Origin: a bacterium | Lineage (GTDB): Bacteria > Patescibacteriota > Gracilibacteria > BD1-5 > UBA6164 | Assembly: GCA_024635475.1 (NCBI GenBank) | Contig: JAGXIW010000008.1 | Coordinates: forward strand, 13,592 to 77,591 | DNA: 64,000 nucleotides | Direction of reading: 5' to 3' | Shown here: positions 1-64,000 of the stretch, piece after piece | How positions within the stretch are numbered: the stretch's first letter is position 1 | How the letters are laid out: every line of letters begins with the position of its first letter | Program-made: the position numbers and the translations under genes | Notes under the pieces: generated by a model | Database searches by the model: none | The model's input: the letters and a program-made list of their open reading frames with translations, nothing else | Told to the model about the DNA's origin: nothing

Positions 1-170
1 TTTTTGAATTGTTTGATATCTTTAAGTCAGAATCCATACTTTTTTTATTTGTATCCGAAACACTAAACAAATCATCAACACTTCTTGGGCTTGTTCAAAT
101 TTTGTTTATTCCAGATTTATCTAAAAAAGTTTGTAAATTCACTGTATTATGAATAAAGAATAAAGAATAA
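1..170 (+). CDS. 3' end of an unidentified protein-coding gene (partial, continues upstream of the window)
   Basis: Frame 3 is open for 55 codons (...LVQILFIPDLSKKVCKFTVLGIKNKE*) with one TGA read as Gly, and ends at TAA 168-170. It is followed by the hairpin at 203-236. A frame this long is unlikely by chance in such AT-rich DNA. No domain recognised. Confidence 0.4.
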
Positions 171-202
171 AGATTAATTACTTATAAATATTATCATATA
201 AA

Positions 203-236
203 CAAAAAAAACTCTATGATTAGTAGAGTTTTTTAG
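203..236. terminator. Bidirectional rho-independent terminator-like hairpin between convergent genes
   Basis: Stem AAAAAACTCTA (205-216) pairs with TAGAGTTTTTT (224-234) around a 7-nt loop. A/T runs lie on both sides. It sits between the + gene ending at 170 and the - gene ending at 282. Confidence 0.6.
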
Positions 237-281
237 TGTAAAATGTCTTGACAAGTTAGTGAATTAAGATAAATGGCTAAC

Positions 282-3200
282 TTAACTAATTATTTCTAAG
301 TTTATATCTTCGCTTGCCTTATTTCCTGAATTATCAATTGCTTCAATTTTTATTGTATGAGTTCATACTTCTAAATTTGTTCAAGAGATAGGGAAAACAA
401 AGCTTCTATCTGTTAATCATAGTTTTAGAGGTTTACCATCTATATAAATATTTATAGATTTTATTCCACCATTATCATCAACTTCTCATCTTAAATTAAA
501 TTCTTCTCAAGAATTATATAACTTGATACTTTTATCAATTGGATTTTTAATAGTTATTGTAGGGGCAATATTATCTTGATCCACGATTTCTATTTCTTTT
601 GTTTCATCTGCAGAATAATATTCACTATTAACAGCTCTTATCGTTATGTTATACACTCATTTGTAATTATCTGGAATTTCAAAAGTTCATTTATATGATC
701 ATTCATTTTTTCATAGTAGAGTAATTTCATCTATTTTTATTTCATCTAATAATATATTTATTTTAATTATAGGAGAATCAGATCTATAAGCTAACTCTAT
801 GTAATTCGTTCAAACTAATAATTGGTCTTTATCATTTATTTTTGAAGCTATTTTGATATTTCACATATCTGGAAATTCTTCTCTTTTACATATAGTATCT
901 TGAATTGTATCATCAGAATCAACCAATTCTCATAAAGTGTCTTTATATTTTCAGCTTTTAACCCATTCTTGTATTGGTCATTCCCATGCTTTATTTTCTG
1001 GAAACAGAGAATGAACATCAACAGTATAGATTTCTTTTATTCATGCTATTGGAGTTAATTCACTTATTTTTCAATTACATAAAGCATCTACTTTTATTGT
1101 TTTTAATCCAGTTCATTTTCACTCAGGCAGATTTTTAAACATAGATACATTCGTTAAATCTTCTCTAAATCATTCTTCCGTAGCATTTCAAGTCAATTTA
1201 GAAATTGTCATTGTTTTAACTCAAGAAGGCATTTTCCAATCCAATGCTTTTTTATCTTTATGAGCATAAGTCATAAAATCTCTCCAAATTGGTCAAGCTG
1301 CATTTAATCAATCTCAACTCATATTTACCTCTCTTCAATCAGTATTTCATACCCAAACTACAGTAGTAATTTGAGGAGTATATCATATAGTCCATAGATT
1401 TCTCGGCAGTTTTATTTTTTTACCATTTTTTTCATATTGTTTTGTTGAAGTACCAGTTTTTGCAGCCACTTTTCTACCTGAAATAGATATAAAGTTATTC
1501 CATCAAGCAGGTCTAGTTGAGGTATCACTAAGTATAGAATTTATTATATAAGCAGTTGCAGAATCTAAAACTTGTTCTTTTTTTGTTGTTTTAATTTTTT
1601 CTTCTATAATTACTCATTTAGAATCAAGTATTTTTAATATAGGAGTAATTTCTTTTTTCTCTCATAAATTAGCAAACACAGTGTAAGCTTTTGCCATTTC
1701 AAAAGGAGTAACTTCAACTGTTCAAAGTCAAATAGATGCTCCATATCTGCCATCATCAGCAATATTGTAAAATCAAAGTTTTGTAGCCAATTCAACAACT
1801 TTCTTTTCTCATCATCATAAGTATACCATTTTGATAGCAGGAATATTTCTACTATTATTTAATGCTGTTGATACATTCATAAGTCAGTTAAATTTTCAAT
1901 CAAAATTAGATGGAGTATAAGATCATGGGAAATTTGTTTGTAAATCAAAAATAGGAGTTTTTGATCAAATAGTATTAAAGTCTATAGCTTGAGCATAAAC
2001 AAAAGGTTTAAAACTAGATCAAGGTTGTAATTTTGATGTTATCATATTTACATTTCATCAATTTTCTATATCAAAATAGTCTTTTCATCATACCATAGCA
2101 AGTATTTCTCAGTTTATATTGTCTATACTTATTAAGGCATCATTATATGCACCAAATCTTTTGGCATTTGTTTCTCCATATTTTTCTATTAACTCTTCTG
2201 CTTTATTTTGTAATTTTGAATCTATAGTTGTATATATTTTCAATCAACCTGAATCCATAAATTCTTTACCATATTTTTTTTCCAGATATTCTTTTATATA
2301 AAGTACAAAATGAGCAGCTTTTATTCTTTCTTTATTTTTTTCAAATTTAAATCAAACTGATTGTATAACTGCTTTTTTATAATCATCAAATTTTATATAA
2401 TTATCTTCTAACATTCTTTGAAGAATAAAATCTTTTCTTCAAGTTTGATATTCTACAATTTTTCATCCATTATCTATTTGTATGCTATTTAAAAATTCAA
2501 GTAGTTTAGAATAATCAAACAAAGAACATCAATCTCCATCTATTATAAAAGAATTTTTTTTATGATTTTCTTTATTTATTCAACAAATAAGATTTGTATT
2601 ATCAGAAATCTTTTTTGATTTTAAATTATCTACATATTTTAAAAGAGGACTTATATCATTTGCATAAGTGAGTTTATCTTTTTCATTTAGGATTTTTATC
2701 TGATTTGCAGGTTCTTTTTTATCATATATATATACATAACCGAGTAATCTATCTGCATGTGTATAAGGGGAATAGTAAGAAGGTCATTTTGGTAAAGAAG
2801 CCAATATACTTGACTCTAATACTTCTAAATCTTTTGCTGATTTTCCAAAAAATGTCTTTGCTGCTTGTTCAATACCATATGAATTACTTCAAAAATCAAT
2901 TTTATTTAGGTATAATTCCAATATTTTTTCTTTTGATAAAGAAGAACTCAATTTATATGATAAATATATTTCTTTGATTTTTCTTTCTACTTTTCTTTCA
3001 CTTCAAATTAGAGTATTTCTTATTAGTTGTTGAGTTATAGTGGAAGTTCATTCAACTTTATCAGTTTTTCATAAAGCATAATAAACAAAAGCTCAGAGCA
3101 TTCTCTTTAAATCAACTCATGAATTTTTTAAAAAAGTCTTATCTTCTCAAGCGACAAGAGCATTCACCATATTTTTTGAAATGTTTTCATAATTTACATA

Positions 3201-3473
3201 AGTTCTATTTTCTTTATATATTTTATAAAGTTCATTTCAATCTCTATCATAAATAATAGATGATTTTGCCAAATTTAATTTTTCTAGGTCTTTTACATCA
3301 GGTAGTGGTAAAATATATTTTATATAAATTATTATTGTAGATAATAGTAATAATAAAGACAATCATATAATAGTATATAATCATATTTTTTTAAGTTTAT
3401 CTTTATTATCAAAAAAAGATTTATTTTTTTTATATTTTATAAAACCTGATGAATTATGTTTGAATCTGTTCAT
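282..3473 (-). CDS. Class A penicillin-binding protein (bifunctional glycosyltransferase/transpeptidase, PBP1A-like) with a long C-terminal extension
   Basis: With TGA=Gly the frame runs from ATG (complement of 3471-3473) to TAA (282-284), 1063 codons. It has an N-terminal TM helix, GT51 motifs (EDKTFLKNSGVD, GTSTITQQL, RKIKE, KEKILELYLN) and the transpeptidase SxxK motif (LQPGSSFKPFVY). The C-terminal ~300 aa look like beta-rich Ig-like repeats (...HTIKIEAIDNSGNKAS...). I translated 3473 to ~1950 and ~720 to 282 explicitly; the middle was not checked codon by codon. Confidence 0.85.
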
Positions 3474-3506
3474 AATAATAGTAATTAATTAATAATCAAG
3501 GAATAA

Positions 3507-3597
3507 TTGTCATTCTGAGTGATTAGCGAAGAATCCCTTAAGCGATGTTTAGTGTATTTATTAAGGTTAAAGGGATACTTCGTTATACCAGAGTATA
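3507..3597. repeat. Palindromic intergenic repeat element, copy 1 (GTCATTCTGAG...CGAAGAATCCCTTAA / TTAAAGGGATACTTCG)
   Basis: TTGTCATTCTGAGTGATTAGCGAAGAATCCCTTAAGC ... TTAAAGGGATACTTCGTTATACCAGAGTATAG. The left arm is near-identical to the copies at 5665-5700 and 45618-45708. The inner arms CGAAGAATCCCTTAA and TTAAAGGGATACTTCG are complementary. It is visibly GC-richer than its surroundings. Confidence 0.75.
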
Positions 3598-3630
3598 GTA
3601 ACATAAAACCTATATCCTATGTTCTACATT

Positions 3631-5055
3631 TTATTCTTCTTTCTCTTCTCAATTAAAATCTGTTATATCTTTTAAATCTTTTCATATAATTATCTCTATT
3701 TTTGTATTTGGATTTTTAGAATAACGAGGTTTCTCAATTTTTTCATATTTTCACTTAATAAAAAGTTTTAGAGCATCAAGAGTTTCTGTATTATCTCATA
3801 GATTATTATATAAAATAGTTGTTTGTTCATATAAAACTCAATCAGTATTTCAAATAGAATCTTTCTCAGGGATGTTAAAACCAAATTGTTGTAAATCATT
3901 CGCTAAGTATAAAGCTTGATTTGCTACTGGCATTGAATTAAAAATATTTATTTCTTGTTTATTAGTAAAAACTCAAGAGTAATTAAAAATAATATTTGAA
4001 AATCTCTGAATTTCGCCGTATTTTTCTAAACTATAATAACTGGCTCATCTAGGTATTACCACTGATGCTCATCAAAATTGTTCCATAGGAGGAGTATAAA
4101 GTATTCATCATACAGCACAAACAGAAGCTCAATAAACACAAGAATTATTTAAATTTAAAGAAATTATATTATCTTTATCTCATAGATCTTCAAAATCAGA
4201 AGCAATTTTTAAAATTCAATTCAGTCATATATCTGTTGTAAAATAAGGACTAATTGTATTATACATCTTTTTTATTTTTATAGGATTTTTAAAATATCCT
4301 TCAGAAATCATCTTTTCTTTAATTGCAGAAAGTATTTTATGTTGTCTAAGGGATCTATCAAAATCACTTGTAGTATGTCTACTTCTAGCATATTTTAATG
4401 CAGTTTCTCAATCAATTAACCAAGTTCACTTTTTTAATATAAAAGTTGTATATCATCAACTTGGAGTAGGATAAGTATAATCAGCTATACTTTCAGAAAC
4501 TTCTACTGTAACTCATCACAATAGATCAACAATCTGTTTAAATCATGAAAAATCTATATTTACATAATAATCTATTTTTTCTCAAGTAATTTGGCTAATT
4601 TTGTTTTTTAGATATTCCATAGCTTGATTTTCACCTTTTTCAGGAGACAGATAACTTGCATATATTCAATTTATTTTACCATACCTAGTATTATCATATT
4701 TAACATATAAATCCCTTGGAATTGATAACATTGAGATGATTTTTTTATCTAAATCAATCGATGCTAAAATTATAGAATCAGTCAAGTTTCAACCATTATG
4801 ATTAGCTCATCATCTTCAAACTAAAAGTATCTTTATTTTATTATCATCGCTTTGATTAGGAGTTATATCAAATTTAAAACTGCTTATTATGCTTCATAAA
4901 TTGAAATTGAAATCAAAGTTTTTTATATTTTTAACAATAGATATTCATAAAAAACATATGACTCATATAGATATAAATCATGTCAAAAAAAGTATGCTTT
5001 TTTTAAAATTCCACACAGTGGTCTTTATCTTTTTAGTTTTAAATCACACAGGCAT
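3631..5055 (-). CDS. LytR-CpsA-Psr (LCP) family cell-wall glycopolymer ligase
   Basis: 474 aa, ATG complement 5053-5055, TAA complement 3631-3633. N-terminal TM helix followed by LCP hallmarks: ILLVGRGGANHNGGNLTDSIILASID, SMLSIPRDLYV, YGKINGIYA, IDYYVNIDFSGFKQIVDLLGGVTVEV, ALKYARSRHTTSDFDRSLRQ. Confidence 0.85.
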
Positions 5056-5252
5056 CTTTTATTAGTTTCTAAAATCAACAATTCTTTGAATATTTTTCAA
5101 ATACTTTTTTGGAATTCTTTGTAATTATATGAAAAAAATATTTTTTTTCAAAATTAAATTGAATTATTTTTTAGAAAAAAAATTGAAATTTATAAAAAAT
5201 ATGTATACTTAATTTTGAAATACAAAAATAATTTATTTTTTATATTTTTTAT

Positions 5253-5657
5253 ATGTCAGAAAATAGCATAATAGTAACTGAAAATGAAGTTGATAAACTG
5301 GTTTTAGAACTTTTAAAACTACATTTAGATGTAGTAAGTGTAGATGAAAAAGATTTTTTGGATTTACTAAAACATAGTCTTTCTTTAAATACTATGGAGA
5401 AAAAAAGAGTGATTGATGCAACTCCTACACTTTCTCAATTTCAATTTGATGAATTAAAAAAAGTATTTATAGAAGAAAGAGAAAAATTCAGAGAATTATC
5501 AAAAGAACATCCAGACGACATAAAAAAATTACTTGTAAAACAACAAAAAGAATGGTTACAATTATGAGATTTATATAAAATGGAAAAGGAAGATACAAAG
5601 AAAAAAGAACAAGATAAAAAACAAATTGATGATCTAAAAAGTCAGTTTGGATTGTAG
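5253..5657 (+). CDS. Hypothetical charged/coiled-coil protein (134 aa)
   Basis: The track ORF 5253-5567 continues through TGA (5566-5568, Gly) to TAG 5655-5657. Lys/Glu-rich sequence with no recognisable domain. Confidence 0.6.
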
Positions 5658-5664
5658 TTCTGTG

Positions 5665-5700
5665 TTGTCATTCTGAGTATAACGAAGAATCCCTTAAACA
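5665..5700. repeat. Palindromic intergenic repeat element, copy 2 (left arm only)
   Basis: TTGTCATTCTGAGTATAACGAAGAATCCCTTAAAC lies directly after the stop of the 5253-5657 gene. I could not find a matching right arm downstream. Confidence 0.65.
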
Positions 5701-5776
5701 TGGGAGTTTAATAAATTTAAAAAATAATTAAAGCAATTTAGAGTTCTAATAATCTAAAATTCTAATTCTTAAAAAA

Positions 5777-6694
5777 ATGAAGTATTATTTTTGTGTATTA
5801 TCTAAAAAACCACTTAGAGTTGATATGTACCTATCAACTCTTTTTACTGATTTTTCTAGAAGTTTTATACAAAAAATTATAGATAGAGGACAAGTTAAAA
5901 TTAATTGAAGTGAAATCAAAAAAAATATAAAGATAAAAAATACAGATGAAGTATCTATAGAAATAATTATAGAAAAATCAAAAATAGAAGCAGAAAATAT
6001 AAATCTAGATGTGGTTTATGAAGATGATAATCTGATTATAGTTAATAAAGATGCTTGAATAAATACTCATCCAGTTCCTGGTGAAAATGGTAAAATATGA
6101 ACTTTAGTAAATGCTTTACTTTATCATACAAAAAATTTAGCAACAATAAATTGAGAAGAAAGACCTTGAATAGTTCACAGATTGGATAAGGATACTTCAG
6201 GTTTAATTATGGTGGCTAAAAATGATAGTATGATGAAATATTTACAAAATATAATACAAAAAAGAGAAATAGATAAGTACTATATAGCTATAGTTAATTG
6301 AATAGTAAAAGACAAAAATTTTAAAATCGAAAGCTTTATTGGTAGGCATCCAACTGACAAGATTAAGATGACTGCTAAAAATCCAATAAATCCAAAAATA
6401 GCAATTTCCTATTGAAAAGTACTTGAATATATAGATGATAAATACACTGTTTTAGAAATAAAAATCGAAACGGGAAGAACTCATCAAATTAGAGTTCATT
6501 TATCAAGTATAGGATTTCCAATAATTTGAGACAAAGTTTATGGAAATAAAGAAGTAAATAAAGAAGTATTGAATAAATACTGATTAGAAAGGCAGGCATT
6601 ACATTCTAGAAAATTAGTGATTGAACTTTATTGAGAGAAAAAAGAATTTATCTGAGAGTTAAAAAATGATATGAAGAAAATAGTAGAAAAATAA
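5777..6694 (+). CDS. rluD: RluA-family 23S rRNA pseudouridine synthase (RluD-like)
   Basis: 305 aa. S4-like N-terminus (RVDMYLS...SRSFIQKIIDRGQVKINGSEI) and a catalytic core with [60 protein letters not shown]. Confidence 0.85.
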
Positions 6695-6777
6695 ATATAG
6701 TTTATATATAAATAAAAAAGTTGATTTTTTTATATAAAAATTATAATAAATCTAGATTAATTTTTAATTAGTACTTA

Positions 6778-7362
6778 ATGGAAAATTTTTTAAAAGAAAT
6801 TGTTAAATGAAATAAATTTGAACTTTTGATTGATAGTAATATATTTTCAAAAGAAATAGTATTAAAAGCTGCTTATAATTTTTTGGATAAAGGTTATTTT
6901 TTCTTTAAATTAGATAAAGATAATAATATAATTTTGCAGTTTACAGTAAAAGATGGAATAAAGGAATCTCCTGAAAGTATTATCTGAGATTTCTCAGATG
7001 AGATTTTATCTGTGTATTTAAGGGATAAATTAGAACATGATAATAAAGATATAAGAGAAAAAATAGTTTGAGCAGCAATTGCAAATAGTATAGATTCAAA
7101 ATGATTTACTCAATTTGATACTGATAGACAAGATAATCAGGAACAAAATCAAATAGATTTTGATAAAGATATAGATGAGATTTTGAGAGAAATAGAAAAT
7201 GATCCAGAATTAAAAATAGATGAAGAAGAAATAGAAAGAATACTTAAAGAAATAGAAGAAGAAAGTAATATGATAAATGATGATAAACCAATTATTAATT
7301 TAGATATGGATGCTATAAAAGAAGTAAAAGAAAAATTTAAGAAAGATAAAAAAAGTAACTAA
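6778..7362 (+). CDS. hxsD: HxsD-like small protein with an acidic low-complexity tail (His-Xaa-Ser system accessory protein candidate)
   Basis: 194 aa. The N-terminal ~110 aa (IFSKEIVLKAAYNFLDKGYFFFKL ... DEILSVYLRDKLE) resemble, from memory, the HxsD family (TIGRFAMs TIGR03976, LLNDYxLRE-type motif). The remainder is a D/E-rich tail. It lies immediately upstream of hxsB- and hxsA-like genes. Confidence 0.5.
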
Positions 7363-7386
7363 AAAAATAGTTTTTAATTATAATAA

Positions 7387-7584
7387 ATGTCAAAAAAAAG
7401 TTTAAAATTGGACAAAGAAATATACAATGAAGAAGTTATAAGACAAGCTATAGAAGATTTTAAAAATATAGCTTTTATAACTTACAAAAATTTTGAGATA
7501 ATAGTAGAATGAGAATGAGATTTAGAAGAGATTTTGAATGAATTTATGAACTATTGTTTAGGTTTGCAAAATGAATCAATTTAA
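7387..7584 (+). CDS. Second small HxsD-like protein (65 aa)
   Basis: MSKKSLKLDKEIYNEEVIRQAIEDFKNIAFITYKNFEIIVEGEGDLEEILNEFMNYCLGLQNESI. It has the same (V/I)xxAxxxF plus (I/L)LN(D/E)(Y/F) pattern as the preceding gene. Gene 25 bp after the previous stop and 23 bp before hxsB. Confidence 0.4.
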
Positions 7585-7607
7585 TTAATAAGTAAATCAA
7601 TGAAATT

Positions 7608-9143
7608 ATGTTTGATTTGGAAAAAATAAAAAAAATTAAAAGTGATAAAATATGATTTTTCAGATTCAAGAAATTTGATGAAAGTACATATCTTATTACT
7701 AATGATATAGCTAAGTATTCTTTTTTAACTAAAGAAGAATTTAATGATTTTATATCTTGAAAAATAGTTTCTTGAGTAAAATATGATGAGTTATTAGAAA
7801 GAAAATTTATAAAAGATGAAAAATATGAAACAGATATGTCTTTTGCTTATGCAAAGAAAAATAAATTTCTAGCATATTGACCATCTTTGCACATAATAAT
7901 TACAACACTTAGATGTAATCATAAATGTAAATATTGTCATGCAGCAGTAGCTCCAATGACAGCAACAGAAATGGATATGACGCAAGAGACAGCTAAAAAA
8001 GTAGTTGATACTATATTTTATACTTCATCAATAGATTTAACTATTGAATTTCAATGATGAGAATCTTTGATCAACTGGGATATTGTTAAATATATTGTAG
8101 AATATGCTGAAGTAAAATCTTTTCATTTGAGTAAAAATATAACTTTTGCTTTGGTAACTAATCTTACTTTGATGGATGATGAGAAACTGGACTATATATT
8201 GGCTCATAATATACATATTTCTACTTCTTTAGATTGAGATGAAGAGACTCATAATTATAATAGAACTTTTAAAAATGGTAATAGTTTTGAACAGGTAACT
8301 AATTGGATAAAAAAAATAAATGATAAATATGGTGAAATAGATTCTGTAAATCCTGATTTCAATTGAAAAATTATAAGAAAAGTGGGAGCATTATTAACTG
8401 TTACAAAAAAAACACTTTCAAAATATAAAGAAGTTATTGATACATATGTTTCTTTATGATTAGATTGAATATTTTTAAGACCATTAAATCCTTACTGATT
8501 TGCAGCTTCTGATATAGAAAAACTTTGATATACAAATGAAGAATTTATAGATTTTTACAAGAAATCTATGGATTATATAATTGAGTTAAATAAAAAATGA
8601 GTTGATATAAGAGAAAATTTATCAAGTATATATTTAAGTAAAATTTTAACTGATACAGATCCAAATTATCTAGATGAAAGAAGTCCTTGTGGTGCTTGTA
8701 TATGACAGGTTGCATATAATTATGATTGAAAAATATATAGTTGTGATGAATGAAGGATGTTTGCCCGTATGTGAGATGATAGTTTTTTAATGGCTGATAT
8801 TAATAATAGTGATTTTTCTGAATATCCATGACACGATACTTACAATAAGATGATAAATAGTGAAACAACAAAAACCATGGTTCAGGCAAGTACTCTAGAT
8901 TGATTGCCTTGATATAATGACAGTGTTTATAAGCCATACATCTGAGTATGTCCTATTCACTCATATAAGACTAGTGGTAATATTATTCCAAATTATTCTA
9001 AAGATTATAAAAAAATACTTGATTACGCTGTTTTGGATTATATATTTAATAAGCTTAGGGATAAAGAAATTTTGGATTATTTTAAAAAATGGATAGTTAG
9101 ACCGTGAGATGCTTCAGTTGTTAGTCAATGTGAAATTATTTAA
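7608..9143 (+). CDS. hxsB: Radical SAM/SPASM maturase, HxsB-like
   Basis: 511 aa. The N-terminal FRFKKFDESTYLITNDIAKYSFLTKEEFNDF is typical of HxsB as I recall it. rSAM motif LRCNHKCKYCHA (CxxxCxxC), IEFQGGESL, and a SPASM-type Cys cluster SPCGACIGQVAYNYDGKIYSCDEGR ... GVCPIHSY. Directly followed by the His-Gly-Ser repeat peptide gene. Confidence 0.75.
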
Positions 9144-9174
9144 ATAACTTAATTTAATATTTAATTTATATATT

Positions 9175-9567
9175 ATGTCAGAAGATAAGAAAAAATTGTT
9201 CCCAAAAATAAAAAAGAAATTAAAATGATTTCTTACAGAAGAAAGTGGTAAAATGAGCAAGAAAGATGCTTTATGATTAGGTGTTTGAGTGATGTTATTA
9301 AGTGTGATTGATGAGGTCGGGGCAACTAATCCTACAACAAACCACAGTAATAATCATACTAAATGTAATGTTTCAATGACAGCTGGAGCGGTAGTTAATC
9401 ATGCAAGTTCAATTGTAAATTGACATTATAGTGCGACTCCTGCCGCAAATGTTACTTTTTCACATGGATCACATGGAAGTCATGGATCACATGGATCACA
9501 TGGAAGTCATGGGAGTCATGGATCACACGGGAGTCATGGATCACATGGAAGTCATGGGCAGTGGTAA
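9175..9567 (+). CDS. hxsA: His-Xaa-Ser repeat precursor-like protein (HxsA-like); C-terminus is (Ser-His-Gly)x11 followed by Gln-Trp
   Basis: 130 aa: MSEDKKKLFPKIKKKLKGFLTEESGKMSKKDALGLGVGVMLLSVIDEVGATNPTTNHSNNHTKCNVSMTAGAVVNHASSIVNGHYSATPAANVTF(SHG)11QW*. ATG 9175, TAA 9565-9567. It sits between HxsB-like and HxsC-like radical SAM genes. Confidence 0.8.
9460..9558 (+). repeat. Coding 9-bp tandem repeat (11 units) encoding Ser-His-Gly
   Basis: Units are TCA/AGT CAT/CAC GGA/GGG. Ser codons alternate between the two codon families. All 11 Gly codons are GGA (8) or GGG (3), and none is TGA. Confidence 0.95.
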
Positions 9568-9591
9568 TTTTATTTTTATAAATAAATTTAA

Positions 9592-10290
9592 ATGAAAAAA
9601 ATATATTTTTGATTGAGTCTATTTATTAACCTATCTTTAGTTATTGTACTTGTTTTTAGTTTAATAAATAATAAAAATTCAAATAATTTTTGAACTTGAA
9701 TTAATGATAAATTTAATTCTTGAAATTTAAGTAAATCTTGAATTTTAATAAAAAATGAAATAAAAAATTTTTCTAAAGAAGAATTAGAAAAAGAATGTAA
9801 AAAGATTATTGATTGAAAAAAATCAAATTTCATTGAAAAAACAGAATTATATTCTTTATATAAAGATATTAATTTAGATAATTTAAAAAATAACAATGAA
9901 TATTTAGCTTTATTGAATTTGAAAAAATTAAATTGTGAATTTTTTAATTGAAATGATTATTATAAAACTTGTAATATTTTAAAAACAAATGATATTAAAA
10001 ATATTGATAATAATATAATAAAAGATGCTTATGGTAGAACATTATTAAAATCGATGATATTAGGTTTTAATAAATGTGATGAATTATCTAGTCAAAAAGA
10101 AAAGAAAGAATGTAATATATATTTTAATAATTATATTGATTTAGAAAAATTATATACATGATCGATAATATGATCATCGTCTGTTGAAGTTTGAAGAATA
10201 TTTAATGATTTGTGAGAAAAAATTTTTTTAGAAAAATTAAATAAGGAATTTATAGAAAAATGTAATAAATTAGATTTTTCAAAAGAATAG
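9592..10290 (+). CDS. Hypothetical membrane-anchored protein (232 aa) inside the Hxs cassette
   Basis: ATG 9592, TAG 10288-10290. N-terminal TM helix (FGLSLFINLSLVIVLVFSLI) followed by an Asn/Lys-rich domain with 6 Cys. No recognisable family. Confidence 0.6.
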
Positions 10291-10361
10291 AATATTTTCT
10301 AAATGTATTATTTTTTATAATATCAATAAAAAATGCTTTAAAATTAATAATTATTTAATAG

Positions 10362-11360
10362 ATGAAAAAAAATAATTTTCCATTTGAGCATATTACATTG
10401 ATTATGACAAGAGATTGTAATTTAAAATGTGAATATTGTTCACTTAATCATACAAAAATTAATATTACTAATGAGATATTAGACATATTTTTTAGGAAAA
10501 TAATTAAATATAATAATTATAATTTAAATATTACATTATTCTGATGAGAACCATTATTAAATAAAAAATGAATCGAACATATTTATGTACTATTGAAAAA
10601 GTATATGAAAGAGTTTATCGGGAATAATATTTTTATTTATTTGAAAATTCCTTCAAATGGGACCTTATTAAATAATGATTATATAAAATTATTTAATAAG
10701 ATAAAATCTTTAAATTTTATAAATTTATCATTTAATATAAGTATTGATTGAGATAAAACAACTCAATTAAGACAAAGAAATTATGCAAAAAAAAATTTAG
10801 ATTATTATGAAATTTTAAAAGAAAATATAAAAATGTTGGTTCTGAATAATTTTGATGTTGAATTATCGACTGTATTAGCTTTTTCTAATGATAATTTTTT
10901 TGATGATATTGTTTATTTGATTAAAAAATTTAAATTACCAATTTTTCTAATGCCTATGCAATTAACATCAGGTTATATTGTTGAATGTGAAAATATAAAT
11001 AACCATATAAAAAAATATTTAATAAATATTGAAAGAACACTAAAATTAATAAAAATAAATAAATTAGATAGATTCATTATTAATTTTTCTTCTTATGTTG
11101 ATGTTGTAACTCCTTCAATTGGTCCTACAGTTGATGTAAATGGTGATATTTATACGACTAGATCATTTATGTTTTCTCTTGATAGAAGTGAAAAATTTTT
11201 TAAAATTTGAAATATAAAAAAAATGGATTTAGTTAATTATTTTATAGATAATGATATAAAAAAAATTGAATTTGAAAGTTTTAAATTATTTTATTGAAAA
11301 ACATTTTTGATCAATAAAAGTATTTGAGACTTTTTTACTAATTTAATTTATAGTAAATAA
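10362..11360 (+). CDS. hxsC: Radical SAM protein without a C-terminal Cys cluster, HxsC-like
   Basis: 332 aa. TRDCNLKCEYCS (CxxxCxxC), LFGGEPLLNK, later GPTVDVNGDIYTTRSF. No SPASM/twitch cysteines, as expected for the second rSAM of an Hxs cassette. Its stop overlaps the next start (TAATG). Confidence 0.65.
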
Positions 11361-12271
11361 TGAAGAGACTTGAATTTCATATATCATATATATGCCAACA
11401 TAAATGTATTTTTTGTAGTGAAGCAGATAGAATGGATAATTTTAAAAATTATCCATTATCTTTATTGCAAATAAAAACTATTTTGATAGATAGAATGAAA
11501 AAATGATATAATCATGTTAATTTTACTGGTTGAGAACCTACTATTACTCCATGATTTTTAGAATTACTCAAATTTACGAAAAAACTTTGATATAAAATAT
11601 ATGTTTGAACAAATTGAGTTATGTTTTATTCTGAAAAATTTGCTAAAGAATCTTTAAAATATATAGATGAACTATCTCTATCTGTTCATTGGTATTCATT
11701 AAATACATGTTGAAAACAGATTTGATTGAAATATCACTTTAATAATTTTCCTATTATTGTTAATAATATCGAAAAATATAAGGCTAATAATAATTTTTTC
11801 TTTTTAAATATAGTTATAAATAAATATAATTATTTTGATACTGAAAAGATAATAAATTTTGTTATAGAGACATGATATGATTTTAAACAAGTTTTAGTAT
11901 CAAATATTGCCCCTGAATGAAGTGCAAAACATAATTATATTGATATTGTTTTTGATTTAAATGAGTTTAGGAATTATATTCCAAATATAATAAAAAAATG
12001 TAATGATAATTGAAAAATACTTAGATTTTTTTGATTGCCTACATGTATTTTAGAAGAAGACTTTATTGAGTATTCAAATGATGAACATTGGGAAGAAAGA
12101 CACACAATAGAAAGATTTTTGAATAAAAATTGAAAAGTATCATTAATAGATATTTATTCTCCAGATAATTCAAGAGAAAGGACATTTGTAGATAAATGTA
12201 ATAATTGTAAATGGAAAAAAAATCCTTGTACTTGAATTTTTAAAAAATATTTAGATTTTTATGAATTTTAA
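11360..12271 (+). CDS. Radical SAM protein with C-terminal CxxCx6CxG auxiliary-cluster motif
   Basis: 303 aa. ISYICQHKCIFCSE, KKGYNHVNFTGGEPTI, KKLGYKIYVGTNG, and C-terminal DKCNNCKWKKNPCTG. Paralogue of the 13192-14133 gene. Confidence 0.8.
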
Positions 12272-13210
12272 ATGGAATTAATATATATATTAACTTATAA
12301 TTGCAATTTTCGTTGTAAATATTGTGATATAAATAAACATGTCAATAATATTTCAAAAAAAGTTATAGACCAAAGTTTGATATTTTTGGAGAAAAATAAT
12401 TTTAATATAGAAAAGGTAAAATTTTTTGGTTGAGAACCATTATTGAAAAAAGATTATATAAAATATATTGTGACTAATTTTCCGAAAAATGTTAAAAAAA
12501 ATTTTTATATTACTACAAATGCAACTTTAATTGAAGAAAATTTTATGTTATTTGCTAGAAATAACAATATAAAATTAACATTTAGTATTGATTGAAATAG
12601 TAAAACTATTTGAATCAATAGAATTACGAAATGATGAAAAGATTTATCAAATATTATTATAAAAAACACAAAAAAATATAATGATTTTATAAGAATAAAT
12701 CAAGTTATTACTTCAAATAATTCTAAGGATTTTTTTGCTAATTTTAAATTTATATATGATTTATGAGTTAGAAAATTTAATTTTTTACCAGAATATTATT
12801 CTGAATGGTCAAAACAGTGATTAAAAAATTTAAATAAGTGATTTAATGAAATTTTTAATTTTTATAAGGAATGAAATCAATTTGAATTAGTAAATTTAGA
12901 AAATTATTCTAATATTTCATTTTTTAATCTATGATTAATAATAGATACTGATTGAAGTATTTATTGAACTAATTTAATTTTATCTTGAGTATTTGAAAAA
13001 TATAAAAAAGACTTAATATTATGAAATATTTTTTCTGAAAATTATATTAATTTTCAAGATGATGACTTTATTAGGAGTTACATAGATAAAACTTGAAATA
13101 TTTTAGAAATAGAATATAGTAAAAATATATTAAATTCAGTAAAATACGTAGATTTAATGTTAAATAATTTTTGTAATAAAATGTACTTTTTATGGAATAT
13201 AAAAGATTAG
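12272..13210 (+). CDS. Radical SAM protein, second HxsC-like paralogue (no C-terminal Cys cluster)
   Basis: 312 aa. TYNCNFRCKYCD, FFGGEPLLKKD, GLIIDTDGSIYGTNLI (compare GPTVDVNGDIYTT in the 10362 gene). Its start is 1 nt after the previous stop, and its 3' end overlaps the next gene by 19 nt. Confidence 0.75.
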
Positions 13211-14133
13211 AAATATATGTTTGATGGACATGTAATCATAAATGTACATATTGTAAAGAATATCCAAATATGGAAATACTTTGGAATAAAAAGGTTACAA
13301 AATATGACATATTAAAGTTACTAATAAAATATAAGAAAAAATGATATAATCATGTTAGTTATCTTTGATGAGAACCATTTATTCAACCTGTGTTTTTAGA
13401 TGCATTAAAATTGTGAAAAAAACTTTGATATACTATATTGGTTACCACAAATTGTTCAACACTTCATATAGATAATCAAGCTAGTAAATTTTTACCATAT
13501 ATAGATGAGTTAATATTATCTATTGAAGCTATAGATAAAGAAAAACAGCAAATTATATCTAGAACAAAAAATTATGTCATTTGGGATAAAGTTTTTGATA
13601 ATATAAAAAAGTATTGGAATTGAAAATTGTTTAAAGCAAATATTGTTATAACTAAAGATAATTTAAAAGACCTTTTCTTAATAGTATCTTTTTGTATTAA
13701 TAATAATTTTAAGGAAATAGCAGTAACTTACCCAGATATAGATTTAGATTATTATGGAAAAAAACATATTTTAAATAAAGTTGCTCCAAAATATTCAGAT
13801 TGTGTGAATGAAATAATAAATATAGTTAATTTATGTGAAATAAATAAAGTTAATTTGAAATTACCAGATTTTCCTTTTTGTGTTTTTCCAAAAAAAGATT
13901 TAGAAAAATATATATCGTTAACTGATGATTACGATTATCAAACAAGGCTAAATATTTTTCAAAATACAATAGAATTTGATAGGTGAGATTTAAAAACAAC
14001 AGAGGAGATTCCTAGACAAAGATCTCATTTAAAATGATGTTTATGATGTATATATATTAATTTATGCTGGGGGGTATCTATATATTATAAAAAATTATAT
14101 TGACTAGATGAAATTAATCATATAACAAAATAA
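13192..14133 (+). CDS. Radical SAM protein with C-terminal CxxCx5CxG motif
   Basis: 313 aa. VGWTCNHKCTYCKE, KKGYNHVSYLGGEPFI, KKLGYTILVTTNC, and C-terminal LKGCLGCIYINLCWG. Confidence 0.8.
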
Positions 14134-14136
14134 ATT

Positions 14137-15159
14137 ATGTGAAAAAAATATAATGATTCAAAGATTTACATTAATGAAATAATTAGAATTACTTATAAAT
14201 GTAATTGGAAATGCAAGTTTTGTAATGTTTTTAAAACAAATAATTTTTGAGAAAAGGATATAACAGTTAAGGAAGTAATTTATCAAATTTTAAATTTAAC
14301 TAGGAAATATACTAAAGAGCAAAGAAAAAATCTTATACTATCATTTTCATGATGAGAGCCAACACTAGATAAAAATTTATTTACTTATATTAGATTAGCA
14401 AAAGGTATATGAATATGAATTATTCAAATTCAAACAAATTGAACCATTTTATTTAAACATAAAACTTATATAGACAATTTAATTGCAGTATGACTTGATG
14501 AAATATTTTTAGCTCAGCATTCATCAGATGTTGATATAAATAATAAATTGGGAATTTATTACAATATAAAAGATTTTATTAATTGGGTAGGGGGTATAAA
14601 AAAAAATGGAATATATAAAAAAATTTATATATGATTTAATATTGTTATTACAAAAATAAATTTATTCCAGATTTATGATTATTTAAATTTTCTATTAGAA
14701 GTAGGTTTTTTATGAATTTTACCAAAAATAGTAAATTGACAAAATCCTATTTCTTTTTGATTAGTCCAACCTAATTGATATGCAGAGATTAATAAAGAAG
14801 AAATTTTACTAAAGTACAACGATGATGAATTGAATGAAATAAATAAAATTATAGATTTTTGTAAAGAAAATAATATATATCCAGATTTCCATTTTACAGC
14901 ACCACCATTATGTATTTTAAATTATCCTGAATATAATTTAGAATATAAAAGATCATTAAATTTAGAAGAAGATGTTAAAAAATGAATAGTTAATGAATGA
15001 AATTTAGAATCATTTAAATCTTTAAGAAAAGAGAAACAAAAATTCAAAGAATGTGATAAATGTAAATATAATAATTATTGTTTATGATTTTATAAAAACT
15101 GGATTAGCTTTATTTGAGAAGACTATGTAAAAGAAAAAATTAATAATTTTATAAAATAG
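14137..15159 (+). CDS. Radical SAM protein with C-terminal CxxCx5CxG motif
   Basis: 340 aa. ITYKCNWKCKFCN, LSFSGGEPTL, IQIQTNGT, and C-terminal KECDKCKYNNYCLGF. Confidence 0.8.
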
Positions 15160-15164
15160 TATTT

Positions 15165-16520
15165 ATGATTAATATAAAACAATTATTAAATAAAATACTT
15201 ATTTCATCAGATGTTTATTTTTTTACTATCGATTATTTATTTAGAAAGATAGTAATATTTGCCTGAAAATATATTTTAGAATTTTCTTTAGTTGATAAAT
15301 GATGAAGTATAAAACAAAGTAAATATTTTTATTTCTTTTTAAGAAAAATAGATGATATAGATAATATTTATAATTTTTTAAATTCAGATAATAAAGTTAT
15401 TTCAAATAAAAATATTTGAGAAATAATAAATATCATAATTAAAAATGAGGAATTAATATATCATATATTTTATGGTGAGTGTGAAGTATTTTATGAAAAA
15501 ATATTCAATAAGATAAAAATAAATAAAAATATATTATTTATATTAAAGTGATGATGAATGGAAGAGACTATAGAGAAATCTTTTATTTCATATTGTAATA
15601 ATTCAAATATAAAATTAACTGTTTTATATAAATTTTGAACCTGATATTGGGGGCAAAAACTTAATCAAGATTGATTTTTTAATGAATTAAAAGTTAATAA
15701 TAAAAATGTTAAATTTTTATATAATGAGGATTTTAACGATGAATTTATAGATTCTATGGTTAATGAAAATACTGAGATTTTTTCTTTTCAATATGATTAT
15801 AAATGAATATATAAAGATTTTAATATGATAGTATTATCAAGTGTTACTGATAAAAATATAGATTGTTCTAGGTATAAAAATGTATTTTCTTGTTATCAAA
15901 GTAAAACTATATGATATAGTACAGATAAATTTATAAATATTGAAAATACTAAAGTTTATAAGATATTTAATCCACAAAATATAGATTTATTAAATAATTA
16001 TTCTGTAATTAAAAAGGTACCAAATTTTATTTTATCTTGATGAATGTCATGGGCAAGAGATTTTTCTATATTAAATTCTTTAGAAGGTAAATATAAATGA
16101 ATATTAGTAAGTGATGAAATTCATGAAGTAAAGAATTTTTTATCTATGTATAGATGAATTCAAAGTTATTATTGATTTTTAGGTGTTTTTAAATTATCAA
16201 GTTTTTGAGTTTTTTGTCATCTTGAAAAATTTAACGATGATGATAGAAGTAAAATGATAGCAACATCTATTTGTGCATGAAAACCTGTTATTGTTCCACA
16301 TAATGATTGATTAATTGTTAAGGAAATTATTGATAACAAATTAGGACTTGTTTATAGAAATTGAGACATAGAAGATTTACAAAAAAAAGTTATGTTTTTT
16401 GCTGAAAATAAGGATAATATAGAAGAATATTCTAAAAGATGTTTAAGTTATTCAAAAGAACAAATGGATATTAATAATTTTATAAATTTTATTTTTGATA
16501 AAGCTTTTATTGATGAATAA
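15165..16520 (+). CDS. Glycosyltransferase-like protein (GT-B / GT1-type C-terminal domain)
   Basis: 451 aa. The C-terminal ...DRSKMIATSICAGKPVIVPHNDGLIVKEIIDNKLGLVYRNGDIEDLQKKVMFFAENKDNIEEYSKRC follows the EAxAxGxPVI...G...E.I....G.L pattern of GT-B sugar transferases. The N-terminal half is unrecognised. Its stop overlaps the next start (ATGAATAA). Confidence 0.45.
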
Positions 16521-18162
16521 ATTCGAACAAATAATATTAAAAATATTAAATACAAATTTTTCTAGTTCAACTATAAAATGCACTTATTTATATAATGAGT
16601 TTTTTATAAGTATGTCCAAAACCTGAGAATTTGTTTTGCTTTGAATATCTTATAAATCATCAAAAATACAAATAAATAAATATAAATGAGAAGATACTAG
16701 AATTTGAAAAATACTTTTAATTTTGCTCAAAAAATATGAAGAGATATTTTTAAATTATTTTAAAATTAAACAAAAAACTATTTTTAATTTATGAGAAGAA
16801 TCAGAGTTTATAAATATTTTTGATAAAAAAGAATTAAATTATGAAAATATAGAAGAAAAACTGTATTTTAGTTTTTTAGATGATTATTCTTATAGAAGAA
16901 GGAGTGAAATGAGTTTTAATATAGAAGAAAAATCCATTATTGATATATACCATAGCGATTTTGAATGTTCTAAATGTGCTTGACCTAGGGAAGCATTTAC
17001 AAATTTTATTGATTATCATAATCATGAGGTATGTTTAGAAAAATCTTTTCGAGCAAGTGAAAATAATACAAAAAAAATTAATTTATATACAAATATAACA
17101 GATTATGAATCTATAACTATTTGATGAAATGCTAAGATAGATGAAATATTACAAAATATAGAATTAATAAATGAATATGATATTATTTCTATTAATAAAA
17201 CTTGTATATCGGTAATTATGTGAGATGACATAGAATCAATTCTAAAGCATAATAATATTTCTAAAGAAAAAACTATTTATACTGATCAAAATACTGATAG
17301 TTGATACAGAGTAATTATAAATTATTTAAAGACTTTAGATATTTTAAAAGTTTCTAAAAATAATGAATTAGTATTCTTTTGACTTAATAAAAATAAAAAT
17401 ACTTTTGAATTAATAAAATTTTTACAAAATAATTTTTGATTACAAGTTTGAAATGTATTATTACCAAATATAAATAAAAAAGATTTAGAAAATATTTTAA
17501 GATATAAATTAGCTGTATTTTTTATTGGTAGAGAAACAAAAACTCAAAATATATTTAAACTATATCCTATAGATAATCTTGAAATTAATGTTCCATATGG
17601 TATTTCTAAAACTTATGAGTTATATGAAAGTATACTTTTAAATTATTGATTAGAAGAAGAAAAATTAAAACTAAAGAATATTTTTAATGAATTGAGAGAA
17701 AAAAATATAGAACTTTTTAATAAATCAAAAAAATATAACATATGATTTATTATTCATGACTTTCATATAAAACAGTTTTCACAAGATAATTTCAGAGGAT
17801 GTTCTATAATATCTATGTTGAACGATATGGGATTTCATTTAAATTTTTTTATTTATCTTGCAAGTGATAAATCAAAAGAAGATATAATTGAATTCAATGC
17901 AAAAAATGATTTATACAATTTTTATACAATTATTTCAAATAAAAAAGCAGATTTAGATAAATTTATAAATGATGAAAATATACAAATCTATTATTCAGAG
18001 ATTTCAAGTGATTCAAGGATTATATCAAAAAATAAATGACAATTTTCAGTTTGAGATTTAGAGTATTGAATAGATTGATTTTATAGAAGTTTGGAATTGC
18101 TTATAAAAAAATGTGAAAAGGTTGATTATATGAATTCAAAATTAAATTATTATTTAAAATAG
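16513..18162 (+). CDS. Nitrogenase component-1-type oxidoreductase family protein (NifD/K / BchN/B-like), long subunit
   Basis: 549 aa. ...KTCISVIMGDDIESILK (the C..IGDD motif of the family), LAVFFIGRETKTQNIFKLYPIDNLEINVPYGISKTYELYESIL, and C-terminal GQFSVGDLEYGIDGFYRSLELLIKKC (the vGY.G...l pattern). About 170 aa of N-terminal extension have no match. The call is weaker than for the next gene. Confidence 0.55.
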
Positions 18163-18166
18163 TTTT

Positions 18167-19369
18167 ATGGATATAATAGAAAAATATACTCAAATTTATG
18201 GAAGTCCTTTTTTGACTTGAGTTTTTATGTGAGTTAATGCTATAAAAGATGTTGCATTATTTGTTGATGGGCCAGATTGCATATTTTATAAGGCTGATAT
18301 GTTATATAAAACTCATGATTTATGATCTAGTCTTAAACAAGCAAGTATTGATACAAAACTATATTTCTCATGAGTTATGCCAAATAAAATGGTAAGATGA
18401 TATGATGAAGATATAAAAAGAAAGTTATCTTTCATTGAAGAAAATTCAAAATTTAATCTTTGAGTTGTTACTTGTATGCCAGTTACTTGATTACTTGCTA
18501 CTCAGTATGATAATATATATGGAGATTTAAATAAAGATTTTATTTTTGTCCCATCCCATACAGATAAATTTCGGCTAGATTGATATAGTATATTTTTGAA
18601 AGAATTAGCAAAATATATAAAACTTGATGAGAAAAAAGAAAAGAAAAAATTAAATGTATCGATAATTTGATACCTTTTTGATAGGAATGAATGAGACTGT
18701 ATTTGAAATTTAGAAGAAATAAAAAGAATACTTAATCTAATCTGAGTAGAACTAAATTCTATATGGCTTAGTTGATGAGATTTAAAAGATTTATCTAATA
18801 TAGAAAACTCAGAACTTATTATTTCTTTTCCTTATGGATTCCAAGCTTCAAAAATTATATCAAGAAGACTTAATGTAGATATTTTAGAGTTAGATATTCC
18901 TTTTTGATTTGAGAATACTATAAATTTTATTGAAAAAATTTGAAAAAAATTATCTATAGATAAAATAAAAATAGATAGTGTTTTGAAAAAAGAAATTACT
19001 TTTGTAAAAGAAAAAATAGATTTACTTAATGAAAAAGTTTTTTTAAACAAAAATTATATATTTGCCTGAGATCCTTTTATGGAAAAGTCTATAAAAGATA
19101 TTTGAGATTTCTTTTGAATGAATCATATATTTACATATAATTATAATTGATCTAAAAAAGCAAAAGAAACTGATTTTGATAAAAAAAATGTAGATTTAAT
19201 TATAGGAAATTCAGAATTTAATTTGAGTTCAGAGTTTAAACTAGAGTTTTGATTTCCATCTTACAATACGCACTTTTTACTTGAGAGACCTTATATGTGA
19301 TTCAGATGATTATTATTTTTTATTGAAAGATTATATCTTGAAATGACTAAATTAGATAAATTAAATTAA
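18167..19369 (+). CDS. Nitrogenase component-1-type oxidoreductase family protein (NifD/K/E/N / BchN/B-like), short subunit
   Basis: 400 aa. GVNAIKDVALFVDGPDCIFYKADM (HGPxGC-type cluster Cys), LGVVTCMPVTGLLATQYD, VSIIGYLFDRNEGDCIGNLEEIKRIL, ELIISFPYGFQASKIISRRLNVDILELDIPFGFENT, EFGFPSYNTHFLLERPYMGFRGLLFFIERL. Confidence 0.7.
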
Positions 19370-19375
19370 AAAAAT

Positions 19376-20194
19376 ATGAAAAAAATAGTGATTTATGGTA
19401 AATGATGAATAGGTAAATCAACAACTTCAACTCATTTATCTGTGGCATTTGCTAGCAAATGATTAAGAGTTTTACAAGTATGATGTGATCCTAAACATGA
19501 CTCTTGTAAAAGAGTATTAAGTTGAGTTAGAGATATTCCTACAGTTATTGAGTTATCAAAAGATAGAGATATATATGAGTTTACAAAAGATTTAATTATT
19601 CATAAATGAAGATTTTGAATTGATTGTATAGAAGCTTGATGACCGATTGCTTGAATTGGTTGTGCTGGTAGAGGGATATCACTTATGTTTGAAATATTTG
19701 ATGAAATAGGCTTACTTGATGAATCAAATTATGATGTAGTTATATTTGATGTACTTTGAGATGTTGTTTGTTGATGATTTGCATCACCTATAAAGGTTGG
19801 TTTTGCTGACCAAGTTTATATTGTACTTTCAGAAGAAATAATGAGTTTATATGCAGCTAATAATATATCAAAAGCAATTGTGAATTATCACAAAAATTGA
19901 GTTTGATTATCTTGAATTATCTTGAATTTAAGAAGTAATGAAAGTGATGTAAAAGTAGTTGAAGATTTTTCTAAAAGTTTATGAACAGAGATAGTTTGAA
20001 TTATGAATAGATCAGATTGAATTTTGCAAGCGGAAAGAAAAAATATGACTTTATACGAATTTGATAGTAATCATATAGATTTACAAAAATATAATAAATT
20101 AGCAGATTTTATGTTAAAAAATGAGAATAAAATTATTCCTATTACTTTTACAGATAGAGAATTTGATGATTTTATTTATGATAAATTTTATTAA
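19376..20194 (+). CDS. NifH/BchL/CfbC-family ATP-dependent [4Fe-4S] reductase component
   Basis: 272 aa. KIVIYGKGGIGKSTTS (P-loop; both central Gly are TGA at 19403-19408), VGCDPKHDS (switch I), GIGCAGRGI and LGDVVCGGFA (the two cluster-ligand Cys), [17 protein letters not shown]. Confidence 0.9.
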
Positions 20195-20242
20195 TAAAAT
20201 TAAGTTAAGTATTATTTAAATTATTTACTTTATTATTGTTTT

Positions 20243-20968
20243 ATGAAATATTCACCTAATATATATAAATATATTTCAGAAGATATATCAAATGCATTTC
20301 GTTATGGATTTAAAGAGTGAGAATATGAAGCAAATAAATCTCATGTTAAAATTACTGAAGATAAAAAGTTTGAGATTATTGAATTTGATGATTATTTTGA
20401 AGTAAATGGTTATTTAATAGCGAAAGAAAATTTTTGAGAACCTTGTTCTCCAAATGTTCAAAAAAATCCAGTAAATATAGATAAAGGAGCTCCACAGGCA
20501 TGGATGTATACTATAGATGATGATTCAGTATCAGGTGATGGTAAATATAGATGATTCGAATTATTTAAATATACATTTCCACGGATTAATATTTCAAAAA
20601 CCACAGCAATAAATCAAAATATATATCCAGCTAATTTTTGGGTATACAATTCTATATGAGCAATTATAGAAGGAGAATATCGTTGAGTAAGAATTCCAGA
20701 GAATTGGGAGCTTTTAAATTTAATAAATTCTATTCCTTGAAATTGTATTGAAAAAGCAAAATCTTTACAGATACCATTCATTGGATTTCGTAGTACTGAT
20801 AATAGTGGAAAAATTCATTTTCTTTGAGAATGTGCATTTCTTTTATCTTCAGATCATTTTGCAAATGCTGGTGAACGTAATTTACGTCTTTTTAGATGAG
20901 GAAATAAAGCAATTGGTGATTGGATTGACTGTGGTCGTTGAGCTTCTGTGCGTTATTTTCTAAAATAA
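20243..20968 (+). CDS. FISUMP-like (Fibrobacter succinogenes major paralogous domain-like) protein
   Basis: 241 aa. The C-terminal GVRIPENWELLNLINSIPG...IPFIGFRSTDNSGKIHFLGECAFLLSS...CGRGASVRYF matches the G.hlPs..EW..L ... G.r...G ... g.SVRC pattern of TIGR02145 as I remember it. Confidence 0.45.
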
Positions 20969-21005
20969 ATAATTAATATAAAAGTTTTTAAATTATATAT
21001 AAAAT

Positions 21006-21974
21006 ATGAAAAAACATATAGAGATAAATATTTGAAAAGCATGTAATAATAAATGCAGATTTTGTATGAGTTCTCAATATGCAATAAAACGAGTTTGAGA
21101 AACTTTTTGATTAGTAGCTTTTAATTTAATAAAAAAAGAAATTAAAACATATGCTATTAAATGATATAAATCAATTTGATATATTTGATGAGATATTTCT
21201 ATTCATCCAAATATTTATGAAATTATAGAAAAATCAAGAAAATATTGATTTGAAAATATATCAATTATTACAAATGCTATGGTATTTTCAGATTATAATA
21301 AGGCAGAGAAATTAATTTTATCTTGAACAACTAGAATAAATATATCTATTCATTCCCATAATTGTAATATAGAAGATTATATCACTCAAATAAATTGATG
21401 ATTTGAAAAGAAACTATTAGCTATTGATAATTTTAATAAATTATATAACCATAAAGTTTTAAAAAATCCAATAAGTATAAATATAGTTTTAAATTGATTG
21501 AATTATAAAGATATAACAAAAACTTGTTTATACTTTTATAAAATTAAGAATATAAAAGATATAAGAATAAATTTTTTATGGAATAGATTTTTTTTCTCTG
21601 AAGATGATAAAAAAAAATTAGAATTAAGTTATACAGAATTTTTACCTTATTTAAAAGAATTAATAATATTTTCAATAAAAATAAACCTAAGAATAACATT
21701 TGATGCAATTCCAGCTTGTGTTTTTCATAAATTAGGATTTAAAAATCATAATTTTATAATTAGAAAATTTTTATGAGAAGAATTGGATTATATAGATGAG
21801 GTTTCTAATATAAATATGGATGTAAAATTTAATTGGAAAGAACAAAAAAGAAATGAACTAAAAACAAAATTTGATAAATGTAATGATTGTTTATATTCAA
21901 ATAAATGTCAGTGAATCTGGAAAGAATATGTTAAAAGATATTGAGAAGATGAATTTAATGCTATTTTATTTTAG
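21006..21974 (+). CDS. Radical SAM protein with C-terminal CxxCx5CxG motif (tandem paralogue A)
   Basis: 322 aa. INIGKACNNKCRFCMS, KGYKSIGYIGGDISIHPN, ITNAM, RINISIHSH, and C-terminal DKCNDCLYSNKCQGIWKEY. Confidence 0.8.
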
Positions 21975-22120
21975 AAATATCAACATAACTATTTTTTCTT
22001 GAAATGTTGTTAATTATGATATAACAAGAATACTAGATTTACAATTTATTTAAAAATTAGTTATTACATCTAAAATAGATGATAATAGTAACTTGAAAAA
22101 TTTAAATTATTGTAAAATAG

Positions 22121-22153
22121 AAAAATAATTTATAAAAAAATAAATTATTTTTT
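22121..22153 (+). terminator. Weak all-A/T hairpin followed by a T-run inside the 280-bp gap of the cluster
   Basis: AAATAATTTA (22123-22132) pairs perfectly with TAAATTATTT (22141-22150) around an 8-nt loop, followed by TTT. The stem has no G/C, so terminator function is uncertain. Confidence 0.3.
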
Positions 22154-22254
22154 AGGAGAAAATAGATATAATGATCAAGAAAATTATAATATAATAAGAA
22201 ATTATTATGAAAAAAATTTTAGCATAAGATTAATTTCATATAAAATATTACATC

Positions 22255-23214
22255 ATGGATAATCTAAAACATATCGAAATTAATATCTGAAAAGCTTGTA
22301 ATAATAGATGTAGATTTTGTATGAGTTCAAAATCAGAACTAAGGGATATTAAATTTGTACAATTGGATGAATTAAAAAATAAAATTAAAAGTTATTCTGA
22401 AAAATGATATAAATCAATATGATTTTTATGATGAGATATATCAATTCATCCAAATATAATAGAAATAATATCTTTTTGTAAAGAAAATTGATTTGTAAAT
22501 ATAAATGTAATAACAAATTGAATGAGATTTGAAGATTTTAAATTTACAAAAAAGTTGATAAATGCTTGATTAACAAGAGTCAATTTTTCAATTCATTCTC
22601 ATCTAGATAAAATAGAGGACTATCTTATACAAGTTTCATGATGACTTCAAAAAAAATTAAAAGCAATTGATAATTTTAATATTTTCTATAAAAATTGACT
22701 ACTAAGAGATGAATTAAGTATAAATATAGTTTTAAATAGTAAAAATTATAAAACAATTGTAGAGACAGTCTTATTTTTTTATAAAATAAAAAATATAAAA
22801 GATATTAGAATAAACTTTATTTGGCTTAATAATGATACTAAAGAAAATTGGGAGGATTTAAAATTAACTTATACAGAATTTTTACCATATTTAAAACAAC
22901 TTATATATATATCACTAAAATATTATATAAGAATTACTTTTGATACTATACCAGCTTGTATTTTTTATAAAATAGATAATATAAATTACAAATCATTAAT
23001 AAAGAAATTTTTATGAGAAGATTTAGATCATATAACAGAAATCGATCATATAAATAACAATGACCAATTTAATTGGAAAGAAAGAAAAAAAGATATGTTA
23101 AAAATGCAGTTTGAACAATGTGAAAAATGTAATTATAATATTTCTTGTCAATGAGTTTGGAAAAATTATTGAAAGATATATTGATGAGATGAATTTAAGG
23201 CTGTAATTAAATAA
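22255..23214 (+). CDS. Radical SAM protein with C-terminal CxxCx5CxG motif (tandem paralogue B)
   Basis: 319 aa, collinear with the 21006 gene. INIGKACNNRCRFCMS, KGYKSIGFLGGDISIHPN, RVNFSIHSH, YKIKNIKDIRINF, LTYTEFLPYLK, and C-terminal EQCEKCNYNISCQGVWKNY. Confidence 0.8.
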
Positions 23215-23228
23215 TTTTACTAAAGAAT

Positions 23229-24857
23229 ATGATTGAGAACAAAAAAATAATAATAGATAAATATATATCAAATATAACTACTTTTGATCTTTTTTCTGAA
23301 ACATATCGTTGATGAAAAGAACAAAAATTGTATTTGCCATTATCTTATAATTATATATTTTCAAAATGGGAAGATTTTATAAAGATGAATCCTGATTGAG
23401 TTATAGATTTATATATTCATATACCTTTTTGTTTAAAATTATGCTCTTATTGTAATTATTATAAAACTTTAGTTGAAGAAAATAGTTTAGATAAATATGT
23501 GCTTGATTATTTGATTCCATATTTACAGAATATATCTATTATTTTCGAGTGATTTAAATTTAATTCTCTTTATATATGATGATGAACACCATCAATTATT
23601 GGTTTAAAATTATTAGAAAAATTATTATCTTTTATCGAAAATAATATACTATTTGTAGAGTGAGCCGAGAAAACATTTGAATGAAATCCTATTTCTCTTT
23701 CAGAAAAGAAAATAGAAATTTTATCAAAATATTGAATCAATAGGGTCAGTATGGGTGTTCAAACATTGAATAATAAAGTTTTAATTAAAACTAATAGGGA
23801 ATATCAAAATTTAGAAATAATAAAAAAAGTTATTAATAAACTTAATAATTTTTGAATATCTAATATAAATATTGACTTATTAATATGATTAGATAATAAT
23901 GAAAAGGATGATTTTATTTATTCTTTGTGAGTTTTCTCAAAATTAAATATAAGTTTAATAACTACATATTGGTTAACCCCAACTTCCAGTTACCTTTTAA
24001 AGCATTTTTCTTGAGATAAAAATATGTTTTATGCAAATTTAAATAATCAAATAAATAGTATATATGATGAATTAACCAAGATTATTTCGAAATTTAAATT
24101 TGAAAGTTATAATATAAGTAAATTATCTAATCATTGTTGGCAATTTACAATAAAAAACTGTAATACAAAAACTAGTTATACAGATATTTGAAATAATTCA
24201 ATATTATGAATATGACCTTCATCTAGATCTTATATAAATTGATCTTTGGTTTATTTGACATTAGAGTATATTCCAATAAATTTTAATATAAAATTTGTAG
24301 ATAATTTATGAAAAAAAATAAATAGTTATGATGAAATGCTTTTATATACTATAATTAATGTTAGAGACAATTGATTTATTAATACAGATTATATATATAA
24401 AAATTTTAGTTTAGATTTTAAAAATATATTTTCTCAAGAAATTGAATTTTTATTAAAATTTAATTATATAACAATTAAAGATAATAATTTTATTTTTTCT
24501 GAAAATGTTAATAAAAAGTATTATTCTATATTATTTTTATTTGATTTGATAAAATTAGATATAAAAGATTTTTTGAATTCAAAAGAAAAAAGAGGAAATT
24601 ATATAACTTTATCTAGTAATAATATAGAACTTATTTTAAATATAAAAAATGATAATGTTTTTATATTTGTAGATAAAGAAAAAATTAATATTAATAATAT
24701 TTATCGATATTACTTTGTTATACTAAATATAAAAAAAATTTATGAAAAATTTAATAAATATATATTTAGTTTATTAGACTTTTATAATATTTTGAATAAA
24801 TATTTTTCAAAAAAGAACAAAGATTTAAATGTATTTTTAAATTATACTTCTAAATAA
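23229..24857 (+). CDS. HemN/HemW-like (coproporphyrinogen III oxidase family) radical SAM protein
   Basis: 542 aa. LYIHIPFCLKLCSYCNY (CxxxCxxC with the HemN context), SLYIGGGTPS, GINRVSMGVQTLN, DLLIGL, and ILGIGPSSRSY near the HemN C-terminal domain. An unrecognised ~100 aa tail follows. Confidence 0.75.
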
Positions 24858-24922
24858 TTTAAAAATTACGGATAATAAATTAATAGCAAGTAAATTAAAA
24901 ATTAAGTAATTATTCAAATATA

Positions 24923-26191
24923 ATGGAAAATAAAAAAAACTTTCTTTCTAAAGAAAAAATAACTAAACAAAATCGTATTTGGGTTCGTATAGCATCTGTA
25001 TGTAATAATAGATGTATTTTTTGTCTTGATAGTTTTGCTCAAAATTGAACTTTCCCGGAAGAAAACGAAATAAAAAAACAAATAAAAGATTGATATAAGA
25101 AATGATATGATAATAGAGTAATTATCTCTTGATGAGAGGCTTCAGTAAATCCTAAATTTGCTGATTATGTAAGATACTCAAAAGAATTATGATACGATAG
25201 AGTTCAAACAGTTACAAATTGAAATATGTATGCTTCTGAAATCTTTTGTAAAAAAGTATTTGAAGCTTGATTAGAGGAAGTAACATTTTCTTTTCATTGA
25301 CACAATGAAACTTTACATGACTATTTAGTTGATACTGCAGGGGCTTTCAAAAAATCACTTAAATGACTTATATACATAAAAAAAAATTACCCCCATGTAA
25401 TTATCAATATTGATATCGTAGTTAATAAAATAAATATAAAATTCCTTCCTGATATAATTAAATTTTTTATGAAACTGTGAGTTTATGAATATGATATTTT
25501 GCAAATAATCCCTTTTGGTAGATGATTTCAGGAAAATAAAGAAAAATTATTTTATAATATTGAAGAAAATATTAAATATTTGCAAGATACTTGGAAATTA
25601 TCAAAAGTTCCAGGTATGTATATGTGGACAAATAGATTTCCATCTGAAGCCTTTGAATGATATGAAGATTTAATTCAAGACCCGAGAAAAATCAAATCAG
25701 AAGTTATGTGAGAATGAAAACATCATTTTGAGCCATTTATAGTTTCTTGATGAGAAATAAAACAAGATTGTTTCTGAATTGCATGTGAGTTTTGTTTTTT
25801 AAACCAGTATTGTAATGATTTTATAAAAAATCGAGATAAAAATAAACTTGAATCAGATAGTAGTTATGAGATAATTAGATGAGAAGAATTTCCAAGCCAA
25901 GTTTATGAAAAATATTGAGAAAAAAAAGAAGATTTTATAAAATATTTGAAAGATATTGATAAATTACTTATAAATATCCCAAAATGTTTGTGATGAACAG
26001 GAATTTATGAAAGTTATAATGATATAAGAGAAGAAAAGACATTAGAAGATTATACATATAAATATATAAATAATTTATATAGAAAAAAATCTTTGAGATG
26101 TAATAGTTGTAAATATAATAAAACTTGTGAAGGTATTCATATAAATTTTATTAGGAGTTATTGATTTAGTATTTTACAACCTGAATTATAG
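24923..26191 (+). CDS. Radical SAM protein with extra Cys-rich C-terminal region
   Basis: 422 aa. RIASVCNNRCIFCLD, VIISGGEASV, VTNGN, EVTFSFHGH, internal CFGIACEFCFLNQYC, and C-terminal LRCNSCKYNKTCEG. Confidence 0.8.
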
Positions 26192-26198
26192 AAAAATT

Positions 26199-27143
26199 AT
26201 GGCAAATATTTGATATATCCAAGTAAATCGTTTTTGTAATAACCAATGTCATTTTTGTTCAAATACAAGTAATTGAAATAATATCACTTTTGAAAGATGA
26301 TTGGAACTTATAGATGATTTTATTTCTAGAAAATATTCTTGAATTATCTTCACTTGATGAGAACCTACTTTATCACCAGATTTACCGAAATGGATAGATT
26401 ATGCAAAACAAAAGAATATTAATTGTAGGATTATATCTAACGGGATGATGTGTTCTAATATCGATTATATAAAAACTTTAAAAACTGCTTGATTATCTTT
26501 AATTCATTTTTCATTGTACTCATATATTTTAGAAATTCATGATTTTTTGACTGATACTCCATGATCATACAAAAAATTACTAAAAGCTATTCAAAATGCA
26601 TTAAAACTCTGAATTAGAGTACAATTAAATTGTGTTATAAATAAATATAATCAAAATCATCTTGATAAAACTACTAAATTTATAGTAAATAATTTTCCAG
26701 ATATAAAGCATTTTGTTTGGAATAATTTGGATCCACAGATGATGAGACAAACTGAGATTGCTTTATCTACTTTACCTGATTTTGATATTGCTTGAAAAAA
26801 TTTAGTTAGAACTATGACTTTTTTGGAATCAACTTGAAGAACTTTTAGAGTTGAAAGATTACCAATTTGTTTTATGAGAGGGTTTGAACGGGCTTCAACA
26901 GAAACAAGAAAAATAGTTAAACATGAAGAAAGAATAGTACATTTTTTGGATTCCAGAAATACTTTTCAGGAACTAGAATGGGAACATGAAAGAGCTATAG
27001 AATGTGAAAAATGTGACTTAAAATCAATTTGTGCAGGAATTTATGAAAAAAAGGCTTATTATAATTATGTAAAAGTTATTTCTCAGAAATTATCAAAAGA
27101 AGAAAAAGAAAAAATCATATCTAAAATAAAAATGGATGAATAA
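26199..27143 (+). CDS. Radical SAM protein with C-terminal CxxCx5CxG motif
   Basis: 314 aa. QVNRFCNNQCHFCSN, IIFTGGEPTL, IISNGM, LIHFSLYS, and C-terminal IECEKCDLKSICAGIY. Last gene of the co-directional block. Confidence 0.8.
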
Positions 27144-27188
27144 AATTCTGATAATGTTGTATATGAAATATTTTTAATACTTTGATAA

Positions 27189-27956
27189 TTAGATTATTTC
27201 AAATACATTATTATCAGAATTAAAATCAAAAGAAGAAATTATTTCAACGATTTTTTTAGCAACTTCACTTGTTTGAAAAATATGATTTTGTACTGGCATA
27301 TTCATTTTTGGATGTATTATTTTTGCTATTTTTAGATTTTGTATATATCTTAAAAATAATTCATCTATATTTTTAAATCTTCTAAGAGGTGCAAAATCTG
27401 TATAGGTAAATCAAGGTCTTATAATTATACTATTTTTCTTAGCTTGAAATGAAATTATCTCTTCTTGAATAGCCTTCATCACACGGTATTTAAAATGTCT
27501 AATATTTCTTTTTATAACAAAATTTAACAAAAAATGTTTTTCCAATTCTTTTTTAAGAGAAACTGTGGAAGAACTAATATGTACAAGTTTATTTTTATGA
27601 GTAGAAATTTCTCTTGATAAAAATTCAACAAAATCATTTTGTCTATCAAATAGCTTTTTTCTTTCATCTAATCAAAAAGAATCAACCATTATTGCTGCAG
27701 AATTTATAACAACTAAATTATCCAATTCTAAGATGCTTTTTATATAATCTCTTATTTTATTATTATCTTGAGAAAATAAATCACCATTACAAATTTCAGT
27801 ATTTTTAGAACTAAGTTCAGATTTTGTTTCTGTTAATTTTTCACTTCTTCTTCATCAAACTAAATAGAAATTTGAATCATTATTTGTTCTTCATAATTCT
27901 AGAGCTATTTCCTTTCCTATTCCACTTCAAGCACCAGTTATTAAAAAATTTTTCAT
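27189..27956 (-). CDS. Short-chain dehydrogenase/reductase (SDR) family protein
   Basis: 255 aa. MKNFLITGAGSGIGKEIA (TGxxxGxG Rossmann motif), NSAA, HISSS. Convergent with the end of the rSAM cluster. Confidence 0.7.
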
Positions 27957-28103
27957 AAAATAATGTTCTATCAAATTGTAGATTAATTGCATAATATTAT
28001 AAAAAACAAACAAGTCAAGTAAAAAATATATCAAATATTTGCATTTTTTATAACTAATATGATATGATAATTGGGGCAGTTATAAAAATATAAGTTTTTT
28101 AAA

Positions 28104-30539
28104 ATGAAAAAAATACTTTTAGAAATCACAGTTGATAAGACAAACGAGAAATGACCTGAGATTTTTGAGCATATCTTGATTGTTTTACATAAAGTTTTTG
28201 ATAAATATAATGTGAAAGATTTTACTAAAAAAACTATAGAGTTACCTACTTTTTCTTTTGAAATTACAAAAATAGGTAATAGTATTAGATTTTTTTTAGT
28301 TTGTCCTGACAAATATACAAATTTCATAAAAAATCAGATTTATGCACATTTTAACAATGTAGAAATCAATGAAGTATGTGATTATTTGGCTAGAATTCCA
28401 GCAGATAAGATGACTATTGGAAATGTAGGTTTTTCAAAGCACAATTATTACCCAATAAAGAATTTTGTAGAGATGCAAGAATTATGAGCAAAAGAAAAAG
28501 TTGATCCATATTCATCAATTACATCTTCTCTTTCTAGGACTTGAAGTTACTCTCTAAATACTATCCAAATCAATTTTCATCCAATTGATGATTATGTGTG
28601 GAAAAAAGATTTTGAAGAAACTATTAAAATTATTTTGTCAGGTAGTTCACCTATTTTTAAAAAAATTCTTCTAAGTAAATGGTATAAATATTTTAAATTA
28701 TGATTATTACCAATAAGTCTTCTTTTAAAATTAATTACGATAATAGCTAGACCTGATTCATATAAATCTAATAAAAATGAAGTTAAAAATGATAATACAG
28801 TAGAAGATGAAAGCGATGGAATTCCTCTTAATATAAAAAATAAACTATTTTTGCAATGATTTGCTTGTAGTATGAATATAATAGCTGCATCAGAAGATGA
28901 TATAGAATCAAAATCAAGTATAAAAGAGATTTTTTCAACTTTGAGCATATTTTCTGGTTCCGGGCTTAATTCTTTTAAATTAAATTACATAAATAAAGAA
29001 GAATCAAGTATTAACTTAGCAAAAGCAAGAAGTCTAAATAATTATTTTATATTAAATACAAAAGAACTTTCTTGACTAGTACATCTACCTACTACTTATG
29101 TAAAAACTCCATCTATAGCTTGGGTTTCTTCTCGTAATTTTGAACCACCAGCAGATTTACCTCTCATAACAGAAAAAGCTGAAAACTGAGATTTAACACC
29201 AATTTGAAAAACAAATTTTAGATGAACAAATATAAATTTTGGTATATGACCAAATGATAGAAGAAGACATATGTATATAATCTGAAAAACAGGTATGTGA
29301 AAATCTACACTGCTTGAAAATATGATAATTGATGATATAAAAAAATGAAGATGAGTTGCTGTAATTGATCCTCACGGAGATCTAGCTGAGAATATTATTT
29401 GATTTATTCCAAAAAATAGGACAAATAATGTAATAATTGTTGATCCTTCAGATGTTGAATGGCCAATAGCATTTAATATGTTTGACTGAGTAAGTCCAGA
29501 ACATAGATCACTTATTGCTTCTTGAATAGTTGGAATTTTTAAAAGGATATTTTGAGACAGTTGGTGACCTAGACTTGAGCATATTCTTAGAAATACTTTA
29601 ATGAGTTTACTTGAATATCCAGGAGCAACATTACTTTCTGTGCCTTTGATGCTTACTTCTGATTTATACAGAAATAGAGTACTCTCTAAAGTTACTGATC
29701 CAGTTGTAAGAAAGTTTTGGTCAAGTGAATTTGATAGAATGGCTCCAAATCAAAGAGTTGAAGCAGTTGCTCCAATATTGAATAAAGTATGACAATTTCT
29801 TTCTAGTCCAATTCTTAGAAATGTACTTGGACAATCTAAAAATAGCTTCAATATGAGGTGGGCAATGGATAATAAAAAGATAATTATAGTAAATTTATCA
29901 AAATGAAAAATCTGAGAAGATGCTTCAGCTTTACTATGATCTATGCTTGTTACCAAATTTCAGCTGGATGCAATGAGTAGAGCAGATATTCCTGAAAAAG
30001 ATAGAAAAGATTTTTATTTATATGTAGATGAATTTCAAAACTTTGCAACAGATAGTTTTTCTACTATATTATCTGAAGCTCGTAAATATAAACTTAATCT
30101 AGTAATGGCAAATCAATATATAGACCAAATGACAGAAGATGTAAAATGAGCTGTTTTTGGTAATGTATGAAGCCTTGTTTCATTTCAAGTTTGATATCAT
30201 GATGCATCTATTTTAAAAGAAGTATTTGCTTGAGATCTAGTTGAAAATGATTTGATTAATCTTAAAAATCATACTATCTATACCAAACTATTGATAAATG
30301 GTATGCCGTCACCGATTTTTTCAGCAAACACACTTCCTCCTCATAAAAAAGATGAGAAAGAATTTAAAACAAGATACGAAAAAGTCTTAGCAGTAAATAG
30401 AGAAAAATACTGTAAACCAAGAGACAAAGTAGTAAAAAATATAAATGATATGATGTGAGAACTTGAGAAAGCAGAAAATGATTTGTTTAAAAAAAGGGAA
30501 GAGGGTAAGAAAAAAGATACAAAAAAATTAAAAAATTAA
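28104..30539 (+). CDS. VirD4/TraG/TraD-like type IV coupling-protein family ATPase with a CPR-type N-terminal domain
   Basis: 811 aa. Walker A HMYIIGKTGMGKSTLL, VIDPHGD, Walker B FYLYVDEFQNF, ARKYKLNLVMANQY. The N-terminal ~330 aa are unrecognised and include a TM segment. Confidence 0.7.
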
Positions 30540-30563
30540 TTGACATTTAGAACTTTTGGAATA

Positions 30564-30597
30564 AAAATAGGCTTCTTAAAAAAAGCCTATTTTTATA
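30564..30597 (+). terminator. Rho-independent terminator
   Basis: AAAATAGGCTT (30564-30574) pairs with AAGCCTATTTT (30583-30593) around an 8-nt loop, followed by a T-run. It lies 25 nt after the stop at 30539. Confidence 0.7.
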
Positions 30598-30607
30598 AAT
30601 TAATTAT

Positions 30608-32731
30608 ATGGATACACTGTTTATTTTTTCAACTTTATCATTACTTACTTTAATTTTGATATCTTGTTGAACTTATTTTTTATCAAAAAGAATAAATTTT
30701 CCATTCACAGTATTACTTGTACTGGTCTGAATTATATTAATACCTCTTTCTAGTTTAAGTTTTTTTTCATTTATAGATGATTTTAGGCTTACTCCAGAGG
30801 TGTTATTTTTTGTTTTTTTACCAATACTGCTTTTTGAATCTGCTTACAATATGAATTATAGGCAGGTGATAAAAAATTGGAAAAGTATAACTTCATTAGC
30901 AGTTTTTTGACTTTTAATTTCAGCTTCACTTATAGCTATTGTTTTATTTTTTGTATTTCCACTTATAGGATTTAATATACCTTTTATGGTATGTTTACTT
31001 TTTTGAAGTCTTATATCAGCTACTGATCCAGTCGCAGTACTTTCACTTTTTAAGACTGTAGGAGCTCCTAGAAGATTAACTTTGATATTTGAATGAGAAA
31101 GCCTTTTCAATGATTGAACTTCATTAGCTTTATTTCTTGTCGTATTGTGAATAATTTTTGAATGAACTGTAACTTGAGGCTCTATACTTTGATGATTAGG
31201 ATCTTTTAGTTCTATGATGTTAGGTTGAATTATATTTTGAGGTATAACTTGATTTATATTCTCAAAAATTATATGAATGATTAAAAATAATGAGGCAATA
31301 GAAATTACTTTTACTATGGTTTTAGCTCATTTAACATTTATATTATCTGAGATAATAAATGAACATTTATGAATTCCAATTTCATGAGTAATATCTACTA
31401 CAATAGCATGAATTATAATTTGAAATTATGGTAGATACAAGATTTCACCAAAGGTTGAAGAATATATGGAAAAATTTTGGTGATTTTTTGCTTTTTTAGC
31501 AAATTCATTGGTTTTTATACTTATGGGTTTAACTCTTTCTTATGTTGATATAGATTTTTTCAAATTTTTAGCTCCTATTTTTGTTGTTATATTGGTTGTA
31601 ATGTTTTCTCGTGCAATTAGTGTTTACATCCCAACATGAATAATTAATTATTTTAATCTAGAAGAGAAAATACCAAGATCTTGGCAACATTTATTATCTT
31701 GGTGAAGTTTAAGATGAGCTTTAGCAATGATGATGGTTTTGATGATTCCATGAGTGTGAGATGAAAACTATGATAAAATCTTGAGATTTCAAGAAATGGT
31801 TGGTTGGAATTATGATTTTTCTATTAGAGATTTTGTTATGGTTATAACTATTTGAAGTATTATGTTTACTCTTCTTATAAAAGCTACAACAATAACAGCA
31901 TTTATGAGAAAAATGAAAATAGATAAATTAAATGATTTAGAACAATTTGAATATGAAGAATGAAAGATAATGGCATTTCTAAAAATATTGGAAAAATTAA
32001 ACAGATCTTTTGAAAAAGGATATATAATAAAAAAAGAATACGATATATTAAAATTTAAATATGAAAAAAAATTAAGCGATGCTGTAAAATGATTAAAGGA
32101 TTTACTTGAATGACAAAAAGAAAATGCAATTATTTTAATAAAAAAAGCAATATCATTACATTCATTATGAATAGAAAAACAATATTTAAAAGAATTATTT
32201 TTTTATAATGAGATCAATGAAATTAACTTTAAATATATTATTAGAAAAATTAATAGACAGATAGAAAGATTAGAATTGTGAGATGAACAATTAAGTAAAG
32301 TAAAAGATATAAATTATAAAGATTATGATATATTTGAAAAATTGATTTCAAAATTTGATCATAAAATATGAAGTGATGTAAATTTGTACCTAAGAAATAG
32401 GACAAAAATAGTAATAACTAGAAAAGTAATTAAAGAACTTGAAGAGTTAAAAAATATTGATTTTTGATTTGATAATAATTTATTTAATGATGTTATAGAT
32501 TTATATAAAAAATTTAATTTGATAGCCGAGGAAAAGAAAAAAGAGATTATACTTAAAAATAATGAGATTATAAGTGAATTGGAATTAGAATTATACGATA
32601 AGTCATTGTTGAAAATGGAAGAAAAAGTTATTAATGATTTATATGAAAAAGAAATTATTACACCGAAATTACATTTGAAATTTATAAATGAGATAGAAAG
32701 CTCAATTTATAAAAATATAAAAAATAACTAG
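30608..32731 (+). CDS. CPA1-family Na+/H+ antiporter (NhaP-type) with a long cytoplasmic coiled-coil tail
   Basis: 707 aa. ~400 aa membrane domain with LFESAYN, SATDPVAVLSLFK, LIFEGESLFNDGTSLALF, GSLRGALAMMM. A ~290 aa Lys/Glu-rich tail follows. Confidence 0.8.
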
Positions 32732-32734
32732 AAT

Positions 32735-34636
32735 TTACTTCAAAGTCCTACTTATTACTTGTTCTTCATAAGGAGAAGCTATTATTTGTATTCAAACATG
32801 TTCTGTTCAGGCAAAGAAAAGTCCTTGTCATATACTTGAATTTAGTAGTATATATTTTTCTTGTTCAGTTAATTTAAATATATTTTGTAGCACATCAATA
32901 GAAGCTGTTGATTGCTTTAATAGTAATTGAATAGAAGAGTTTGTTACTATTGGTTTTCATTGTGGACTAGATAGGAAATCTTCCACATCTTGAGTAATTG
33001 TAGTGACTCAAAGACCATATTTTCTGGCTCTTTTTACAAGTCAATATAGAAATTTTGCTGAGTCTTCATATTGCATTATATTCCATGCTTCATCTATAAC
33101 TAACATTCTTTTTTTCATAGAACTTCTTATCTTGTTCCAAATATGATTCATAATTACATACATAGCAATTGGTCTAAGTATCTCATCTAAATCTCTTACT
33201 GAAAATACTTGTAATCATTCTTGTAAATCTATATTTGTTGGTTGACTAAAAATCCCAGAAAATATTCAATTTGTGTATTTATCTATTCTTTTTACAAGCC
33301 CAGAAGCTCAATCCATAGTCTCAAGTACTTCTTGTAAATCTTTCATAACTGGAATTTCTTTTCATACGGCATTGTCATCATCAAGTGTAATTCATTTTAG
33401 ACTATAAGTCGCTATAATACCTTTTTCTAAAATTGTTTCTTCATCAATTGTTATTTTCCCAAGCATCAGATTCATCAGTCAAAGCAAGTTTATAACTGCA
33501 TTTCTAAGTAAATCACCAGGTCTAATTTCTTGGTCTTTTACTCAGAGTGGTAAATCAAAAGGATTAATTCTTTGAGTTGAATTTAGTGATACATTTAGAT
33601 AACTTCATCAAACAACATTCACAAGATTTTTGTATTCATTTTCGGGATCTATTACTATTACATCAGTTCATATCATCAGGCTTCTAAGTATCTCAAGTTT
33701 TACAGCAAAAGATTTTCAAGAACCAGATTTTGCAAATACACACATATTTGCATTTTCAGTTCTATATCTATCAAATATAATTAGAGAATTATTATGAGTA
33801 TTTACTCAATATAAAATCCCATCATCATGACTTAAAGTCGATGAAGTAAAAGGAAAAGTTGTTGAAATTCATCCTGTGGACATATTTCTATATACACCAA
33901 GTTCATCACGAGCAAAAGGTCCTGTTGATATAAATCATTGTTCAGCTCTTAAAAAACTTTGTTTTTGTAATACATTTCTTCAAGCTAGTAGTATTTCTAT
34001 ATCTTTTCATATTTTATTCAACATTTCTTCATTATCACTGTATATAGTTATATAAAGTCATAAGTGAAAATATTTTTCCTCTCATCTAGCAAGTTTTTGT
34101 CTAAATTCTTCTACATCTTGTATCTGAGCATCTAAAGCAGGGTCTCAAATAAGTCATCTATCGGAATTTATACTTCTTTCTGAATGTAATTGAGTTAATC
34201 TTTTTTTAAGATATTTTTGTATAAAGCTTCAATTTATAGGGTATACATATAAGCTTATATCAAATTTGACATCCCAGTTTATAATTGGAGATAACCAATT
34301 TCATTCCAAATAATTTGGATAAGCATATACAAAAAAAGTTCTAGCAAATACATCATTTATCTTGATTTTATCAGGATAAATTCTCATAAATGCAGGAGAA
34401 ATTATATCTTTTACATAAGCCAGTGCACTTTTATAATCACTTTCAGCTTCCATTATAAATTTATCTTCATTTTTTTCACTTATAATGTCTTTCTTTTTAT
34501 CTGTAGAATTATTATTAGAAGATTTGGTTAATAATGGCTTTAAATCTTTGTCAAAACTATATATATCTCAAGGATATCTTTTTTTGATTAATTCTACCAA
34601 TTTCTCTTGAATATGCATTTTTTCTTGATCTGACAT
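32735..34636 (-). CDS. VirB4/TrbE-like type IV secretion ATPase
   Basis: 633 aa. Walker A NMCVFAKSGSGKSFAVK, VIVIDPENEY, Walker B RMLVIDEAWNIM, ARKYGLGVTTITQD. Its stop (32735-32737) lies 3 nt from the stop of the convergent antiporter gene. Confidence 0.75.
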
Positions 34637-34758
34637 TATTATTGGAAATTAGGATGTATAACAATTTAATAGATTATAATAGAATACGATTATTTTAAAA
34701 GTATTTTTTATTTTTTCATTTGACCTTTTATCTTTAATCTTTTGATTTTAATCTATTT

Positions 34759-35976
34759 TTACCAATGCCATTCTGTCATTATTGATTTATCATTTAAAAC
34801 ATCTTCAGAAAAGTCATCTAGTTTATTATAATCTTTTGGTTTGTATTGAAGTACAACTAGAGTTATATCATCAACTTGATAGTGTTTATATCACATAAAT
34901 TTTGATAATTCTATAGATATTTTATTAAATACTCACCTAGCCGTTTTATATTTTTTAGATTTCATATTTGGAGATTCTTCTATTGCTTGTATTAATCTAT
35001 TTTCTCAAAATCTTTTTTTTATATCAGACACATCTTTGCTATTTATAGAATCAGTTATTCAATCACTATATAATATTATTATATCATTTTCTTCAAATTG
35101 AATTTCTCTTTCTTTTATTACTTTTTCTATATTTTTTACCATTCACAAAGCAAGTCATTCTGATTTTATTTTAAAACATTTATTAAGCTTATCTTTATAA
35201 ATTATTAGGTATTCATGCCCAGCTCAAGTCATAAATAATCTTTTTTCTTTCTCATTCCATCTAATCATAAGTAAACTCATAAGTAAACTTGTTTTGATTC
35301 TAGGCTTCAAAGTTTCATTTACATTTATTAGTATTTGAGCTCATGAAATAAATACTTTAGTCAATGCACTTATTAAGGCATTTACCATAACCATTATAAA
35401 TCATGCTCAAACTCAATGCCCAGTAGCATCTCAAATATATATATAATAATTATCATTGTTTTGTATTACATCAAAACTATCTCATCATATTTCTCACATT
35501 GGTTTTGATTTTGCAACTATATTTATAGAAGGAGGATGAATAATTGTCTTATGTAATAGTTTTTCTTGTATTTCACGAGCTAATTCTACTTCTCATTTAA
35601 TTTCTTTTCATCTTAAAAAATCAGTTCTTATATTTTTAAAACTATTTAAAAACTGTAAGAAAAAACCATTTATATAAGATATATTTGGGTTTAAAGATTT
35701 TTTTATATCTATTTTTTCATTCGTTAGTATTGCTTTTTGTATATTGTAAACTAGTGATTTTATAGGTCAATCATAAAACAAATTTATATAAATCATTACA
35801 AATAATCATTCTATAACTATTGATATAATTATTACTGCAGTTTTTGTTTCATATAATGATTTTGAAATATTTGTAAATTTAAACAATAAAAATATATTTA
35901 TAATTACTATAAAAATAATTATTATATTTAAAATATTTAGAATTAATGTATTTTTTATTTTTCACAATATTCACAT
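34759..35976 (-). CDS. PP2C/SpoIIE-family serine phosphatase (RsbU-like) with N-terminal membrane/HAMP-like region
   Basis: 405 aa. Two N-terminal TM helices, then GEIGGDSFDV, YIYIGDATGHGVGAGFIM, MTGAGHEY, ILYSDGITD, DDITLVVL. Confidence 0.8.
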
Positions 35977-36120
35977 CTTGTTTTAGAATATTAATAATAA
36001 TCTTACTTAATTTTAACATTTTTTGTAAATAAAATCAAATAATCTAAAAGAAAACTGTACAAAAAAGTAAAATAAATATAATATAGATATATAAAAACCA
36101 TTATTTTAATATAATTGAAA

Positions 36121-37677
36121 ATGAAAGATATAAAATGTAAAATAAATAGAGGCTTGGGTAATTGTAATTTAATCAATAAAATAGGTTTTACTTTAATAGA
36201 ATTAATAATTGTAGTAACGATTTTAGCAATTCTATGAACAATAGGATTTGTATCATATGTATGATATGTAAGTGTATCAAGAGATTCAACTAGAATATCT
36301 CAAATACAAATAATAAATCAAGCATTCAATTCATATACACATTGAAGACCTCCATTACCTGATAATAAAGTTACAATATATGCAAGTTGAGTAATATTAG
36401 GATATCAATGATATGTAGGAGAAGATGTATTATCAAATATATGAGTAAATGAACAATGAAAAGATCCACTTGATAATAATTATTATACATATTTTATAGA
36501 CAAGAAACAAAGAAATATACAATTACTTACATTTTTAGAGAATGAATTAGATGAAAATCTTAGTTATAATTGATTTATAAATCAAGCTATAGCTGATTAT
36601 AGTAATAGAATTCCAAAACCTTATTGAAGTAAATTATGAGTGATTGTAGAGAGTGGTTCAAATTCACCAATTCAAGATAACACAGCACTTAGAGATAGTT
36701 GACTTGATGTAAGTACTACCACAACTCCATACAAAGCTTACTTTACATCTGATCAATATTTATACTGAACTTGAATAATTTTACATAAACTTCAACAATC
36801 AATAAATCATAATTGAGTATGATTAGCATCACCAAGTTCTTGTCCAGGTGGATTTATAGGAGTGCCAGGTAATATAGAATTTAATCAACCAGGATTTTGT
36901 GTGATGAAATATGAAGCAAGTTATAACACTCCATACAACCTAACTACAGAGCCTAATCGGGAAACAGATGATTATAATTCTTCAAAAACAGATATAATAT
37001 CTAAAGCTTGAGGATATCCTATAACAAAGATAACACAATTAGAAGCTATAAATTTATGTAAAAATATGTGAGAAGGGTATCACTTAGTAATGAATGATGA
37101 ATGGATGGTAATAGCTAGAAATATAGAGCAGGTTTGAAATAACTGGTCAGGAAATAAAGTATGAAGTTGATTTATATATATTGGTAGATCAGAAAATTCA
37201 CTTAGATGATGTGTATGATCTTGATGAATTTCTGATATATTATCTTCAACATGGGCAGAATCAACTTGAACTGATTGTATAGAAAAAAGAAATGATTGAA
37301 AAGCAAGAAATACATTGATATTATCTAATTGAGAAGATATATGGGATTTCGCGGGGAATATACAAGAGCATGTAAATAAAGCAAATACATTAGATTGAAA
37401 TAATTATGCAACTTGAACTAATCCTAATCTATGTGGACAAACTAATGATGGTTATGAATGGAATGAATGTACATTATCATGAAGAACTCTTTATTGACCG
37501 ACAAATATTGCACGGACGAGTACTTACTGAGTATGAACAGTATACGGTTATAATTGAACTATTTTTACTCGTTGAGGTCGTGCTAGTAATAGCTTTCGTT
37601 CTGGAATATTTAGATTGACATTGGATTTTGATTCTGATAGTAAAATTGAATATTTAGGGTTTCGTTGTGCTAAGTAA
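36121..37677 (+). CDS. Prepilin-type N-terminal cleavage/methylation domain protein fused to an FGE-sulfatase (SUMF1)-like C-terminal domain
   Basis: 518 aa. NKIG/FTLIELIIVVTILAILGTIGF (type IV pilin class III signal), then pilin-like ARISQIQIINQAFNSY. C-terminal half has FCVMKYEAS, GYHLVMNDEWMVIARN, GGRASNSFRSGIF, and ends YLGFRCAK. Confidence 0.7.
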
Positions 37678-37738
37678 TTTTCCGTTTTTTTCTATTAATC
37701 ATTTCTTAATTCAGAAGTTTATAGTATTTTTCAAAAAT

Positions 37739-37762
37739 AAAAAGTATTAAAAATACTTTTTT
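37739..37762 (+). terminator. Rho-independent terminator-like hairpin
   Basis: AAAAAGTATT (37739-37748) pairs with AATACTTTTT (37752-37761) around a 3-nt loop, followed by a T-run. It lies ~60 nt after the pilin gene stop. Confidence 0.5.
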
Positions 37763-37993
37763 CTTTCTTAATCATCTCTTACTTAAACCTTTCTTACTTC
37801 TTACAAATATAATATTTATGTAAACTTCATCCTAGGGAAGATTACAAACAAACTAAACAAAAAACTTCTTTTATTAAAAAAATTTATTCTTTTGTCTTAG
37901 TCAGTAATTTAAGAATTTAAAAAATACTACAAGGCCACTAAAGATAAATTTATATAATAAATGAAAAAGATTTTAATTACTAATTAAATAAAA

Positions 37994-38710
37994 ATGAAAA
38001 ATAAAAAATTATTAACATGATTATTACTTACTACTGTTGTAGTAGGATGAATCTGAGCAACATTTGCAAGTGATTCTACAAAATCTTGAATAACAAATGC
38101 AAATAAAGAATTTAGAAAAATTAATAATTTAAATGCTGAACAAAAAGCTGAAATGGAAGCAATTAAAACTATAATGCAAAAAAAGAAAAATGGTGAAACT
38201 CTGACTGTAGATGAACAAGCTAAATTAACAGCTTTTGAAGCAAATAAACCAAATTGAAAGGGAATATGAATGGGAATGTGAATGGGGATGTTAATGGGAA
38301 AATGACATTGAGATAGATGATGAGAAATGAGAGAAAGAGGTTTTGAAAATAATTTAACTGATGCTGAAAAAACTGCATTAAAAACAATGACAAATGCAGA
38401 AAAACAAACTTTTTTTGAGACAAAAATGACTACTCAAAAAGCAAAAATGGAAGCATATGAAAATGTTATAGATAAATTATTAGCTTGAGTTACTCTTACT
38501 TCAGAAGAAGAAGCAATTAAACAAGAAATAATAAAACAAAGAGCTGAGAGAAAGGCTAAAATGGTGGAAATGGAAACTAAAATGACTGAAATAAAAGCTA
38601 TTTTAGAAAAAAAGAAAAGTGGTGAAACCTTGACTTCTGATGAACAAGCTAAACTTGATACTTTTAAATCAGAAAGACATTGAAAGGGGATGAGAAAGAT
38701 GATGAACTAA
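37994..38710 (+). CDS. Secreted repeat protein with LTxxQ-like motifs and a Gly/Met-rich core
   Basis: 238 aa. Signal peptide (LLTGLLLTTVVVGGIGATFA), repeated ...GETLT(V/S)DEQAKL... units, and a central GKGIGMGMGMGMLMGKGHGDRGGEM. Loosely CpxP/Spy-like; family-level call only. Confidence 0.55.
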
Positions 38711-38750
38711 AAAAATATTAAATATAAAGTTATAATATAAAGTTATAAGC

Positions 38751-38784
38751 AAAAAAACACTAAATTCCACTTTAGTGTTTTTTT
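38751..38784. terminator. Bidirectional terminator hairpin
   Basis: AAAAACACTAAA pairs with TTTAGTGTTTTT around a 6-nt loop (TTCCAC). It lies between the + gene ending at 38710 and the - ORF ending at 38791. Confidence 0.65.
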
Positions 38785-38790
38785 GTATTT

Positions 38791-39207
38791 CTATTCACTT
38801 ATCCTTTCATATTGTATATCGGAATCTATTTTTGCAAAAACTACTTGCCAAAGGTGGTGTGTTTTTGCAAGTGCAGTTCCGGGGCAACATAGGAGATAAT
38901 ATTTCCATAATCTGTAAAATCTCTCATCATATTTATTTTTTAACTTACTCCAATTTTTATCAAAATTTTTATACCATTCAAGCATAGTTCTATGATAATG
39001 TTGTGTAAAATCATGCCAATCCACAACGTAAAATAATTCTTCAATTGCGGCCGTAATTTGTTTGGCTGAGAGACAAATTGAGCCGTTTAGTAACAATCTA
39101 GTATAAAATTTATCATTGTGGACTTTTATATCCCAAGGACGGGAACCGTTGATAATCACATCGGCTTTTTTAAATAATTCTATTCCTTTTTGTTTAATAT
39201 ATCACAT
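38791..39207 (-). pseudogene. cfa: Cyclopropane-fatty-acyl-phospholipid synthase (cfa) remnant with an in-frame internal deletion of the methyltransferase core
   Basis: The N-terminal ...ADVIINGSRPWDIKVHNDKFYTRLLLNGS (compare E. coli Cfa INGSAPADIRVKNPDFFKRVLQEGS) is joined directly to the C-terminal ...CLSAKQITAAIEELFYVVDWHDFTQHYHRTMLEWYKNF...ERFYRLWKYYLLCCPGTALAKTHHLWQVVFAK (compare GCLPSVRQI...MEDWHNFGADYDTTLMAWYERF...FTYYLNACAGAFRARDIQLWQVVFSR). About 250 aa of SAM-binding core are missing. GC is visibly higher than in flanking DNA. Confidence 0.7.
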
Positions 39208-39233
39208 AATTTTTAATTTTAATGTTTATTTTT

Positions 39234-40085
39234 TTACTTCATTAACAATAATCATAATAATGCAACAAGACTACCAATAATTTTTCTTGATAAATCTTCC
39301 CTTTCATTCAAAAATAAGGCTCCAGCAATAAATACTATAACAACCTTAAATGTGGTAATTGCTGACACCAGACTCAAATTTCCGACAACGAAAATAAGTA
39401 CAACCCAAGATAGTGAATGTAAAAATCTCAAGACTCAAGTAATTACTATATCCTTTTTTAAGTATTGATTTTTATCATGAGTTATAAGTGTTGTAATTCC
39501 AAGAAATAGACATTGAGACCACCAAGCCATCATAGTACCAGCTGTAAATCAAGACATCTTTTGAAGAGCTCTTCCAGCAGTTAAATTAATTCCAAGTGCT
39601 ATACCTGATAAAACTATCAACATAAAATATTTATCAAATTTAAATCTTCCTATTCTGTGTTGTTTTGATACAATTACCATTCCAACAAGCAAAAGAATAG
39701 TTCAATAAATCTGTAAAGTTGTTAATTTCTCATTTAAAAATAATGTTGCAAGTACTATTGTTACTGGGGTATATATGTTATTTATTAGAGTACTAATTCC
39801 AGCTTCAACATGTTTTTGTGCTATAAAATAAGAGATGAAGTAAGTTGCTCCAGAAATACCACAAATCAAAGTTAAGATAATTAAATAAAAAATATCACCT
39901 TGAATATAAAAAGGTTCAAAAAATGGTAAAAATAAACTTAAGATTGTAATAATCAGTGTAACATAGAAAGCAAAATTTATTTGTCATTTGTTTTCACTAT
40001 TTTTTTTAGTTGCTAACCGTCTTCTTTGAATAGGAGATAATGTTGCTGCTATAAAATAGAATATGTAACTTAATAATATAATCAT
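39234..40085 (-). CDS. EamA/DMT-superfamily transporter (tandem copy 1)
   Basis: 283 aa, ~10 TM helices, with the EamA-type C-terminal ...FIAGALFLNEREDLSRKIIGSLVALLGLLLMK. It contains 5 in-frame TGA (Gly), so host-type coding. Confidence 0.7.
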
Positions 40086-40167
40086 TTAATTTTAAAAAAA
40101 ATAAGATAAAAAATTTAGATTTATCTTATTTTAATAAATTTGGAATTATTGTCAAAGAAGCTTTTTT

Positions 40168-41019
40168 TTATTTCATCAACAATAATCATAATAATGCAAC
40201 AAGACTACCAATAATTTTTCTTGATAAATCTTCTCTTTCATTCAAAAATAAGGCTCCAGCAATAAATACTATAACAACCTTAAATGTGGTAATTGCTGAT
40301 ACTAGACTCAAATTTCCAACAACGAAAATAAGTACAACCCAAGATAGAGATTGTAGAAATCTTAAGACTCAAGTTATTACTATATCCTTTTTCGAGTATT
40401 GATTTTTGTTATGAGTTATAAGTGTTATAATTCCAAGAAATAGACATTGAGACCACCAAGACATCATTGTGCCAGCTGTAAATCAAGTCATCTTTTGAAG
40501 AGCTCTTTCAGTAGTTAGTGTAATACCAAGTGCTATACCTGATAAAACTACCAACATAAAATATTTATCAAATTTAAATCTTCCTATTCTGTGTTGTTTT
40601 GATACAATTATCATTCCAATAAGTAGAAAAAATGTTCAGAGTATTTGTATAATTGTTAATTTTTCATTTAAAAATAGAGTTGCAAGTACTATTGTTATTG
40701 GTGTATAAATATTATTTACTAGAGTACTAATTCCAGCTTCAACATGTTTTTGTGCAATAAAAAATGAGATAAAATAAATTGCTCCTGAAATACCACAAAT
40801 CAAACTTAAGCTAATTAAATAAAAAACATTACCTTGTATATAAAAAGGTTGAAAAAATGGTAAAAGTAAACTTAATATTGTAACAACCAGTGTAACATGG
40901 AAAGCTAAACTTATTTGTCATTTATTTTCGCTATTTTTTTTAGTTGCTAACCGTCTTCTTTGAATAGGAGATAATGTTCCAGCAATAAAATAGAATATGT
41001 AACTTAATAATATAATCAT
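40168..41019 (-). CDS. EamA/DMT-superfamily transporter (tandem copy 2)
   Basis: 283 aa, collinear with copy 1 and offset by exactly 934 bp. There are scattered substitutions and the last few codons differ (…LLLMK* versus …LLLMK-type end with TTGATGAAATAA). Confidence 0.7.
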
Positions 41020-41099
41020 TTAATTTTTAAAAAATAAGATAAAAAATTTAGATTTTTTTTATTTCAATAATTTTGGAATTATTGTCAAAGAAGCATTTA

Positions 41100-41519
41100 T
41101 TATTTATCCTTAAAATTACAATTTTTTTTACACAATTTTATCCAACCTAATTTTAACCATAGTACTATTTCTTCATAAGATTGTATATTTTTATCGGGTT
41201 CTTGCAAAAGTATTACTTCAAGATTTTTATTATAAATAAGATTTTGAGAAACTCCAAAACACATTTCTGCAAAAGATTCTGCACCGAGATATCAAGTAAT
41301 ACCATTTTTATTTTCATTCATAACAAAAAGAATATCTGCCTCTGTAATATTTTTGAAAAAATCTATATGTACTTTAGGATATTCATCTAAAAAGGTTTCT
41401 TTGTTTATTGGTGATGGATAATTTATAACATAATATCATTGATTTTCCCAAAAACCTTTCCAATATTGAATTTCTGTTTGAAGTGATACACTTCCGGCTA
41501 TAACAACTTTTTTTGTCAT
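41100..41519 (-). CDS. Nucleoside 2-deoxyribosyltransferase-like small protein
   Basis: 139 aa. MTKKVVIAGSVS...ADILFVMNENKNGITGYLGAESFAEMCFG, a Rossmann-like pattern of the NDT/DUF4406 group. Contains 2 in-frame TGA (Gly). Family call is tentative. Confidence 0.4.
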
Positions 41520-41570
41520 ATTATTATTTAAATTGATAAAAAATACTGCTTGAATTTTTTTAACTACAAC

Positions 41571-41960
41571 TTACTTTTTTGGCCTCAAATAAACCAATAA
41601 ACCAACATATGGTATCAACATTATCATCTCAACAACAGTTTGTATTTTTTTCCCTGGTGCACCAAGTTGAGCAAAATCTATTTTCAAGAGAAATCCAATC
41701 ATAAAAATAATTGCAATAATTCCACCAATAATAATTACATTAAGCGAGTCAATATTTTTAACGGGATCCTTGGCAATGGAAAGTAATAATAATGAAATGA
41801 CTATCGCAGACACTGCTATAATAGAATCGTGATAGGGATGATATAATGCACCATCGTAAAATGGAAAAAGTGTAAGTCCAAAAAGGTGAGCCATTGCTCC
41901 AACTAAATAATATAGAGCACCGAGAATTAATAATAACTTAAGAGTTTTGATTTTATCCAT
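41571..41960 (-). CDS. Hypothetical integral membrane protein (129 aa)
   Basis: Uninterrupted ORF even under the standard code. 4 predicted TM helices, 10 Gly codons with none TGA, TAA stop. GC-richer than the host genes. Confidence 0.6.
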   Translation of the reverse strand: MDKIKTLKLLLILGALYYLVGAMAHLFGLTLFPFYDGALYHPYHDSIIAVSAIVISLLLLSIAKDPVKNIDSLNVIIIGGIIAIIFMIGFLLKIDFAQLGAPGKKIQTVVEMIMLIPYVGLLVYLRPKK

Positions 41961-41979
41961 ATTTTCTTTTTTTATTAAA

Positions 41980-43200
41980 TTAAACCTTTAATAATTTTGG
42001 TTCTCTGTTCCATTTTAATAATATAACTAATCCAGCAAAGATAAACACCACCATAGACAACATGGCTATACGGTAACTTGTATGTTGTATTCCAAAAACA
42101 GCTATAATTCCTCCCCAAGTTAATGGTCCAAACAATGTAGCGAATCGCTCAGCTATGGTGTAAAAAGAAAATCCATAACATAAGTCCTCTTTCTTTAATA
42201 TTTCGCTTAAATAAGCTCTGCTAACCGTTAAGGAAGAACCAAGAAATAAACCGACTAAACTTGAAAATATTGACAATGAGAGCATGTTTTTAGCTATAGC
42301 AATCAATGGGATTAAAATTATCCATCCGAGCAATATGATTTTTAATGTTTTTAAAGCTCCAATCTTGTCTGCGATCCAACCTGAAATAATTCCACCCAAT
42401 GCCGACATCAAAAGAACAGCTAGAAGTAGATAATTTTTAACATCATCGGAAACACTAAAAACTCTTTCCATATAAATTGCATAATTATTGGTTATTGTAA
42501 TCAATGCATCATTGAAGAAGAAAAATGACACCAGCATCGGAGTAGCAATGGAAATTGAAAAGAAAGCAATCATTTTTCTGAAATATTCTTTCTCTCATTC
42601 TTTTAAAATCTGAATATCAAGACGATTTTTCTTTGGTTTACTATCAACAAAATAAATCATCATTGGGAGTGATAATAATATGAATATAACCAGAGATGGA
42701 AACAATGGTTGTAATCTAGTACTAGATAATAGTAGTGCTATTAAGAGCCCAGATATCTGTCCCATGCTGTTTAAAAACTGCCCAATACCAAAAGCTCTTG
42801 CTCTATAATCCATATCAGCCACATCCTCAATTAAGGTGTTGTAAAAAACAAAAGAAAGTTGATAAAAATATTGTCCAAGTAAAAAACAAACTGTAATTAT
42901 AAAAATGTATTGCACTCCCAAATAAGCAAACATAGTAGCCAATCCATAACCTAAAAATGTTCATATGGTAGCCAAATTTAACAAATATTTTCTTCCGCCA
43001 TATTTATCAGTAAAAGAGGCTAATGTTGGGGCTGATAAAAATAGTAAAATAGATGTTATTGCAAAAATAGCATTGTACCAAAAATCTGACAAGCCACCAT
43101 CTACTACCATCCATGTTGAAAAATATAAAAGAAAATTTATAAAAATAAATGAATTTGCAAAATCATACAAAGCCCATTTAATTAAATTTTTTTTATTCAT
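41980..43200 (-). CDS. MFS transporter (UMF1/Atg22-like family)
   Basis: Three track ORFs (42961-43200, 42595-42942, 41980-42573) are in one frame, joined by TGA codons at 42961-42963 and 42595-42597. Read through, they give a ~406 aa 12-TM protein (WALYDFANS..., SFTDKYGGRK, ...GWIADKIGALKT...). Confidence 0.75.
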
Positions 43201-43201
43201 A

Positions 43202-43300
43202 CTATGAATTATAAATTGCTAAAATGCTCGCACCTCCAATTACAAGAATTAGTCCCAATACTTTTATTAATGTTAAAGATTCGCCTAGGAATAATCCTAT
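43202..43300 (-). pseudogene. Orphan C-terminal fragment of an EamA/SMR-type transporter
   Basis: It reads ...GLFLGESLTLIKVLGLILVIGGASILAIYNS* with no start codon and an in-frame TAA immediately upstream. The pattern (F.GE.lt....iG..li..G) is typical of the last helix of EamA domains. Confidence 0.4.
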
Positions 43301-43319
43301 TTATCCATACTTATAAAGC

Positions 43320-43604
43320 TTATCATTCTTTCCTTATTCTATTTTCTTTATCGTTTTTATGAGTTAATTTCAATATTAATAAAGACAGTGTGAGAGATGC
43401 TTCAATTGTAGTAAAAATCATTATGGGACGACTATTTATACCAAAACCATATATTACAAATAAAATTAGTCCTGTTAAAAGCAGGGAATTCCACAGTAAA
43501 GAAATATCTTCTGTTGATTTAGTTATCCATGATTTAATTACCTGAGGTACAAGGGCTGATGCGATGATTGCAGAACCAACAAAACCTATAATTTCAATAT
43601 CCAT
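43320..43604 (-). CDS. SemiSWEET / PQ-loop small sugar transporter
   Basis: 93 aa under the standard code (track ORF 43323-43604). 3 TM helices and a PQ motif (SALVPQVIKSW). It ends ...RKE-TGA-TAA, so in code 25 it gains one Gly and stops at TAA 43320-43322. Confidence 0.7.
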
Positions 43605-43710
43605 AATGATTTTTAAATTAATTAATAAATTTTTTTATTTCACTTAACATTTGCCGATAATCCCATCGTTTTAATGTTGGATATCAACTGTTAAGTGCTG
43701 AATTAATATT

Positions 43711-44061
43711 TTATTTGTTAATCCTGATAAAGAAAAATTCGTTTTCTTCGTTTCCAGTGGCTTCAATTTTATTTTCTATCCCATCTGGAATATAGATAAG
43801 GTCATCCGGAGAATATTCGAATTTTTCTCCATCTTTAAACTCAATAAATCCCTTACCTTTAAGTACCAGAAAAAATTCATCGATATCTTCATGGGAATGC
43901 CAATCAAATATTGCTCCTGCCTTAAGATAACCTTTTGTCATAGCTTGAAATTGTTCTGACACTTCATCATTCTTTGATAAGATAAGTTGCCTTTTCCCGC
44001 TTCCTTCATGAGCTTCTTCAAGGGGGATTTGATTTAGTGATTTTTTAAAAGGTTTTCTCAT
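43711..44061 (-). CDS. Cupin-domain protein
   Basis: 116 aa uninterrupted standard-code ORF. GAIFDWHSHEDIDEFFLVLKGKGFIEF...LIYIPDGIENKIEATG (cupin motifs G(x)5HxH and P.g..H). 9 Gly codons, none TGA. Confidence 0.7.
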   Translation of the reverse strand: MRKPFKKSLNQIPLEEAHEGSGKRQLILSKNDEVSEQFQAMTKGYLKAGAIFDWHSHEDIDEFFLVLKGKGFIEFKDGEKFEYSPDDLIYIPDGIENKIEATGNEENEFFFIRINK

Positions 44062-44228
44062 ATAAATTTATTTAATAAAATATTAATTTTGCACATAACA
44101 TATCGGCATCATCTGAAGTTGCACCCATATTTATTGGCTAAAACTTCAAATTTCCATCTTCTTTAATTATATCACTAAATTTTATGAACCAGATATGCCG
44201 TGTTAGCTGATGTATTCATTTCCTTTTG

Positions 44229-44684
44229 TTATCGATTTATACGCTCTAAAATCTTATTCATTTTGTTAATTTCTTCCTGCTGTGCTTTGATAATATCTTC
44301 GCATAAATTGACCAGTTCCTGATCGGTAATATTCGCTTCCTTGCACATAGTAATGGCGGCCGAGTGATGCGGAATCATGGAATTTATAAAATTTTCGTTT
44401 CCAACAAAAGCTTGCATGCGAATAGCCAAAAAGCCAAGGATAAAAATGAGAATACTCGCGAAATAAAGGAATAGATTTCTTTTTTTATCCTGATACATAT
44501 TTCGCATGAAAACGAGCATTAGTATCACCATCGGAGCAACCATAATAACCGCCATGTAAAAGCTACGAATGCTAAAAATTTTTACATCTGCCCACACATT
44601 CACGGGAGCGAATACTAGTGCATACATAATAAAGAAATGAATACCAACAGTGAATGCGAGAGCTTTATAAGGTGTTTGTTTCAT
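44229..44684 (-). CDS. DUF305-family (ferritin-like, MIPHH motif) membrane-anchored protein
   Basis: 151 aa uninterrupted ORF. 3 TM helices then FINSMIPHHSAAITMC...EDIIKAQQEEINKM. This is the most GC-rich stretch of the window by eye (GCGGCCGAGTGATGCGG). Confidence 0.65.
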   Translation of the reverse strand: MKQTPYKALAFTVGIHFFIMYALVFAPVNVWADVKIFSIRSFYMAVIMVAPMVILMLVFMRNMYQDKKRNLFLYFASILIFILGFLAIRMQAFVGNENFINSMIPHHSAAITMCKEANITDQELVNLCEDIIKAQQEEINKMNKILERINR

Positions 44685-44945
44685 AATTTATAAGGTTATA
44701 ATTAAGTATTTTTTAATGTTTTGGAAGTTATCTTGGGAAAAGAAAAGGAATATTTTAGCTAACTACTCTTTATCTGAACTTATACCTGCTTTTATTCTAA
44801 AATAGAATAATATGCGAACTAAATTTAATAAAAAGCAATTATTAATCTTATTATAATTATTATAGAAAATAATCAAAAATATTTCTTAATTACCTCTTAA
44901 TCAATATAATTAAAATAAAGATAAATAATTTCTAATTATTTTACA

Positions 44946-45608
44946 ATGAGAGTTTTAGTAATAGAAGACAATGAAATACTATCAAGAAATCTAGTTAGAT
45001 ACTTGATTTCTCGTGATATATTTGCTGAGGCTGCATTGGTTTGAGATGATTGACTCAAAAAAGCTATATCAAAGTATTATGATATAGTGATTTTGGATAT
45101 AAATTTGCCATGAATAAATTGACTTGAGATATGTAAACAAATTAGAGAAAGAGAAAAAGATGTATCTATAATTATGCTGACATCTAGATGAACAAAAGAA
45201 GATATAATAGAGTGATTAAATATATGAGCCGATGATTATCTTGTAAAACCATTTGAATACGATGAGCTTCTAGCTAGAATGAATGCAATTCTAAGAAGAA
45301 AAATGAAAAATAGTAGTAATACTCTGATAAAAATAGATAATATAGAGCTTGATTTACAAAAACTTGAAGTTACAAAAAACTGAGAAATTATACAATTATC
45401 AAAACTTGAATATGATTTGTTCAAATATCTTGCACAAAACAGATGAGTTGCACTCTCAAGAAATGAAATCTATGAAAAAGTATGGTGAGAATTTCAAGTT
45501 GATTTTATGTTTAGTAAGACAATAGATGTGTATATAGGATATCTAAGAAAAAAACTAGGAAAAGATCTAATAGAAACAAAAAAATGATTTTGATTTTTGA
45601 TTAGATAG
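44946..45608 (+). CDS. OmpR-family response regulator
   Basis: 220 aa. MRVLVIEDN, ILDINLPGINGLE, LTSRG, ADDYLVKPF, and a winged-helix output domain (LSKLEYDLFKYLAQNRGVALSRNEIYEKVWG...TIDVYIGYLRKKL). Confidence 0.9.
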
Positions 45609-45617
45609 GAAGTAAGC

Positions 45618-45708
45618 ATGTTATTCTGAATGAAATGAAGAATCCCTTAAACTTAGTTTATTGTATATACATCGCTAAAGGGATCCTTCGTAAAAACTCA
45701 GGATGACA
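45618..45708. repeat. Palindromic intergenic repeat element, copy 3 (complete hairpin) between response-regulator and kinase genes
   Basis: ATGTTATTCTGAATGAAATGAAGAATCCCTTAAAC...CGCTAAAGGGATCCTTCGTAAAAACTCAGGATGACAA. GAAGAATCCCTTAA pairs with CTAAAGGGATCCTTC, and TTATTCTGA(A/G) pairs with CTCAGGATGAC. Confidence 0.8.
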
Positions 45709-45765
45709 AAAATCTTTTGCTTACTTTTCTAATTCAAAAGTAAAACTAAATTAATCTTTATTCTT

Positions 45766-47031
45766 ATGAACAATAATTTAAAACAAACAAAAATAATACT
45801 TACTATTATGTTTTCTGTAATAGTTTTTTGTCTTGTGCTTTTTTTGGGACTTATTTTTTTCACTTGAAAATATTACAAAGAAGAACAACTTGAGAAAAAT
45901 GATTTCAATAATTTTATTACATTTATTGAGAATGATAGTTTTGATATAGATGATTTTGTTTATTCTTTTAATAGAATTAGGAAAAATATATTTAAAAAAT
46001 GAGTAAATATTTGAATGCCTATTATAGAAATAGAAGAAGTTAATGAAAAAAGAAAATTTAATTCACAGAACTTTATAAATTTTATATTAATTGATAGTAA
46101 TAAAAAAGTTATTGCAAGTGATATAAGAGATGAAGTACAAAGTGATTTATTTTCAGATGTGTTAACCAATGATAAATACCTTGAAATTACTAAAAAATCA
46201 GAATTTCTAATAAAAAAAATAAATATAGAAAAATCGAAAAATACTCTTATATTATTTAAAAAAATAAGATACTGTTTTGGCGATTATTTATCTGATTTAT
46301 TAGGTTTCATATTTATTAGTTTATTATTTTCTATACTTTTATATATAGTTTGATATAATTTTGTTGATAAGATTTTAAAACCAATAGAAACAAATATAAA
46401 GGATATGAAAGATTTTATACACAATGTATGACATGAATTAAAAACTCCACTTTCAGTAATTCACTCAGATATACAGCTTATAAATGATACGAAAAAATAT
46501 GACAAAGAAATGACTATGGAGTTGAAAAAAGAAGTTATAAGATTAAATTCATTGATTGATTCACTTATAAATTTAACAGATATAGATTCTAGAAAGATTT
46601 CAGAAAGTATAAATTTATTAGATTTAATAAATGAGATAATCAAGGATTTTAATAGTAAATTATCGGAAAAAAATATAGAAACAAAAATAACTATCACAAA
46701 AAGTATAATTGTAAAAGCTAACAGAGATTATTTGTATATATTTTTATCAAACTTAATTTGAAATGCTATAAAGTACAATAAACAAGATTGAAAAATAGAT
46801 ATTTCTTATAAATCAGGCGAGCTTACGATTAGAGATTCTTGAATTTGAATAGAAAAATCAGATTTACCAAAGATTTTTGATAGATTTTTTAAGTGAGACA
46901 AGTCAAGAAGTACCGAATGATTTGGTATAGGATTGTCACTTGTAAAGAAAATCGCAGATTTATATAAATGGAAAATAAAATTTGAAAGTGAAGATTGAGA
47001 TGGGACAAAAGTGAAGATAAAATATAATTAA
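45766..47031 (+). CDS. Sensor histidine kinase (HisKA + HATPase_c)
   Basis: 421 aa. Two TM helices bracket a ~150 aa extracytoplasmic region. H-box FIHNVGHELKTPLS, N-box LIGNAIKYN, G1 IRDSGIGI, G2 GFGIGLSLVKKIA. Confidence 0.9.
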
Positions 47032-47037
47032 TCGGGT

Positions 47038-47865
47038 TTATTTTTTAAGTCAATTAAAACAATTTCAGTTATCTCAAAGATTTTGGGTGTATCTGATATC
47101 TCATACAAATCAATTTTCAATAAATAAAAATCATTTATGTAATAAAGAACATAATCAAGAGTTGTTGATATATAAATTTTTTTCAAATGTACCAACGATT
47201 TTTCAGCTATACAAATCTATAATTTGTCATTTTATTTGATTTTTATTAATCTGTACTGATTTATAATATCTTTGAATAAATAAATCAGAACTAGAATTTA
47301 TTATTCAGACGATAGTATTGTTTTTTAAAGTACTTATATTGTCAACATAAATGTGTATTCAAACTTTTACAAAAAATATAATTAACATATATATTGAAAT
47401 AATTTTTATAATTTTATTTCATATATTTTTAAGTACTTTTAATAAAAATATTAAAAACAACAAATAAATAGGAAAAAACATAGGTTCAATTACATATGTG
47501 TATAAATTTAATGAGTAATAAGTCTTTGATAATGGCCAAAATAAAGGAATTCCCCAGATAAGAATTGTATCAAAAAACAAATGAAGTAGAATTCAACTAA
47601 GGCATATTATAAATATTGTTTTGAATCTAATTTCTTTTTTAAAGATGTAAAAAAATAAAATCGAAAGTAAAGCTGAGATAAAAGGACTCATTAATAGAGA
47701 ATGAGTTAATACTCTGTGTAAGTTATAATTATTATAACTCCAAATTATATCTATATCAGGAAAAATAGAAGTTATTAAAAATATAGTTAATATTTTTTTT
47801 GAATTAACATCAAAAAAGTTTTTTTTGAGAAGATATCAACTAATTGTATGAGTAAAAATATCCAT
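47038..47865 (-). CDS. YdjM/DUF457-like membrane-bound metal-dependent hydrolase
   Basis: 275 aa. MDIFTHTISGY, FPDIDIIW, HRVLTHSLL, LLHLFFD, the His/Asp signature of the family, followed by an unrecognised ~100 aa C-terminal domain. Confidence 0.6.
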
Positions 47866-47949
47866 TTATAAAAATAATTATATAAAAACAGTTTTATATA
47901 ATTATTTCATATATTGCAAAATTTGTAAAATAAAAAATTATTTAAGTTA

Positions 47950-48822
47950 TTAAGTTGCTTTATTTGTTTGTCTTGTGTATTCCAAAATTTCTTTTACTCC
48001 AATTTTTACAATTTTTCTATCAGGTGTAAAATCAATTTCTTTTGATTTTTTCTCATAATCTAAGTCATATAATATTGATTTTAATAAATTGATAAGTCAT
48101 AATTCCTCATTTTCAGTATTAATAAGAGTGAAAGGGACTCAGGCTTTATCATATATTATTGCTAATCTTCCTATTTCTCTTTTGATTTGATCGTATTTTT
48201 CTAATGCTTTTGCATCAGATTCTGAATAACGAAATTTTCTTAAAGGATCTCATTTTCTTTTATTTAGTCTCTGTTCTTGAACTTCTTTTGAAATATAAAA
48301 GAAAAAATTTTGTAGATTATATCAACCTTCTGAAAATCTACCTAATTCAGATTCCAATTTTTGCATATAATTTTTATATTGTCTTTCAGAACAGTATTTA
48401 TATATATTTTGAACTAGAGCCCTATTGTTCCATGTTCTATCAAAAACAACAGTTTTTCACTTTCATGGAAAATATTTTTCATATAATTTTGTTATCATCA
48501 TTCTTAATTCATTTTTAGTTGGAACTCATAATGATACTCTTGAAACTATATTATTATCATAAACGGTACTTGCACTAGTGATTCTTTCTGAAAATTTTGT
48601 TTTACATGAAGTATCAAATCAATCAATTCAAACAACTCTTGATTCTTTCTCAAGAATATTATGAATTATTAATTTTTTAAATTCATACACTAATCTATCA
48701 GTTTCATCTATATCATATTCATCAATTTTTGTATTTGGAATATCTTCAACAGATTTTGACATATCAATTTTTGCTTTTTCAAGCTGTTTTTTTATTGTAT
48801 CTCTTGTTATACTACTTTGCAT
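47950..48822 (-). CDS. Polyphosphate kinase 2 (PPK2)-family protein with a degenerate Walker A
   Basis: 290 aa. Collinear with PPK2: VVFDRTWNNRALVQNIY (DRSWYNRAGVE), NLQNFFFYISKEVQEQRLNKRKGDPLRKFRYSESD (KYWFSVSDEEQERRFQARIDDPTKRWKLSPMD), VPFTLINTENEELG. The P-loop position reads GIDGFDTSCKTKF instead of GRDAAGKGGT. Confidence 0.65.
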
Positions 48823-48954
48823 ATATTAAATTAAATATTAATAAAGTAGATTATAGATATAATTAATTAAAAGTCAATAGAAAATAAAAAAATATTTAAT
48901 CTTTAAAAAATAAATAAATATAATTAATAAACTTAATTATTAAAAAATAAAAAT

Positions 48955-50133
48955 ATGAAAAAACTATTTACTCTAATATTAGCCATTTTTTTCTTGTTTT
49001 CTCTAAATGTAAATGCTTATTCAATAATGAATGTGTCAAATAATTCTGTAAAATACGAAAAACTATTTAAACAGAAAATAAATTTGTGAAAATTGAGTTT
49101 TATTAAATTAAAAAAACTTAGCAAACAAATAGAAGCTTTGGTAACTAATACTGAAAAAGATGAGAAAAAAAGTGATGAGAAAAAAGAAGTGTTATTATGA
49201 AAACTCATAGCATTAAACAATATAATTAATGATGAGTTGATAAAAAGAGAAGTAAATTCAAGTTTAGTTATAACAATTATAGATGACAAGAGATGTACTA
49301 ATTGTATGTCTACAGAAATAGTATCTCAATTAAAATTACTCCCATTTTTTCAGGATTTTGGTTATGTAGAAAAAGACTTTAGTGATACTTGAGTTTCTGA
49401 TTATCTAAAACAAAATGATATCAAAAAATTGCCAGTAGTAATAATTTCAACAAATAAAATAAATGATGATTGACAAATGCAACAATATCTTAAAGAATTA
49501 AAAGATAAACAATATTATTTAGAAGTATGAGCAAAATTTGATCCATTTAATAGATCATCTAAATGATATTTAGTTTTGGATAAAGAAGTTTTAAATCAAA
49601 TTAAAACAAACACATATCTAAAATGAAATAAAGATGCTAAAATATCTTGGATAGAGTATAGTGATTTAGAGTGTCCTTTTTGTGCAAAACTAGATAATAG
49701 TGATGTTCCTACAAAGATAAAAGAAAATTATGGAGATAAAGTAAATATATATTTTAATCATTTTCCTTTAGAATTCCATAAAAATGCAATGGATTGAGCT
49801 AGAATTGCTGAGTGTATAGCAGAGCAAAAATGAGCAGATGCTTATTATGGTTTAATTGAAAAATCATTTAAAGAAGAAAATTCTGATAAAGATTTTTTGA
49901 TAGAAGAAGCTGTAAAATTGGGAGCTGATAAAGATAGTTTAAATAAATGTATAACTGACAGAAAATATGATAAAAAAATAACTGAACAAAAATCATTTTG
50001 AAGCTCAACTTTTGGGATTTCGTGAACTCCTGCAAGTATTTTAATCAATAATGATACTTGAGAATATGAAGTAATATCTTGAGCTTATCCGTTTTCATCA
50101 TTTGAAATAACAATTGATAAATTATTAAAGTAA
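48955..50133 (+). CDS. Secreted DsbA-family thiol:disulfide oxidoreductase with an N-terminal extension
   Basis: 392 aa. Signal peptide; thioredoxin-fold C-terminal half with SWIEYSDLECPFCAK (CPFC active site), HFPLEFHKNA, FGISGTPASIL. Confidence 0.75.
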
Positions 50134-50138
50134 TATTT

Positions 50139-51110
50139 ATGCCACAAATAATTATAAAAGATCTTGAAAAAGATTTTAAGGTAGAAATAAAAAAATCGTG
50201 ATTTATTAATAGAATTAAATCAATTTTTTCTCCTGAGTATAAACAAATAAAGGCAGTTTCTTGAATAAATCTAGAAATAAAACCAGGTGAAAAAATAGCA
50301 TTTTTATGACCAAATTGAGCTGGTAAATCTACAACGATTAAGATGCTTACTTGAATATTATCAAAAACTTCTTGAGAAATAAAAGTACTTTGACTTGATC
50401 CAGAAAGAGATAGAAGTAAACTCGTTTATCAGATCTGAGCTGTATTTGGTCAGATTTCTAGGTTATGGTATCACTTAACAGCAAAAGATACTTTTTTACT
50501 TTTCTCTAAGATATTTGATATCAAAAAAGAAGATTATGAAAAAAGAATAGATTATTTGATTAAAGAATTTGAAATACAAGAATTTTTAAATACTCCTGTA
50601 AGAAAGTTATCTCTATGACAAAGAATGAGATGTGAAGTCGTTGCTAGTCTAATTCATAATCCTAAAATATTATTTTTAGATGAACCAACTATCTGACTTG
50701 ATATAATAGCAAAGCAAAAACTCAGAGATATAATAAATAAGATAAATAAAGAAGAAAATACAACTATATTTTTAACTTCTCATGATTTATGAGATATAGA
50801 GGAGATTTGTGATAGAGTTGTTATTATAAATTATTGAAAAATTATTTATGATTGAGATATAAAAGAACTTAAAAAGAAGCATATAAAAACAAAAATAATC
50901 AAAGTTAAGTTTGAAAAAACATATAATCATTTTGATTTTATTGATGATGTAAAAATTTTGAACAATACTTGAAATTATTTAGAAATGCAAATAGAGAATA
51001 AAAAAGAAAGATTGGCTTCTATATTGGAAATATTATCAAAAAATTATCCTTTTGAAGATATAACAATAACAGAACCGAGTATGGAGAATATTATAAAAAC
51101 TTTTTACTAA
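50139..51110 (+). CDS. ABC transporter ATP-binding protein (ABC-2 exporter type)
   Basis: 323 aa. Walker A FLGPNGAGKSTT, signature LSLGQRMR, Walker B ILFLDEPTIGLD, H-loop LTSHD. Confidence 0.9.
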
Positions 51111-51114
51111 AATT

Positions 51115-51906
51115 ATGAAAAAAATATTATCTATACTTTTTACAGCATACAAAAGCTATATAGTTTATATTCATGATATTATTTGATTAAATCTGATTTT
51201 GATACTGAGGTTGATAGTAATCATAACATTATACAAATATCTTTATGCAAATTATTCTAGTGATGATTTAATAAAAGGATATACATTAACTCAGATAACA
51301 TATGCAGTTATAATCGCTCAAGTTGTTTCTTCTTCAAAACCAAGAATCATAGATGAAGTAAGTAATGATGTAAAAACAGGAAAAGTAAGTGTGTATTTAC
51401 TTAATCCTATAAATTATATTGTGTTTAAGTTTTTAGAGTTTTTCCCAGTTTTTATTCAAAATGTATGATTTGGACTTATCTTTGGCTGACTTGTTTGATT
51501 TTTGATGATTGGTAGTTTTCCAATTACTTTAGCTTGATTTTTTGGATGATTACTACTTTTAATTTGATCAATGTTGGTAGTATTTTTTTCTTATACTTTT
51601 ATAGCAATATTAGCTTTCTATACCGAAGATGTAGAAGCTTTTAGATTTATATATGCTAAGTTTGATATGATTTTTTGATGAAATATATTACCAATTCCTT
51701 TTTTGCCTTGATTTCTTCAAACTATAGCTTATTTATCGCCATTTGCATATTTTTGATATACTTCTTGACTTGTATTTGTATCTTTTGACTTAATTCTTTT
51801 TTTAAAATATCTATCTATACAATTATTTTGGCTTATACTTACGATATTTGCTTGTATAATTCTTTTTTCTAAAGCAAGTAAAAAACTTACAATAAACTGA
51901 TGATAA
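51115..51906 (+). CDS. ABC-2 family transporter permease
   Basis: 263 aa, ~6 TM helices. Starts 4 nt after the ATPase stop and ends ...TINGG* (two TGA then TAA). Confidence 0.65.
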
Positions 51907-51938
51907 GACTTTTTCATTTTTAATTTTTTCTACTATTT

Positions 51939-52724
51939 ATGCAAACATTGAAACTTATATTACATTTTTGGAGATTGAATCTATTGTCAGCTATGGAATA
52001 TAAAATGAGTTTTATAATTCAAGTTGTATGAATTATTATAAATGATTCTATGTTTATTTTGATTTGGGTATTTTTCTTTAGTATATTCAATACATTATGA
52101 TGACTTGATATATGACAATTTGCTATTTTACTTTCTATAATGGTTATGGTATTTTGAATTATGCATACTTTTTTAAATTGATACTCAAAAATCTGAATTA
52201 TGATAGAAGATGGAAGACTAGATAATTATATGCTTTTACCTAAAAGTTTACTAATAAAACTTATTGTAAGTTCTATGATGATATCAGCAATTTGAGATAT
52301 AATTTATTCTTTTTTACTTATGTTTTTGATTCCTAATCTAACTGTGTTTATGGTATTTGAAATTGTATTTCTATCTATTATTGGAGCTTTTACATTTTTA
52401 TGATTTTTACTTATATTTGTTTCTTTGACTTTTTATATATGAAGTAGTAGAAATATGATTAGATGAATTTTTGAAGCCATACTTTGACCAAGTCATTATC
52501 CTCCTTGAATTTTTGAATGAACTATACTAAAATACATATTTATGAGTATAATCCCTGTTTATTATGTAGTATTTTGACAATTTGAACTTGTATTAAATTT
52601 TAGTTGGTTATTACTTTTTAAATTGATTATATGAAGTATATTTTTTCTCTCTTTATGAACTTTTGTGTTTTATAGATGATTAAAAAGATATGAAAGCGGG
52701 AATATGATAAATGTAAATTTATAA
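51939..52724 (+). CDS. ABC-2 family transporter permease (second subunit)
   Basis: 261 aa, ~6 TM helices. Co-directional with the ATPase and first permease. Confidence 0.6.
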
Positions 52725-52771
52725 TCTAAATGAAAGAAAAGTTTTTAACATCTGTATAATAATTAATTATG

Positions 52772-52782
52772 AGAATTATTCT
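52772..52782. promoter_or_regulatory. Candidate operator palindrome AGAAT-T-ATTCT upstream of the Fur-family gene
   Basis: An 11-bp perfect palindrome lies ~125 nt upstream of the ATG at 52908. A related half-site AAGAATTATTA is at 52827-52837. Confidence 0.3.
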
Positions 52783-52907
52783 TATAAAGATAAAACACTC
52801 GTTTATTATAAAGTAAAAATTAAAATAAGAATTATTATTATTTTAATTTGATTTTAGATATTTTTTATTTATTATTAGGTTTAATATTAGTTTTTAAAAA
52901 AATAATT

Positions 52908-53252
52908 ATGAAAACTCATGCTTATTTATTAGATATAAAAGAAATTTGTAGAGAAAAGCATTTAACTGTTGATGAAATTTTTGAAAAATTAAAAAAAACA
53001 TATCCAAAAGTAGGGAGGTCAACAGTTTATAGAAATGTTGATGAGATGACAAAGTTGGGAGTTCTTACAAAAATTATTTGAATAAAAGATAAAGCTCTGT
53101 ATGAATTAATAGGAGAAAATCATATTCATTTGATTGATACAGAATCTGGATATATAAGGGATTTAGGCATTGATAATATCAATATTCCAGGAATTCCATA
53201 TAATTTTACTGTTGATTATATGAATGTAGATATTTATGGAAAATTTAATTAA
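52908..53252 (+). CDS. Fur-family transcriptional regulator (short, lacks C-terminal Cys motifs)
   Basis: 114 aa from the internal ATG of track ORF 52848-53081, read through TGA 53082-53084. HLTVDEIFEKLKKTYPKVGRSTVYRNVDEMTKLGVLTKI is the Fur winged-helix pattern, followed by ENHIHLID. Confidence 0.7.
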
Positions 53253-53283
53253 TAAAAAAAACTTGATTTTTTTTTATTTTTTT

Positions 53284-53299
53284 TAGAATAACTATTCTA
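53284..53299. promoter_or_regulatory. Candidate operator palindrome TAGAATA-AC-TATTCTA upstream of the atp operon
   Basis: A 7+7 inverted repeat sharing the AGAAT/ATTCT half-site. It lies ~18 nt upstream of the ATG at 53317. Confidence 0.3.
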
Positions 53300-53316
53300 A
53301 AATATAAAAATATTAT

Positions 53317-53514
53317 ATGTTAAAAACATTTTTAAAAATAAATATTATATTGTTAGTAAATTTATTTGCTTTTTTATTGGTTTGACATATACTTGACGAA
53401 ATTTTTTCGGAAGAATTTATGTTTAAATTAATCTTTGTGGTGCTATCTATAGTACCTTTGGTTTTATACATGATTTATTATATTAGAAAGAAATCTAAAA
53501 ATGACAGAAAATAA
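53317..53514 (+). CDS. Small 2-TM membrane protein at the head of the atp operon (AtpI/AtpZ-position)
   Basis: 65 aa with two hydrophobic helices. Overlaps the atpB start by 14 nt. The call is based on position only. Confidence 0.45.
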
Positions 53515-54334
53515 TAATGAAAATACTACAGAAGTTCATGTAGGACCACATATTCCAGCTATACAGTGAGAACAAGTTAGTTGATTGATAACAAATACTA
53601 TAATTACTACCAGTATATTTTTTGTTATTATTTTAATTGTTTCTATTTTATGAAATAAAGCTTTAAAAAGTGAAAAAAAATCAAAATTAAAATTATTTTT
53701 TATTAATTTTGTATGATTTTTTGATAAATATTTAACGGATTCTTTTTGAAGTAAGAAATTTGCTCGTAATTATTATGCAACTGTCGTAGGTATTTTTTCT
53801 ATAATATTTTTCTGAAACTTATTTTGACTTATTATTGACTGGTTAGGGGCTTGAGTTTCTCCAACTATTTTGACTTATTTAAGACCAATGAATTCAGATC
53901 CAAATACAACTTTTGTTTTAGCTTTTATTACTATAGCTATGTTTGTATGAGTTTGAATTAAAACACATTGATTTACATCTACAACTAAATGATATTGTTT
54001 CAATTTTTCTTGAGAGAATCTTTGAATGAAGCTTATAAATGTATTTGTATGATGGTTACATCTGATTTGACTTCCTTCTAGTTTAGCATCTCTATCATTA
54101 AGACTTTTTTGAAATATATTTGCATGAATAGTATTGATTTGAGTAATTACTTTCCTATGAGAGATGGTATCTAATGCCGTATTTTGAGATAAAATGTTTT
54201 TTTTAGAAAAAGCAGGTATTTTTCTATCTTTACCTTTTTGGTTTTTTGAAATTTTCGTTGCTTTTATACAAGCGGTAGTTTTTGTTTGACTTATGATAGC
54301 TTATTTTAAACAGGCAAGTGAAGAACACCATTAA
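53501..54334 (+). CDS. atpB: F0F1 ATP synthase subunit a
   Basis: 277 aa. LSLRLFGNIFAG (essential Arg motif), PFWFFEIFVAFIQAVVFVGL. Confidence 0.9.
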
Positions 54335-54487
54335 GAGAATAGAATATAGAATGCAGAATATAGGTATAGAAAAAAATAAAATACAAAATAGAATAAAATA
54401 AAGAATACAAATTAAAGAGTTGAAATTTGAAAATTAGGTTATTTTTATTAAACTTATTTTTCAGTTTTCAGTTCTTTAGGTCTATGT

Positions 54488-54501
54488 AGATCTCGAGATC
54501 T
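54488..54501. promoter_or_regulatory. 14-bp perfect palindrome AGATCTCGAGATCT upstream of atpE
   Basis: The only G/C-containing palindrome in an otherwise A/T spacer. It lies 27 nt upstream of the atpE ATG. Function unknown. Confidence 0.25.
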
Positions 54502-54527
54502 TAATTTTATAATTTAATTTTGTTAAT

Positions 54528-54788
54528 ATGAACGAAATAGTACAAGCATGAGGAACTCAAATAATGGTTTACAAAGAATTATCTATGGCTATTGCTATAG
54601 GATTAGGATCATTTTGACCTGCAATTGGTATTGGTTTGATAGGTAAAGCAGCATTAGAGGCAGTAGGTAGAAATCCTGAAGCTACTGCTAAAATACAATG
54701 ATTAGCTATTCTTTCTATTGCATTTGCTGAAGCTATCGCTATCTATGCTTTAGTTATTGCATTTATAATTTGATTTGTAAAATTATAA
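54528..54788 (+). CDS. atpE: F0F1 ATP synthase subunit c
   Basis: 86 aa. GLGSFGPAIGIGLIGKAALEAVGRNPEA ... LSIAFAEAIAIYALVIAF (the ion-binding Glu is in helix 2). Confidence 0.9.
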
Positions 54789-54890
54789 TTATTAATGAAT
54801 AATGAAAAATTAATAATGAATAATTAAGTTGAAATTTATTTTTAACCAATAGTTATTAATTATTAATTATTAACTATTAATTATGTAAAC

Positions 54891-55370
54891 ATGGATTTAA
54901 AATTTGTTACACCGGATACTTTTGCTATACAGTTTATTATATTACTTTTAGTTATTTGGGTTTTAAATAAGTTTATATTTAAACCTTATTTAGCATATCT
55001 TGATGAATTGGATATAAAACAAAAAAAACTAGAATGAGATTATAAAAATATTGATAAACTTATAAAAGATGCAGAAGTAAAAAGAGAAGATATACTTAAA
55101 AAAGCTAGATTTAAGTGAGATGAGATAATAAATGAAGCTGAAAATATATGAAAAAAGAAAAAAGAAGATATAATCTTTAGAGCAGAAAATGATGCAAAAG
55201 ATTTATTTGAATGAGCTAGAACAGAAATAGAAAAAGAGAGATTATTTATGCTAAATTCTATAAGAACAAATGTTGTAAATCTTGTTATAAAATTAAATTC
55301 AAAATTATTTAAACAAGAAAATATAACTAAAGATTTTATAGAGAAGGAGTTAGATACAATTAAAGTATAA
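54891..55370 (+). CDS. atpF: F0F1 ATP synthase subunit b
   Basis: 159 aa. A single N-terminal TM helix (FIILLLVIWVLNKFIFKP) followed by a long charged helix. Confidence 0.8.
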
Positions 55371-55413
55371 AAAAATCTTAATTTTACATTTTATATTTTA
55401 CATTACTTAAAGT

Positions 55414-55758
55414 ATGGATTTTACAAATTTGAATAAAGAAGAATTAAAAGGACTTTTAAAGGATTTGAGATTATATAGTAATCTTACAAATAAGCTTTGA
55501 TATAGATGAAAAAGAATCTTTTCTAAAATAAAAAATGATAAGAGTTATTATTTGGTTGAATATTATCCATATGCTGATTTAGAGTTTGTTTTTACGAAAT
55601 CAGTAGAGGTTTATAAGAGATTTTTTCTATGTTCCCCTCTAAGAGAAGAAATAGTTTTTTTACCTAAGAAATCGTTACTTTGATGAATGAAAGTTTATAA
55701 AGATGATGATGTTGTTGATTTAAGCTTTGAAAAGGTAGAAAGAAATTTAAAAAAATAA
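55414..55758 (+). CDS. atpH: Short ATP synthase delta (OSCP)-like subunit
   Basis: 114 aa in the atpH position. The C-terminal ...SLLGGMKVYKDDDVVDLSFEKVERNLKK matches the I.GG..v..gd.v.D.S....L end of delta subunits. The N-terminal half is unrecognisable and the protein is ~60 aa shorter than usual. Confidence 0.55.
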
Positions 55759-55830
55759 AAATAAAATAAATTAACAATTATTATTCAATAATTGTTAATT
55801 ATTAATTATTAATTGTTAATTATAAAAGCT

Positions 55831-57336
55831 ATGTCAAATGATGTTTTAAACAAAATAATAAAAGATATAGAAACTAGAATTGATTCTGTTGATGTATCTC
55901 CAGAGATAGAAAATGTTTGAGAAGTTTTTTATCTTTGAGATTCTATTGCTAAAGTTTCAGGTCTTAGAAATGTAGCATATAATGAAATAGTGGAATTTGA
56001 GTCATGAGCAATTTGAGTTGCTTTGAATCTTGAAGAACATTTTGTTTGAGTTGTTATATTGAATCTTTTTTCAAAAATATTAGAGGGAGAAAAAGTTAAA
56101 GCAACTTGAAAGATTTTGGAAGTTCCTGTTTGAGATGCTTTAATCTGAAGAGTTGTAGATTCACTTTGAAATCCGGTTGATTGATTGTGAGATATAAAAA
56201 CAGATATTTTTTATCCTGTTGAGAGAGTTGCTTCATGAGTTATGACGAGAAAATCAGTTCATGAACCACTTGAAACTTGAATTAAGGCTATAGATGCTTT
56301 AGTACCTATTGGTAGATGACAAAGAGAATTAATTATTTGAGATAGACAAACGGGTAAAACTCAAGTAGCTATAGATACAATTTTGAATCAAAAATGAAAA
56401 GGTGTAACTTGTGTTTATGTTGCTATTTGACAAAAAGAATGAAAGGTATCTAGAATAATGGAAGAATTGAAAAAAAGATGAGCTATGGATTATACAATCA
56501 TAGTTTTAGCTTGAGCATCTAGTCCAGCAGCTATGCAATATCTTGCTCCTTATTCTGGTTGTGCTATGGCTGAATATTTTATGCTAAATTGAAAACATGC
56601 TTTAATTATATATGATGATTTATCAAAACAAGCAAATGCTTATAGAGAAATGTCATTACTTCTTAGAAGACCACCATGAAGAGAAGCTTATCCATGAGAT
56701 GTATTTTATCTTCACTCTAGATTACTTGAAAGATCTGCAAAATTAAATGATAGTTTATGAGCATGAAGTCTTACAGCTTTGCCTATAATAGAAACTCAAG
56801 CTTGAGATGTATCTGCTTATATTCCTACAAATGTAATATCAATTACAGATTGACAAATATTTCTTGAATCAGATCTATTTAATTCATGACAAAAACCTGC
56901 TATTAATGTATGACTTTCTGTATCAAGAGTATGATGAGCAGCTCAAATAAAGGCTATGAAAAAAGTAGCTTGAACTTTGAAATTGGATCTTGCTCAGTAT
57001 AGAGAACTTGCAGCATTTTCACAATTTGCTTCAGATTTGGATGAAATAACTAGAAACCAATTAGAAAGATGAAAAAGAATGATGGAACTTTTAAAACAAT
57101 GAGTATATGCACCAGTTTCTGTTTCTAAACAAGTTTGTGCTATGTATGCTTGAACTAATTGATATTTAGATCAAATAGAACTTTCTCGTATTGCTAGATT
57201 TGAAAGTGATTTTTATGCAGCACTAGATGATGAAAAAACTATTTTAGAATCTATTGAACAAGAAAAAGTTATAAAAGAAGATAAAGAAACAAAATTAAAA
57301 GAAATTCTAGGAAAAATTATTGAATTGAATAAGTAG
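55831..57336 (+). CDS. atpA: F0F1 ATP synthase subunit alpha
   Basis: 501 aa. [23 protein letters not shown] (Walker A), [30 protein letters not shown]. Confidence 0.95.
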
Positions 57337-57367
57337 AAAACAATTATTAATTATTAATTATTGCTTT

Positions 57368-58279
57368 ATGGCATCAGCTAAAGAGATAAGAAGAAAAATC
57401 GCATCTATAAAAAATACTTGAAAAATAACAAAAGCTATGGAGCTTATTTCAACAGTTAAAATGAAAAAAGCCCAAGATTCTGTTATGGCAAAGAAGAATT
57501 TTGTTATGGAAATTTTAAAGATATTTTTAAAAATAGAAGATGCTTTGATTAATTTTCCTATTTTTTCGTATTGAAAATGAAATAAAACATTGGCTGTAGT
57601 AATCACATCAAATAAATGACTTTGTTGATGATACAATGTCGGGGTGATGAAAAAAGTAAATTTTTATATGAAAAGTACAAATGAAGAAATAGATTTTGTT
57701 ACTGTTTGAAAAAAAGCAGCCAATTTTGTATCAAGAACGGGAAATAATCTAATTGCAGATTTTTCTCATGATTTTACTGACAATATACAACCAATTTTTA
57801 CTAAAAGAATTTCAAAATTATTAAGAGATGAATTTTTAAGTGGAAAATATAATAAAGTAGTAGTTTTTTATAGTCATTTTTTAAATACTATAAAACAAAT
57901 TCCTATTAGTAAGGAGTTTATGCCTATATCATCTAAAGATATTAAAGAGTATCTTTCTACGATAGCAAACCAATTTTATGATATAGATAGTGAAATTGAA
58001 AAAAGTACAAAAACAGAATCTTTTTATAAGGTAGAGCCAAGTAAAGAGGAATTAGCAGAACATATAATTCCAATAATTTTGGATATGATGTTTTTTGATC
58101 TACTTTTAGAATCAAAAGCATCAGAACATAGTTCTCGTATGATTGCTATGAAAAATGCCAAAGATAATGCAAAGAAAATAGCAGATAATTTGACTTTGAA
58201 ATACAATAAAGCAAGACAATCTATTATTACAAAGGAAGTTTCTGAAATTACAGCTTGAGTTGAATCTCTAAAAGATTAG
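57368..58279 (+). CDS. atpG: F0F1 ATP synthase subunit gamma
   Basis: 303 aa. MASAKEIRRKIASIKNTGKITKAMELIS, ITSNKGLCGGYN, and C-terminal SEHSSRMIAMKNAKDNA...YNKARQSIITKEVSEI. Confidence 0.9.
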
Positions 58280-58375
58280 TTTAAAATAAAAAATAATAAA
58301 AAGAAAAATAAAAGAAAGAATATAAAAATAAATACAACTTTTATAAATAATTTTATTATTTTAATACTAAAAATT

Positions 58376-58852
58376 ATGAAACAAACTCCTTTGATATTTA
58401 AATTAGTAATAAATTTCGTTGCTTATATAGGGTATACATTTTTGTTATCGGTGATATTTTCTTTTTCTTTTCCTTTAGTATTAAATATGTTAGGAAAAGA
58501 ACTGTATAACCCTGCTGATCCAATTTTTATGAAGATACAAATTTCTATTGCTTTGATTGTATTGATATTTACAGTTATTTTTAGAAAATATTTTTATATG
58601 AGCTTATCTAATAATTGTATGACAAGTGAGTCATATGATGATGTTGAAGAAACTAAGAAAGAAAATTGAAAAACAGATATGGTTGAAAAAGAAATTAAAA
58701 AAGAGGATTGGTTAAATTTTGATAATAAAATTGAAAATACAGAACCTGAAACAGTTATAAAGAAAGAAGAGGAGTATGTTTTTAAAATGGATGATGAAGA
58801 AGATGAAGAAGATAGTATAAAAATATTTACAGATAAAGAGATAAAAAGATAA
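58376..58852 (+). CDS. Hypothetical membrane protein with an acidic tail (inserted in the atp operon)
   Basis: 158 aa. Track ORF 58376-58669 continues through TGA to TAA 58850-58852. Two TM helices followed by a D/E-rich tail. Confidence 0.55.
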
Positions 58853-58871
58853 TCTATAACTCTAGCTTTCT

Positions 58872-59276
58872 ATGAAACTAAAAATTTACACTGACGGGTG
58901 AGCTAGATGAAATCCTTGAAATGCTTGAATTTGAGTTTATATAACAGACCAAAACTGAAAAGAAATTGAAAAGAGGTATAAAAATATTGGGATTAAAACA
59001 AATAATGATGCAGAATATACTGCAGTGTATTTGGCCTTAACTAGAGCTGTAGAACTTTGATGTAATGATATAGATTTATTTTCTGATTCAAACTTAGTTG
59101 TTAATCAATTAAGTTGAAATTGGAAAATAAAGGAAGAGAGATTAAAAGTTTATAAGACTGATATAGACAATATAATTAAAGAAAACAAGTTAAAAATTTG
59201 TTTTACTTGGATTAGAAGAGAAGAAAATAAGGAAGCCGATAGATTAAGTAATGTTGCAATGGATGAGAATAATTAA
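58872..59276 (+). CDS. rnhA: Ribonuclease HI-family protein
   Basis: 134 aa. KIYTDGGARGNPGNAGIGV, NNDAEYTAVYLALTRA, LFSDSNLVVNQLSGNWKIK, NKEADRLSN: the D-E-D-D catalytic pattern of RNase H. Confidence 0.8.
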
Positions 59277-59296
59277 TATTTTTTAACATTTATTAT

Positions 59297-59674
59297 ATGA
59301 AATTTTTCATTATTATACTACTAATATTTTCTTTATTTTCTTGTAGTAAAACTATTGGTATAGATTATGCAATGGATGCTAGAAATTCTCTAAGAATTAG
59401 TAACATGAATTGAGCAAAAGAAGAATTAATAAGCTATTATAAACTTAATAATCAAATGTTTCCAGAAACACTTGAAGAATTAAATAAACTTGAATACCAT
59501 TCTAAATATTATTTTGAATGAGAATGAAAGAATTGAAGAAAAGAAGTATGATGATGTAGTCTATATTTTAATTATAAAATAATTAAAAATAAACAATGAG
59601 AAATTAAAGATTTTGAATTATCTACTTGTTTAGAATGAGAAAAAGAAAAAAGGGTAATAAGGCCATTTAATTAA
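59297..59674 (+). CDS. Hypothetical lipoprotein
   Basis: 125 aa. Lipobox-like LLIFSLFSC at residues 7-15. No recognisable domain. Confidence 0.5.
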
Positions 59675-59703
59675 TAATTTTTTACTTTTTAATTACTATT
59701 ATT

Positions 59704-59844
59704 ATGACAACATGGATTTGTGATAATTGTGGTGCTACTAAAGAATGAAGATGTAACCCAAAAAAATGTGAATCTTGTGGATGAGTAAATTTTTCTAAAA
59801 AAGAAGAATCTTGTGGATGTAGTGGATGTGGCTGTAGAAAATAA
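59704..59844 (+). CDS. 46-aa Cys-rich zinc-ribbon-like mini-protein
   Basis: MTTWICDNCGATKEGRCNPKKCESCGGVNFSKKEESCGCSGCGCRK*. CxxC...CxxC knuckles plus a terminal CGCSGCGC. 9 Cys in 46 residues. Confidence 0.5.
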
Positions 59845-59880
59845 ATATAAAAAATTTTTAATTCTTAATTTAGTGTTTTT

Positions 59881-61284
59881 ATGCATATTTGAAAAATAAT
59901 AAAAATCGTATGAGTTGTTATTGATGTAGAATTTAAAGATGGATATGTTCCACATATATATGAATCTCTGGAAGTAAAATGACATTCAGAAAAGATTATA
60001 CTTGAAACTCAACAACAACTTTGAGATAGTGTTGTTAGAACTATAGCTATGAACCCAGTTGAATGATTGAAAAGATGAATGGAAGTTGTAGCACTTGAAT
60101 CTCCTATAAAGGTTCCTGTTTGAGAAAGTATATTATGAAGAATGTTTAATGTACTTTGAGATCCAATTGATAACTTGGAAGCACCTAAAGCTGAGTTCTA
60201 TGATCCAATTCATAGAGATGCTCCAGCATTTAAGAATCTTACAACTAAAGCTGAACTTTTCGAAACTTGAATAAAAGTTATAGATTTGATAGCACCAATG
60301 CTTAAATGATGAAAAGTATGACTTTTTGGATGAGCTTGAGTTGGTAAAACAGTTATAATGCAAGAACTTATTCATAATATAGCAAGTGAACATGGATGAT
60401 ATAGTGTTGTAGCATGAGTTTGAGAAAGAACAAGAGAATGAAATGATCTATATCATGAGATGAAATGAAGTTGAGTTATAGATAAAACAGCGATGGTTTT
60501 TGGTCAAATGAATGAAGCTCCAGGACCAAGAGCGAGAGTTGCATTGACTTGATTAACAATGGCGGAGCATTTCAGAGATAGAGAAAAAAGAGATGTACTT
60601 TTATTTATTGATAATATATTTAGATTTACACAAGCTGGTTCTGAGATATCAGCACTTCTATGAAGAATTCCTTCAGCAGTATGATATCAACCAACTTTGG
60701 CAACAGATATGGGGGCTTTACAAGAAAGAATTACATCAACTAAAGATGGTTCTATTACTTCTGTACAAGCTGTTTATGTACCAGCTGATGATCTAACTGA
60801 TCCAGCTCCTGCGACTACTTTTGCACATCTGGATTCTACTATAGTACTTAGTAGAGCAATATCAGAACTTGGTATATATCCAGCAGTTGATCCACTTGAT
60901 TCTAATTCTACAGTTTTAGATCCACTTATCGTATGAGAAACTCATTATGCAGTTGCTAGAGAAGTTCAAAGAGTATTACAAAAATATAAAGAATTACAAG
61001 ATATTATAGCTATTCTTGGTATGGATGAGTTATCAGAAGATGATAAACAAGTAGTTTGAAGAGCAAGAAAAATACAAAAATATTTATCTCAACCATTCTT
61101 TGTAGCTGAACAATTTACATGATTTTCATGAGTTTATTCTAAAATAGGAGAAACAGTTACTTGATTTAAAAAGATTTTGGATTGAGAATTGGATTATGTT
61201 CCTGAGAAGTATTTTATGTATAAAAATACAACAGATGATGTAATCGCGGCTTATAAAAAAGACCAAGAAGGGGGTAAAGTATAA
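59881..61284 (+). CDS. atpD: F0F1 ATP synthase subunit beta
   Basis: 467 aa. GLFGGAGVGKTV (Walker A, with TGA at 60331-60333 and 60337-60339), [37 protein letters not shown]. 15 of its first 18 Gly codons are TGA. Confidence 0.95.
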
Positions 61285-61321
61285 AAACTAAGATTTATTT
61301 AAATTATATAGATTCAAAAAT

Positions 61322-61759
61322 ATGAAACTAAATATATATTCATTTAATTGAGAACATTTTTCTTCAGATAAAGTAACATCTGTTACTATGATGACTATGG
61401 ATTGAGAGATAACTATTCTTGATAGACATACTCCACTTTTAAGTGCATTTAAGCCGAGTACTATGTTTTTGCTTTATAAAGATGAAAATGAAGTAATTTA
61501 CAGAAATGATTTTGCGGTTTGAGCTTGATTTCTAGAAGTTAAAGATTCTGAAGTAAAAATATTAACAGATATGTTAATTGATGTTGAAGATCAAAAAGAT
61601 ATTGATAAAGATGCAATAGAATTAGCAAAAAGTGATGCTATTGCATTGATGGAAAAATATAAAAGTAGTAAAGATAGAGTTGACATGGAAAAATTTATAG
61701 AAGCTGAAGATAATTTGATGAAATCAATAGCTCAGTTGAAATTATATCAAAATAAATAA
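61322..61759 (+). CDS. atpC: F0F1 ATP synthase subunit epsilon
   Basis: 145 aa. N-terminal beta-sandwich-like ...GEITILDRHTPLLSAFKPS...AVGAGFLEV followed by a helical tail. Sits in the atpC position. Confidence 0.8.
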
Positions 61760-61765
61760 TAAAAG

Positions 61766-61798
61766 AAAATAGTCTAAATATATTTAGACTATTTTTTT
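61766..61798. terminator. Bidirectional terminator (perfect 15+15 palindrome) shared by atpC and the convergent gene
   Basis: AAAATAGTCTAAATA pairs with TATTTAGACTATTTT, followed by a T-run. The TAG stop of the minus-strand gene (61789-61791) lies inside the right arm. Confidence 0.7.
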
Positions 61799-62298
61799 GT
61801 TATCAAATCAAATGTTTTTTTAGAAAGCCATTTTTCTGTTTCATCATATTTTTTTTGTTTTAATAGTTTTCTTATCTTTGTAGCAGAAATTGGTATTTTT
61901 TGTCTTGTTTTTTCCACAAAAGATATTGTATTAAAATCTAGTTTTTGAATATGTTCTTTTATAACTTTTATAGCAAAATCATTTTTTAAATCTCATCATA
62001 AAAAATATATATTATCTTCTTTTATAGAATATTTTTTTATTAGTATATTTAGATTATTTAGCCAGTCTATATCTTTTTTACAATCATTTAAATAACATAC
62101 GATTATATTATCATCAAATTCTTCTTTTAGAAATTCTTTTCTTTCAATAAGTGAGTAAGGATTATTTTCATCTATTTTTTCAGCAGATCAAATTATAACA
62201 ATAGTTTTATCATTATTTTTTAAGCTATAATCTATTAGAGATATATGTCATATATGAAGAGGACTAAATCTTCAAATTATTATTCATAAATTTTGCAT
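61789..62298 (-). CDS. Nicotinamide/nicotinate-nucleotide adenylyltransferase (archaeal/NadR-type cytidylyltransferase fold)
   Basis: 169 aa. GIIIGRFSPLHIGHISLI (the GxFxPxHxGH motif), IVIIGSA, ISATKIRKLL. Confidence 0.7.
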
Positions 62299-62397
62299 TT
62301 TTAAGAAAAAGTGTATAATATAGTTGTATAAAACAAAATATGAGTTATATTAGTTATAATAATTATTTATTTTTTAAAAACAAAACATATTTTAAAT

Positions 62398-63396
62398 ATG
62401 AGTAATTCACACCAATCTTGAAAAGTAGCAGTCTTGGCCGCAATTATCTGAAATACTACAGTTACTATACTTAAGTTTATAGTTTTTTTTATGTCAGGTT
62501 CTACATCTATGTTTTCTGAATGAGTTCATACACTTGCAGATTCTGTGAATCAGATACTTTTATATGTAGGTATTAAAAAGTCTTCAAAAAAGGCCGATGA
62601 AAAGTTTTCATATGGATATTGAAAAGAAAGGTTTTTTTGGGCTCTAATTTCAGCATGTTGAATATTTTTCTTAGGTGCTTGAATTACATTATATCATTGA
62701 GTAGAAGGGCTTATTCATCCATCGGAAATAGAAAATTATTGATTATCATATATCGTATTAATTGTGTCTTTTTTTATTGAATGACTTACATTATATATTG
62801 CTTTAAAATCTGTTTATAAAAAAGAATTTGGATTATTAAAATCAATTAAAGAGTCTGATAATGCAAGTTATGCTGTAATTTTAGAAGATTCTGTAGCAGT
62901 TTTATGAGTTACTATAGCTTTTTTTGCAATACTATTAACTAAAGTAACAGGATATTTATTTTTTGATAGTATAGGTTCAATAACAATTTGATTATTATTA
63001 TGATGAGTTGCTATTTTACTTATTATTAAAAATAAGAATTATTTAATGTGAAAATCATTAGATGATAATATAACAGAATGAATAATAAAATTAATAGAAA
63101 CAGATCCATTGATTATAAAAGTTATAGATTTTAAATCAGAAATTATAGACTTGAATGCGTATATAATTAAGTGTGAAGTTGAGTTCAATGGAACAGCTTT
63201 GATGAAAGAAATTAGCAAACATGATTTTTTAGAAGACGAATATAAACATATAAATAAATACGAAGATTTTTTAAGATTTTGTGTAGAGTATGCTAACAGA
63301 ATTCCTAGACTTATATGAAAAAATATTGATACACTGGAGATAAAAATAAAAAAACATTATCCTGAAATAAAGTATATTGATATTGAGTTAAACTAG
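62398..63396 (+). CDS. Cation diffusion facilitator (CDF) family metal efflux transporter
   Basis: 332 aa. 6 TM helices with SGSTSMFSEGVHTLADSVNQ and ILEDSVAVLGV (the HxxxD/ExxxD-type TM2/TM5 sites), plus a C-terminal cytoplasmic domain. Confidence 0.75.
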
Positions 63397-64000
63397 CCAT
63401 TAACCTTTTTACTAATAGTTTTTCTCTTATCATTATTATGAAACTTTAACATATTATCACTTATTATTATTCAAAAAGTGTTTCATAGTTTTTTGAAACT
63501 TTTTTTTGTTTTTGGTAAAAAAAATGATTTTAATAATTTTTCAATTAAATTTAGAAGTTTAAAATCATAATTTGAAGTATTTCTTTTGTAAAAATAAGAG
63601 TTTTTATTATTCCCAATTATATTTTCATAATCATCAAAGTTACACCATTTTTTATTTTCTTCTATAAAAATCTCCCGAGCACTATCATAATTTAGAATTG
63701 GTTTAAGATAAATCATCCAAAAATATAAATAAATATCATTTTTAATTGCAATATTTTCAAAATTTAGGGAAGTAGTAGTACAAAAAAAACTGAGACAAAA
63801 TCTGGATTTATGATTATTTTTTGTTTTTCTAGCTCACAGTATTTGAAAAATAAAAGTTGTAAAAATCCTAACAATCCAAAGTCTATTTGGTTTTGAAACA
63901 ATAAATAAATCTATATCAGAATCACTATTTGCACTATTCATAGCTACACTATTTCAAATTGCAATCATTTGAAGTCCGGGAATCCATTTTATAAATTGAA
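63393..64000 (-). CDS. Nucleotidyltransferase (Pol-beta superfamily)-domain protein, 5' end outside the window
   Basis: The frame is open from the window edge to TAG (complement 63393-63395), reading through three TGA codons. ...IAIGNSVAMNSANSDSDIDLFIVSKPNRLWIVR... is the G(N/S)..A......SD(I/L)DL minimal nucleotidyltransferase motif. Track ORF 63483-63716 is an internal piece. Confidence 0.55.

Follow-up and report, generated by a model that had tools for sequence, protein, structure and literature searches.

The block at positions 6778 to 27143 of the analyzed DNA (a stretch of 64 kb from a recoded CPR bacterium, hereafter the window) combines a type-4 Hxs cassette with a nitrogenase-like enzyme (Nfl) that by its sequence is a member of Group VI. 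We put at about even the chance that they act together in a single, expanded pathway of type-4 Hxs peptide maturation, with Nfl providing an ATP-driven reductive tailoring step. Up to 13 radical-SAM (rSAM) genes have been described around a "Group VI" nitrogenase paralog, and such suites are known from Elusimicrobia, Gracilibacteria (two genomes), and Myxococcales (Meheust et al. 2020). The group is still uncharacterised (Chem Rev 2026), with tetrapyrrole reduction as the sole published proposal for it (Meheust et al. 2020; Chem Rev 2026). The parts are thus already known, including the nitrogenase-like enzyme with many rSAMs that a preliminary description had counted as novel, and what appears to be unreported is the link between Hxs and Group VI Nfl. 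The statement that Hxs is only a bioinformatic definition is outdated, since an antiphage function of canonical HXS has been demonstrated experimentally (Li et al., Nat Commun 2026, PMC13128918).

With TGA read as glycine (code 25), 20 co-directional open reading frames (ORFs) were found within the block, all on the + strand. TGA was assigned to glycine because of the P-loop GKGGIGKS of the NifH-like protein, where both residues of the G-G pair are encoded by TGA, and because of the rSAM GGEP motifs, which show the same. The earlier recoding claim is borne out by the coverage of ORFs of at least 100 aa, 15.5 kb with table 11 versus 82 kb with TGA open. The 19 intergenic gaps range from -19 to +71 nt, with a single exception of 280 nt at 21975-22254, and the junctions quoted before are exact (TAATG at 11358-62, an overlap of 19 nt at 13192-13210, and ATGAATAA at 16513-20), in agreement with a block of tiny or overlapping junctions. 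The motif CxxxCxxC occurs in exactly 11 ORFs, every one inside the block and none elsewhere in the 64-kb window, which reproduces the count of 11 radical-SAM genes in about 20 kb. In the HMM scan, four genes exceeded NCBIfam cut-offs (HxsD, HxsD-related, HxsB, and HxsA4), two genes were NifD/K-like, and one was NifH-like. Seven extra rSAMs are HxsC/HxsC4-like paralogs with a C-terminal CxxCx5C motif, and three further rSAMs lie outside HxsB and this set. Most family calls made earlier held in the scan, apart from the HxsC position and FISUMP, with the GT-B call being weak.

The cassette opens with HxsD (194 aa, 6778-7362; TIGR03976, 57.7 bits, cut-off 50) and an HxsD-related small protein (65 aa, 7387-7584; NF038315 HxsD_rel, 49 bits, cut-off 41), confirming the two HxsD-like genes predicted. 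Loci of Gracilibacteria, Elusimicrobia, and Myxococcales likewise have an HxsD ortholog 5' of HxsB, and an ORF of 65-66 aa also occupies the HxsD-related position in L078, L079, L080, and L165. The following gene (7608-9143) encodes the radical SAM/SPASM maturase HxsB (511 aa, CNHKCKYC at residue 103), as had been proposed, with 491 bits to TIGR03978 (cut-off 370). The HxsA4 precursor (130 aa, 9175-9567; NF038313, 60.9 bits, cut-off 55) consists of a Lys-rich leader FLTEESGKMSKKDAL, a hydrophobic segment, a linker rich in His and Asn, and (Ser-His-Gly)x11-Gln-Trp, the repeats being encoded at 9460-9558; the repeat count given before is right, and the actual C-terminal end is (SHG)x11-QW. The leader and an (SHG)n-[S/Q/R]W tail are common to Elusimicrobia, Myxococcales, and many metagenome loci, and the N-terminus is signal-like, in Myxococcales twin-arginine-like. 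The next gene (9592-10290) encodes a protein of 232 aa that contains 6 Cys and a hydrophobic segment at its N-terminus and has no Pfam or NCBIfam match; two Gracilibacteria loci, L079 (83 bits) and L081 (80 bits), have a homolog directly 3' of HxsA4.

Two of the extra rSAMs have a PapB/HxsB-like radical SAM core. The product of rSAM1 (10362-11360; PF04055, 47.6 bits) carries no auxiliary-cluster Cys and has an ortholog within an Elusimicrobia operon (L162, 209 bits); its identification as HxsC was ruled out by the HMM scan (35.5 bits, cut-off 267.9), the PapB model scoring best (72.7 bits). That of rSAM3 (12272-13210) reached 116 bits with the PapB model and 68 bits with HxsB, sharing 30% identity with HxsB across 160 aa. 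The HxsC/HxsC4-like paralogs start with rSAM2 (11360-12271; HxsC 73.8 bits, HxsC4 62 bits), which has orthologs in Elusimicrobia Nfl loci (168-187 bits). The genes rSAM4 (13192-14133) and rSAM5 (14137-15159; HxsC4 73.6 bits) are both HxsC4-like; rSAM4 opens a conserved Gracilibacteria Nfl module, its orthologs (441-487 bits) lying directly 5' of rSAM5-NflD in L002, L047, L166, and L167, and rSAM5 has orthologs in Gracilibacteria Nfl modules (474-501 bits) and A. praedator (334 bits). The HxsC4-like rSAM6 (21006-21974; HxsC4 87.9 bits) and rSAM7 (22255-23214; HxsC4 110.7 bits) are indeed tandem paralogs (55.6% identity). Orthologs of rSAM7 were found in Elusimicrobia Nfl loci (165-199 bits) and in L163 and L162 (175-180 bits). 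The HxsC4-like rSAM9 (24923-26191; HxsC4 126.9 bits), with two CxxCx5C motifs, has orthologs in Gracilibacteria (698-735 bits), Elusimicrobia Nfl loci (217-246 bits), and Hxs4 loci devoid of Nfl (311-316 bits). The last gene, rSAM10 (26199-27143), has HxsC (TIGR03977) as its best NCBIfam match, below the cut-off (100.9 bits, cut-off 267.9). HxsC is also the best family of its orthologs that adjoin HxsB/HxsA4 in loci without Nfl (220-277 bits), and further orthologs occur in Elusimicrobia Nfl loci (236-288 bits). Judged by these matches, rSAM10 and not the gene at 10362 is most likely the HxsC equivalent of the type-4 system.

The HemN/HemW-like class C radical SAM protein encoded at 23229-24857 (542 aa) is unique in its C-terminal half. 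Its rSAM core (residues 61-306), to which the alignment is confined, matches HemW/HemN as had been noted; the scores were 130 bits for HemW (cut-off 205) and 128 bits for ChuW, and no HemN_C domain was found. The presence of a HemN-like rSAM in the block, with tetrapyrrole reduction proposed for Group VI, counts against the peptide-maturation reading.

The nitrogenase-like genes at 16513-20194 fall into the NifDK and NifH families, as predicted. NflD (549 aa, 16513-18162) is a NifD/E-like subunit (PF00148, 37 bits, GA 28.6; about 23 bits with the NifE/NifD models) with conserved C152, C231, and C534. NflK (400 aa, 18167-19369) is NifK/BchB-like (PF00148, 92 bits, GA 28.6; BchB model, 41 bits), and its DGPDC38 is invariant; it has 58 homologs. 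The profile search with NflK retrieved the Elusimicrobia Group VI genomes. NflH (272 aa, 19376-20194) is a NifH-family ATPase/[4Fe-4S] reductase (PF00142, 273 bits) that conserves the P-loop and both cluster Cys, C96 and C132; it scored below the cut-offs for NifH (279.8 bits, 394), CfbC (276.8, 402), and BchL (213, 345) and matched solved structures of NifH with 200-210 bits and of BchL with 160-171 bits. With about 2-3 conserved Cys in NflD and 1-2 in NflK, the pair would fit a simple [4Fe-4S] enzyme. Upstream, a protein of 451 aa (15165-16520) is possibly a GT-B-like glycosyltransferase, an earlier call for which the Glycos_transf_1 match is sub-threshold (17 bits, E=0.0035, below GA); its homologs adjoin NflD in L047 (497 bits) and L166 (685 bits). 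Downstream, the protein of 241 aa (20243-20968) had no match in PADLOC, Pfam, or NCBIfam, the latter two even at E<=5, leaving the FISUMP-like call unsupported.

HxsD-HxsB-HxsA4 was found beside or interleaved with NflHDK in three phyla, Elusimicrobia, Myxococcota, and Gracilibacteria, which supports the earlier view that Hxs and the reductase belong together. In Elusimicrobia RBG_16_66_12 (L162), a tight + strand operon of abutting or overlapping genes has the order HxsD-HxsB-HxsA4-rSAM-rSAM-NflH-NflD-NflK-rSAM-HemN-like-rSAM. In Elusimicrobia CAYLZQ010000001.1, HxsD-HxsB-HxsA4...NflH-NflK are co-directional across about 28 kb, and in L164, HxsD lies 3 kb from NflDK. The order in Myxococcales (L051 and L061) is HxsD-HxsB-NflH-NflD-NflK-HxsA4, and Hxs and Nfl are paired also in L021, L031, L003, and the metagenome locus L136. 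On a second Gracilibacteria contig, HxsD lies at position 63 and NflDKH at about 22-25.7 kb, and all called genes and matches to window proteins are on the + strand. In the NflK tree, the sequences linked to Hxs are dispersed. The trio rSAM7/9/10 accompanies both kinds of loci, its relatives occurring in Hxs4 loci lacking Nfl and in Nfl loci with no Hxs gene within 10 kb. Since the pairing recurs in two other phyla, the comparison suggests that the substrate of the orphan Group VI reductase is a peptide and not a tetrapyrrole. We know of no nitrogenase homolog acting on a peptide.

The linkage is not obligatory, because Nfl is missing from most Hxs4 loci and, in Gracilibacteria GCA_017973835.1, a distance of 105 kb separates the Hxs locus from the Nfl module on one contig, for which "fused", as used previously, is an overstatement. 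Nfl was present within 10 kb in 1/80 HxsB-anchored metagenome loci (1/23 of those of at least 15 kb) and HxsB within 10 kb in 5/76 NflK-anchored loci; other Gracilibacteria Hxs loci have quite different genes 3' of them.

A possible though doubtful reading is that of two independent neighbors, a self-sufficient Hxs4 (HxsD, HxsB, HxsA4, and an HxsC-like rSAM) and a separate Nfl/radical-SAM module for a small molecule, be it a tetrapyrrole-type cofactor as in the Group VI proposal, a glycan, or a natural product. Besides the absence of Nfl from most Hxs4 loci, it is favored by the conservation of the Gracilibacteria Nfl module as a unit, rSAM4-rSAM5-(GT-B-like)-NflD-NflK-NflH-...-rSAM9 (the GT-B-like gene being present in the window, L047, and L166 and absent from L002 and L167), which in GCA_017973835.1 also includes methyltransferase and carbamoyltransferase genes. 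The HemN-like rSAM here and B12-binding rSAMs in Elusimicrobia point the same way, but the HemN-like protein lacks HemN_C, the extra rSAMs are for the most part paralogs of the HxsC-like peptide-maturase type, and adjacency in three phyla, in differing gene orders that include interleaved and tightly overlapping operons, is far commoner than expected for two rare systems. To our knowledge, tetrapyrrole synthesis is generally absent from CPR genomes. The Nfl relatives DPOR, COR, and CfbCD do work on tetrapyrroles (Meheust et al. 2020; Chem Rev 2026). In the Group VI survey, only five genomes, all of lineage IV Elusimicrobia, had a uroporphyrinogen III pathway (Meheust et al. 2020).

It is highly improbable that, as the preliminary description had alternatively proposed, the rSAM set has a NifB-like role in building a novel metallocluster for Nfl, with the His-rich peptide as metal carrier or scaffold. 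A His-rich peptide, many Fe-S rSAMs, and a nitrogenase homolog are all present, but NifB was not among the best NCBIfam families of any rSAM of the block, seven of these being HxsC-like instead, and the Cys conserved in NflD/NflK are too few to hold both a P-cluster and a complex cofactor. Neither FeMo-co ligands nor NifB occur in Group VI (Chem Rev 2026), genes for HxsA4, HxsB, and HxsC-like proteins are found widely in the absence of any Nfl, and the HxsA4 leader resembles an export signal. That signal-like N-terminus would also suit a defence role, compatible with the single pathway and in itself unlikely, in which type-4 Hxs, whether Nfl is present or not, yields a modified His-repeat effector that is located in the envelope and keeps phage DNA from entering or protects the cell in another way. 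In canonical antiphage HXS, HxsB/C mature HxsA (+8 Da, N-terminal cleavage) in the cytoplasm, and the product is then exported as a periplasmic effector (Li et al. 2026, PMC13128918); the genes 3' of the Gracilibacteria Hxs cassette are, moreover, highly variable. Against defence, HxsB is 64-96% identical across >120 Gracilibacteria orthologs and lies among housekeeping genes, not in a defence island, and PADLOC matched generic rSAM only. HxsA4 is also devoid of the basic residues invoked for DNA binding and had no peptidoglycan-binding domain match in the NCBIfam scan, its 130 aa leaving little room for one.

In the single expanded pathway, the conserved HxsA4 leader would be recognized by HxsD/HxsB in the cytoplasm, and the Ser/His/Gly repeats would receive several radical modifications from the HxsC-like rSAM battery. 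At the expense of ATP, NflH would deliver low-potential electrons to a [4Fe-4S] cluster located between NflD and NflK, and this cluster may then reduce a bond of the modified peptide that could not be reduced otherwise; the earlier hypothesis of a peptide substrate with a difficult reduction by the Nif-like enzyme is compatible with the evidence. Candidate roles of the product include an envelope barrier or defence, metal binding, and host interaction. By way of the signal-like N-terminus, the matured product may be exported or anchored in the membrane, as is the case for canonical HxsA. Because DPOR, COR, and CfbCD reduce C=C bonds in N-heterocycles, the target of Nfl would, by analogy, most plausibly be a His-derived or cross-linked heteroaromatic ring.

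The window has a GC content of 23%, and open reading frames (ORFs) of at least 100 aa covered 15.5 kb with table 11 versus 82 kb with TGA read through. TGA was assigned to glycine (code 25) because it encodes Gly of the NifH-like P-loop GKGGIGKS and of the GGEP motifs of radical-SAM (rSAM) proteins, and all ORF work on the window was done with this code. Twenty consecutive ORFs, all on the + strand, were found in 6778-27143, which bears out the gene run of the preliminary description, and the junctions quoted there were exact. Intergenic gaps range from −19 to +71 nt, plus a single 280-nt gap at 21975-22254. This very AT-rich stretch, the sole long noncoding gap of the block, lies between tandem rSAM paralogs (55.6% identical) and could have room for an internal promoter. 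GC skew across the block was strongly positive. Counts from the promoter scan (229 versus 224 in shuffles) and the terminator scan (1 versus 1.1) equaled those of shuffles and were therefore uninformative on operon structure. Neither a tRNA gene (ARAGORN) nor an Rfam family at gathering score was found in the whole 64-kb window, so the suppressor-type tRNA-Gly(UCA) expected for code 25 is not encoded there.

Upstream of the block, at 282-6694, lie genes for PBP1 (− strand), LytR-CpsA-Psr (− strand), and an RluD-like pseudouridine synthase (+ strand), syntenic with 2717-8918 of L165, a locus from another Gracilibacteria genome. Further genomes have the Hxs (His-Xaa-Ser) cassette after ATP synthase or ribosomal-protein genes. 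Downstream are two TraG/VirD4/HerA-like P-loop ATPases (28104-30539, + strand; 32735-34636, − strand) and a 518-aa protein (36121-37677, + strand) that carries the N-terminal methylation motif of type IV pilins.

The head of the block encodes, on the + strand, HxsD (6778-7362; TIGR03976, 57.7 bits against a cut-off of 50), an HxsD-related 65-aa protein (7387-7584; NF038315, 49 against 41), the radical-SAM/SPASM maturase HxsB (7608-9143; TIGR03978, 491.4 against 370), and, directly downstream of HxsB, a 130-aa precursor of the HxsA4 type (9175-9567; NF038313, 60.9 against 55). The precursor has a Lys-rich leader, followed by a hydrophobic segment and a linker rich in His and Asn, and ends in (Ser-His-Gly)11-Gln-Trp; its leader is kept across phyla, and leader and (SHG)n-W tail are common to several of them. 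NCBIfam output at E ≤ 0.01 held no canonical HxsA model for this precursor and the scan gave no sign of a peptidoglycan-binding domain, 130 aa leaving no room for an extra domain. HxsB scored far below cut-off with the PapB model (122.4 versus 340 bits), and PqqE and MftC were not among its 25 best NCBIfam families. More than 120 Gracilibacteria proteins match HxsB at 64-96% identity, a conservation unusually high for an accessory system.

In the core at 9460-9567, every third residue is Gly, a periodicity like the Gly-X-Y of collagen, and the core gave weak matches to the collagen-like adhesin models SclA, SclB, and Lcl. Across ~35 loci of 23-76% GC (the window and the compared genome and metagenome loci L021, L031, L051, L061, L078-L083, L096-L154, and L161-L165), the C terminus of HxsA4 almost always carries one aromatic residue (...SHG[S/Q/R]W, once ...GSY). 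The homolog in the Gracilibacteria locus L080 (11538-11927) keeps the leader and a HASGIVNGHYS motif and has HASHASSGSGSGSGSGSW in place of (SHG)n, a Ser-Gly repeat with His lost; Trp-halogenase and FkbO/Hyg5-like genes occur there where others have nitrogenase-like genes. The leaders of two Myxococcales homologs (L051, 11372-11773; L061, 11375-11758), with LTRRDLV, a hydrophobic stretch, and AQA, resemble a twin-arginine export signal, and Gracilibacteria leaders have KKD at the position of this motif.

CxxxCxxC occurs in eleven ORFs of the block and in no other ORF of the 64-kb window, in agreement with the eleven rSAM enzymes counted initially, and these ORFs form three sets. HxsB, rSAM1 (10362), and rSAM3 (12272) have a common PapB/HxsB-like core. 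Seven HxsC-like proteins (genes starting at 11360, 13192, 14137, 21006, 22255, 24923, and 26199) are mutual paralogs, each with a C-terminal CxxCx5C motif; the best NCBIfam family was HxsC or HxsC4 in six of them, and for rSAM4 (13192) HxsC4 ranked fourth (47.4 bits), with a generic viperin-type match ahead (57 bits). The third set, the protein of 23229-24857, aligned only with the rSAM core of HemW/HemN/ChuW and showed no HemN_C domain.

HxsC had been placed at 10362, the gene that follows those of the precursor and a membrane protein, a call that we rejected (TIGR03977, only 35.5 bits); the closest match to HxsC comes from the final gene of the block, 26199-27143, its 100.9 bits still below the cut-off of 267.9, and no HxsC-like gene in the block is adjacent to HxsB. 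With the HxsC4 model NF038332 (cut-off 500), the best score in the window was 126.9 bits (24923-26191), and homologs in four compared loci (L021, L051, L138, and L163) reached only 106-162 bits; judged by these scores, the HxsC4-like proteins are related paralogs outside a narrow model. The few window rSAMs matching PqqE or MftC did so far below cut-off (e.g., PqqE, 39.2 versus 381). A FISUMP identity proposed for 20243-20968 was rejected, with no match even at E ≤ 5, and the GT-B-like call for 15165-16520 proved weak, with a subthreshold match only.

HMM searches upheld the description of 16513-20194 as NifD/K- and NifH-like genes, returning PF00148 twice and PF00142. The nitrogenase-like (Nfl) subunits NflD (16513-18162) and NflK (18167-19369) scored 37 and 92 bits with PF00148 and only 15.5-41 bits with NifD/E/K, BchB/N, and CfbD models. 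NflH (19376-20194) belongs to the NifH family (PF00142, 273 bits; 200-210 bits against solved NifH structures) and lies below the equivalog cut-offs of all four of NifH, CfbC, BchL, and BchX. Its GKGGIGKS and the cluster cysteines C96 and C132 (C97/C132 in NifH) are kept in 64 homologs. In homolog alignments, NflD keeps C152, C231, and C534, and NflK has an invariant DGPDC38 and one variable Cys position; so few conserved Cys fit a simple [4Fe-4S] enzyme whose cluster would lie where the subunits meet. In the window, Nfl is flanked by ten rSAM genes.

Homologs of NflK numbered 58, ~40 of them of Gracilibacteria type and others in Absconditicoccus praedator, Elusimicrobia, and Woesearchaeota, and an NflK profile scan of GTDB species genomes gave 76 loci, which were annotated with the window's proteins. 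Group VI was defined from nitrogenase paralogs of Elusimicrobia that have as many as 13 radical-SAM genes alongside (Meheust et al., ISME J 2020). The profile retrieved Elusimicrobia GWA2_69_24, GWA2_66_18, and RIFCSPLOWO2_12_FULL_59_9 at E = 1e-50 to 2e-62, and these Group VI loci have rSAM7/9/10-like neighbors in common with the window (22255, 24923, and 26199). In five loci (L003, L021, L031, L051, and L061), NflHDK adjoins an HxsB ortholog (337-422 bits) that is accompanied by HxsD, an (HGS)n precursor, or both. The two from Myxococcales, L051 and L061, have the order HxsD-HxsB-NflH-NflD-NflK-HxsA4, with HMM scores of 478 bits for HxsB, 54.9 for HxsD, and 94.1 for HxsA4 (the last from L051). 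A search begun from HxsB of an Elusimicrobia-like locus found Nfl near Hxs in three of the four long contigs from Elusimicrobia: in L162 (RBG_16_66_12), abutting or overlapping genes make up a tight operon in the order HxsD-HxsB-HxsA4-rSAM-rSAM-NflH-NflD-NflK-rSAM-HemN-like-rSAM, L161 and L029 form a single 29.7-kb contig from HxsD through NflK, and L164 has NflDK 3 kb upstream of HxsD. On a second Gracilibacteria contig (L078 and L047), HxsD to NflDKH span ~25 kb, and every called gene and window-protein match is on the + strand.

HxsB lay within 10 kb of NflK in 5/76 NflK-anchored loci, an underestimate because some clusters exceed 20 kb. By a rough estimate of our own, we take the chance of a once-per-genome gene lying within 10 kb of NflK to be well under 2% per locus, against which stand this count, the Elusimicrobia loci (3/4), and the window's lineage. 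From the side of HxsB, Nfl was within 10 kb in 1 of 80 metagenome loci (L136) and in 1 of the 23 of at least 15 kb. The rSAM7/9/10-like genes form a bridge between Hxs4 and Nfl loci: they adjoin HxsB/HxsA4 in Nfl-less loci, where HxsC is again the best family of the rSAM10-like genes, and also NflHDK at loci lacking Hxs genes within 10 kb. In Nfl loci without HxsA4, an HxsA4-leader HMM and regular expressions for His or tandem repeats revealed no alternative precursor. Hxs-linked sequences were scattered in an NflK tree built from Group VI-like sequences only.

By comparison with these loci, the window brings two modules together, an Hxs4 head (6778 to ~11360) and a Gracilibacteria Nfl module (13192-27143). 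The conserved module reads rSAM4-rSAM5-(GT-B-like)-NflD-NflK-NflH-...-rSAM9-rSAM10, the GT-B-like gene being missing from two of five compared loci. Variable extra genes, none of them in the window, occur in the Gracilibacteria Hxs/Nfl clusters L078, L165, L166, and L167. Two are of the Peptidase_U32 family, to which collagenases and O2-independent hydroxylases belong; the others encode a UPF0004/MiaB-like rSAM, GFO_IDH_MocA, a methyltransferase, and a carbamoyltransferase of 703 aa. Relatives of NflK (loci L057, L067, L065, L069, L052, L072, and L001) were also seen in DPANN archaeal MAGs (Woesearchaeota and Nanoarchaeota), MAGs labeled Methanosarcinales, a Spirochaetes MAG, another Patescibacteria MAG, and the cultivated predator A. 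praedator, whose locus has eight rSAM genes and NflH-D-K.

A functional connection of Hxs and Nfl, not chance adjacency, is indicated because the pairing recurs in three phyla, gene orders differ and are sometimes interleaved, and most extra rSAMs are HxsC-like. The block may represent an expanded type-4 Hxs maturation pathway with an NflHDK reductive step, a reading on which our confidence is evenly divided. HxsA4 would be the substrate of the pathway, the HxsC-like rSAM battery would place radical modifications on it, NflHDK would perform an ATP-driven low-potential reduction of the modified structure, probably a His-derived heteroaromatic, and the signal-like N terminus of HxsA4 would then serve export. 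All chemical steps are proposed by analogy with DPOR, COR, CfbCD, and canonical HXS. Somewhat more tentatively, Group VI NflHDK could be peptide-tailoring reductases, the first nitrogenase homolog to act on a ribosomal peptide, the target being a heteroaromatic, either His-derived or formed by radical cross-linking, within the (Ser-His-Gly)n core of HxsA4. If true, the tetrapyrrole proposal for Group VI would be wrong, at least for Hxs-linked members.

The pairing, found in Gracilibacteria, Elusimicrobia, and Myxococcota, is not obligatory. In GCA_017973835.1, the Nfl module is 105 kb from the Hxs locus on the same contig, and that Hxs locus has the PBP1-LytR-RluD synteny upstream, as in the window. 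Other Gracilibacteria genomes have very different genes downstream of the Hxs cassette, and in this group HxsB is much commoner than NflK (>120 proteins versus ~40). The main rival, rather improbable in our judgment, would have two independent modules, with a small molecule, e.g., a tetrapyrrole, as the substrate of Nfl. DPOR (BchLNB), COR (BchXYZ), and CfbCD are ATP-driven nitrogenase-like reductases of N-heterocyclic macrocycles and resemble Nfl in having a NifH-like ATPase, NifD/K-like catalytic subunits, and a predicted simple [4Fe-4S] cluster. In contrast to them, the window scores below the BchL, BchX, CfbC, BchB, and BchN cut-offs and has no evident tetrapyrrole pathway context, and its genetic context points to a peptide. 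A NifB-like role of the rSAM set in cluster assembly was rejected as very unlikely; NflD and NflK appear from their alignments to be without the full P-cluster and FeMo-co ligand sets. A defence role as in canonical HXS is possible, but PADLOC, whose 2023 version has no matching model for HXS, returned only generic viperin-like rSAM similarity on the window, and housekeeping genes surround the cassette.

The substrate of Group VI is an acknowledged open question, which the Hxs4-Nfl association turns into a testable hypothesis: with Hxs genes repeatedly wired into Nfl loci (Gracilibacteria, Elusimicrobia, and Myxococcota), the HxsA4 (SHG)n-W peptide is a concrete and cheap-to-test candidate. 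A minimal gene set for heterologous reconstitution is at hand in, e.g., the compact operons of Elusimicrobia or Myxococcales, for which recoding is unnecessary. The newly characterized HXS family is also extended, its type-4 branch being widespread in view of the number of Gracilibacteria HxsB proteins and of (SHG)n-W precursors in loci whose GC content spans 28-76%.

Pathways for peptide cofactors and hypermodified peptides, such as PqqA/PqqE/PqqD, MftA/MftC/MftB, and the proteusins, combine a small precursor with an rSAM-SPASM enzyme and a partner protein that is likewise small, as does the window, and MftA likewise has a conserved C-terminal aromatic residue. Related Elusimicrobia loci share with them many rSAM tailoring enzymes, B12-rSAMs included; the HxsA4 leader differs in looking like an export signal. 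We know of no such pathway with a nitrogenase-like reductase. Among papers searchable without a subscription, none linked Hxs with nitrogenase-like enzymes, RiPP, or SPASM, and a Gracilibacteria metaproteogenomic paper made no mention of the block's genes.

The view of Hxs as a mere bioinformatic definition is outdated, as canonical HxsD-B-C-A is an antiphage system in which HxsA, matured by HxsB/C through N-terminal cleavage and a +8 Da change on SHRSS, becomes a periplasmic effector blocking phage DNA entry, with 99.7% of canonical systems in Pseudomonadota (Li et al., Nat Commun 2026, PMC13128918). The window resembles it in HxsD and HxsB above the equivalog cut-offs of Haft's TIGR03976-03979, in a precursor with His-Xaa-Ser-type triplet repeats and an export-compatible N terminus, and in HxsC-related rSAMs. 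The block is not canonical HXS because it has no HxsC at cut-off, another precursor type, with (SHG)n ending in Trp and 130 aa in length, and another gene order, D-Drel-B-A with the HxsC-like gene 17 kb downstream; it further differs in ten extra rSAMs, NflDKH, and a CPR host. Group VI, whose homologs were found in two genomes of Gracilibacteria and fourteen of Myxococcales and for which tetrapyrrole reduction was proposed (Meheust et al. 2020), is still without a characterized member (Chem Rev 2026, PMC13474568), and neither description mentions peptides, SPASM maturases, or Hxs. The window is like Group VI in that its NifH-family ATPase has a P-loop and the two cluster Cys, its two PF00148 subunits are highly divergent and conserve few Cys, NifB and NifEN are absent, and many rSAM genes, a HemN-like one included, surround Nfl. 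It differs in the order D-K-H versus H-D-K and, together with the Elusimicrobia and Myxococcales loci, in Nfl genes embedded with HxsD, HxsB, and HxsA4. Each component is already known in kind, from Group VI Nfl with its rSAM suites or from the HxsA4 variant of the Hxs family; the new element is the conserved Hxs4-Nfl association.

Follow-up and report, generated by a model that had tools for sequence, protein, structure and literature searches.

The Hxs-like gene cluster

The window, by which we mean the whole 64,000-nucleotide stretch of DNA analysed here, contains a set of genes in the order hxsD, hxsD-like, hxsB and hxsA, with further radical SAM genes downstream. The hxsA-type open reading frame (ORF) starts 31 nt after the end of hxsB. 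The features are as follows:

6778..7362, + strand: hxsD, 194 aa; NCBIfam TIGR03976, 57.7 bits (cut-off 50); TGA at 4 of 6 Gly codons
7387..7584, + strand: hxsD-like small gene, 65 aa; NCBIfam NF038315, 49 bits (cut-off 41)
7608..9143, + strand: hxsB, radical SAM maturase, 511 aa; TIGR03978, 491.4 against 370; Pfam Radical_SAM; TGA at 22 of 27 Gly codons
9175..9567, + strand: hxsA-type ORF, 130 aa plus a TAA stop (table 25 translation)
9175..9270, + strand: conserved Lys-rich N-terminal leader, aa 1-32; consensus ...KKKIFPKIKKKLKGFLTDESGKITKKDALGL across 49 homologues; TGA at aa 18
9271..9309, + strand: hydrophobic segment LGLGVGVMLLSVI, aa 33-45, then the small-residue stretch DEVGA, as read from the sequence
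9397..9432, + strand: conserved NHASSIVNGHYS motif, aa 75-86, ahead of the array; form H[AS]S..[VI][NS]GH in 28 of 49 homologues
9460..9558, + strand: (SHG)11 tandem array with a 9-nt unit (TRF); Gly codons GGA x8, GGG x3, TGA x0
9559..9567, + strand: C-terminal Gln-Trp and TAA stop (translation)
9592..10290, + strand: ORF of 232 aa, hydrophobic segment near its N-terminus; no NCBIfam or Pfam match; TGA at 11 of 13 Gly codons
10362..15159, + strand: five tandem radical SAM genes; Pfam Radical_SAM in all five; best HxsC (TIGR03977) score 73.8 against 267.9

A first-pass annotation had described the protein as a Lys-rich N-terminus, the hydrophobic LGLGVGVMLLSVI, a His/Asn/Thr-rich linker and F-(SHG)11-QW-stop, and all of these elements were confirmed, with the linker lying between the hydrophobic segment and the array. 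Among the 49 homologues, the consensus residue of the leader is present in at least 70% of sequences at most columns, and the hydrophobic segment and small-residue stretch follow in the same layout. Judged from its sequence, the hydrophobic segment may be a signal peptide or a membrane anchor. The 11 S-H-G units correspond to 10 full in-register H-G-S units, and the GC content of the array is 0.49, compared to 0.33 for the leader and about 0.24 for the genome. Tails that end in W are the commonest type in the homologues (RW in 21 arrays, GQW in 7).

The HxsA-like identity proposed for the ORF was also upheld. The 130-aa protein scored 60.9 bits with the NCBIfam HxsA4 model (NF038313, cut-off 55), which matches aa 62-130, and the genes for HxsB, HxsD and the HxsD-like protein lie directly upstream. 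The HxsA4 pass is narrow, and the score is driven largely by the low-complexity repeat. The HxsA3 model (NF038309), which matches the leader at aa 9-79, gave 42.9, below its cut-off of 65. No other NCBIfam HxsA model matched the 130-aa protein at E ≤ 0.01, and Pfam yielded solely a sub-threshold Collagen match on the repeat. Relative to these models the protein is a hybrid, with an HxsA4 C-terminal part and an HxsA3 leader, and homologues behave in the same way (3 of 9 tested pass the HxsA4 cut-off, and 0 of 9 the HxsA3 cut-off). We conclude that the ORF belongs to an Hxs-like radical SAM system, as its HxsA-type substrate or effector. No RNA run was listed among those containing the stretch, and the sole RNA run of the same study has none of it.

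The cluster resembles the HXS antiphage system of Escherichia coli and other Pseudomonadota, for which passages of Li et al. (Nat Commun 2026, PMC13128918) describe an HxsB-type radical SAM enzyme, a small HxsD and a tandem His-Xaa-Ser protein. These passages also report N-terminal processing and export of HxsA, to which the leader and hydrophobic segment of the window protein can be compared. However, the gene order given there for HXS is HxsD-B-C-A, with HxsC required, whereas the window has D, D-like, B and A, with no HxsC above the cut-off genome-wide. Furthermore, the window protein, at 130 aa with 11 uniform H-G-S units, is much smaller than the HXS counterpart described (PMC13128918). 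Compared with the canonical four-gene HXS set, HxsD is present in the window (57.7 bits against 50, plus the HxsD-like gene) and HxsC is not: its best score in the whole genome was 86.3 bits against a cut-off of 267.9 (TIGR03977; the best ORF of the protein scans reached 100.9), and HxsC4 (NF038332) reached at best 126.9 against 500. The five tandem radical SAM genes are tentative candidates for the absent HxsC role. By analogy with HXS, HxsB, HxsD and a second radical SAM enzyme would modify and process the hxsA protein, with export as the next step. Canonical HXS protects from phage by blocking DNA entry.

Genetic code and Gly codons of the ORF

The genome uses genetic code 25, in which TGA encodes Gly. 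TGA occurs in frame in every gene, there is one tRNA-Gly(UCA) and one tRNA-Gly(UCC), and no RF2 was found above the cut-off in the 93%-complete genome. TGA at Gly, tRNA-Gly(UCA) and no RF2 above the cut-off are points of likeness to the table 25 code of Gracilibacteria and Absconditabacteria. Read with table 11, the hxsA-type ORF contains 4 in-frame TGA codons. Homologues have TGA at X of their H-X-S units where others carry GGN, and each of the two invariant Gly residues of the HxsB GGE motif is TGA in 45 of 50 sequences. In passages of the code 25 literature (PMC8629427, PMC4032931), UGA is treated simply as an additional Gly codon, and the proteomics described there for a related UGA=Gly bacterium gave 3 peptides with UGA as Trp versus 97 with UGA as Gly (PMC4032931).

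In 1038 ORFs of at least 120 aa, called with a crude ORF caller, TGA accounts for 18177 of 25029 Gly codons (72.6%), with GGT at 12.1%, GGA at 11.4%, GGG at 3.1% and GGC at 0.8%. TGA is thus the dominant Gly codon, as the first-pass annotation had deduced from atpD (window 59881-61284), in which 15 of the first 18 Gly codons, and 30 of 44 in the whole gene, are indeed TGA. The codon count also confirmed the contrast reported between the repeat and the leader of the hxsA-type ORF. None of the 11 Gly codons in the repeat (aa 98-128) is TGA, the codons being GGA (eight) and GGG (three), while four of the eight leader Gly codons are TGA (aa 18, 34, 38 and 83) and the others are GGT (aa 25 and 36), GGG (aa 49) and GGA (aa 71). 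The leader position at aa 83, which is the Gly of the NHASSIVNGHYS motif, is TGA in 23 of 31 TGA-dominant homologues. Repeat Ser is encoded by TCA six times and AGT five times.

Assuming independent codons, the probability of finding 0/11 TGA is 6.5e-7. Genome-wide, 37 of 15185 sets of 11 successive Gly codons are free of TGA, and 10 TGA-free Gly runs of at least 11 are present, the window array among them. A TGA-free run of 11 Gly codons is rare, not unique.

Arrays across the order

Of 204 genomes of the organism's order, 92 have HxsB above the cut-off; in a phylum sample the only one of 401 to exceed it was the window's own genome. We conclude that the Hxs-like system is widespread across this order of code 25 bacteria. 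We scanned 110 HxsB loci for arrays of three or more H-x-S units and obtained 63 arrays in 61 loci, leaving 49 of the 110 with no such array; the window's placement of the hxsA-type gene beside hxsB thus recurs in 61 of the 110. At least five of these 49 carry related ORFs of other kinds, including short GGWC-tailed forms (L049, L052), Hint-domain fusions (L063, L064) and an N-masked array (L041). The counts below use the 58 arrays with at least three repeat Gly codons, 34 from TGA-dominant and 24 from TGA-minor loci; arrays with fewer (L050, L068, L074, L083 plus strand and L107) were left out, and one more was excluded from clustering by HxsB identity because its HxsB was missing from the alignment.

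In the 34 arrays from TGA-dominant loci, TGA makes up 43 of 296 Gly codons (14.5%), compared to 419/600 (69.8%) in the leaders and 1258/1587 (79.3%) in the neighbours, the last baseline being drawn from only ~4.8 kb per locus. The TGA fraction is lower in the array than in its own leader in 31 of the 34, and 19 of the 34 arrays have no TGA. For the 24 arrays from TGA-minor loci, TGA reaches 8.3% in arrays versus 34.3% in leaders. When the loci were pooled by HxsB identity, the array was lower in 40 clusters and not in 4 (identity of at least 80%), or in 14 versus 1 (at least 70%); related genomes are non-independent observations, and 2 clusters remain at 60% or more. Array copy numbers are uncertain in metagenome assemblies. 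Immediately ahead of the arrays, the last 15 codons have 73% TGA, and conserved leader Gly positions have 63-74%. We conclude that TGA is about five times rarer in arrays than in leaders or neighbours, and that the change at the array boundary is sharp.

Intact arrays in which every Gly codon is TGA were also observed: L046 (8/8), which belongs to the same genus, L131 (5/5), L140 (4/4) and L058 (4/4). The array of L111 has TGA at 8 of 13 Gly. The 0/11 of the window is one instance of an order-wide tendency, not an absolute rule. Beyond the window, TGA avoidance in the repeat holds strongly as a tendency but fell as a rule, and the homologues freely using TGA that the first-pass annotation had named as counter-evidence do exist in part, in the four all-TGA loci. 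Pooled over length classes, the TGA fraction decreases from 0.28 to 0.15 to 0.10 with array length, while the per-array Spearman rho is -0.03 (p = 0.85).

Repeat structure

TRF detected periods of 9, 18 (79% matches) and 27 nt (84% matches) in the window array, and units 1-3 are almost identical to units 4-6. In view of these 18- and 27-nt higher-order periods, the earlier suggestion that recent slippage did not produce the units is only half right. Its companion, that the protein repeat is under selection, is supported by the retention of HGS in 58 arrays with differing codons. Logan contigs from the two DNA runs that contain the stretch end inside the array, near 9516-9540, and show no differences from the window there; the count of 11 units depends on assembly.

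Homologous arrays are codon-uniform or alternating. Gly-codon heterogeneity across the 34 arrays is large (chi2 = 163, 33 df), and mixing among GGT, GGA and GGG is more frequent than mixing with TGA. We conclude that the array is a 9-nt tandem repeat subject to concerted evolution by block duplication. Because such duplication renders each array nearly uniform in its Gly codon, the 11 Gly codons amount to only one or two events. Genes from the same genus share about 60% of residues, with identical residues having the same codon in 54-58% of cases, and the within-genus arrays have TGA at 0/11, 8/8, 3/10, 3/27, 1/8 and 1/13 of their Gly codons. The arrays are therefore not frozen in time.

Tests of decoding and composition

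Codon-pair context was rejected as a cause, with H-G-S elsewhere in the genome carrying TGA in 8 of 12 cases. TGA encodes 171 of 265 Gly residues after His (64.5%) and 1028 of 1475 before Ser (69.7%) in the window genome. Local Gly density was largely rejected, with ~70% TGA at 5-6 Gly per 15 codons; at 7 or more Gly per 15 codons, TGA falls to 47% (n = 104). Accuracy at critical residues was rejected as well: invariant Gly columns of HxsB have 78.5% TGA versus 75.7% for variable columns, and the conserved leader Gly positions (63-74%) likewise do not avoid TGA. The leaders, which are on the same mRNA as the arrays, show only a mild TGA depletion.

In EF-Tu, TGA encodes 16 of 40 Gly (40%) and GGT 18 of 40, and CAC, TAC and TTC are raised. 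UGA behaves as a non-preferred Gly codon in this gene. ORFs around rplB (n = 25) have 74% TGA. Unlike EF-Tu, which favours GGT, the window array uses GGA and GGG. His CAC is used at 18% in arrays compared to 7-9% in leaders and HxsB, and Ser TCT at 9% compared to 24-33%; EF-Tu shows the opposite for Ser, with TCT at 7 of 9.

General GC enrichment or biased conversion was not consistent with the data, since CAC is increased but GGG, GGC and AGC are not enriched. Tandem repetition as such was rejected for the window genome, a weak test given the few short-period arrays there. Other coding tandem repeats use TGA freely, at 52/55 in C7:1924-3534 and 6/6 in a 9-nt-period array at C6:77305. The idea that TGA-poor genes are housekeeping or highly expressed genes proved wrong. 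They are of accessory type, and the poorest are a CopA-type ATPase, an MFS transporter, a pentapeptide-repeat protein, a Nudix hydrolase and secreted hypotheticals.

Possible origins of the deficit

We favour concerted evolution combined with a directional force against UGA within the array, a reading to which we assign a probability of roughly 45%. Neutral homogenisation alone predicts all-or-none arrays that average the genomic frequencies, and from this we infer the directional force, which would act on the homogenised part of the array. The force is probably related to decoding. Decoding-linked selection would be its likeliest form, UGA having its own tRNA-Gly(UCA) and being non-preferred in EF-Tu. 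We tentatively suggest, with somewhat less assurance than for the overall reading, that UGA is still a second-class Gly codon, and that slow or error-prone reading by tRNA-Gly(UCA) in long His-Gly-Ser arrays leads selection to purge it. Fast or accurate decoding, as proposed in the first-pass annotation, is a possible cause. Decoding-linked selection leaves the restriction of the deficit to the hxsA array alone unexplained.

It is rather unlikely that the cause lies instead at the DNA or RNA level of the repeat, with the meaning of the codon irrelevant, whether through biased slippage or heteroduplex repair favouring GGN, array stability, or selection against a CAT-TGA motif. The position of TGA within arrays speaks for such a cause: the last Gly unit is TGA in 11 of 34 arrays compared to 26 of 228 interior units (Fisher p = 0.003), and of the 7 arrays that have just one TGA, 5 have it in that last unit. 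Homogenisation at the DNA level accounts for the greater frequency of TGA in the last unit no less well than translation does. The two-fold enrichment of His CAC and the negative outcome of the context, density and conservation tests of decoding point in the same direction. Yet TGA is abundant in the other repeats of the genome (C7 and C6, above), arrays show no general gain of GC, and TGA-bearing 18-nt blocks have themselves been amplified in L060 and L070.

Slightly less likely again is purely neutral concerted evolution plus history. Here, one or two GGA units were amplified by slippage, the 0/11 is a single chance event, and the deficit across the order descends from a GGN ancestor and has not reached equilibrium. 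The 18- and 27-nt periods of the window array and the near all-or-none state of the arrays (the chi2 of 163 for 33 df) would be expected on this account, as would the all-TGA arrays, one of them within the genus. GGN makes up 27% of the Gly codons of the genome, so that a GGN founder unit is not unlikely, and kin are non-independent, with the 2 clusters left at 60% HxsB identity or more. However, neutral homogenisation should leave the mean codon frequency unchanged, whereas 31 of 34 arrays fall below their leader, and 14 clusters versus 1 do so at 70% identity or more. Leader Gly codons, conserved ones included, match the local baseline whether the lineage is TGA-dominant or TGA-minor, indicating that there has been time enough for equilibrium. 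Switches of arrays among GGT, GGA and GGG have also been frequent, even between members of one genus.

Recent acquisition of the cassette or its core from a standard-code donor, unable to carry in-frame TGA, is very improbable and the first-pass proposal of such ancestry was dropped: the TGA-poorest genes are of accessory type, so that low TGA can mark foreign origin, and canonical HXS belongs to Pseudomonadota in the passages cited (PMC13128918), but TGA makes up 58-94% of Gly codons in the Hxs cluster genes, including those downstream (hxsB 22/27, hxsD 4/6), the ORF's own leader has 4 TGA, homologue codons stay at baseline right up to the array (73% TGA in the preceding 15 codons), the order shares the system widely (92 of 204 genomes; HxsB identity 57% at the median), and of the 9 proteins matched by a leader search the named one is from a Candidatus Gracilibacteria bacterium.

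Codon reassignment is usually regarded as complete once a new tRNA has been gained and the release factor lost. Nevertheless, dozens of genomes that use UGA for 70-80% of Gly use it about five times less in one short repeat, and this depletion hints that reassigned UGA falls short of full equivalence with the old Gly codons. In passages of the code 25 literature (PMC8629427, PMC4032931), we found no mention of a family-wide UGA deficit confined to one repeat type. Under the favoured reading, if decoding is the cause, the arrays give direct access to what a captured stop codon still costs in speed, fidelity or tRNA supply, which is otherwise difficult to measure in uncultured bacteria. If UGA is indeed second-class, they constitute a natural, order-wide reporter of how fully a captured stop codon has been naturalised. 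If repeat dynamics are the cause, they present a clean case of directional bias within concerted evolution. The Hxs-like radical SAM system, common in this order, is itself unlike antiphage HXS in having no HxsC and in its (HGS)n protein, which is uniform and much smaller.

It is a known idea that coding tandem repeats evolve in concert, and another that one tRNA is used again from codon to codon. The arrays are likewise near-uniform in codon, and neither idea alone tells which class of codon will prevail. Across the genome, tRNA class is only weakly autocorrelated (distance 3, z = +4.1; distance 1, z = -3.6).

An HxsA-type gene with a TGA-free repeat

The first-pass annotation had described an HxsA-like precursor ending in 11 Ser-His-Gly units whose Gly codons wholly avoid TGA, itself read as Gly. 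The HxsA-type identity holds. The C-terminal part of the ORF matches NCBIfam HxsA4 (60.9 bits, cut-off 55), its leader (the protein before the repeat array) matches HxsA3 below cut-off (42.9 vs 65), and three hxs genes of the same cluster adjoin it upstream.

9175-9567, + strand: hxsA-type ORF, 130 aa by NCBI table 25
Directly upstream: HxsD (57.7, cut-off 50)
Directly upstream: HxsD-like gene (49, cut-off 41)
Directly upstream: HxsB (491, cut-off 370)

Reading 9175-9567 by table 11 gives four in-frame stops. Starting from a Lys-rich N-terminus, the protein continues through a hydrophobic stretch at aa 33-45 and a His/Asn/Thr-rich linker, which holds the motif NHASSIVNGHYS, to F-(SHG)11-QW. 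As claimed, the array Gly codons lack TGA (GGA ×8, GGG ×3), with TGA ×4, GGT ×2, GGG ×1 and GGA ×1 in the leader; the array Ser codons are TCA (×6) and AGT (×5). The annotation's atpD count was also exact, TGA specifying 15 of the first 18 Gly and 30/44 over the whole gene.

The assembly (1.35 Mb, 8 contigs, ~24% GC) contains 31 tRNAs by ARAGORN, including one tRNA-Gly(UCA) and one tRNA-Gly(UCC), and no match above cut-off to the RF2 family (best 242 bits vs 370). TGA makes up 72.6% of Gly codons in 1038 long ORFs, as delimited by a crude in-house caller, giving P(0/11 TGA) = 6.5e-7 if codons are independent. However, the 11 array codons are not independent trials, because TRF ranks the 9-nt period (70% matches) below those of 27 nt (84%) and 18 nt (79%), and units 4-6 nearly copy units 1-3. 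Array length may be misjudged in metagenome assemblies, and Logan contigs break inside this array. Genome-wide, the run is rare (of 15185 windows spanning 11 Gly codons in succession, 37 are TGA-free) but not unique, being one of ten TGA-free runs of at least 11.

Other TGA-poor genes encode a CopA-type ATPase, an MFS transporter, a pentapeptide-repeat protein, a Nudix hydrolase and secreted hypotheticals; these are accessory-type, and the idea that TGA-poor genes are housekeeping genes was rejected. A small gene set almost without TGA lies at window 41571-43200 (- strand) and at loci L001-L010 elsewhere in the genome (e.g., an MFS transporter, 2/27 TGA, and a 129-aa ORF, 0/10), and its secreted members are paralogues. 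TGA fraction may be a marker of recently acquired genes in code-25 genomes.

TGA is depleted in homologous arrays

HxsB was found above cut-off in 1/401 sampled genomes of the phylum (the window's own), 30/401 of the class and 92/204 of the order. We gathered 110 HxsB loci and scanned them in six frames (table 25) for ORFs with at least 3 tandem H-x-S units, which yielded 63 arrays from 61 loci. Among 49 of the encoded proteins, conservation is strong over the first 35 residues, and searching 5.8 billion proteins with the leader returned 9 relatives only, the sole named one a hypothetical protein of Candidatus Gracilibacteria bacterium.

We counted the 58 arrays with at least 3 repeat Gly, leaving out five others; 34 lie in loci whose neighbor genes use at least 60% TGA, with baselines for other genomes taken from about 4.8 kb around hxsB. 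In these 34 loci, TGA accounts for 43/296 array Gly codons (14.5%), compared to 419/600 in the leaders of the same genes (69.8%) and 1258/1587 in neighboring genes (79.3%). TGA use is lower than in the gene's own leader for 31 arrays; it is nil in 19, and four arrays are TGA-majority. The 24 arrays from TGA-poor loci have 8.3% TGA vs 34.3% in their leaders. Because the genomes are kin, p-values overstate independence; with loci pooled at HxsB identity of at least 80%, 40 clusters lie below leader vs 4 above, and at least 70%, 14 vs 1. The non-TGA Gly codons rank as in the local background (GGT > GGA > GGG > GGC), so that arrays look like the local background minus TGA.

Thus, avoidance is a strong general tendency among homologues but is not absolute: repeat Gly codons are TGA at 8/8 positions in L046 (same genus), 5/5 in L131, 4/4 in both L140 and L058, and 8/13 in L111, and arrays within the window's genus have 0/11, 8/8, 3/10, 3/27, 1/8 and 1/13. 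The annotation had named free TGA use in sister repeats as refuting its claim, and some sister arrays do use the codon. TGA is thus tolerated; "complete avoidance" describes the array of the window's lineage.

Only the array shows the deficit. TGA use is 73% in the 15 codons that immediately precede arrays, and conserved leader Gly codons (ESGK, NGH, ALG) follow the local background: TGA makes up 63-74% of them where loci are TGA-dominant and 13-30% where loci are TGA-poor. Within arrays, TGA occurs in 11/34 last Gly units vs 26/228 interior units (Fisher p = 0.003), and in 5/7 single-TGA arrays it sits in the last unit. We conclude that TGA depletion is order-wide, array-confined, roughly five-fold and not absolute, and that the window's array is one instance. 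In the literature searched, supplements apart, we found no published description of an array-confined UGA deficit.

Tails after the array (loci L041-L149) are RW (21), GQW (7), Y (7), RR (4), AAY (3) and GGWC (3), the last accompanying short HSS-type arrays. Locus L074 (relative G903, contig C31) has the top HxsB model score (557.7 bits), an hxsB without TGA, neighbors with 1/33 TGA, and an array mixing HSS, HAS, HYS and HRS units. It resembles a canonical Hxs locus written in the standard code and may sit on a foreign contig binned into G903. In L063 and L064 (two genomes, one genus; about 2909-3835 each), the ORF after hxsB has a His/Gly/Ser-rich region fused to a C-terminus (ending ...VHNA) that by eye resembles a Hint/intein-type self-cleaving domain.

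Possible causes of the deficit

Array uniformity far exceeds binomial sampling (chi2 = 163, 33 df), which points to concerted evolution and thereby explains the all-or-none look. By population-genetic inference, a codon state under neutral homogenization is still expected at its mutational-equilibrium frequency. Since single-copy Gly sites of hxsA-type genes are already at that equilibrium, and arrays have switched repeatedly among GGT, GGA and GGG, even inside genera, the homogenized array must be subject to a directional force that disfavors TGA. We attribute the array codon pattern to concerted evolution combined with such a force.

We favor, tentatively (probability about 0.45), a decoding-related cause. 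In a related bacterium, proteomics is reported to have detected rare UGA-as-Trp peptides (PMC4032931), and Shulgina and Eddy mention possible wobble ambiguity around UGA/UGG (PMC8629427). A repeat process acting at the DNA level is a serious rival, though we think it improbable. Slightly less probable, and still serious, is an unequilibrated history, set against the equilibrium at single-copy sites and the repeated switching of arrays. Recent foreign origin is very improbable in a neighborhood that is not poor in TGA (hxsB 22/27, hxsD 4/6; twelve counted ORFs downstream 43-94%, nine of them at least 73%).

Several candidate forces were rejected. Codon context fails, as H-G-S elsewhere in the genome is 8/12 TGA; so does residue importance (HxsB invariant Gly 78.5% TGA vs variable 75.7%), as well as tandem repetition as such, since other coding repeats in this genome, few of them short-period, use TGA freely. 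General GC gain does not fit either: CAC is up two-fold in arrays, but GGG, GGC and AGC are not raised. Gly density has little reach: where 15 codons hold 5-6 Gly, TGA remains at ~70%, falling to 47% only with seven or more (n = 104).

Translational preference was checked in EF-Tu (contig C5:5131-6324 of the window's genome), which under-uses TGA (16/40 Gly) and prefers GGT (18/40), with CAC, TAC and TTC raised. Against it, EF-Tu favors TCT for Ser, whereas arrays avoid TCT, and the 25 ORFs around rplB have 74% TGA. No tRNA-Gly(GCC) gene is among the 31 tRNAs of this assembly (93% complete), which leaves two options: it was not assembled, or GGU is read well by tRNA-Gly(UCC). Genome-wide tRNA-class autocorrelation is weak. 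Adjacent Gly-Gly pairs mix TGA and GGN more than within-gene shuffles predict (same class 58.7% vs 62.9% expected, z = -3.6), and at a spacing of three codons the trend reverses (z = +4.1).

A variant HXS system in a radical SAM island

Canonical HXS is described as a recently recognized antiphage system of Pseudomonadota (PMC13128918). The window's system shares HxsB, HxsD and the HxS-repeat idea with it but differs on the HxsC and domain criteria; no HxsC was found above cut-off in the whole genome (best 86 bits vs 267.9). We treat it as a distinct variant of HXS and infer its putative function by likeness to the canonical system.

Eleven radical SAM ORFs, hxsB included, form an island at window 7608-27143 (7.6-27.1 kb) of the 1.35-Mb genome, together with NifH-, NifD/K- and glycosyltransferase-like genes.

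10362-15159: five tandem radical SAM ORFs
16495-19369: two NifD/K-like genes
19376-20194: NifH-like gene (280 bits to nifH, below cut-off)
21006-23214: two radical SAM ORFs
23229-24857: HemN/HemW-like radical SAM ORF
24923-27143: two radical SAM ORFs
Within the island: glycosyltransferase-like gene
28104-30539 (+) and 32735-34636 (-): two conjugation/type-IV-secretion-like ATPases

The two ATPase ORFs lie just past the island; one is weakly TraD-like and the other is VirB4-like, of the CD1110 family (345 bits, cut-off 325).

Follow-up and report, generated by a model that had tools for sequence, protein, structure and literature searches.

Group VI of the nitrogen-fixation-like (NFL) reductases was defined in Elusimicrobia and noted in two Gracilibacteria genomes by Méheust et al. 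(2020), who reported its association with radical-SAM genes, naming GWA2_69_24 among the carriers, and proposed that the group reduces tetrapyrroles, although precursor pathways are absent from many carriers. A 2026 review repeats this proposal and states that no Group VI member has been characterised; it credits the group with "at most four of six" P-cluster cysteines and "no C275/H442", reports a lack of NifB homologues where a genome has Group VI systems alone, and notes that all characterised NFL enzymes act on small-molecule substrates. In a separate field, the HXS system of E. coli has been described as an autonomous antiphage system.

The window analysed here, a 64,000-nucleotide stretch of a Gracilibacteria contig, carries three adjacent genes that, judging by phylogeny, subunit architecture and gene context, very probably encode a Group VI NFL two-component reductase. 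The module is not of a new kind and belongs to this published family. A sequence-only reading of the window had listed nitrogenase, DPOR/COR, CfbCD and the Mar/Nfl groups as the known relatives, overlooking Group VI, defined in 2020, and had considered such a module unexpected in this kind of organism, a claim that fails because Group VI had already been reported from two Gracilibacteria genomes (Méheust et al. 2020). It had also asked whether the proteins might fall in a characterised clade with a known substrate; they fall in a named clade, but one without a known substrate. What is new is the recurrence, in distant bacteria, of Group VI genes beside Hxs genes, a pairing that provides a testable clue to the Group VI substrate.

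Three reductase genes in genetic code 25

Read with table 11, the window yields 42 ORFs that reach 100 aa, with a maximum of 205 aa; with UGA as a sense codon there are 114, the longest of 1069 aa, and the resulting gene map is dense, with 62 genes and 836 in-frame UGA codons. Invariant glycines are encoded by UGA (bracketed in GK[GG]IGKS, V[G]CDPKHDS and VVC[GG]FA), and in standard-code homologs Gly makes up 82% (H) and 59% (K) of the residues at the window's UGA columns, Trp being outside the six commonest residues there. The nitrogenase-like genes are real at the coordinates below, and only under code 25 (UGA = Gly), so the complete module of one NifH-like and two NifD/K-like genes described for 16513-20194 stands:

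16513-18162, + strand: NflD-like subunit assigned to Group VI, 549 aa (Pfam Oxidored_nitro, 37 bits, aa 184-383)
18167-19369, + strand: NflK-like subunit assigned to Group VI, 400 aa (Pfam Oxidored_nitro, 92 bits, full length)
19376-20194, + strand: NflH-like Fe protein assigned to Group VI, 272 aa (Pfam Fer4_NifH, 273 bits)

All Fe-protein motifs are intact in the H-like ATPase: the P-loop (aa 8-15), switch I (aa 37-43), and both cluster cysteines expected from the first reading, Cys96 within CAGRGI and Cys132 within switch II (DVLGDVVCGGFA). The protein nevertheless scores below every NCBIfam equivalog cutoff (nifH 280 vs 394, CfbC 277 vs 402, BchL 213 vs 345, BchX 164 vs 331). In a neighbour-joining (NJ) tree of NifH-like proteins the window's clade has 100% bootstrap support and groups with a NifH from radical-SAM contexts in Elusimicrobiota at 87-90%, with NifH, BchL, BchX and CfbC all outside; the closest reference in the topology is BchL, whose sister placement has a bootstrap of only 24%.

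The D-like subunit, which has a homolog close to the K-like gene in 71 of the 79 Group VI loci, consists of an N-terminal alpha/beta domain (approximately aa 1-97), a linker and a component-1 fold, with the motifs HSDFECSKC (aa 147-155) and NKTCISVIMGDD (aa 228-239). Its extension has no recognisable match in sequence (Pfam) or fold (Foldseek), as had been suspected, although the stretch before the first cluster-binding motif measures about 145 residues rather than about 170. C152 and C231 are invariant among ungapped family sequences (58/58 and 59/59, respectively), and C534 is kept in 52 of 59. C231 aligns with the cysteine of NifD "ECPIGLIGDD" (alphaCys154-type), and the position of NifD Cys275 falls in a Cys-free stretch. 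An AF2 model of the ortholog P0122 (pLDDT 74, with low confidence in the cluster-binding region) retrieved nitrogenase-family chains exclusively in Foldseek, with TM-scores of about 0.4 alike for NifEN, NifDK, VnfDK, MarDK and ChlB. The K-like subunit contains DGPDC (aa 34-38), FGFPSYNTHF (aa 361-370) and PYMGFRG (aa 375-381), and all 81 ungapped sequences share its C38; it aligns over its full length at 26-33% identity (E 1e-49 to 1e-64) with proteins of Elusimicrobia GWA2_69_24 and GWA2_66_18, Myxococcota and others.

Proper alignment thus leaves just three or four of the six P-cluster cysteines and no FeMo-co cysteine in the window's D/K pair, a pattern that agrees with the Group VI description in the 2026 review and upholds the initial view that this is not a nitrogenase. 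Because the Fe-protein cysteines are intact and three to four interface cysteines are kept, the module is not a degenerate, non-redox homologue either, again as first proposed. The combination of a long D-like subunit (549-628 aa), a K-like subunit of about 400-426 aa and a radical-SAM suite is shared by the loci of Gracilibacteria, Absconditicoccus and Elusimicrobiota.

The surrounding array and its Hxs block

The reductase genes sit in a tightly packed, single-strand array of about 20 kb (6778-27143) that starts with HxsD, HxsB and HxsA4. No terminator-like intergenic site was found in it, and between 10362 and 20194 neighbouring genes either overlap or leave gaps of at most 6 nt. Its other members are:

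6778-7362, + strand: HxsD, His-Xaa-Ser system protein (NCBIfam TIGR03976, 57.7 bits, cutoff 50)
7608-9143, + strand: HxsB radical SAM/SPASM maturase (NCBIfam TIGR03978, 491 bits, cutoff 370)
9175-9567, + strand: HxsA4 repeat peptide, 130 aa (NCBIfam NF038313, 60.9 bits, cutoff 55)
9592-10290, + strand: window-specific 232-aa protein with an N-terminal hydrophobic segment
10362-11360, 11360-12271 and 12272-13210, + strand: three radical SAM genes (best weak matches PapB, HxsC and HxsB)
13192-14133 and 14137-15159, + strand: two core radical SAM genes, HxsC4-like (best NCBIfam matches viperin-like and HxsC4, below cutoff)
15165-16520, + strand: conserved 451-aa protein directly 5' of the D-like gene (weak C-terminal Glycos_transf_1 match, E 0.0035)
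20243-20968, + strand: 241-aa protein specific to the window and locus L007
21006-21974 and 22255-23214, + strand: two paralogous radical SAM genes, HxsC4-like, 56% mutual identity
23229-24857, + strand: HemN/HemW-like radical SAM protein, 542 aa (NCBIfam HemW, 130 bits, cutoff 205)
24923-26191 and 26199-27143, + strand: two core radical SAM genes, the first HxsC4-like, the second the window's best HxsC match

The gene map and family matches bear out the earlier placement of the module within a radical-SAM/peptide cluster. The Hxs identity of the adjoining peptide system had been missed, and it proved the most informative context. HxsD has orthologs (40% identity) in L095 and L097, two code-25 loci where Hxs stands alone, while HxsB is 36-43% identical to the HxsB that adjoins Group VI genes in L032, L045, L048, L062, L087 and L151. 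HxsA4 begins with a hydrophobic, export-type segment and ends in (Ser-His-Gly)x11-Gln-Trp; near-identical repeat tails, closing with Trp or Tyr, occur in L032, L045, L048 and L151.

The radical-SAM enzymes of the cluster find their best matches in HxsC or HxsC4. The trio at 10362-13210 scores below every NCBIfam cutoff and has only weak, paralog-level matches in Gracilibacteria relatives, and it runs into the conserved downstream genes with overlapping or directly adjoining start and stop codons. The core pair that follows (13192-15159) is 52-67% identical to same-position orthologs in L006, L008, L009 and L010, and the distal core pair (24923-27143) is 55-75% identical to Gracilibacteria orthologs. 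By NCBIfam score the Hxs block has no HxsC candidate above the distal gene at 26199 (100.9 bits); homologs of this type at about 40% identity occur in 8 of 38 stand-alone HxsA4 loci, and those of the 24923 type in 5 of 38. Homologs of the paralogous pair (21006-23214) lie near 45-46 of the 79 Group VI loci. The 451-aa protein (69% identity in L008, 53% in L010) has no other family match and is absent from non-CPR Group VI loci. Neither the 232-aa nor the 241-aa protein matches a Pfam or NCBIfam family, and among related loci the former has no homolog and the latter has one only in L007.

The HemN-like gene noted in the sequence-only reading does exist, but the support it lends to a tetrapyrrole substrate is weak: it falls under all NCBIfam HemN/HemW cutoffs, has Radical_SAM as its only Pfam domain, with no HemN_C, and homologs of it occur close to just 6 of the 79 Group VI loci and within 5 of the 38 stand-alone Hxs loci. 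Flanking the cluster are genes for a conjugation-type coupling protein and a TraG/VirB4-like ATPase.

Recurrence of the Hxs adjacency

Hxs and Group VI genes are also paired in six further loci, which are spread over five or more separate branches of the K-like tree. Among the 79 species-representative loci, five have a full-length HxsB within 10 kb of the K-like gene, and three of these (L032, L045 and L048) also encode HxsA4 peptides. In two loci the genes are interleaved on one strand, the order being HxsD-HxsB-HxsA4-rSAM-H-D-K-rSAMs in L032 and rSAM-H-D-K-rSAM-HxsD-HxsB-HxsA4 in L151. Were every genome to carry one randomly placed HxsB in at least 2 Mb, chance would account for no more than about 0.8 of the 79 loci, compared with the five observed (Poisson P about 1e-3).

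The adjacency is facultative. Hxs genes are absent from the surrounding 10 kb in more than 90% of the 79 representative loci. Neither an Hxs gene nor a repeat peptide lies near the orthologous D/K/H and core radical-SAM genes (48-86% identity) of the loci most closely related to the window, L006, L008, L009 and L010. Nif-like genes occur in just 1 of 38 long HxsB loci and in neither of the closest code-25 HxsB loci, L095 and L097.

Possible roles of the reductase

Our leading reading, put forward tentatively, is that the reductase uses ATP to drive a reduction within a radical-SAM pathway of the Hxs type for peptide or protein maturation. Judging from family knowledge and the conserved residues, the NifH-like homodimer would bridge a [4Fe-4S] cluster through Cys96 and Cys132, and MgATP hydrolysis at the P-loop and switches I and II would drive low-potential electrons into a D-like/K-like heterotetramer. 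This would have neither P-cluster nor FeMo-co and would hold a simple [4Fe-4S]-type interface cluster, with D-Cys152, D-Cys231 and K-Cys38 as putative ligands; D-Cys155 may serve as the fourth in the code-25 clade. NflHDK would contribute one reductive step and the radical-SAM enzymes the rest of the pathway. The substrate here may be the (Ser-His-Gly)n tail of HxsA4 once radical-SAM enzymes have modified it, or something made from that tail. Just as DPOR, COR and CfbCD reduce C=C bonds, the enzyme might, for example, reduce a His-derived heterocycle that is unsaturated or cross-linked.

A link to peptides is supported because HxsD, HxsB and HxsA4 each pass curated NCBIfam cutoffs; because the array is tight and single-stranded, is interleaved in L032 and L151, and recurs in at least five parts of the K-like tree; because the cluster's radical-SAM enzymes resemble HxsC/HxsC4 most and share types with stand-alone HxsA4 loci; and because the Hxs block offers no better HxsC candidate than the distal gene at 26199. 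It is weakened by the rarity of the pairing seen from both the Group VI and the HxsB side, including its absence from the window's closest relatives and from the code-25 HxsB loci L095 and L097, by the small-molecule substrates of all characterised NFL enzymes, and by the accessory genes of relatives (carbamoyltransferase, U32 family, methyltransferase, PPDK_N), which would equally suit a small-molecule pathway.

Other readings must be weighed against maturation of an Hxs peptide. An unusual true nitrogenase fixing N2, for which only family resemblance and the intact Fe protein speak, is effectively refuted by the cysteine loss, the absence of NifB and NifEN from the window, the widely missed nitrogenase equivalog cutoffs and the position of the H-like protein outside the NifH reference clade. 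It is very improbable that the D/K pair is a NifEN-like scaffold for a novel metallocluster assembled by the NifH-like ATPase together with radical-SAM enzymes that take the part of NifB, with the His-rich HxsA4 as metal carrier. Foldseek places NifEN chains among its best hits, radical-SAM genes are numerous, and the (Ser-His-Gly)n tail recalls the His-rich tails of metallochaperones; against this, NifEN has no edge over the other Foldseek matches, NCBIfam detects no NifB-type domain or target enzyme in the cluster, genomes with only Group VI have no NifB homologues (2026 review), and HxsA4 carries its export-type segment. Reduction of a tetrapyrrole ring in the manner of DPOR, COR or CfbCD, making or remodelling a cofactor from a tetrapyrrole that a CPR episymbiont would scavenge from its host, was proposed by Méheust et al. 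(2020) and taken up again in the 2026 review; we regard it as unlikely here, many carriers being without precursor pathways. The HemN-family gene, the BchL neighbourhood in the tree and weak AhbD/NirJ/AhbC-type matches of several cluster radical-SAM enzymes point towards it, but the BchL placement is poorly supported, the AhbD/NirJ similarity amounts to generic SPASM/twitch-level scores far under cutoffs, and no tetrapyrrole biosynthesis, chelatase or transport gene was seen among the window proteins scanned or read. The substrates of HemN-family class C radical-SAM enzymes also include peptides and other non-tetrapyrroles, while Absconditicoccus, a predator of a phototroph, would suit the scavenging idea.

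A rather doubtful account, though one to be taken seriously, is that the two systems are independent neighbours: the reductase and core radical-SAM enzymes would act on a non-peptide small molecule (a cofactor, lipid or nucleoside-type compound), and the Hxs block would be separate, for example an antiphage HXS, brought close by an island effect or by borrowing the cluster's HxsC-like radical-SAM enzymes. The conservation of the core genes without Hxs, the mostly stand-alone Hxs loci, the autonomy of HXS in E. coli, the small-molecule-type tailoring genes of relatives (carbamoyltransferase, methyltransferase, U32) and the conjugation-type flanking genes are consistent with it. However, PADLOC assigns the nif-like genes to no defence system, the adjacency is well above chance, the window's spacing is tight, and the L032 and L151 arrays are interleaved on one strand.

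Genetic code and family of the module

The window has a G+C content of about 20–25%, and when open reading frames are called with table 11 its genes shatter, leaving 42 ORFs that reach 100 aa and a maximum length of 205 aa; once UGA counts as a sense codon, 114 ORFs reach 100 aa and the maximum rises to 1069 aa. The code-25 call gives 62 closely packed genes that contain 836 in-frame UGA codons. In the NifH-like protein (H) these codons fall on glycines that are invariant in the NifH family (bracketed in GK[GG]IGKS, V[G]CDPKHDS and VVC[GG]FA), and at the columns where the window has UGA, Gly makes up 82% of the residues of standard-code homologs for H and 59% for the NifK-like protein (K), with Trp outside the six commonest residues. 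Since UGA lies on invariant NifH glycines and in Gly-rich homolog columns where Trp is not common, the code is 25, as had been proposed from the sequence. A tRNA(UCA) was sought as an independent marker of the code, and no tRNA gene of any kind was found in the window. Read in this code, the module consists of three genes.

The three genes of the nitrogenase-like module
16513-18162, plus strand, NifD-like protein (D), 549 aa
18167-19369, plus strand, NifK-like protein (K), 400 aa
19376-20194, plus strand, NifH-like protein (H), 272 aa

The public copies of the window's D and K (P0121 and P0151) are identical to the code-25 translations except for Trp at each UGA, which amounts to 19 and 23 errors, respectively, and the same UGA=Trp translation is found in most of the public code-25 proteins P0002-P0030. 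It is this Gly-to-Trp mistranslation that explains why no Pfam domain is on record for P0121, and CPR genes of this family that are stored publicly with UGA=Trp are thus hidden from domain searches.

In the correct translation, H matches Pfam Fer4_NifH at 273 bits, K matches Oxidored_nitro over its full length at 92 bits, and D matches the same family at 37 bits over aa 184-383. The Fe-protein motifs of H are complete (GKGGIGKS at aa 8-15, CDPKHDS at aa 37-43, Cys96 and Cys132), and every motif quoted in the sequence-only reading is present in the code-25 translations. H misses all of the NCBIfam equivalog cutoffs (nifH 280 against 394 bits, CfbC 277 against 402, BchL 213 against 345, BchX 164 against 331), and the component-1 models score 22.8 bits against a cutoff of 654 (nifD), 25 against 427 (nifK), 41 against 490 (BchB) and, for the D-like protein, 21.7 against 268 (CfbD); none of the NCBIfam cutoffs for BchN, BchB, BchY or BchZ is reached by the module.

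The database relatives of H at 61-84% identity make up one tight clade, from Gracilibacteria MAGs and from Ca. Absconditicoccus praedator, an Absconditabacterium in culture, beyond which identity is about 50% for other Gracilibacteria and 47% for one Elusimicrobiota protein. A tree of 124 sequences was built from 120 H matches and annotated references (NifH of Nostoc and Sinorhizobium, BchL and BchX of a Sulfitobacter plasmid, CfbC, and a Treponema NFL type). In this neighbour-joining tree, a distance method with few references, the window clade has 100% bootstrap support, a larger clade that includes the Elusimicrobiota H protein P0051 has 87%, and the NifH, BchL, BchX, CfbC and Treponema NFL references fall outside the window+P0051 clade in 90% of bootstraps; BchL appears as sister of that clade in only 24%. 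P0051 was counted as Group VI by its gene context, not by name, its locus having the order rSAM-rSAM-H-D(589 aa)-K(424 aa), where rSAM denotes a radical-SAM gene.

K is the most specific marker of the family, and its family alignment was scanned against 185,579 species-representative genomes. This yielded 79 loci, whose K-like proteins align with the whole of the window K at 26-33% identity (E 1e-49 to 1e-64), and D-like homologs were present in 71 of them. The hosts are Elusimicrobia (including GWA2_69_24 and GWA2_66_18, loci L057 and L024), Myxococcota, Polyangia, Bdellovibrio and Oligoflexales MAGs, Binatia, Spirochaetes, two Methanosarcinales MAGs and one Nanoarchaeota MAG. The family is small, with 147 of 1.84 billion 50%-identity clusters matching at E <= 1e-30, and the code-25 lineage is a deep branch by itself in the tree of K-like proteins. 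Archaeal K-like genes of the Group VI type were seen in the Methanosarcinales MAGs (L084, L092), the Nanoarchaeota MAG (L091) and a Woesearchaeota protein (P0203), and the DPANN-type carriers among these represent a second group of ultra-small episymbionts with a Group VI-type K.

The window module is a Group VI nitrogen-fixation-like (NFL) reductase, NflHDK. "Group VI" nitrogenase paralogs were defined from groundwater Elusimicrobia, with GWA2_69_24 among the genomes named, as having an intact NifH, highly divergent NifD/K-like proteins that lack some P-cluster cysteines, and up to 13 adjoining radical-SAM genes; homologs were noted in two Gracilibacteria and fourteen Myxococcales genomes, and a tetrapyrrole was predicted as the substrate (Méheust et al. 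2020, 10.1101/765248). The tetrapyrrole proposal is repeated in a July 2026 review, where Group VI is the sole major nitrogenase-like group without a characterised member, genome context is said to be of "little help", the hosts are described as having no culturing method, and Gracilibacteria are not mentioned (Chem Rev 2026, PMC13474568). The window shares with the published group the intact Fe protein, the divergent D/K without FeMo-co ligands and most P-cluster cysteines, the many radical-SAM neighbours, the NifH clade with Elusimicrobia and a K homologous to that of GWA2_69_24; it differs in its gene order (D-K-H instead of H-D-K), and it adds a clade-specific Cys155 in D and a type-4 His-Xaa-Ser (Hxs) system in the same array. 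The expectation in the sequence-only reading that no member of the nitrogenase family would occur in such an organism fails, because Group VI was described in 2020 with Gracilibacteria included.

What was already known is therefore the Group VI family, its occurrence in Gracilibacteria and its radical-SAM context, with members uncharacterised; what is new here is the recurrence of the Hxs association, a ligand set that holds across the family, and a carrier grown in co-culture. The word "peptide" has zero occurrences in Méheust et al. 2020, and the Hxs association is in neither that paper nor the Chem Rev 2026 review. Our literature search found no paper joining "nitrogenase-like" with "radical SAM" and "RiPP", or "nitrogenase-like" with either Gracilibacteria or RiPPs, and in a metaproteogenomics paper on Gracilibacteria neither nitrogenase nor radical SAM comes up. 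The carrier is the co-cultured predator Ca. Absconditicoccus praedator, whose homologous cluster means that a growable Group VI organism exists. Its locus (L001, CP054059.1, 860067-880894) holds H-D-K and a radical-SAM cluster, in contrast to the "no culturing method" of the review (PMC13474568).

Metal-site residues and the fold of D

Conservation of cysteines was counted across the whole family, and smaller sets were also compared.

Conserved candidate metal-site residues of D and K, in window residue numbering
K-Cys38 (VDGPDC), invariant, 81/81 ungapped sequences (87 aligned)
D-Cys152 (H-x4-C), invariant, 58/58 ungapped sequences (60 aligned)
D-Cys231 (NKTC-x5-GDD), invariant, 59/59 ungapped sequences
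D-Cys534 (window 18106-18120, near the D C-terminus), 52/59, matching none of the six canonical P-cluster positions
D-Cys155, in the code-25 clade only
K position 178 (window 18692-18700, aa 176-178, right after the family-signature DRNE motif), His in 68/87, Cys in the code-25 clade

NifD and NifK provided the sole usable alignments for mapping the ligands of D and K. In the profile alignment D-Cys231 lies opposite the Cys of NifD "ECPIGLIGDD" (the alphaCys154 type), and the Cys of NifD "LIHCYRS" (FeMo-co Cys275) lies opposite a Cys-free stretch of D, with the His442 equivalent aligned unreliably; K-Cys103, which pairs with NifK betaCys153, occurs in the window but is not conserved family-wide. 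Profile-to-single-sequence comparison of D/K with BchN and BchB gave probabilities of 0.6% and 60% at partial coverage, which is too weak for ligand mapping, so that D-Cys152 and K-Cys38 were placed in the first P-cluster motif by inspecting the motifs. We take these two residues, without a significant alignment, to be the alphaCys62/betaCys70 motif (BchB Asp36). Nothing resembling a FeMo-co-like site was seen in the family alignments of D and K, and the window module conforms to the ligand pattern of Group VI, in which FeMo-co ligands are missing and no more than four of the six P-cluster cysteines are kept. Judged by these alignments, the cysteine pattern fits an interface [4Fe-4S]-type cluster like that of DPOR and COR, not a P-cluster, and K position 178 may provide the fourth ligand or take part in catalysis. 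Loss of the cluster-ligating cysteines, which the sequence-only reading had named as the mark of a degenerate, non-redox homologue, was checked on the alignment: the ligands are kept, and the module is therefore not such a homologue. The invariant D-Cys152, D-Cys231 and K-Cys38, together with the conserved D-Cys534 and K-His/Cys178, make a defined set for mutagenesis and spectroscopy.

The likeness to the Group V enzymes DPOR (BchLNB/ChlLNB) and COR (BchXYZ) would lie in an ATP-dependent Fe protein and a heterotetramer with a single interface [4Fe-4S]-type cluster and no P-cluster, and by motif inspection the first-motif position of these enzymes (BchB Asp36, the BchZ Cys) is K-Cys38 in the window. 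Against this, the Bch cutoffs are missed, H lies outside the BchL/BchX reference clade, only two BchN-type cysteines are kept family-wide, chlorophyll-pathway genes are absent, and D has an N-terminal domain that BchN lacks. CfbCD, the Ni-sirohydrochlorin a,c-diamide reductive cyclase of Group IV-B, contributes one of the two characterised Fe proteins that are closest by profile score (CfbC 277 bits, similar to nifH at 280), and H is about 44% identical to Methanospirillum CfbC; however, CfbD is one subunit type where the window has two distinct ones, and H falls outside the CfbC clade.

The structure of D was modelled with AF2 on the NCBI ortholog P0122 (61% identical to the window D, 28-sequence alignment), a correctly translated protein that was chosen because the public window copies P0121 and P0151 carry Trp at every UGA. 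The model has a mean pLDDT of 74 and a pTM of 0.68; its N-terminal domain (aa 1-97) is confident, with one helix, four strands and two helices, as is the Rossmann-type core, and aa 92-200, including the first Cys motif, are of low confidence. The best 50 Foldseek matches listed from the PDB are all of the nitrogenase family (NifK, NifEN, VnfDK, AnfDK, MarDK, ChlB; E 3e-11 to 1e-8), with TM-scores of about 0.4, sequence identities of 10-15% and no one family closest among them. The N-terminal domain has no Pfam match, and modelled alone (single-sequence AF2, pLDDT 47) it gave nothing below E 0.028 in Foldseek against the PDB. The extension of the long subunit is thus without a recognisable match, as the sequence-only reading had it, but it measures about 145 residues before the first cluster motif, not about 170; the length of the domain is conserved across the family. 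A relation of this domain to HxsD was considered and rejected (hhalign of the family alignments, probability 0.2%).

The radical-SAM array and its His-Xaa-Ser genes

The module sits in an array at 6778-27143 in which every gene is on the plus strand and eleven are radical-SAM genes, HxsB and a HemN-like gene included; with these and the Hxs peptide genes, the setting described from the sequence as a peptide/radical-SAM cluster is borne out. From 10362 to 20194 neighbouring genes overlap or are separated by no more than 6 nt, and HxsA4 lies upstream of this block, by 24 nt and then 71 nt; a scan for terminators and promoters gave counts at the level of shuffled sequence and no site between genes. 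Radical-SAM suites also surround D/K/H in relatives, with 7-10 such genes in each of L006, L008, L009 and L010 (Gracilibacteria relatives), L001 (Absconditicoccus) and L002 (a distant Gracilibacteria genome). Orthology mapping of code-25 ORFs defines a conserved core of the radical-SAM genes starting at 13192 and 14137, a 451-aa gene at 15165, D, K, H, and the radical-SAM genes at 24923 and 26199. The HemN-like gene and genes of the 21006 and 22255 radical-SAM types often accompany this core in relatives, whose extra genes encode a carbamoyltransferase, a U32-family protein, a methyltransferase or a PPDK_N protein. A PADLOC scan of the cluster returned generic radical-SAM/viperin similarity only, and an ATP synthase operon and the remaining genes of the window were recognised by reading their translations.

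The radical-SAM gene at 22255-23214 is 72% identical to its counterpart in L002 (8878-9999), while between the same loci H is 52%, K 37% and D 26% identical, a discrepancy that points to an exchange of genes or to constraint that differs strongly among them. Between H and the next radical-SAM gene lies an ORF of 241 aa (20243-20968) that matches no family and was found only in the window and L007; in L006 and L001 the slot after H is taken by unrelated ORFs of comparable length. The cluster is closely followed by homologs of a TraD/VirD4-like coupling protein (28104-30539, plus strand) and a TraG/VirB4-like P-loop ATPase (32735-34636, minus strand), which may belong to a conjugative/type-IV apparatus or a mobile island, and further on are tandem duplicate EamA-family transporter genes (39234-40085 and 40168-41019, minus strand; 88% protein identity).

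Upstream of the module in the same array, HxsD scores 57.7 bits (cutoff 50), HxsB 491 (370) and HxsA4 60.9 (55), and the HxsA4 peptide ends in (Ser-His-Gly)x11-Gln-Trp. In E. coli, the one setting in which antiphage function is demonstrated, a repeat protein destined for export is matured by HxsD and the two radical-SAM proteins HxsB and HxsC (Li et al. 2026, PMC13128918). The window shares HxsD, HxsB and a His-Xaa-Ser repeat protein with HxsABCD, a system whose established logic is maturation of an exported repeat protein by radical SAM (PMC13128918). The window HxsA4 has a hydrophobic N-terminal segment, and the peptide of L045, another Hxs-linked locus, has a Tat-like motif, RRDFL. The E. 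coli HxsA, in contrast, is a peptidoglycan-binding protein of 214 aa with five repeats, where the window HxsA4 is short with about 11 perfect Ser-His-Gly repeats, and the E. coli system is without nitrogenase-like genes. The hosts differ as well, being 99.7% Pseudomonadota for HXS as published (PMC13128918) and CPR for the window.

The window's Hxs genes run D-B-A and then continue with other genes, instead of the canonical D-B-C-A, and a canonical HxsC is missing. Cluster radical-SAM enzymes have HxsC or HxsC4 as their best matches, far below cutoff, the highest scores being 100.9 bits against 267.9 for HxsC (w26199, the gene starting at 26199) and 126.9 against 500 for HxsC4 (w24923). The families of these two genes also occur in stand-alone HxsA4 loci at about 40% identity (8 and 5, respectively, of 38 among the matches listed), so that the window's best HxsC candidates sit downstream of the nitrogenase-like genes.

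Five of the 79 K-like loci (L032, L045, L048, L062 and L087) have a full-length HxsB (349 bits or more) no further than 10 kb from K, and three of these (L032, L045, L048) have (Ser-His-Gly)n peptides above the HxsA4 cutoff; in L032 the genes form a single same-strand array, HxsD-HxsB-HxsA4-rSAM-H-D-K-rSAMs. As a conservative bound, if each genome measured 2 Mb or more and had one HxsB at a random position, chance would bring it within 10 kb in no more than about 0.8 of the 79 loci, against the 5 observed (Poisson P ~1e-3). In the K-like tree, the Hxs-linked loci are spread over five or more distinct regions. Conversely, a scan of metagenomes with the HxsB alignment returned at least 80 loci (L093-L172), nearly all with (Ser-His-Gly)n peptides; of the 38 HxsB loci of at least 9 kb among the matches listed, one (L151) has K- and H-like genes, in an interleaved array, and L095 and L097, the closest code-25 HxsB loci among those matches, have none. 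No Hxs genes were found within the 10-kb flanks of the window's Gracilibacteria relatives, nor any alternative repeat-type precursor peptides in the Hxs-less Gracilibacteria clusters. The physical link between Group VI and HxsA4 is recurrent but facultative.

HxsA4-type systems with long (Ser-His-Gly/Ser/Ala)n peptides were seen, over the at least 80 loci, on contigs of 24-74% G+C, code-25 contigs included, a spread much broader than the "99.7% Pseudomonadota" stated for HXS (Li et al. 2026, PMC13128918).

Candidate substrates and known systems

Driven by ATP, H would pass electrons to a [4Fe-4S]-type site of the D/K pair, and the three proteins would supply one reductive step inside a radical-SAM pathway. 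That pathway may be an Hxs-type maturation of a peptide or protein, with the HxsA4 tail as the target at this locus, which is our leading reading, held tentatively, as a serious possibility that falls somewhat short of probable. It is doubtful that this extends to Group VI as a whole, or at least to its Hxs-linked subset, as peptide-modifying enzymes that work with HxsB and HxsC-like maturases on HxsA4 and add an ATP-driven low-potential reduction. If the peptide reading is true, it would give the first case of a nitrogenase-family enzyme with a ribosomally made peptide as its substrate, the "tetrapyrrole" proposal for Group VI would be wrong, and the product might be an effector for export, or else a cofactor or metallophore derived from the peptide by cutting the repeats. 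What speaks against it is that Hxs genes are not found near the majority of Group VI loci or near the orthologous clusters closest to that of the window, and we know of no NFL enzyme that acts on a peptide. Alternatively, the Hxs genes and the Group VI cluster may be independent neighbours, the latter making a small-molecule product; we think this possible and on the unlikely side. The recurrent, non-random adjacency to HxsD, HxsB and HxsA4 offers an experimental handle on the Group VI substrate, and taken together with the ligand set and the co-cultured carrier it makes the substrate question directly testable.

The published tetrapyrrole hypothesis, for its part, appears improbable. A HemN-like gene, which in the sequence-only reading kept such a substrate formally possible, does belong to the cluster and recurs in relatives, but it lacks HemN_C and is found near only 6 of the 79 Group VI loci; in addition, the BchL sister relation is unsupported, and no tetrapyrrole-pathway gene was found among the window proteins scanned. 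A scaffold role like that of NifEN is very unlikely. Neither NifB nor NifEN was found in the window, nor any NifB-like match among the cluster's radical-SAM enzymes. D and K share the three-domain Rossmann-type component-1 fold of NifEN, NifDK and MarDK; they have no P-cluster or L-/M-cluster ligand sets, and there is an extra N-terminal alpha/beta domain, on D. True nitrogen fixation can be almost entirely discounted. Nitrogenases of Groups I-III have six P-cluster cysteines, Cys275/His442 and curated scores that the window does not reach, and with incomplete ligand sets and nifH, nifD and nifK cutoffs missed widely, the view that the module is not a nitrogenase stands.

The MAR and other Group IV NFL enzymes have a P-cluster-type cysteine set, which is incomplete in the window module, and a NifB/MarB-type radical-SAM protein, for which the cluster's radical-SAM enzymes gave no NifB-like match, and the MarDK chains 9d9u and 9fmg are generic fold matches. 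A different NFL module was seen on the Treponema saccharophilum plasmid pTS1 (L013, 85464-100174), where a 252-aa NifH-like gene and two "nitrogenase component 1" genes are flanked by ABC-transporter substrate-binding, permease and ATPase genes.

Follow-up and report, generated by a model that had tools for sequence, protein, structure and literature searches.

A segment of approximately 3.2 kb (41527-44760) of the bacterial genome studied here is probably a foreign mosaic drawn from a gene pool of standard-code Patescibacteria, in part resembling integron cassettes, and acquired by a recoded host after its split from the closest sampled relatives. All coordinates refer to the window, i.e., the whole stretch of 64,000 nucleotides (64 kb) that was analyzed (GCA_024635475.1, JAGXIW010000008.1:13592-77591), and the segment will be called the block. 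A previous interpretation (hereafter the sequence-only reading) had proposed that the block is a recent import from a standard-code donor. While import from standard-code donors is supported, three of the checks proposed (sister genomes, donor lineage and assembly artefact) all favoring it, "recent" has to be understood in a relative sense, the nearest relatives being 70-91% identical (53% for the membrane protein), and the block did not come as a single piece from one donor but is a mosaic, with a cassette architecture that had been missed. The mosaic structure, the cassette anatomy with its two attC-like sites and the GTT at the right junction are the new points of the present analysis.

The genome reads TGA as glycine (code 25). 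Indeed, with TGA as a sense codon, ORFs of at least 100 aa total approximately the whole length of the window, against 9% under the standard code; conserved glycines of the response-regulator and histidine-kinase motifs are written TGA, and in the MFS gene of the window TGA stands at glycine positions of its homologues. Moreover, glycine codons (TGA plus GGN) represent 6.0-6.2% of all codons in each of the three gene classes discussed below, and this equal share provides an internal check that TGA is read as glycine. The 64-kb window has no tRNA genes. A type IV pilin-like gene is found near the block (36115-37677).

The five adjacent minus-strand genes of the block (41571-44684) contain 52 GGN and two TGA glycine codons (a TGA share of 0.037), whereas the window outside the block has 816 TGA and 283 GGN (0.742; Fisher p = 4.8e-27). 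Likewise, GC3 is 0.263 in the block vs 0.116 in the remainder (p = 1.2e-31), and G/C-ending codons are commoner in every amino-acid family, so that both composition and codon use are unlike those of the host. The GGN counts of the sequence-only reading (10+25+5+9+3) and its two internal TGA were reproduced exactly, as were its observations that neighboring genes write most glycines as TGA and that the block is richer in G+C. Its claim that these five genes are the only long standard-code ORFs is not literally right, as the window has 16 such ORFs of at least 100 aa, five of them in the block. Both internal TGA are in the MFS gene, at codons 80 (42961-42963) and 202 (42595-42597). Regarding its limits, the TGA-poor block is real but the zone is larger than described: from 38791 to 41519, composition is intermediate (13 TGA, 38 GGN, GC3 of 0.159, including the resident gene p139 with 2 TGA and 6 GGN). 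The TGA share hence rises from 4% in the block to 25% in the 38.8-41.1 kb segment and 74% in native genes. This segment probably represents an older import, and p139 stands between it and the younger block; the sister genomes have instead, at this place, one gene for a NUDIX protein and another of 669 aa.

Pfam searches returned the gene identities that had been assigned (Table 1), the 129-aa membrane protein being without Pfam match; its family is rare, with 27 representative clusters in 1.8 billion proteins and 53% identity at best. The orphan EamA fragment also proved genuine, as it matches positions 109-133 of the 135-position profile (the last 25; E 0.01). The region of MFS homology does not include this fragment, whose stop codon overlaps the start of the MFS gene. 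The cargo genes would encode transporters for small solutes, together with small proteins of metal-binding or cupin type.

Table 1. Features of the block and its flanks, from left to right in the window (glycine codons given as TGA and GGN).
Feature	Position	Strand	Basis and remarks
Older variable segment, ~2.4 kb	38791-41099	-	Intermediate composition; Pfam; sister comparison
Cyclopropane-fatty-acid-synthase-like C-terminal fragment	38791-39207	-	Pfam
Two tandem EamA paralogues	39234-40085, 40168-41019	-	Pfam; 934-nt tandem duplication
Resident gene p139, 139 aa, no family	41100-41519	-	Sister comparison
Left junction	41527-41570	.	Alignment and blastn; sister homology starts again immediately before the start codon of p139
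129-aa membrane protein (mem129)	41571-41960	-	0 TGA, 10 GGN; no Pfam match
MFS (UMF1/Atg22-like) transporter gene, 406 aa	41980-43200	-	Pfam (MFS_1/ATG22-like); 2 TGA, 25 GGN
EamA-type transporter 3'-end remnant, no start codon	43202-43300	-	Pfam EamA profile
PQ-loop (SemiSWEET-like) gene, 93 aa	43320-43604	-	Pfam PF04193; 0 TGA, 5 GGN
attC-like site S2, 59 nt	43640-43698	-	Model R2 match
Cupin_2 gene, 116 aa, stop TAA	43711-44061	-	Pfam; 0 TGA, 9 GGN
attC-like site S1	44091-44210	-	Model R2 match; R'' 44202-44208, R' 44093-44099
DUF305 gene, 151 aa, stop TAA	44229-44684	-	Pfam PF03713; 0 TGA, 3 GGN; GC3 0.38
Right junction GTTAGCT	44757-44763	-	Sequence and alignment
Native intergenic DNA common to sister genomes	44761-44945	.	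Alignment and blastn
OmpR-type response regulator, native flank	44946-45608	+	Pfam Response_reg and Trans_reg_C; 12 TGA, 2 GGN
Histidine-kinase gene	45766-47031		Next after the response regulator gene

Two sister genomes (L071 and L072), both reading TGA as glycine and having a GC content of 24%, were compared with the window. They share the flanks of the block at 82-94% nucleotide identity but have, in the slot itself, RhuM and a 43-aa ORF; the presence/absence comparison proposed earlier thus places the two flanks around other genes, and the RhuM, NUDIX and 669-aa genes of the sisters are TGA-rich. Homology between window and sisters runs to 44761 on the right (91.6% in nucleotides, as for the response regulator gene) and resumes at 41526 on the left (94.3%, as for p139, both TGA-Gly codons of which are conserved), making the edges single-base clean. 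The last 30 nt of the intergenic DNA are almost invariant and end in ...AAAGAGTAGTT, where sister homology stops. At this right junction, the heptamer GTTAGCT has the integron core-site form GTTRRRY with one mismatch and is the exact reverse complement (7/7) of AGCTAAC, the inverse core site R'' of the DUF305 cassette itself. The DUF305 homology of the window and of two other loci (L077 and L078) begins at the same GTTAG.

The right-hand part of the block (DUF305, cupin and the start of PQ-loop) looks like integron-cassette anatomy. S1 comprises R'' AGCTAAC, the L box CGGCATATC/GATGCCG and R' GTTATGT, with one mismatch each to the core consensus, while S2, which has exact core sites (R'' ACTTAAC, R' GTTAAGT) and the L box GATATCC/GGAT(T)ATC, corresponds to the inverted repeat CACTTAACA...TGTTAAGTG already noticed in the sequence-only reading, at 43640-43698. 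With an attC-like family model built without window sequences (R2), S1 was the best match (38.9 bits, E 1.5e-6) and S2 the second (24.8 bits, E 0.003) in 128 kb searched, the next one having an E of 0.66. Moreover, S2 folds as single-stranded DNA with a z of -4.1, and the 3' half of S1 is identical to a site of L091 over 24 nt. The family has the consensus gccTAAC ... GTTAggc, in agreement with R'' RYYYAAC and R' GTTRRRY, and 16 conserved pairs: 79.7% of cells are paired vs 28-42% when partners are slid, and the covariation score is 0.42 vs 0.19 in shuffles, none of the 500 reaching 0.42. Compensatory changes occur on both sides in eight of the nine L-box pairs, as expected of an inner repeat.

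Sites of this family form arrays in standard-code contigs. In L083, eight same-strand (+) matches within 11.7 kb (seven at 73-92 bits and a weak one at 27 bits) separate + strand ORFs, and a cupin homologue is one unit of this array; the window has only two sites. Outside the training set, sites flank the DUF305 homologue of L078, and two are located upstream of that of L077; in some genomes (L107, L076), DUF305 is found outside any such array. The start of the DUF305 cassette is complementary to its own R'' at 7/7 positions and that of the cupin cassette at 6/7 in the window and 7/7 in L081 and L086; several L083 cassettes reach only 4-6/7. The 5' leader of the PQ-loop gene starts at R' of S2 (TTAAGTGAAATAAAA), like cassettes of L083 (repeat family D3), and the cupin gene is flanked by a 27-nt inverted repeat (43689-43715 / 44074-44100).

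Regarding the recombinase, tblastn with IntI1, a probe checked as genuine, revealed no integron integrase, whether in the window or in loci L001-L100, with E values of up to 1 allowed and under code 11 or 25, and no tyrosine recombinase of any kind was detectable in the 64-kb window or the fetched loci. Where intI would be, there is a response-regulator gene, and the window does not hold a complete integron (IntI, attI and Pc beside the first cassette). S1 and S2, approximately 400 nt apart, would form a CALIN (at least two close attC, no integrase nearby) only if accepted as attC. The class 1 attC sites of three plasmid integrons all escaped the CPR-site model, and a small model of nine class 1 attC seeds gave E values of 1.3-6.8 at three CPR sites and no match at S1 and S2. 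As neither an integrase nor cross-detection with class 1 attC models was obtained, "integron" is an architectural call. No recombination site is recognizable at the left junction, in the PQ-MFS spacer or in the MFS-mem129 pair, and the searchable literature gave no integron report for Patescibacteria or code-25 groups.

It could be argued that the genes were imported without integron-type recombination: donor DNA with chance intergenic palindromes would have entered by natural transformation, a phage or another element and then been joined by illegitimate or microhomology-mediated recombination, the attC-like repeats being passengers (terminators or REP-like) that took no part in the insertion. 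The missing integrase, the mutual failure of canonical and CPR models, the two solitary sites with none at the left junction, the quite different repeats with which the MFS gene moves elsewhere and the nearby pilin-like gene all speak in this direction. We nevertheless regard this scenario as rather unlikely. Indeed, the right junction matches the L077/L078 cassette boundary to the base, which a random breakpoint would not; its GTT and the next four bases are the reverse complement of the R'' of the cassette; and members of the repeat family lie in arrays between ORFs of the same strand, sharing the consensus RYYYAAC/GTTRRRY and an inner helix that co-varies.

The search for the donor lineage led to standard-code Patescibacteria. 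The MFS protein is 84-88% identical to P0002-P0004 and 84% to a Nomurabacteria MAG but only 41-43% to Peribacteria, and DUF305 is 91% identical in amino acids (91.3% in nucleotides) to L076, 86% to L077 and 83% in amino acids to a Peregrinibacteria MAG (L078), these three loci all using the standard code. For MFS and DUF305, the closest homologues are thus in another lineage than the host's relatives. On contigs long enough for the code to be read (those of the closest MFS relative, at 88%, and of several DUF305 relatives are too short), the closest MFS and DUF305 relatives are all standard-code, with 28-42% GC, and their named hosts are Nomurabacteria, Moraniibacteriota, Peregrinibacteria and "Patescibacteria group". 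Similarly, none of 42 GTDB loci (L009-L050; Nomurabacteria, Moraniibacteriota and Paceibacterota) looks recoded, standard-code ORF cover being 0.74-0.99 and never far below TGA-sense cover. The MFS gene has 30-32% GC in every host, and the GC excess of the block reflects the composition of this shared mobile gene pool. In other genomes, this gene is also mobile, with quite different flanking repeats. Since no locus with a relative of one block gene has a relative of another, the block is a mosaic and not one syntenic import.

For the cupin, the best relatives (70% in amino acids) are on a standard-code contig, and homologues with in-frame TGA are found in other recoded contigs (L092 and L094-97; 3 TGA/6 GGN in L092 and 4/5 in L094), which makes a recoded donor possible for this gene. 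Furthermore, with the nearest relatives at 70% (cupin) and 53% (membrane protein), three of the five block genes have no sampled donor. Yet, it is very unlikely that the block came directly from a different code-25 bacterium, itself a recent acquirer or a low TGA user, so that no code boundary was crossed here, even if recoded contigs of 38-40% GC and lower TGA share carry cupin homologues (L092, L094). All close relatives with readable context (MFS, DUF305 and the cupin at 70%) are on standard-code contigs, 52 of the 54 glycines are GGN, and both TGA are window-specific, five relatives having GGA, GGG or GGT at these positions. The window-specific changes of DUF305 are seven GC-to-AT and no AT-to-GC.

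That the block might be a native but compositionally odd region, its TGA avoidance and G+C content reflecting expression level or membrane-protein coding, appears highly improbable. A few native genes are indeed low in TGA (a Fur-like gene at 52848-53252 with a share of 0.11 and a repeat peptide at 9175-9567 with 0.21), but native membrane proteins of the window use it heavily (TGA/GGN of 14/6 and 18/3 in ABC-2 permeases, 22/4 in ATP synthase subunit a and 14/2 in YdjM), the block is missing at the orthologous site of both sisters, and its proteins are 84-91% identical to standard-code ones against only 41-43% to the likewise standard-code relatives named Peribacteria.

Finally, a chimeric assembly or binning artefact joining a standard-code fragment to a code-25 contig, which the sequence-only reading had kept as an alternative and which the abrupt shift in composition and coding style at both edges might suggest, can practically be discarded, as two Logan contigs of run SRR13628065 (a partial stand-in for read-pair or long-read support), 100% identical to the window over 40998-43954 and 43933-45612, cross both junctions, the edges are single-base clean against the sisters, the TGA-containing resident p139 lies between the younger and older foreign segments, and the MFS gene, with two in-frame TGA at conserved glycines, could not function in a standard-code genome, where the protein would be truncated at residue 80.

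A foreign mosaic thus being the favored reading, the slot may be viewed as a variable site between the two-component-system operon and the small resident gene p139, filled by pieces that moved independently of one another, numbering at least three or four. Beside the response regulator, the arrangement would be [DUF305 - S1 - cupin - S2 - PQ-loop leader], with its outer edge on the GTT where an integron-type recombinase would cut, whereas the EamA remnant, MFS and the 129-aa membrane protein, devoid of such sites, may have arrived by another route. As a stop-to-sense reassignment keeps all 61 standard sense codons, standard-code genes would be translated correctly, TGA stops alone being at risk. 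Accommodation of this kind had been anticipated for genes with TAA, TAG or backed-up stops, and here four genes end in TAA while the fifth, PQ-loop, has TGA with TAA as the very next codon; in the host, its protein would gain one extra glycine before terminating. After arrival, host mutation pressure would turn GGA into TGA, so far at two of 54 glycines compared with 74% genome-wide. While the foreign composition, the lack of the block in the sisters, the standard-code nearest relatives, the attC-like family with its arrays and the sequence of the junction are direct observations, the direction and timing of the transfer, a role for an integrase and the expression or function of the cargo are inferred.

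Stop-to-sense code changes are often called genetic firewalls, and this locus shows the firewall to work in one direction only. Genes written in the standard code stay readable after entering a TGA=Gly genome, with stop codons as the only visible cost, while acquired TGA-Gly codons would be lethal on return to a standard-code cell. Each TGA-Gly in an imported gene hence postdates its arrival, making the TGA share an unusually clean measure of residence time. We consider it possible, if short of probable, that Patescibacteria have a cassette system of their own resembling integrons, based on a separate attC family and an as yet unrecognized recombinase, whose pool is common to lineages of different codes; TGA=Gly genomes, able to receive cassettes from standard-code neighbors but not to return them after GGA-to-TGA changes have built up, would then be one-way sinks, the TGA share of cassettes a residence clock and the conserved GTT by the response regulator an attI-like capture site. 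If the attC-like sites are true integron sites, integron-type cassette exchange reaches CPR bacteria and crosses a genetic-code boundary, with implications for transporter renewal in these tiny, host-dependent organisms and for the leakiness to be expected of recoded organisms in biocontainment.

Among known systems, the closest are integron gene cassettes and CALINs, the latter defined for IntegronFinder as attC clusters without an integrase. As in these, we find single ORFs that have no promoter and share one orientation; behind each of them comes an imperfect palindrome with RYYYAAC/GTTRRRY ends, an inner co-varying pair and a variable center (59-146 nt), arrays of up to eight (L083), cassette starts complementary to their own inverse core site, a junction at G/TT and the same cassette in unrelated contexts. 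In contrast, no IntI was detected in the sequences searched, the sites form a family of their own without cross-detection by the small class 1 model, and the block-type sites have shorter R-L box spacing (2 nt and 4-6 nt vs 5 nt and 5-6 nt in class 1 attC). In the cupin cassettes, the R stem is moreover longer by 20 bp on its outer side, and the hosts are Patescibacteria, one of them with code 25.

Foreign genes typically show atypical GC3 and codon use, which drift toward host values in the process known as amelioration. A graded series is likewise seen here, from the core block to the older segment and native genes. Unlike in classical amelioration, the marker is a codon differing in meaning between donor and host, providing a one-way and nearly noise-free record.

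Among phages of Gracilibacteria and Absconditabacteria, those compatible with the standard code have no in-frame TGA and have different stops close together at gene ends, a dual-code compatibility thought to be kept for host range (PMC10746230). The PQ-loop gene similarly ends with TGA-TAA but, unlike these phages, the block is chromosomal cargo fixed in its host, and its compatibility is starting to go with two GGA-to-TGA changes. Gene-tree reconciliation has also indicated that intra-CPR transfer continuously remodels the proteomes of Gracilibacteria and Absconditabacteria (PMC8406219). In contrast to this statistical, family-level evidence, the present case concerns one locus at base resolution, for which relatives with the empty site and relatives on the donor side are available, together with a candidate mechanism.

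The window is very AT-rich (GC 15-34% per kb), and its ORFs of at least 100 aa total about its whole length if TGA is sense and 9% of it with the standard code. Since TGA is also found at invariant Gly of the response-regulator and histidine-kinase motifs and at Gly conserved among homologues of the MFS transporter, and since TGA and GGN together account for 6.0-6.2% of codons in all gene classes, TGA is read as Gly (code 25), an assignment of UGA established in SR1 and Gracilibacteria according to work cited in PMC6851277 and PMC8406219. The sequence-only reading had counted 52 GGN against 2 TGA codons in five adjacent minus-strand genes (41571-44684), and our per-gene counts reproduce these figures exactly, whereas the remaining 52 genes hold 283 GGN and 816 TGA (Fisher p = 4.8e-27). 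The higher G+C content claimed for this block is equally clear (GC3 0.263 vs 0.116 elsewhere, p = 1.2e-31), with G/C-ending codons in excess for every amino-acid family. As native membrane proteins of the window use TGA heavily for Gly, this pattern is not a membrane-protein property. Pfam agrees with the proposed gene identities (MFS_1/ATG22-like, PQ-loop, Cupin_2 and DUF305), finds no family for the 129-aa membrane protein, and the orphan EamA fragment noticed in the block matches the C-terminal end of the EamA profile. In the public protein collection, P0001 and P0125 (41980-43200 and 41100-41519) are translated with TGA as Trp (code 4) and not Gly, which puts a wrong residue at each TGA of this contig's public proteins and degrades word-based searches.

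A chimeric contig or binning artefact, the alternative that had to be excluded, is contradicted by two Logan contigs, both from run SRR13628065 alone, which are 100% identical to 40998-43954 and 43933-45612 and cross both block edges. Two codons of the MFS gene itself, 80 and 202, are in-frame TGA at positions that are Gly in its homologues, which indicates that the gene has evolved inside a code-25 cell.

Sister genomes were reached through a 90%-identity cluster mate of p139, the resident 139-aa gene left of the block, giving GCA_017973835.1 (L071) and GCA_017973815.1 (L072) plus a groundwater contig. The sister loci (GC 24%) are readable only with TGA as sense and collinear with the window on both sides of the block (see table). 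Between response regulator and p139, the sisters carry a RhuM gene and a 43-aa ORF instead of the block; on the other side of p139, as far as the 238-aa gene, they have a NUDIX gene together with a 669-aa gene. These slot genes are TGA-rich (TGA/GGN 12/1, 8/2 and 13/1). The block is thus one of two replaceable slots flanking a resident gene. Both edges are sharp against the sisters, homology stopping on the right at ...AAAGAGTAGTT (44761) and returning on the left a few bases before the start codon of p139. The RhuM-family gene (PF13310, E 9e-112; L071 8783-9790, L072 3732-4739) has native-type codon use. At this slot beside the response regulator, the window and both sisters diverge after one and the same GTT, which may have served repeatedly as a recombination point in the clade. 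The window contains no tRNA or tmRNA gene as integration target and no Rfam family at gathering thresholds (in the block only chance snoRNA-like matches with E > 0.1, in the comparison contig L083 none), and promoter and terminator consensus scans gave matches no more frequent than in shuffles.

Coordinates of the attC-like sites and of the window segments collinear with sister genome L071
Feature	Window position	Context	Sequence or nt identity
S1	44091-44210	DUF305-cupin spacer; longer relative of S2	AGCTAAC-A-CGGCATATC ... GATGCCG-ATAT-GTTATGT
S2	43640-43698	cupin-PQ-loop spacer	ACTTAAC-...-GTTAAGT
PPK2, YdjM, histidine kinase	50139-45748	collinear with L071	81.8%
Response regulator and intergenic DNA	45607-44761	collinear with L071	91.6%
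p139	41526-41123	collinear with L071	94.3%
238-aa gene	38678-37764	collinear with L071	80.3%

The four genes left of the block (38791-41519) are intermediate (13 TGA, 38 GGN, GC3 0.159), being distinct from the core block at p = 0.002 and from the remainder of the window at p = 2e-12. In this older segment, an EamA gene with its 83-nt upstream spacer is tandemly duplicated (39229-41101, period 934 nt, 88-94% identity), and the two copies share five TGA-Gly positions, which makes these codons older than the duplication. At its far edge, a 138-aa ORF (38791-39207) matches the cyclopropane-fatty-acyl-phospholipid synthase profile only at positions 183-272 of 273 and is probably what remains of a truncated gene.

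Regarding the donor lineage, the readable contigs of close MFS and DUF305 relatives proved to be standard-code, which favours the proposed import. The MFS transporter has hundreds of homologues, the closest 88, 86 and 84% identical; the best among GTDB species representatives belongs to a Nomurabacteria MAG (84% aa, 81% nt, gene only), followed by Patescibacteria, Moraniibacteriota and Paceibacterota MAGs, with only 41-43% identity to Peribacteria, the standard-code relatives of the recoded clades. Standard code was found in 42 of 42 loci with a full-length MFS match and in the contigs of the 86, 84, 80 and 76% relatives. The DUF305 protein has relatives at 91, 89, 87, 86 and 83% aa identity (91.3% nt to locus L076); those of their contigs that could be read have the standard code and 36-40% GC, one of them being named Candidatus Peregrinibacteria. 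The best cupin relatives (70% aa) lie mostly on standard-code contigs, and the membrane protein belongs to a rare family (best relative 53%). Cupin homologues with 3-4 in-frame TGA at Gly also occur on other recoded contigs of 38-40% GC (L092 3396-3746; L094-L097 near 8001-8375) and could be members of the same cassette family that settled earlier in code-25 genomes. No donor synteny was found for the five genes; as no locus bearing a relative of one has a relative of another, the block is a mosaic. Moreover, the MFS gene keeps 30-32% GC and GC3 0.23-0.26 in every host, including hosts of 40% GC, and its 'GC-rich' look is hence that of a mobile gene pool and not of one donor genome.

Since arrival, the block has started to change. 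Where the MFS gene has its two TGA codons, five relatives have GGA (or GGG, GGT); both codons arose by single G-to-T changes in this lineage. Window-specific changes in DUF305 comprise 7 GC-to-AT and 0 AT-to-GC. For the MFS gene (12 GC-to-AT, 26 AT-to-GC), drift is barely more AT-ward than in relatives, because of its constant composition across hosts, and amelioration was discarded as evidence there. Four block genes stop with TAA, and the PQ-loop gene has TGA with TAA as the next codon, so that the host would add one Gly and then terminate. The DUF305 stop is TGA in its closest relative L076 and TAA in the window copy and two other relatives.

The imperfect inverted repeat noticed in the cupin-PQ-loop spacer is real: S2 has the form RYYYAAC ... 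GTTRRRY, with an inner pair GATATCC/GGAT(T)ATC and a single-stranded DNA fold of z = -4.1. The left-half motif TAACANGGNATATCTGGTTC occurs 15 times in the 1.18 Mb of sequence fetched, 2 of which are the window's own site (window and Logan copy L001) and the other 13 on contigs with a cupin homologue, in each case on the strand used for retrieving that gene. On L083, a JGI contig, 8 model matches (seven of 73-92 bits and a weak one of 27 bits) lie in 11.7 kb between same-strand ORFs, a cupin homologue forming one unit of this array. In an alignment of twelve attC-like sites covering two helices, 79.7% of cells are paired vs 28-42% with the partners slid, the covariation score is 0.42 vs 0.19 in shuffles (0 of 500 shuffles reach 0.42) and compensatory changes are seen in 8 of the 9 inner pairs. 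Outer pairs two and three are for the most part not formed, as expected if the R' half belongs to the next cassette. A first covariance model of these sites, R1, recovers untrained sites directly upstream of a DUF305 homologue in L077 (2692-2791, E 4e-8; 1962-2052) and on both sides of that in the Peregrinibacteria MAG L078 (454-599, 1134-1242). Trained on non-window sites only and run over both strands of the whole window, model R2 ranks S1 first (38.9 bits, E 1.5e-6) and S2 second (24.8 bits, E 0.003), the next match having E 0.66. A 27-nt inverted repeat (43689-43715 and 44074-44100, 24/27 complementary) flanks the cupin ORF, lengthening the R''/R' pairing to the outside and taking in the stop codon; cupin homologues of L081, L083 and L090 have a repeat of different sequence at the same place, which suggests a structural constraint beyond an ordinary attC.

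DUF305 homology of the window, L077 and L078 starts at one common GTTAG, which is the end of an upstream site in L077 and L078 and is joined in the window to native sister-conserved DNA, where GTTAGCT (44757-44763) is the exact reverse complement of the DUF305 cassette's inverse core AGCTAAC. The cupin unit start GTTATGT matches its own ACTTAAC at 6/7 positions (7/7 in L081 and L086), and the PQ-loop leader begins at the S2 R' with TTAAGTGAAATAAAA, as do two L083 cassettes. We call the right-hand third of the block a CALIN-like mini-array and hold integrase-type capture to be reasonably likely; that an imported fragment merely contained attC-like sites, without such capture, seems rather unlikely. 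A tblastn search with IntI1 (probe 100% identical to the database IntI1) found no recombinase in the window or in loci L001-L100, nor did inspection by eye of 20 mid-sized window proteins, a set made up of radical-SAM enzymes, ATP-synthase subunits, parts of ABC transporters and the like. The CPR-site model matched 0 attC sites in three class 1 integrons used as controls; a nine-site class 1 model agreed in coordinates with three CPR sites at non-significant scores (E 1.3-6.8) and had no match at S1 or S2. Given the missing integrase and the class 1 mismatch, we call S1 and S2 attC-like and treat them as belonging to a separate family. A scan for attC by regular expression and helix (8 matches vs a shuffle mean of 8.6) was replaced by the covariance models, which find no third site in the window, none near the DUF305 homologues in L107, L108 and L076, and none in the sisters' slot genes or around MFS homologues.

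In the rest of the block, the left junction has no site features, the PQ-loop-MFS spacer is filled by the EamA remnant and only 19 nt separate the MFS and membrane-protein genes. MFS homologues elsewhere have repeats of quite another kind on either side: perfect inverted repeats of about 42 nt in L075 (1-1400), and direct repeats of about 25 nt, duplicating the start of the downstream gene, in L017 (2150-3560). From such arrangements, the MFS gene seems to be mobile as a unit of its own, through a mechanism not connected with the attC-like sites.

Elsewhere in the window, a 130-aa peptide (9175-9567) with eleven GSH repeats at its end is followed immediately by at least nine radical-SAM paralogues bearing CxxxCxxC motifs (PF04055 confirmed for two); interposed in this run are a NifH-family ATPase (19376-20194; PF00142, E 3e-81) and a protein of the nitrogenase component 1 type (18167-19369; PF00148). 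This region (9175-27143) looks like a peptide-modification or nitrogenase-like reductase cluster, unusual in a small CPR genome. A 238-aa secreted protein (37994-38710) has a weak Spy/CpxP-type ('Metal_resist') match and a GMGMGMGM stretch written mostly with TGA; alongside DUF305, a Fur-like protein (52848-53252) and a CDF transporter (62398-63396), this gives a hint of metal stress as a common theme around the two-component system.

Taken together, these results support the proposed import of standard-code genes into a recoded genome. They refine it by a base-level islet boundary, a mosaic origin and integron-like cassettes in part of the block, as well as by two initial GGA-to-TGA conversions and what looks like an older import next to the block. 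Lateral transfer within CPR has been inferred statistically (PMC8406219), and standard-code-compatible phages of these hosts carry no TGA in frame and show closely spaced stop codons (PMC10746230); in the literature searched, we found no paper linking integrons or attC with CPR taxa. The islet is hence not a new kind of system, even if its cassette aspect may be new: standard-code import into a stop-to-sense recoded genome is expected in principle, and we have here a clean and well-resolved example of it.
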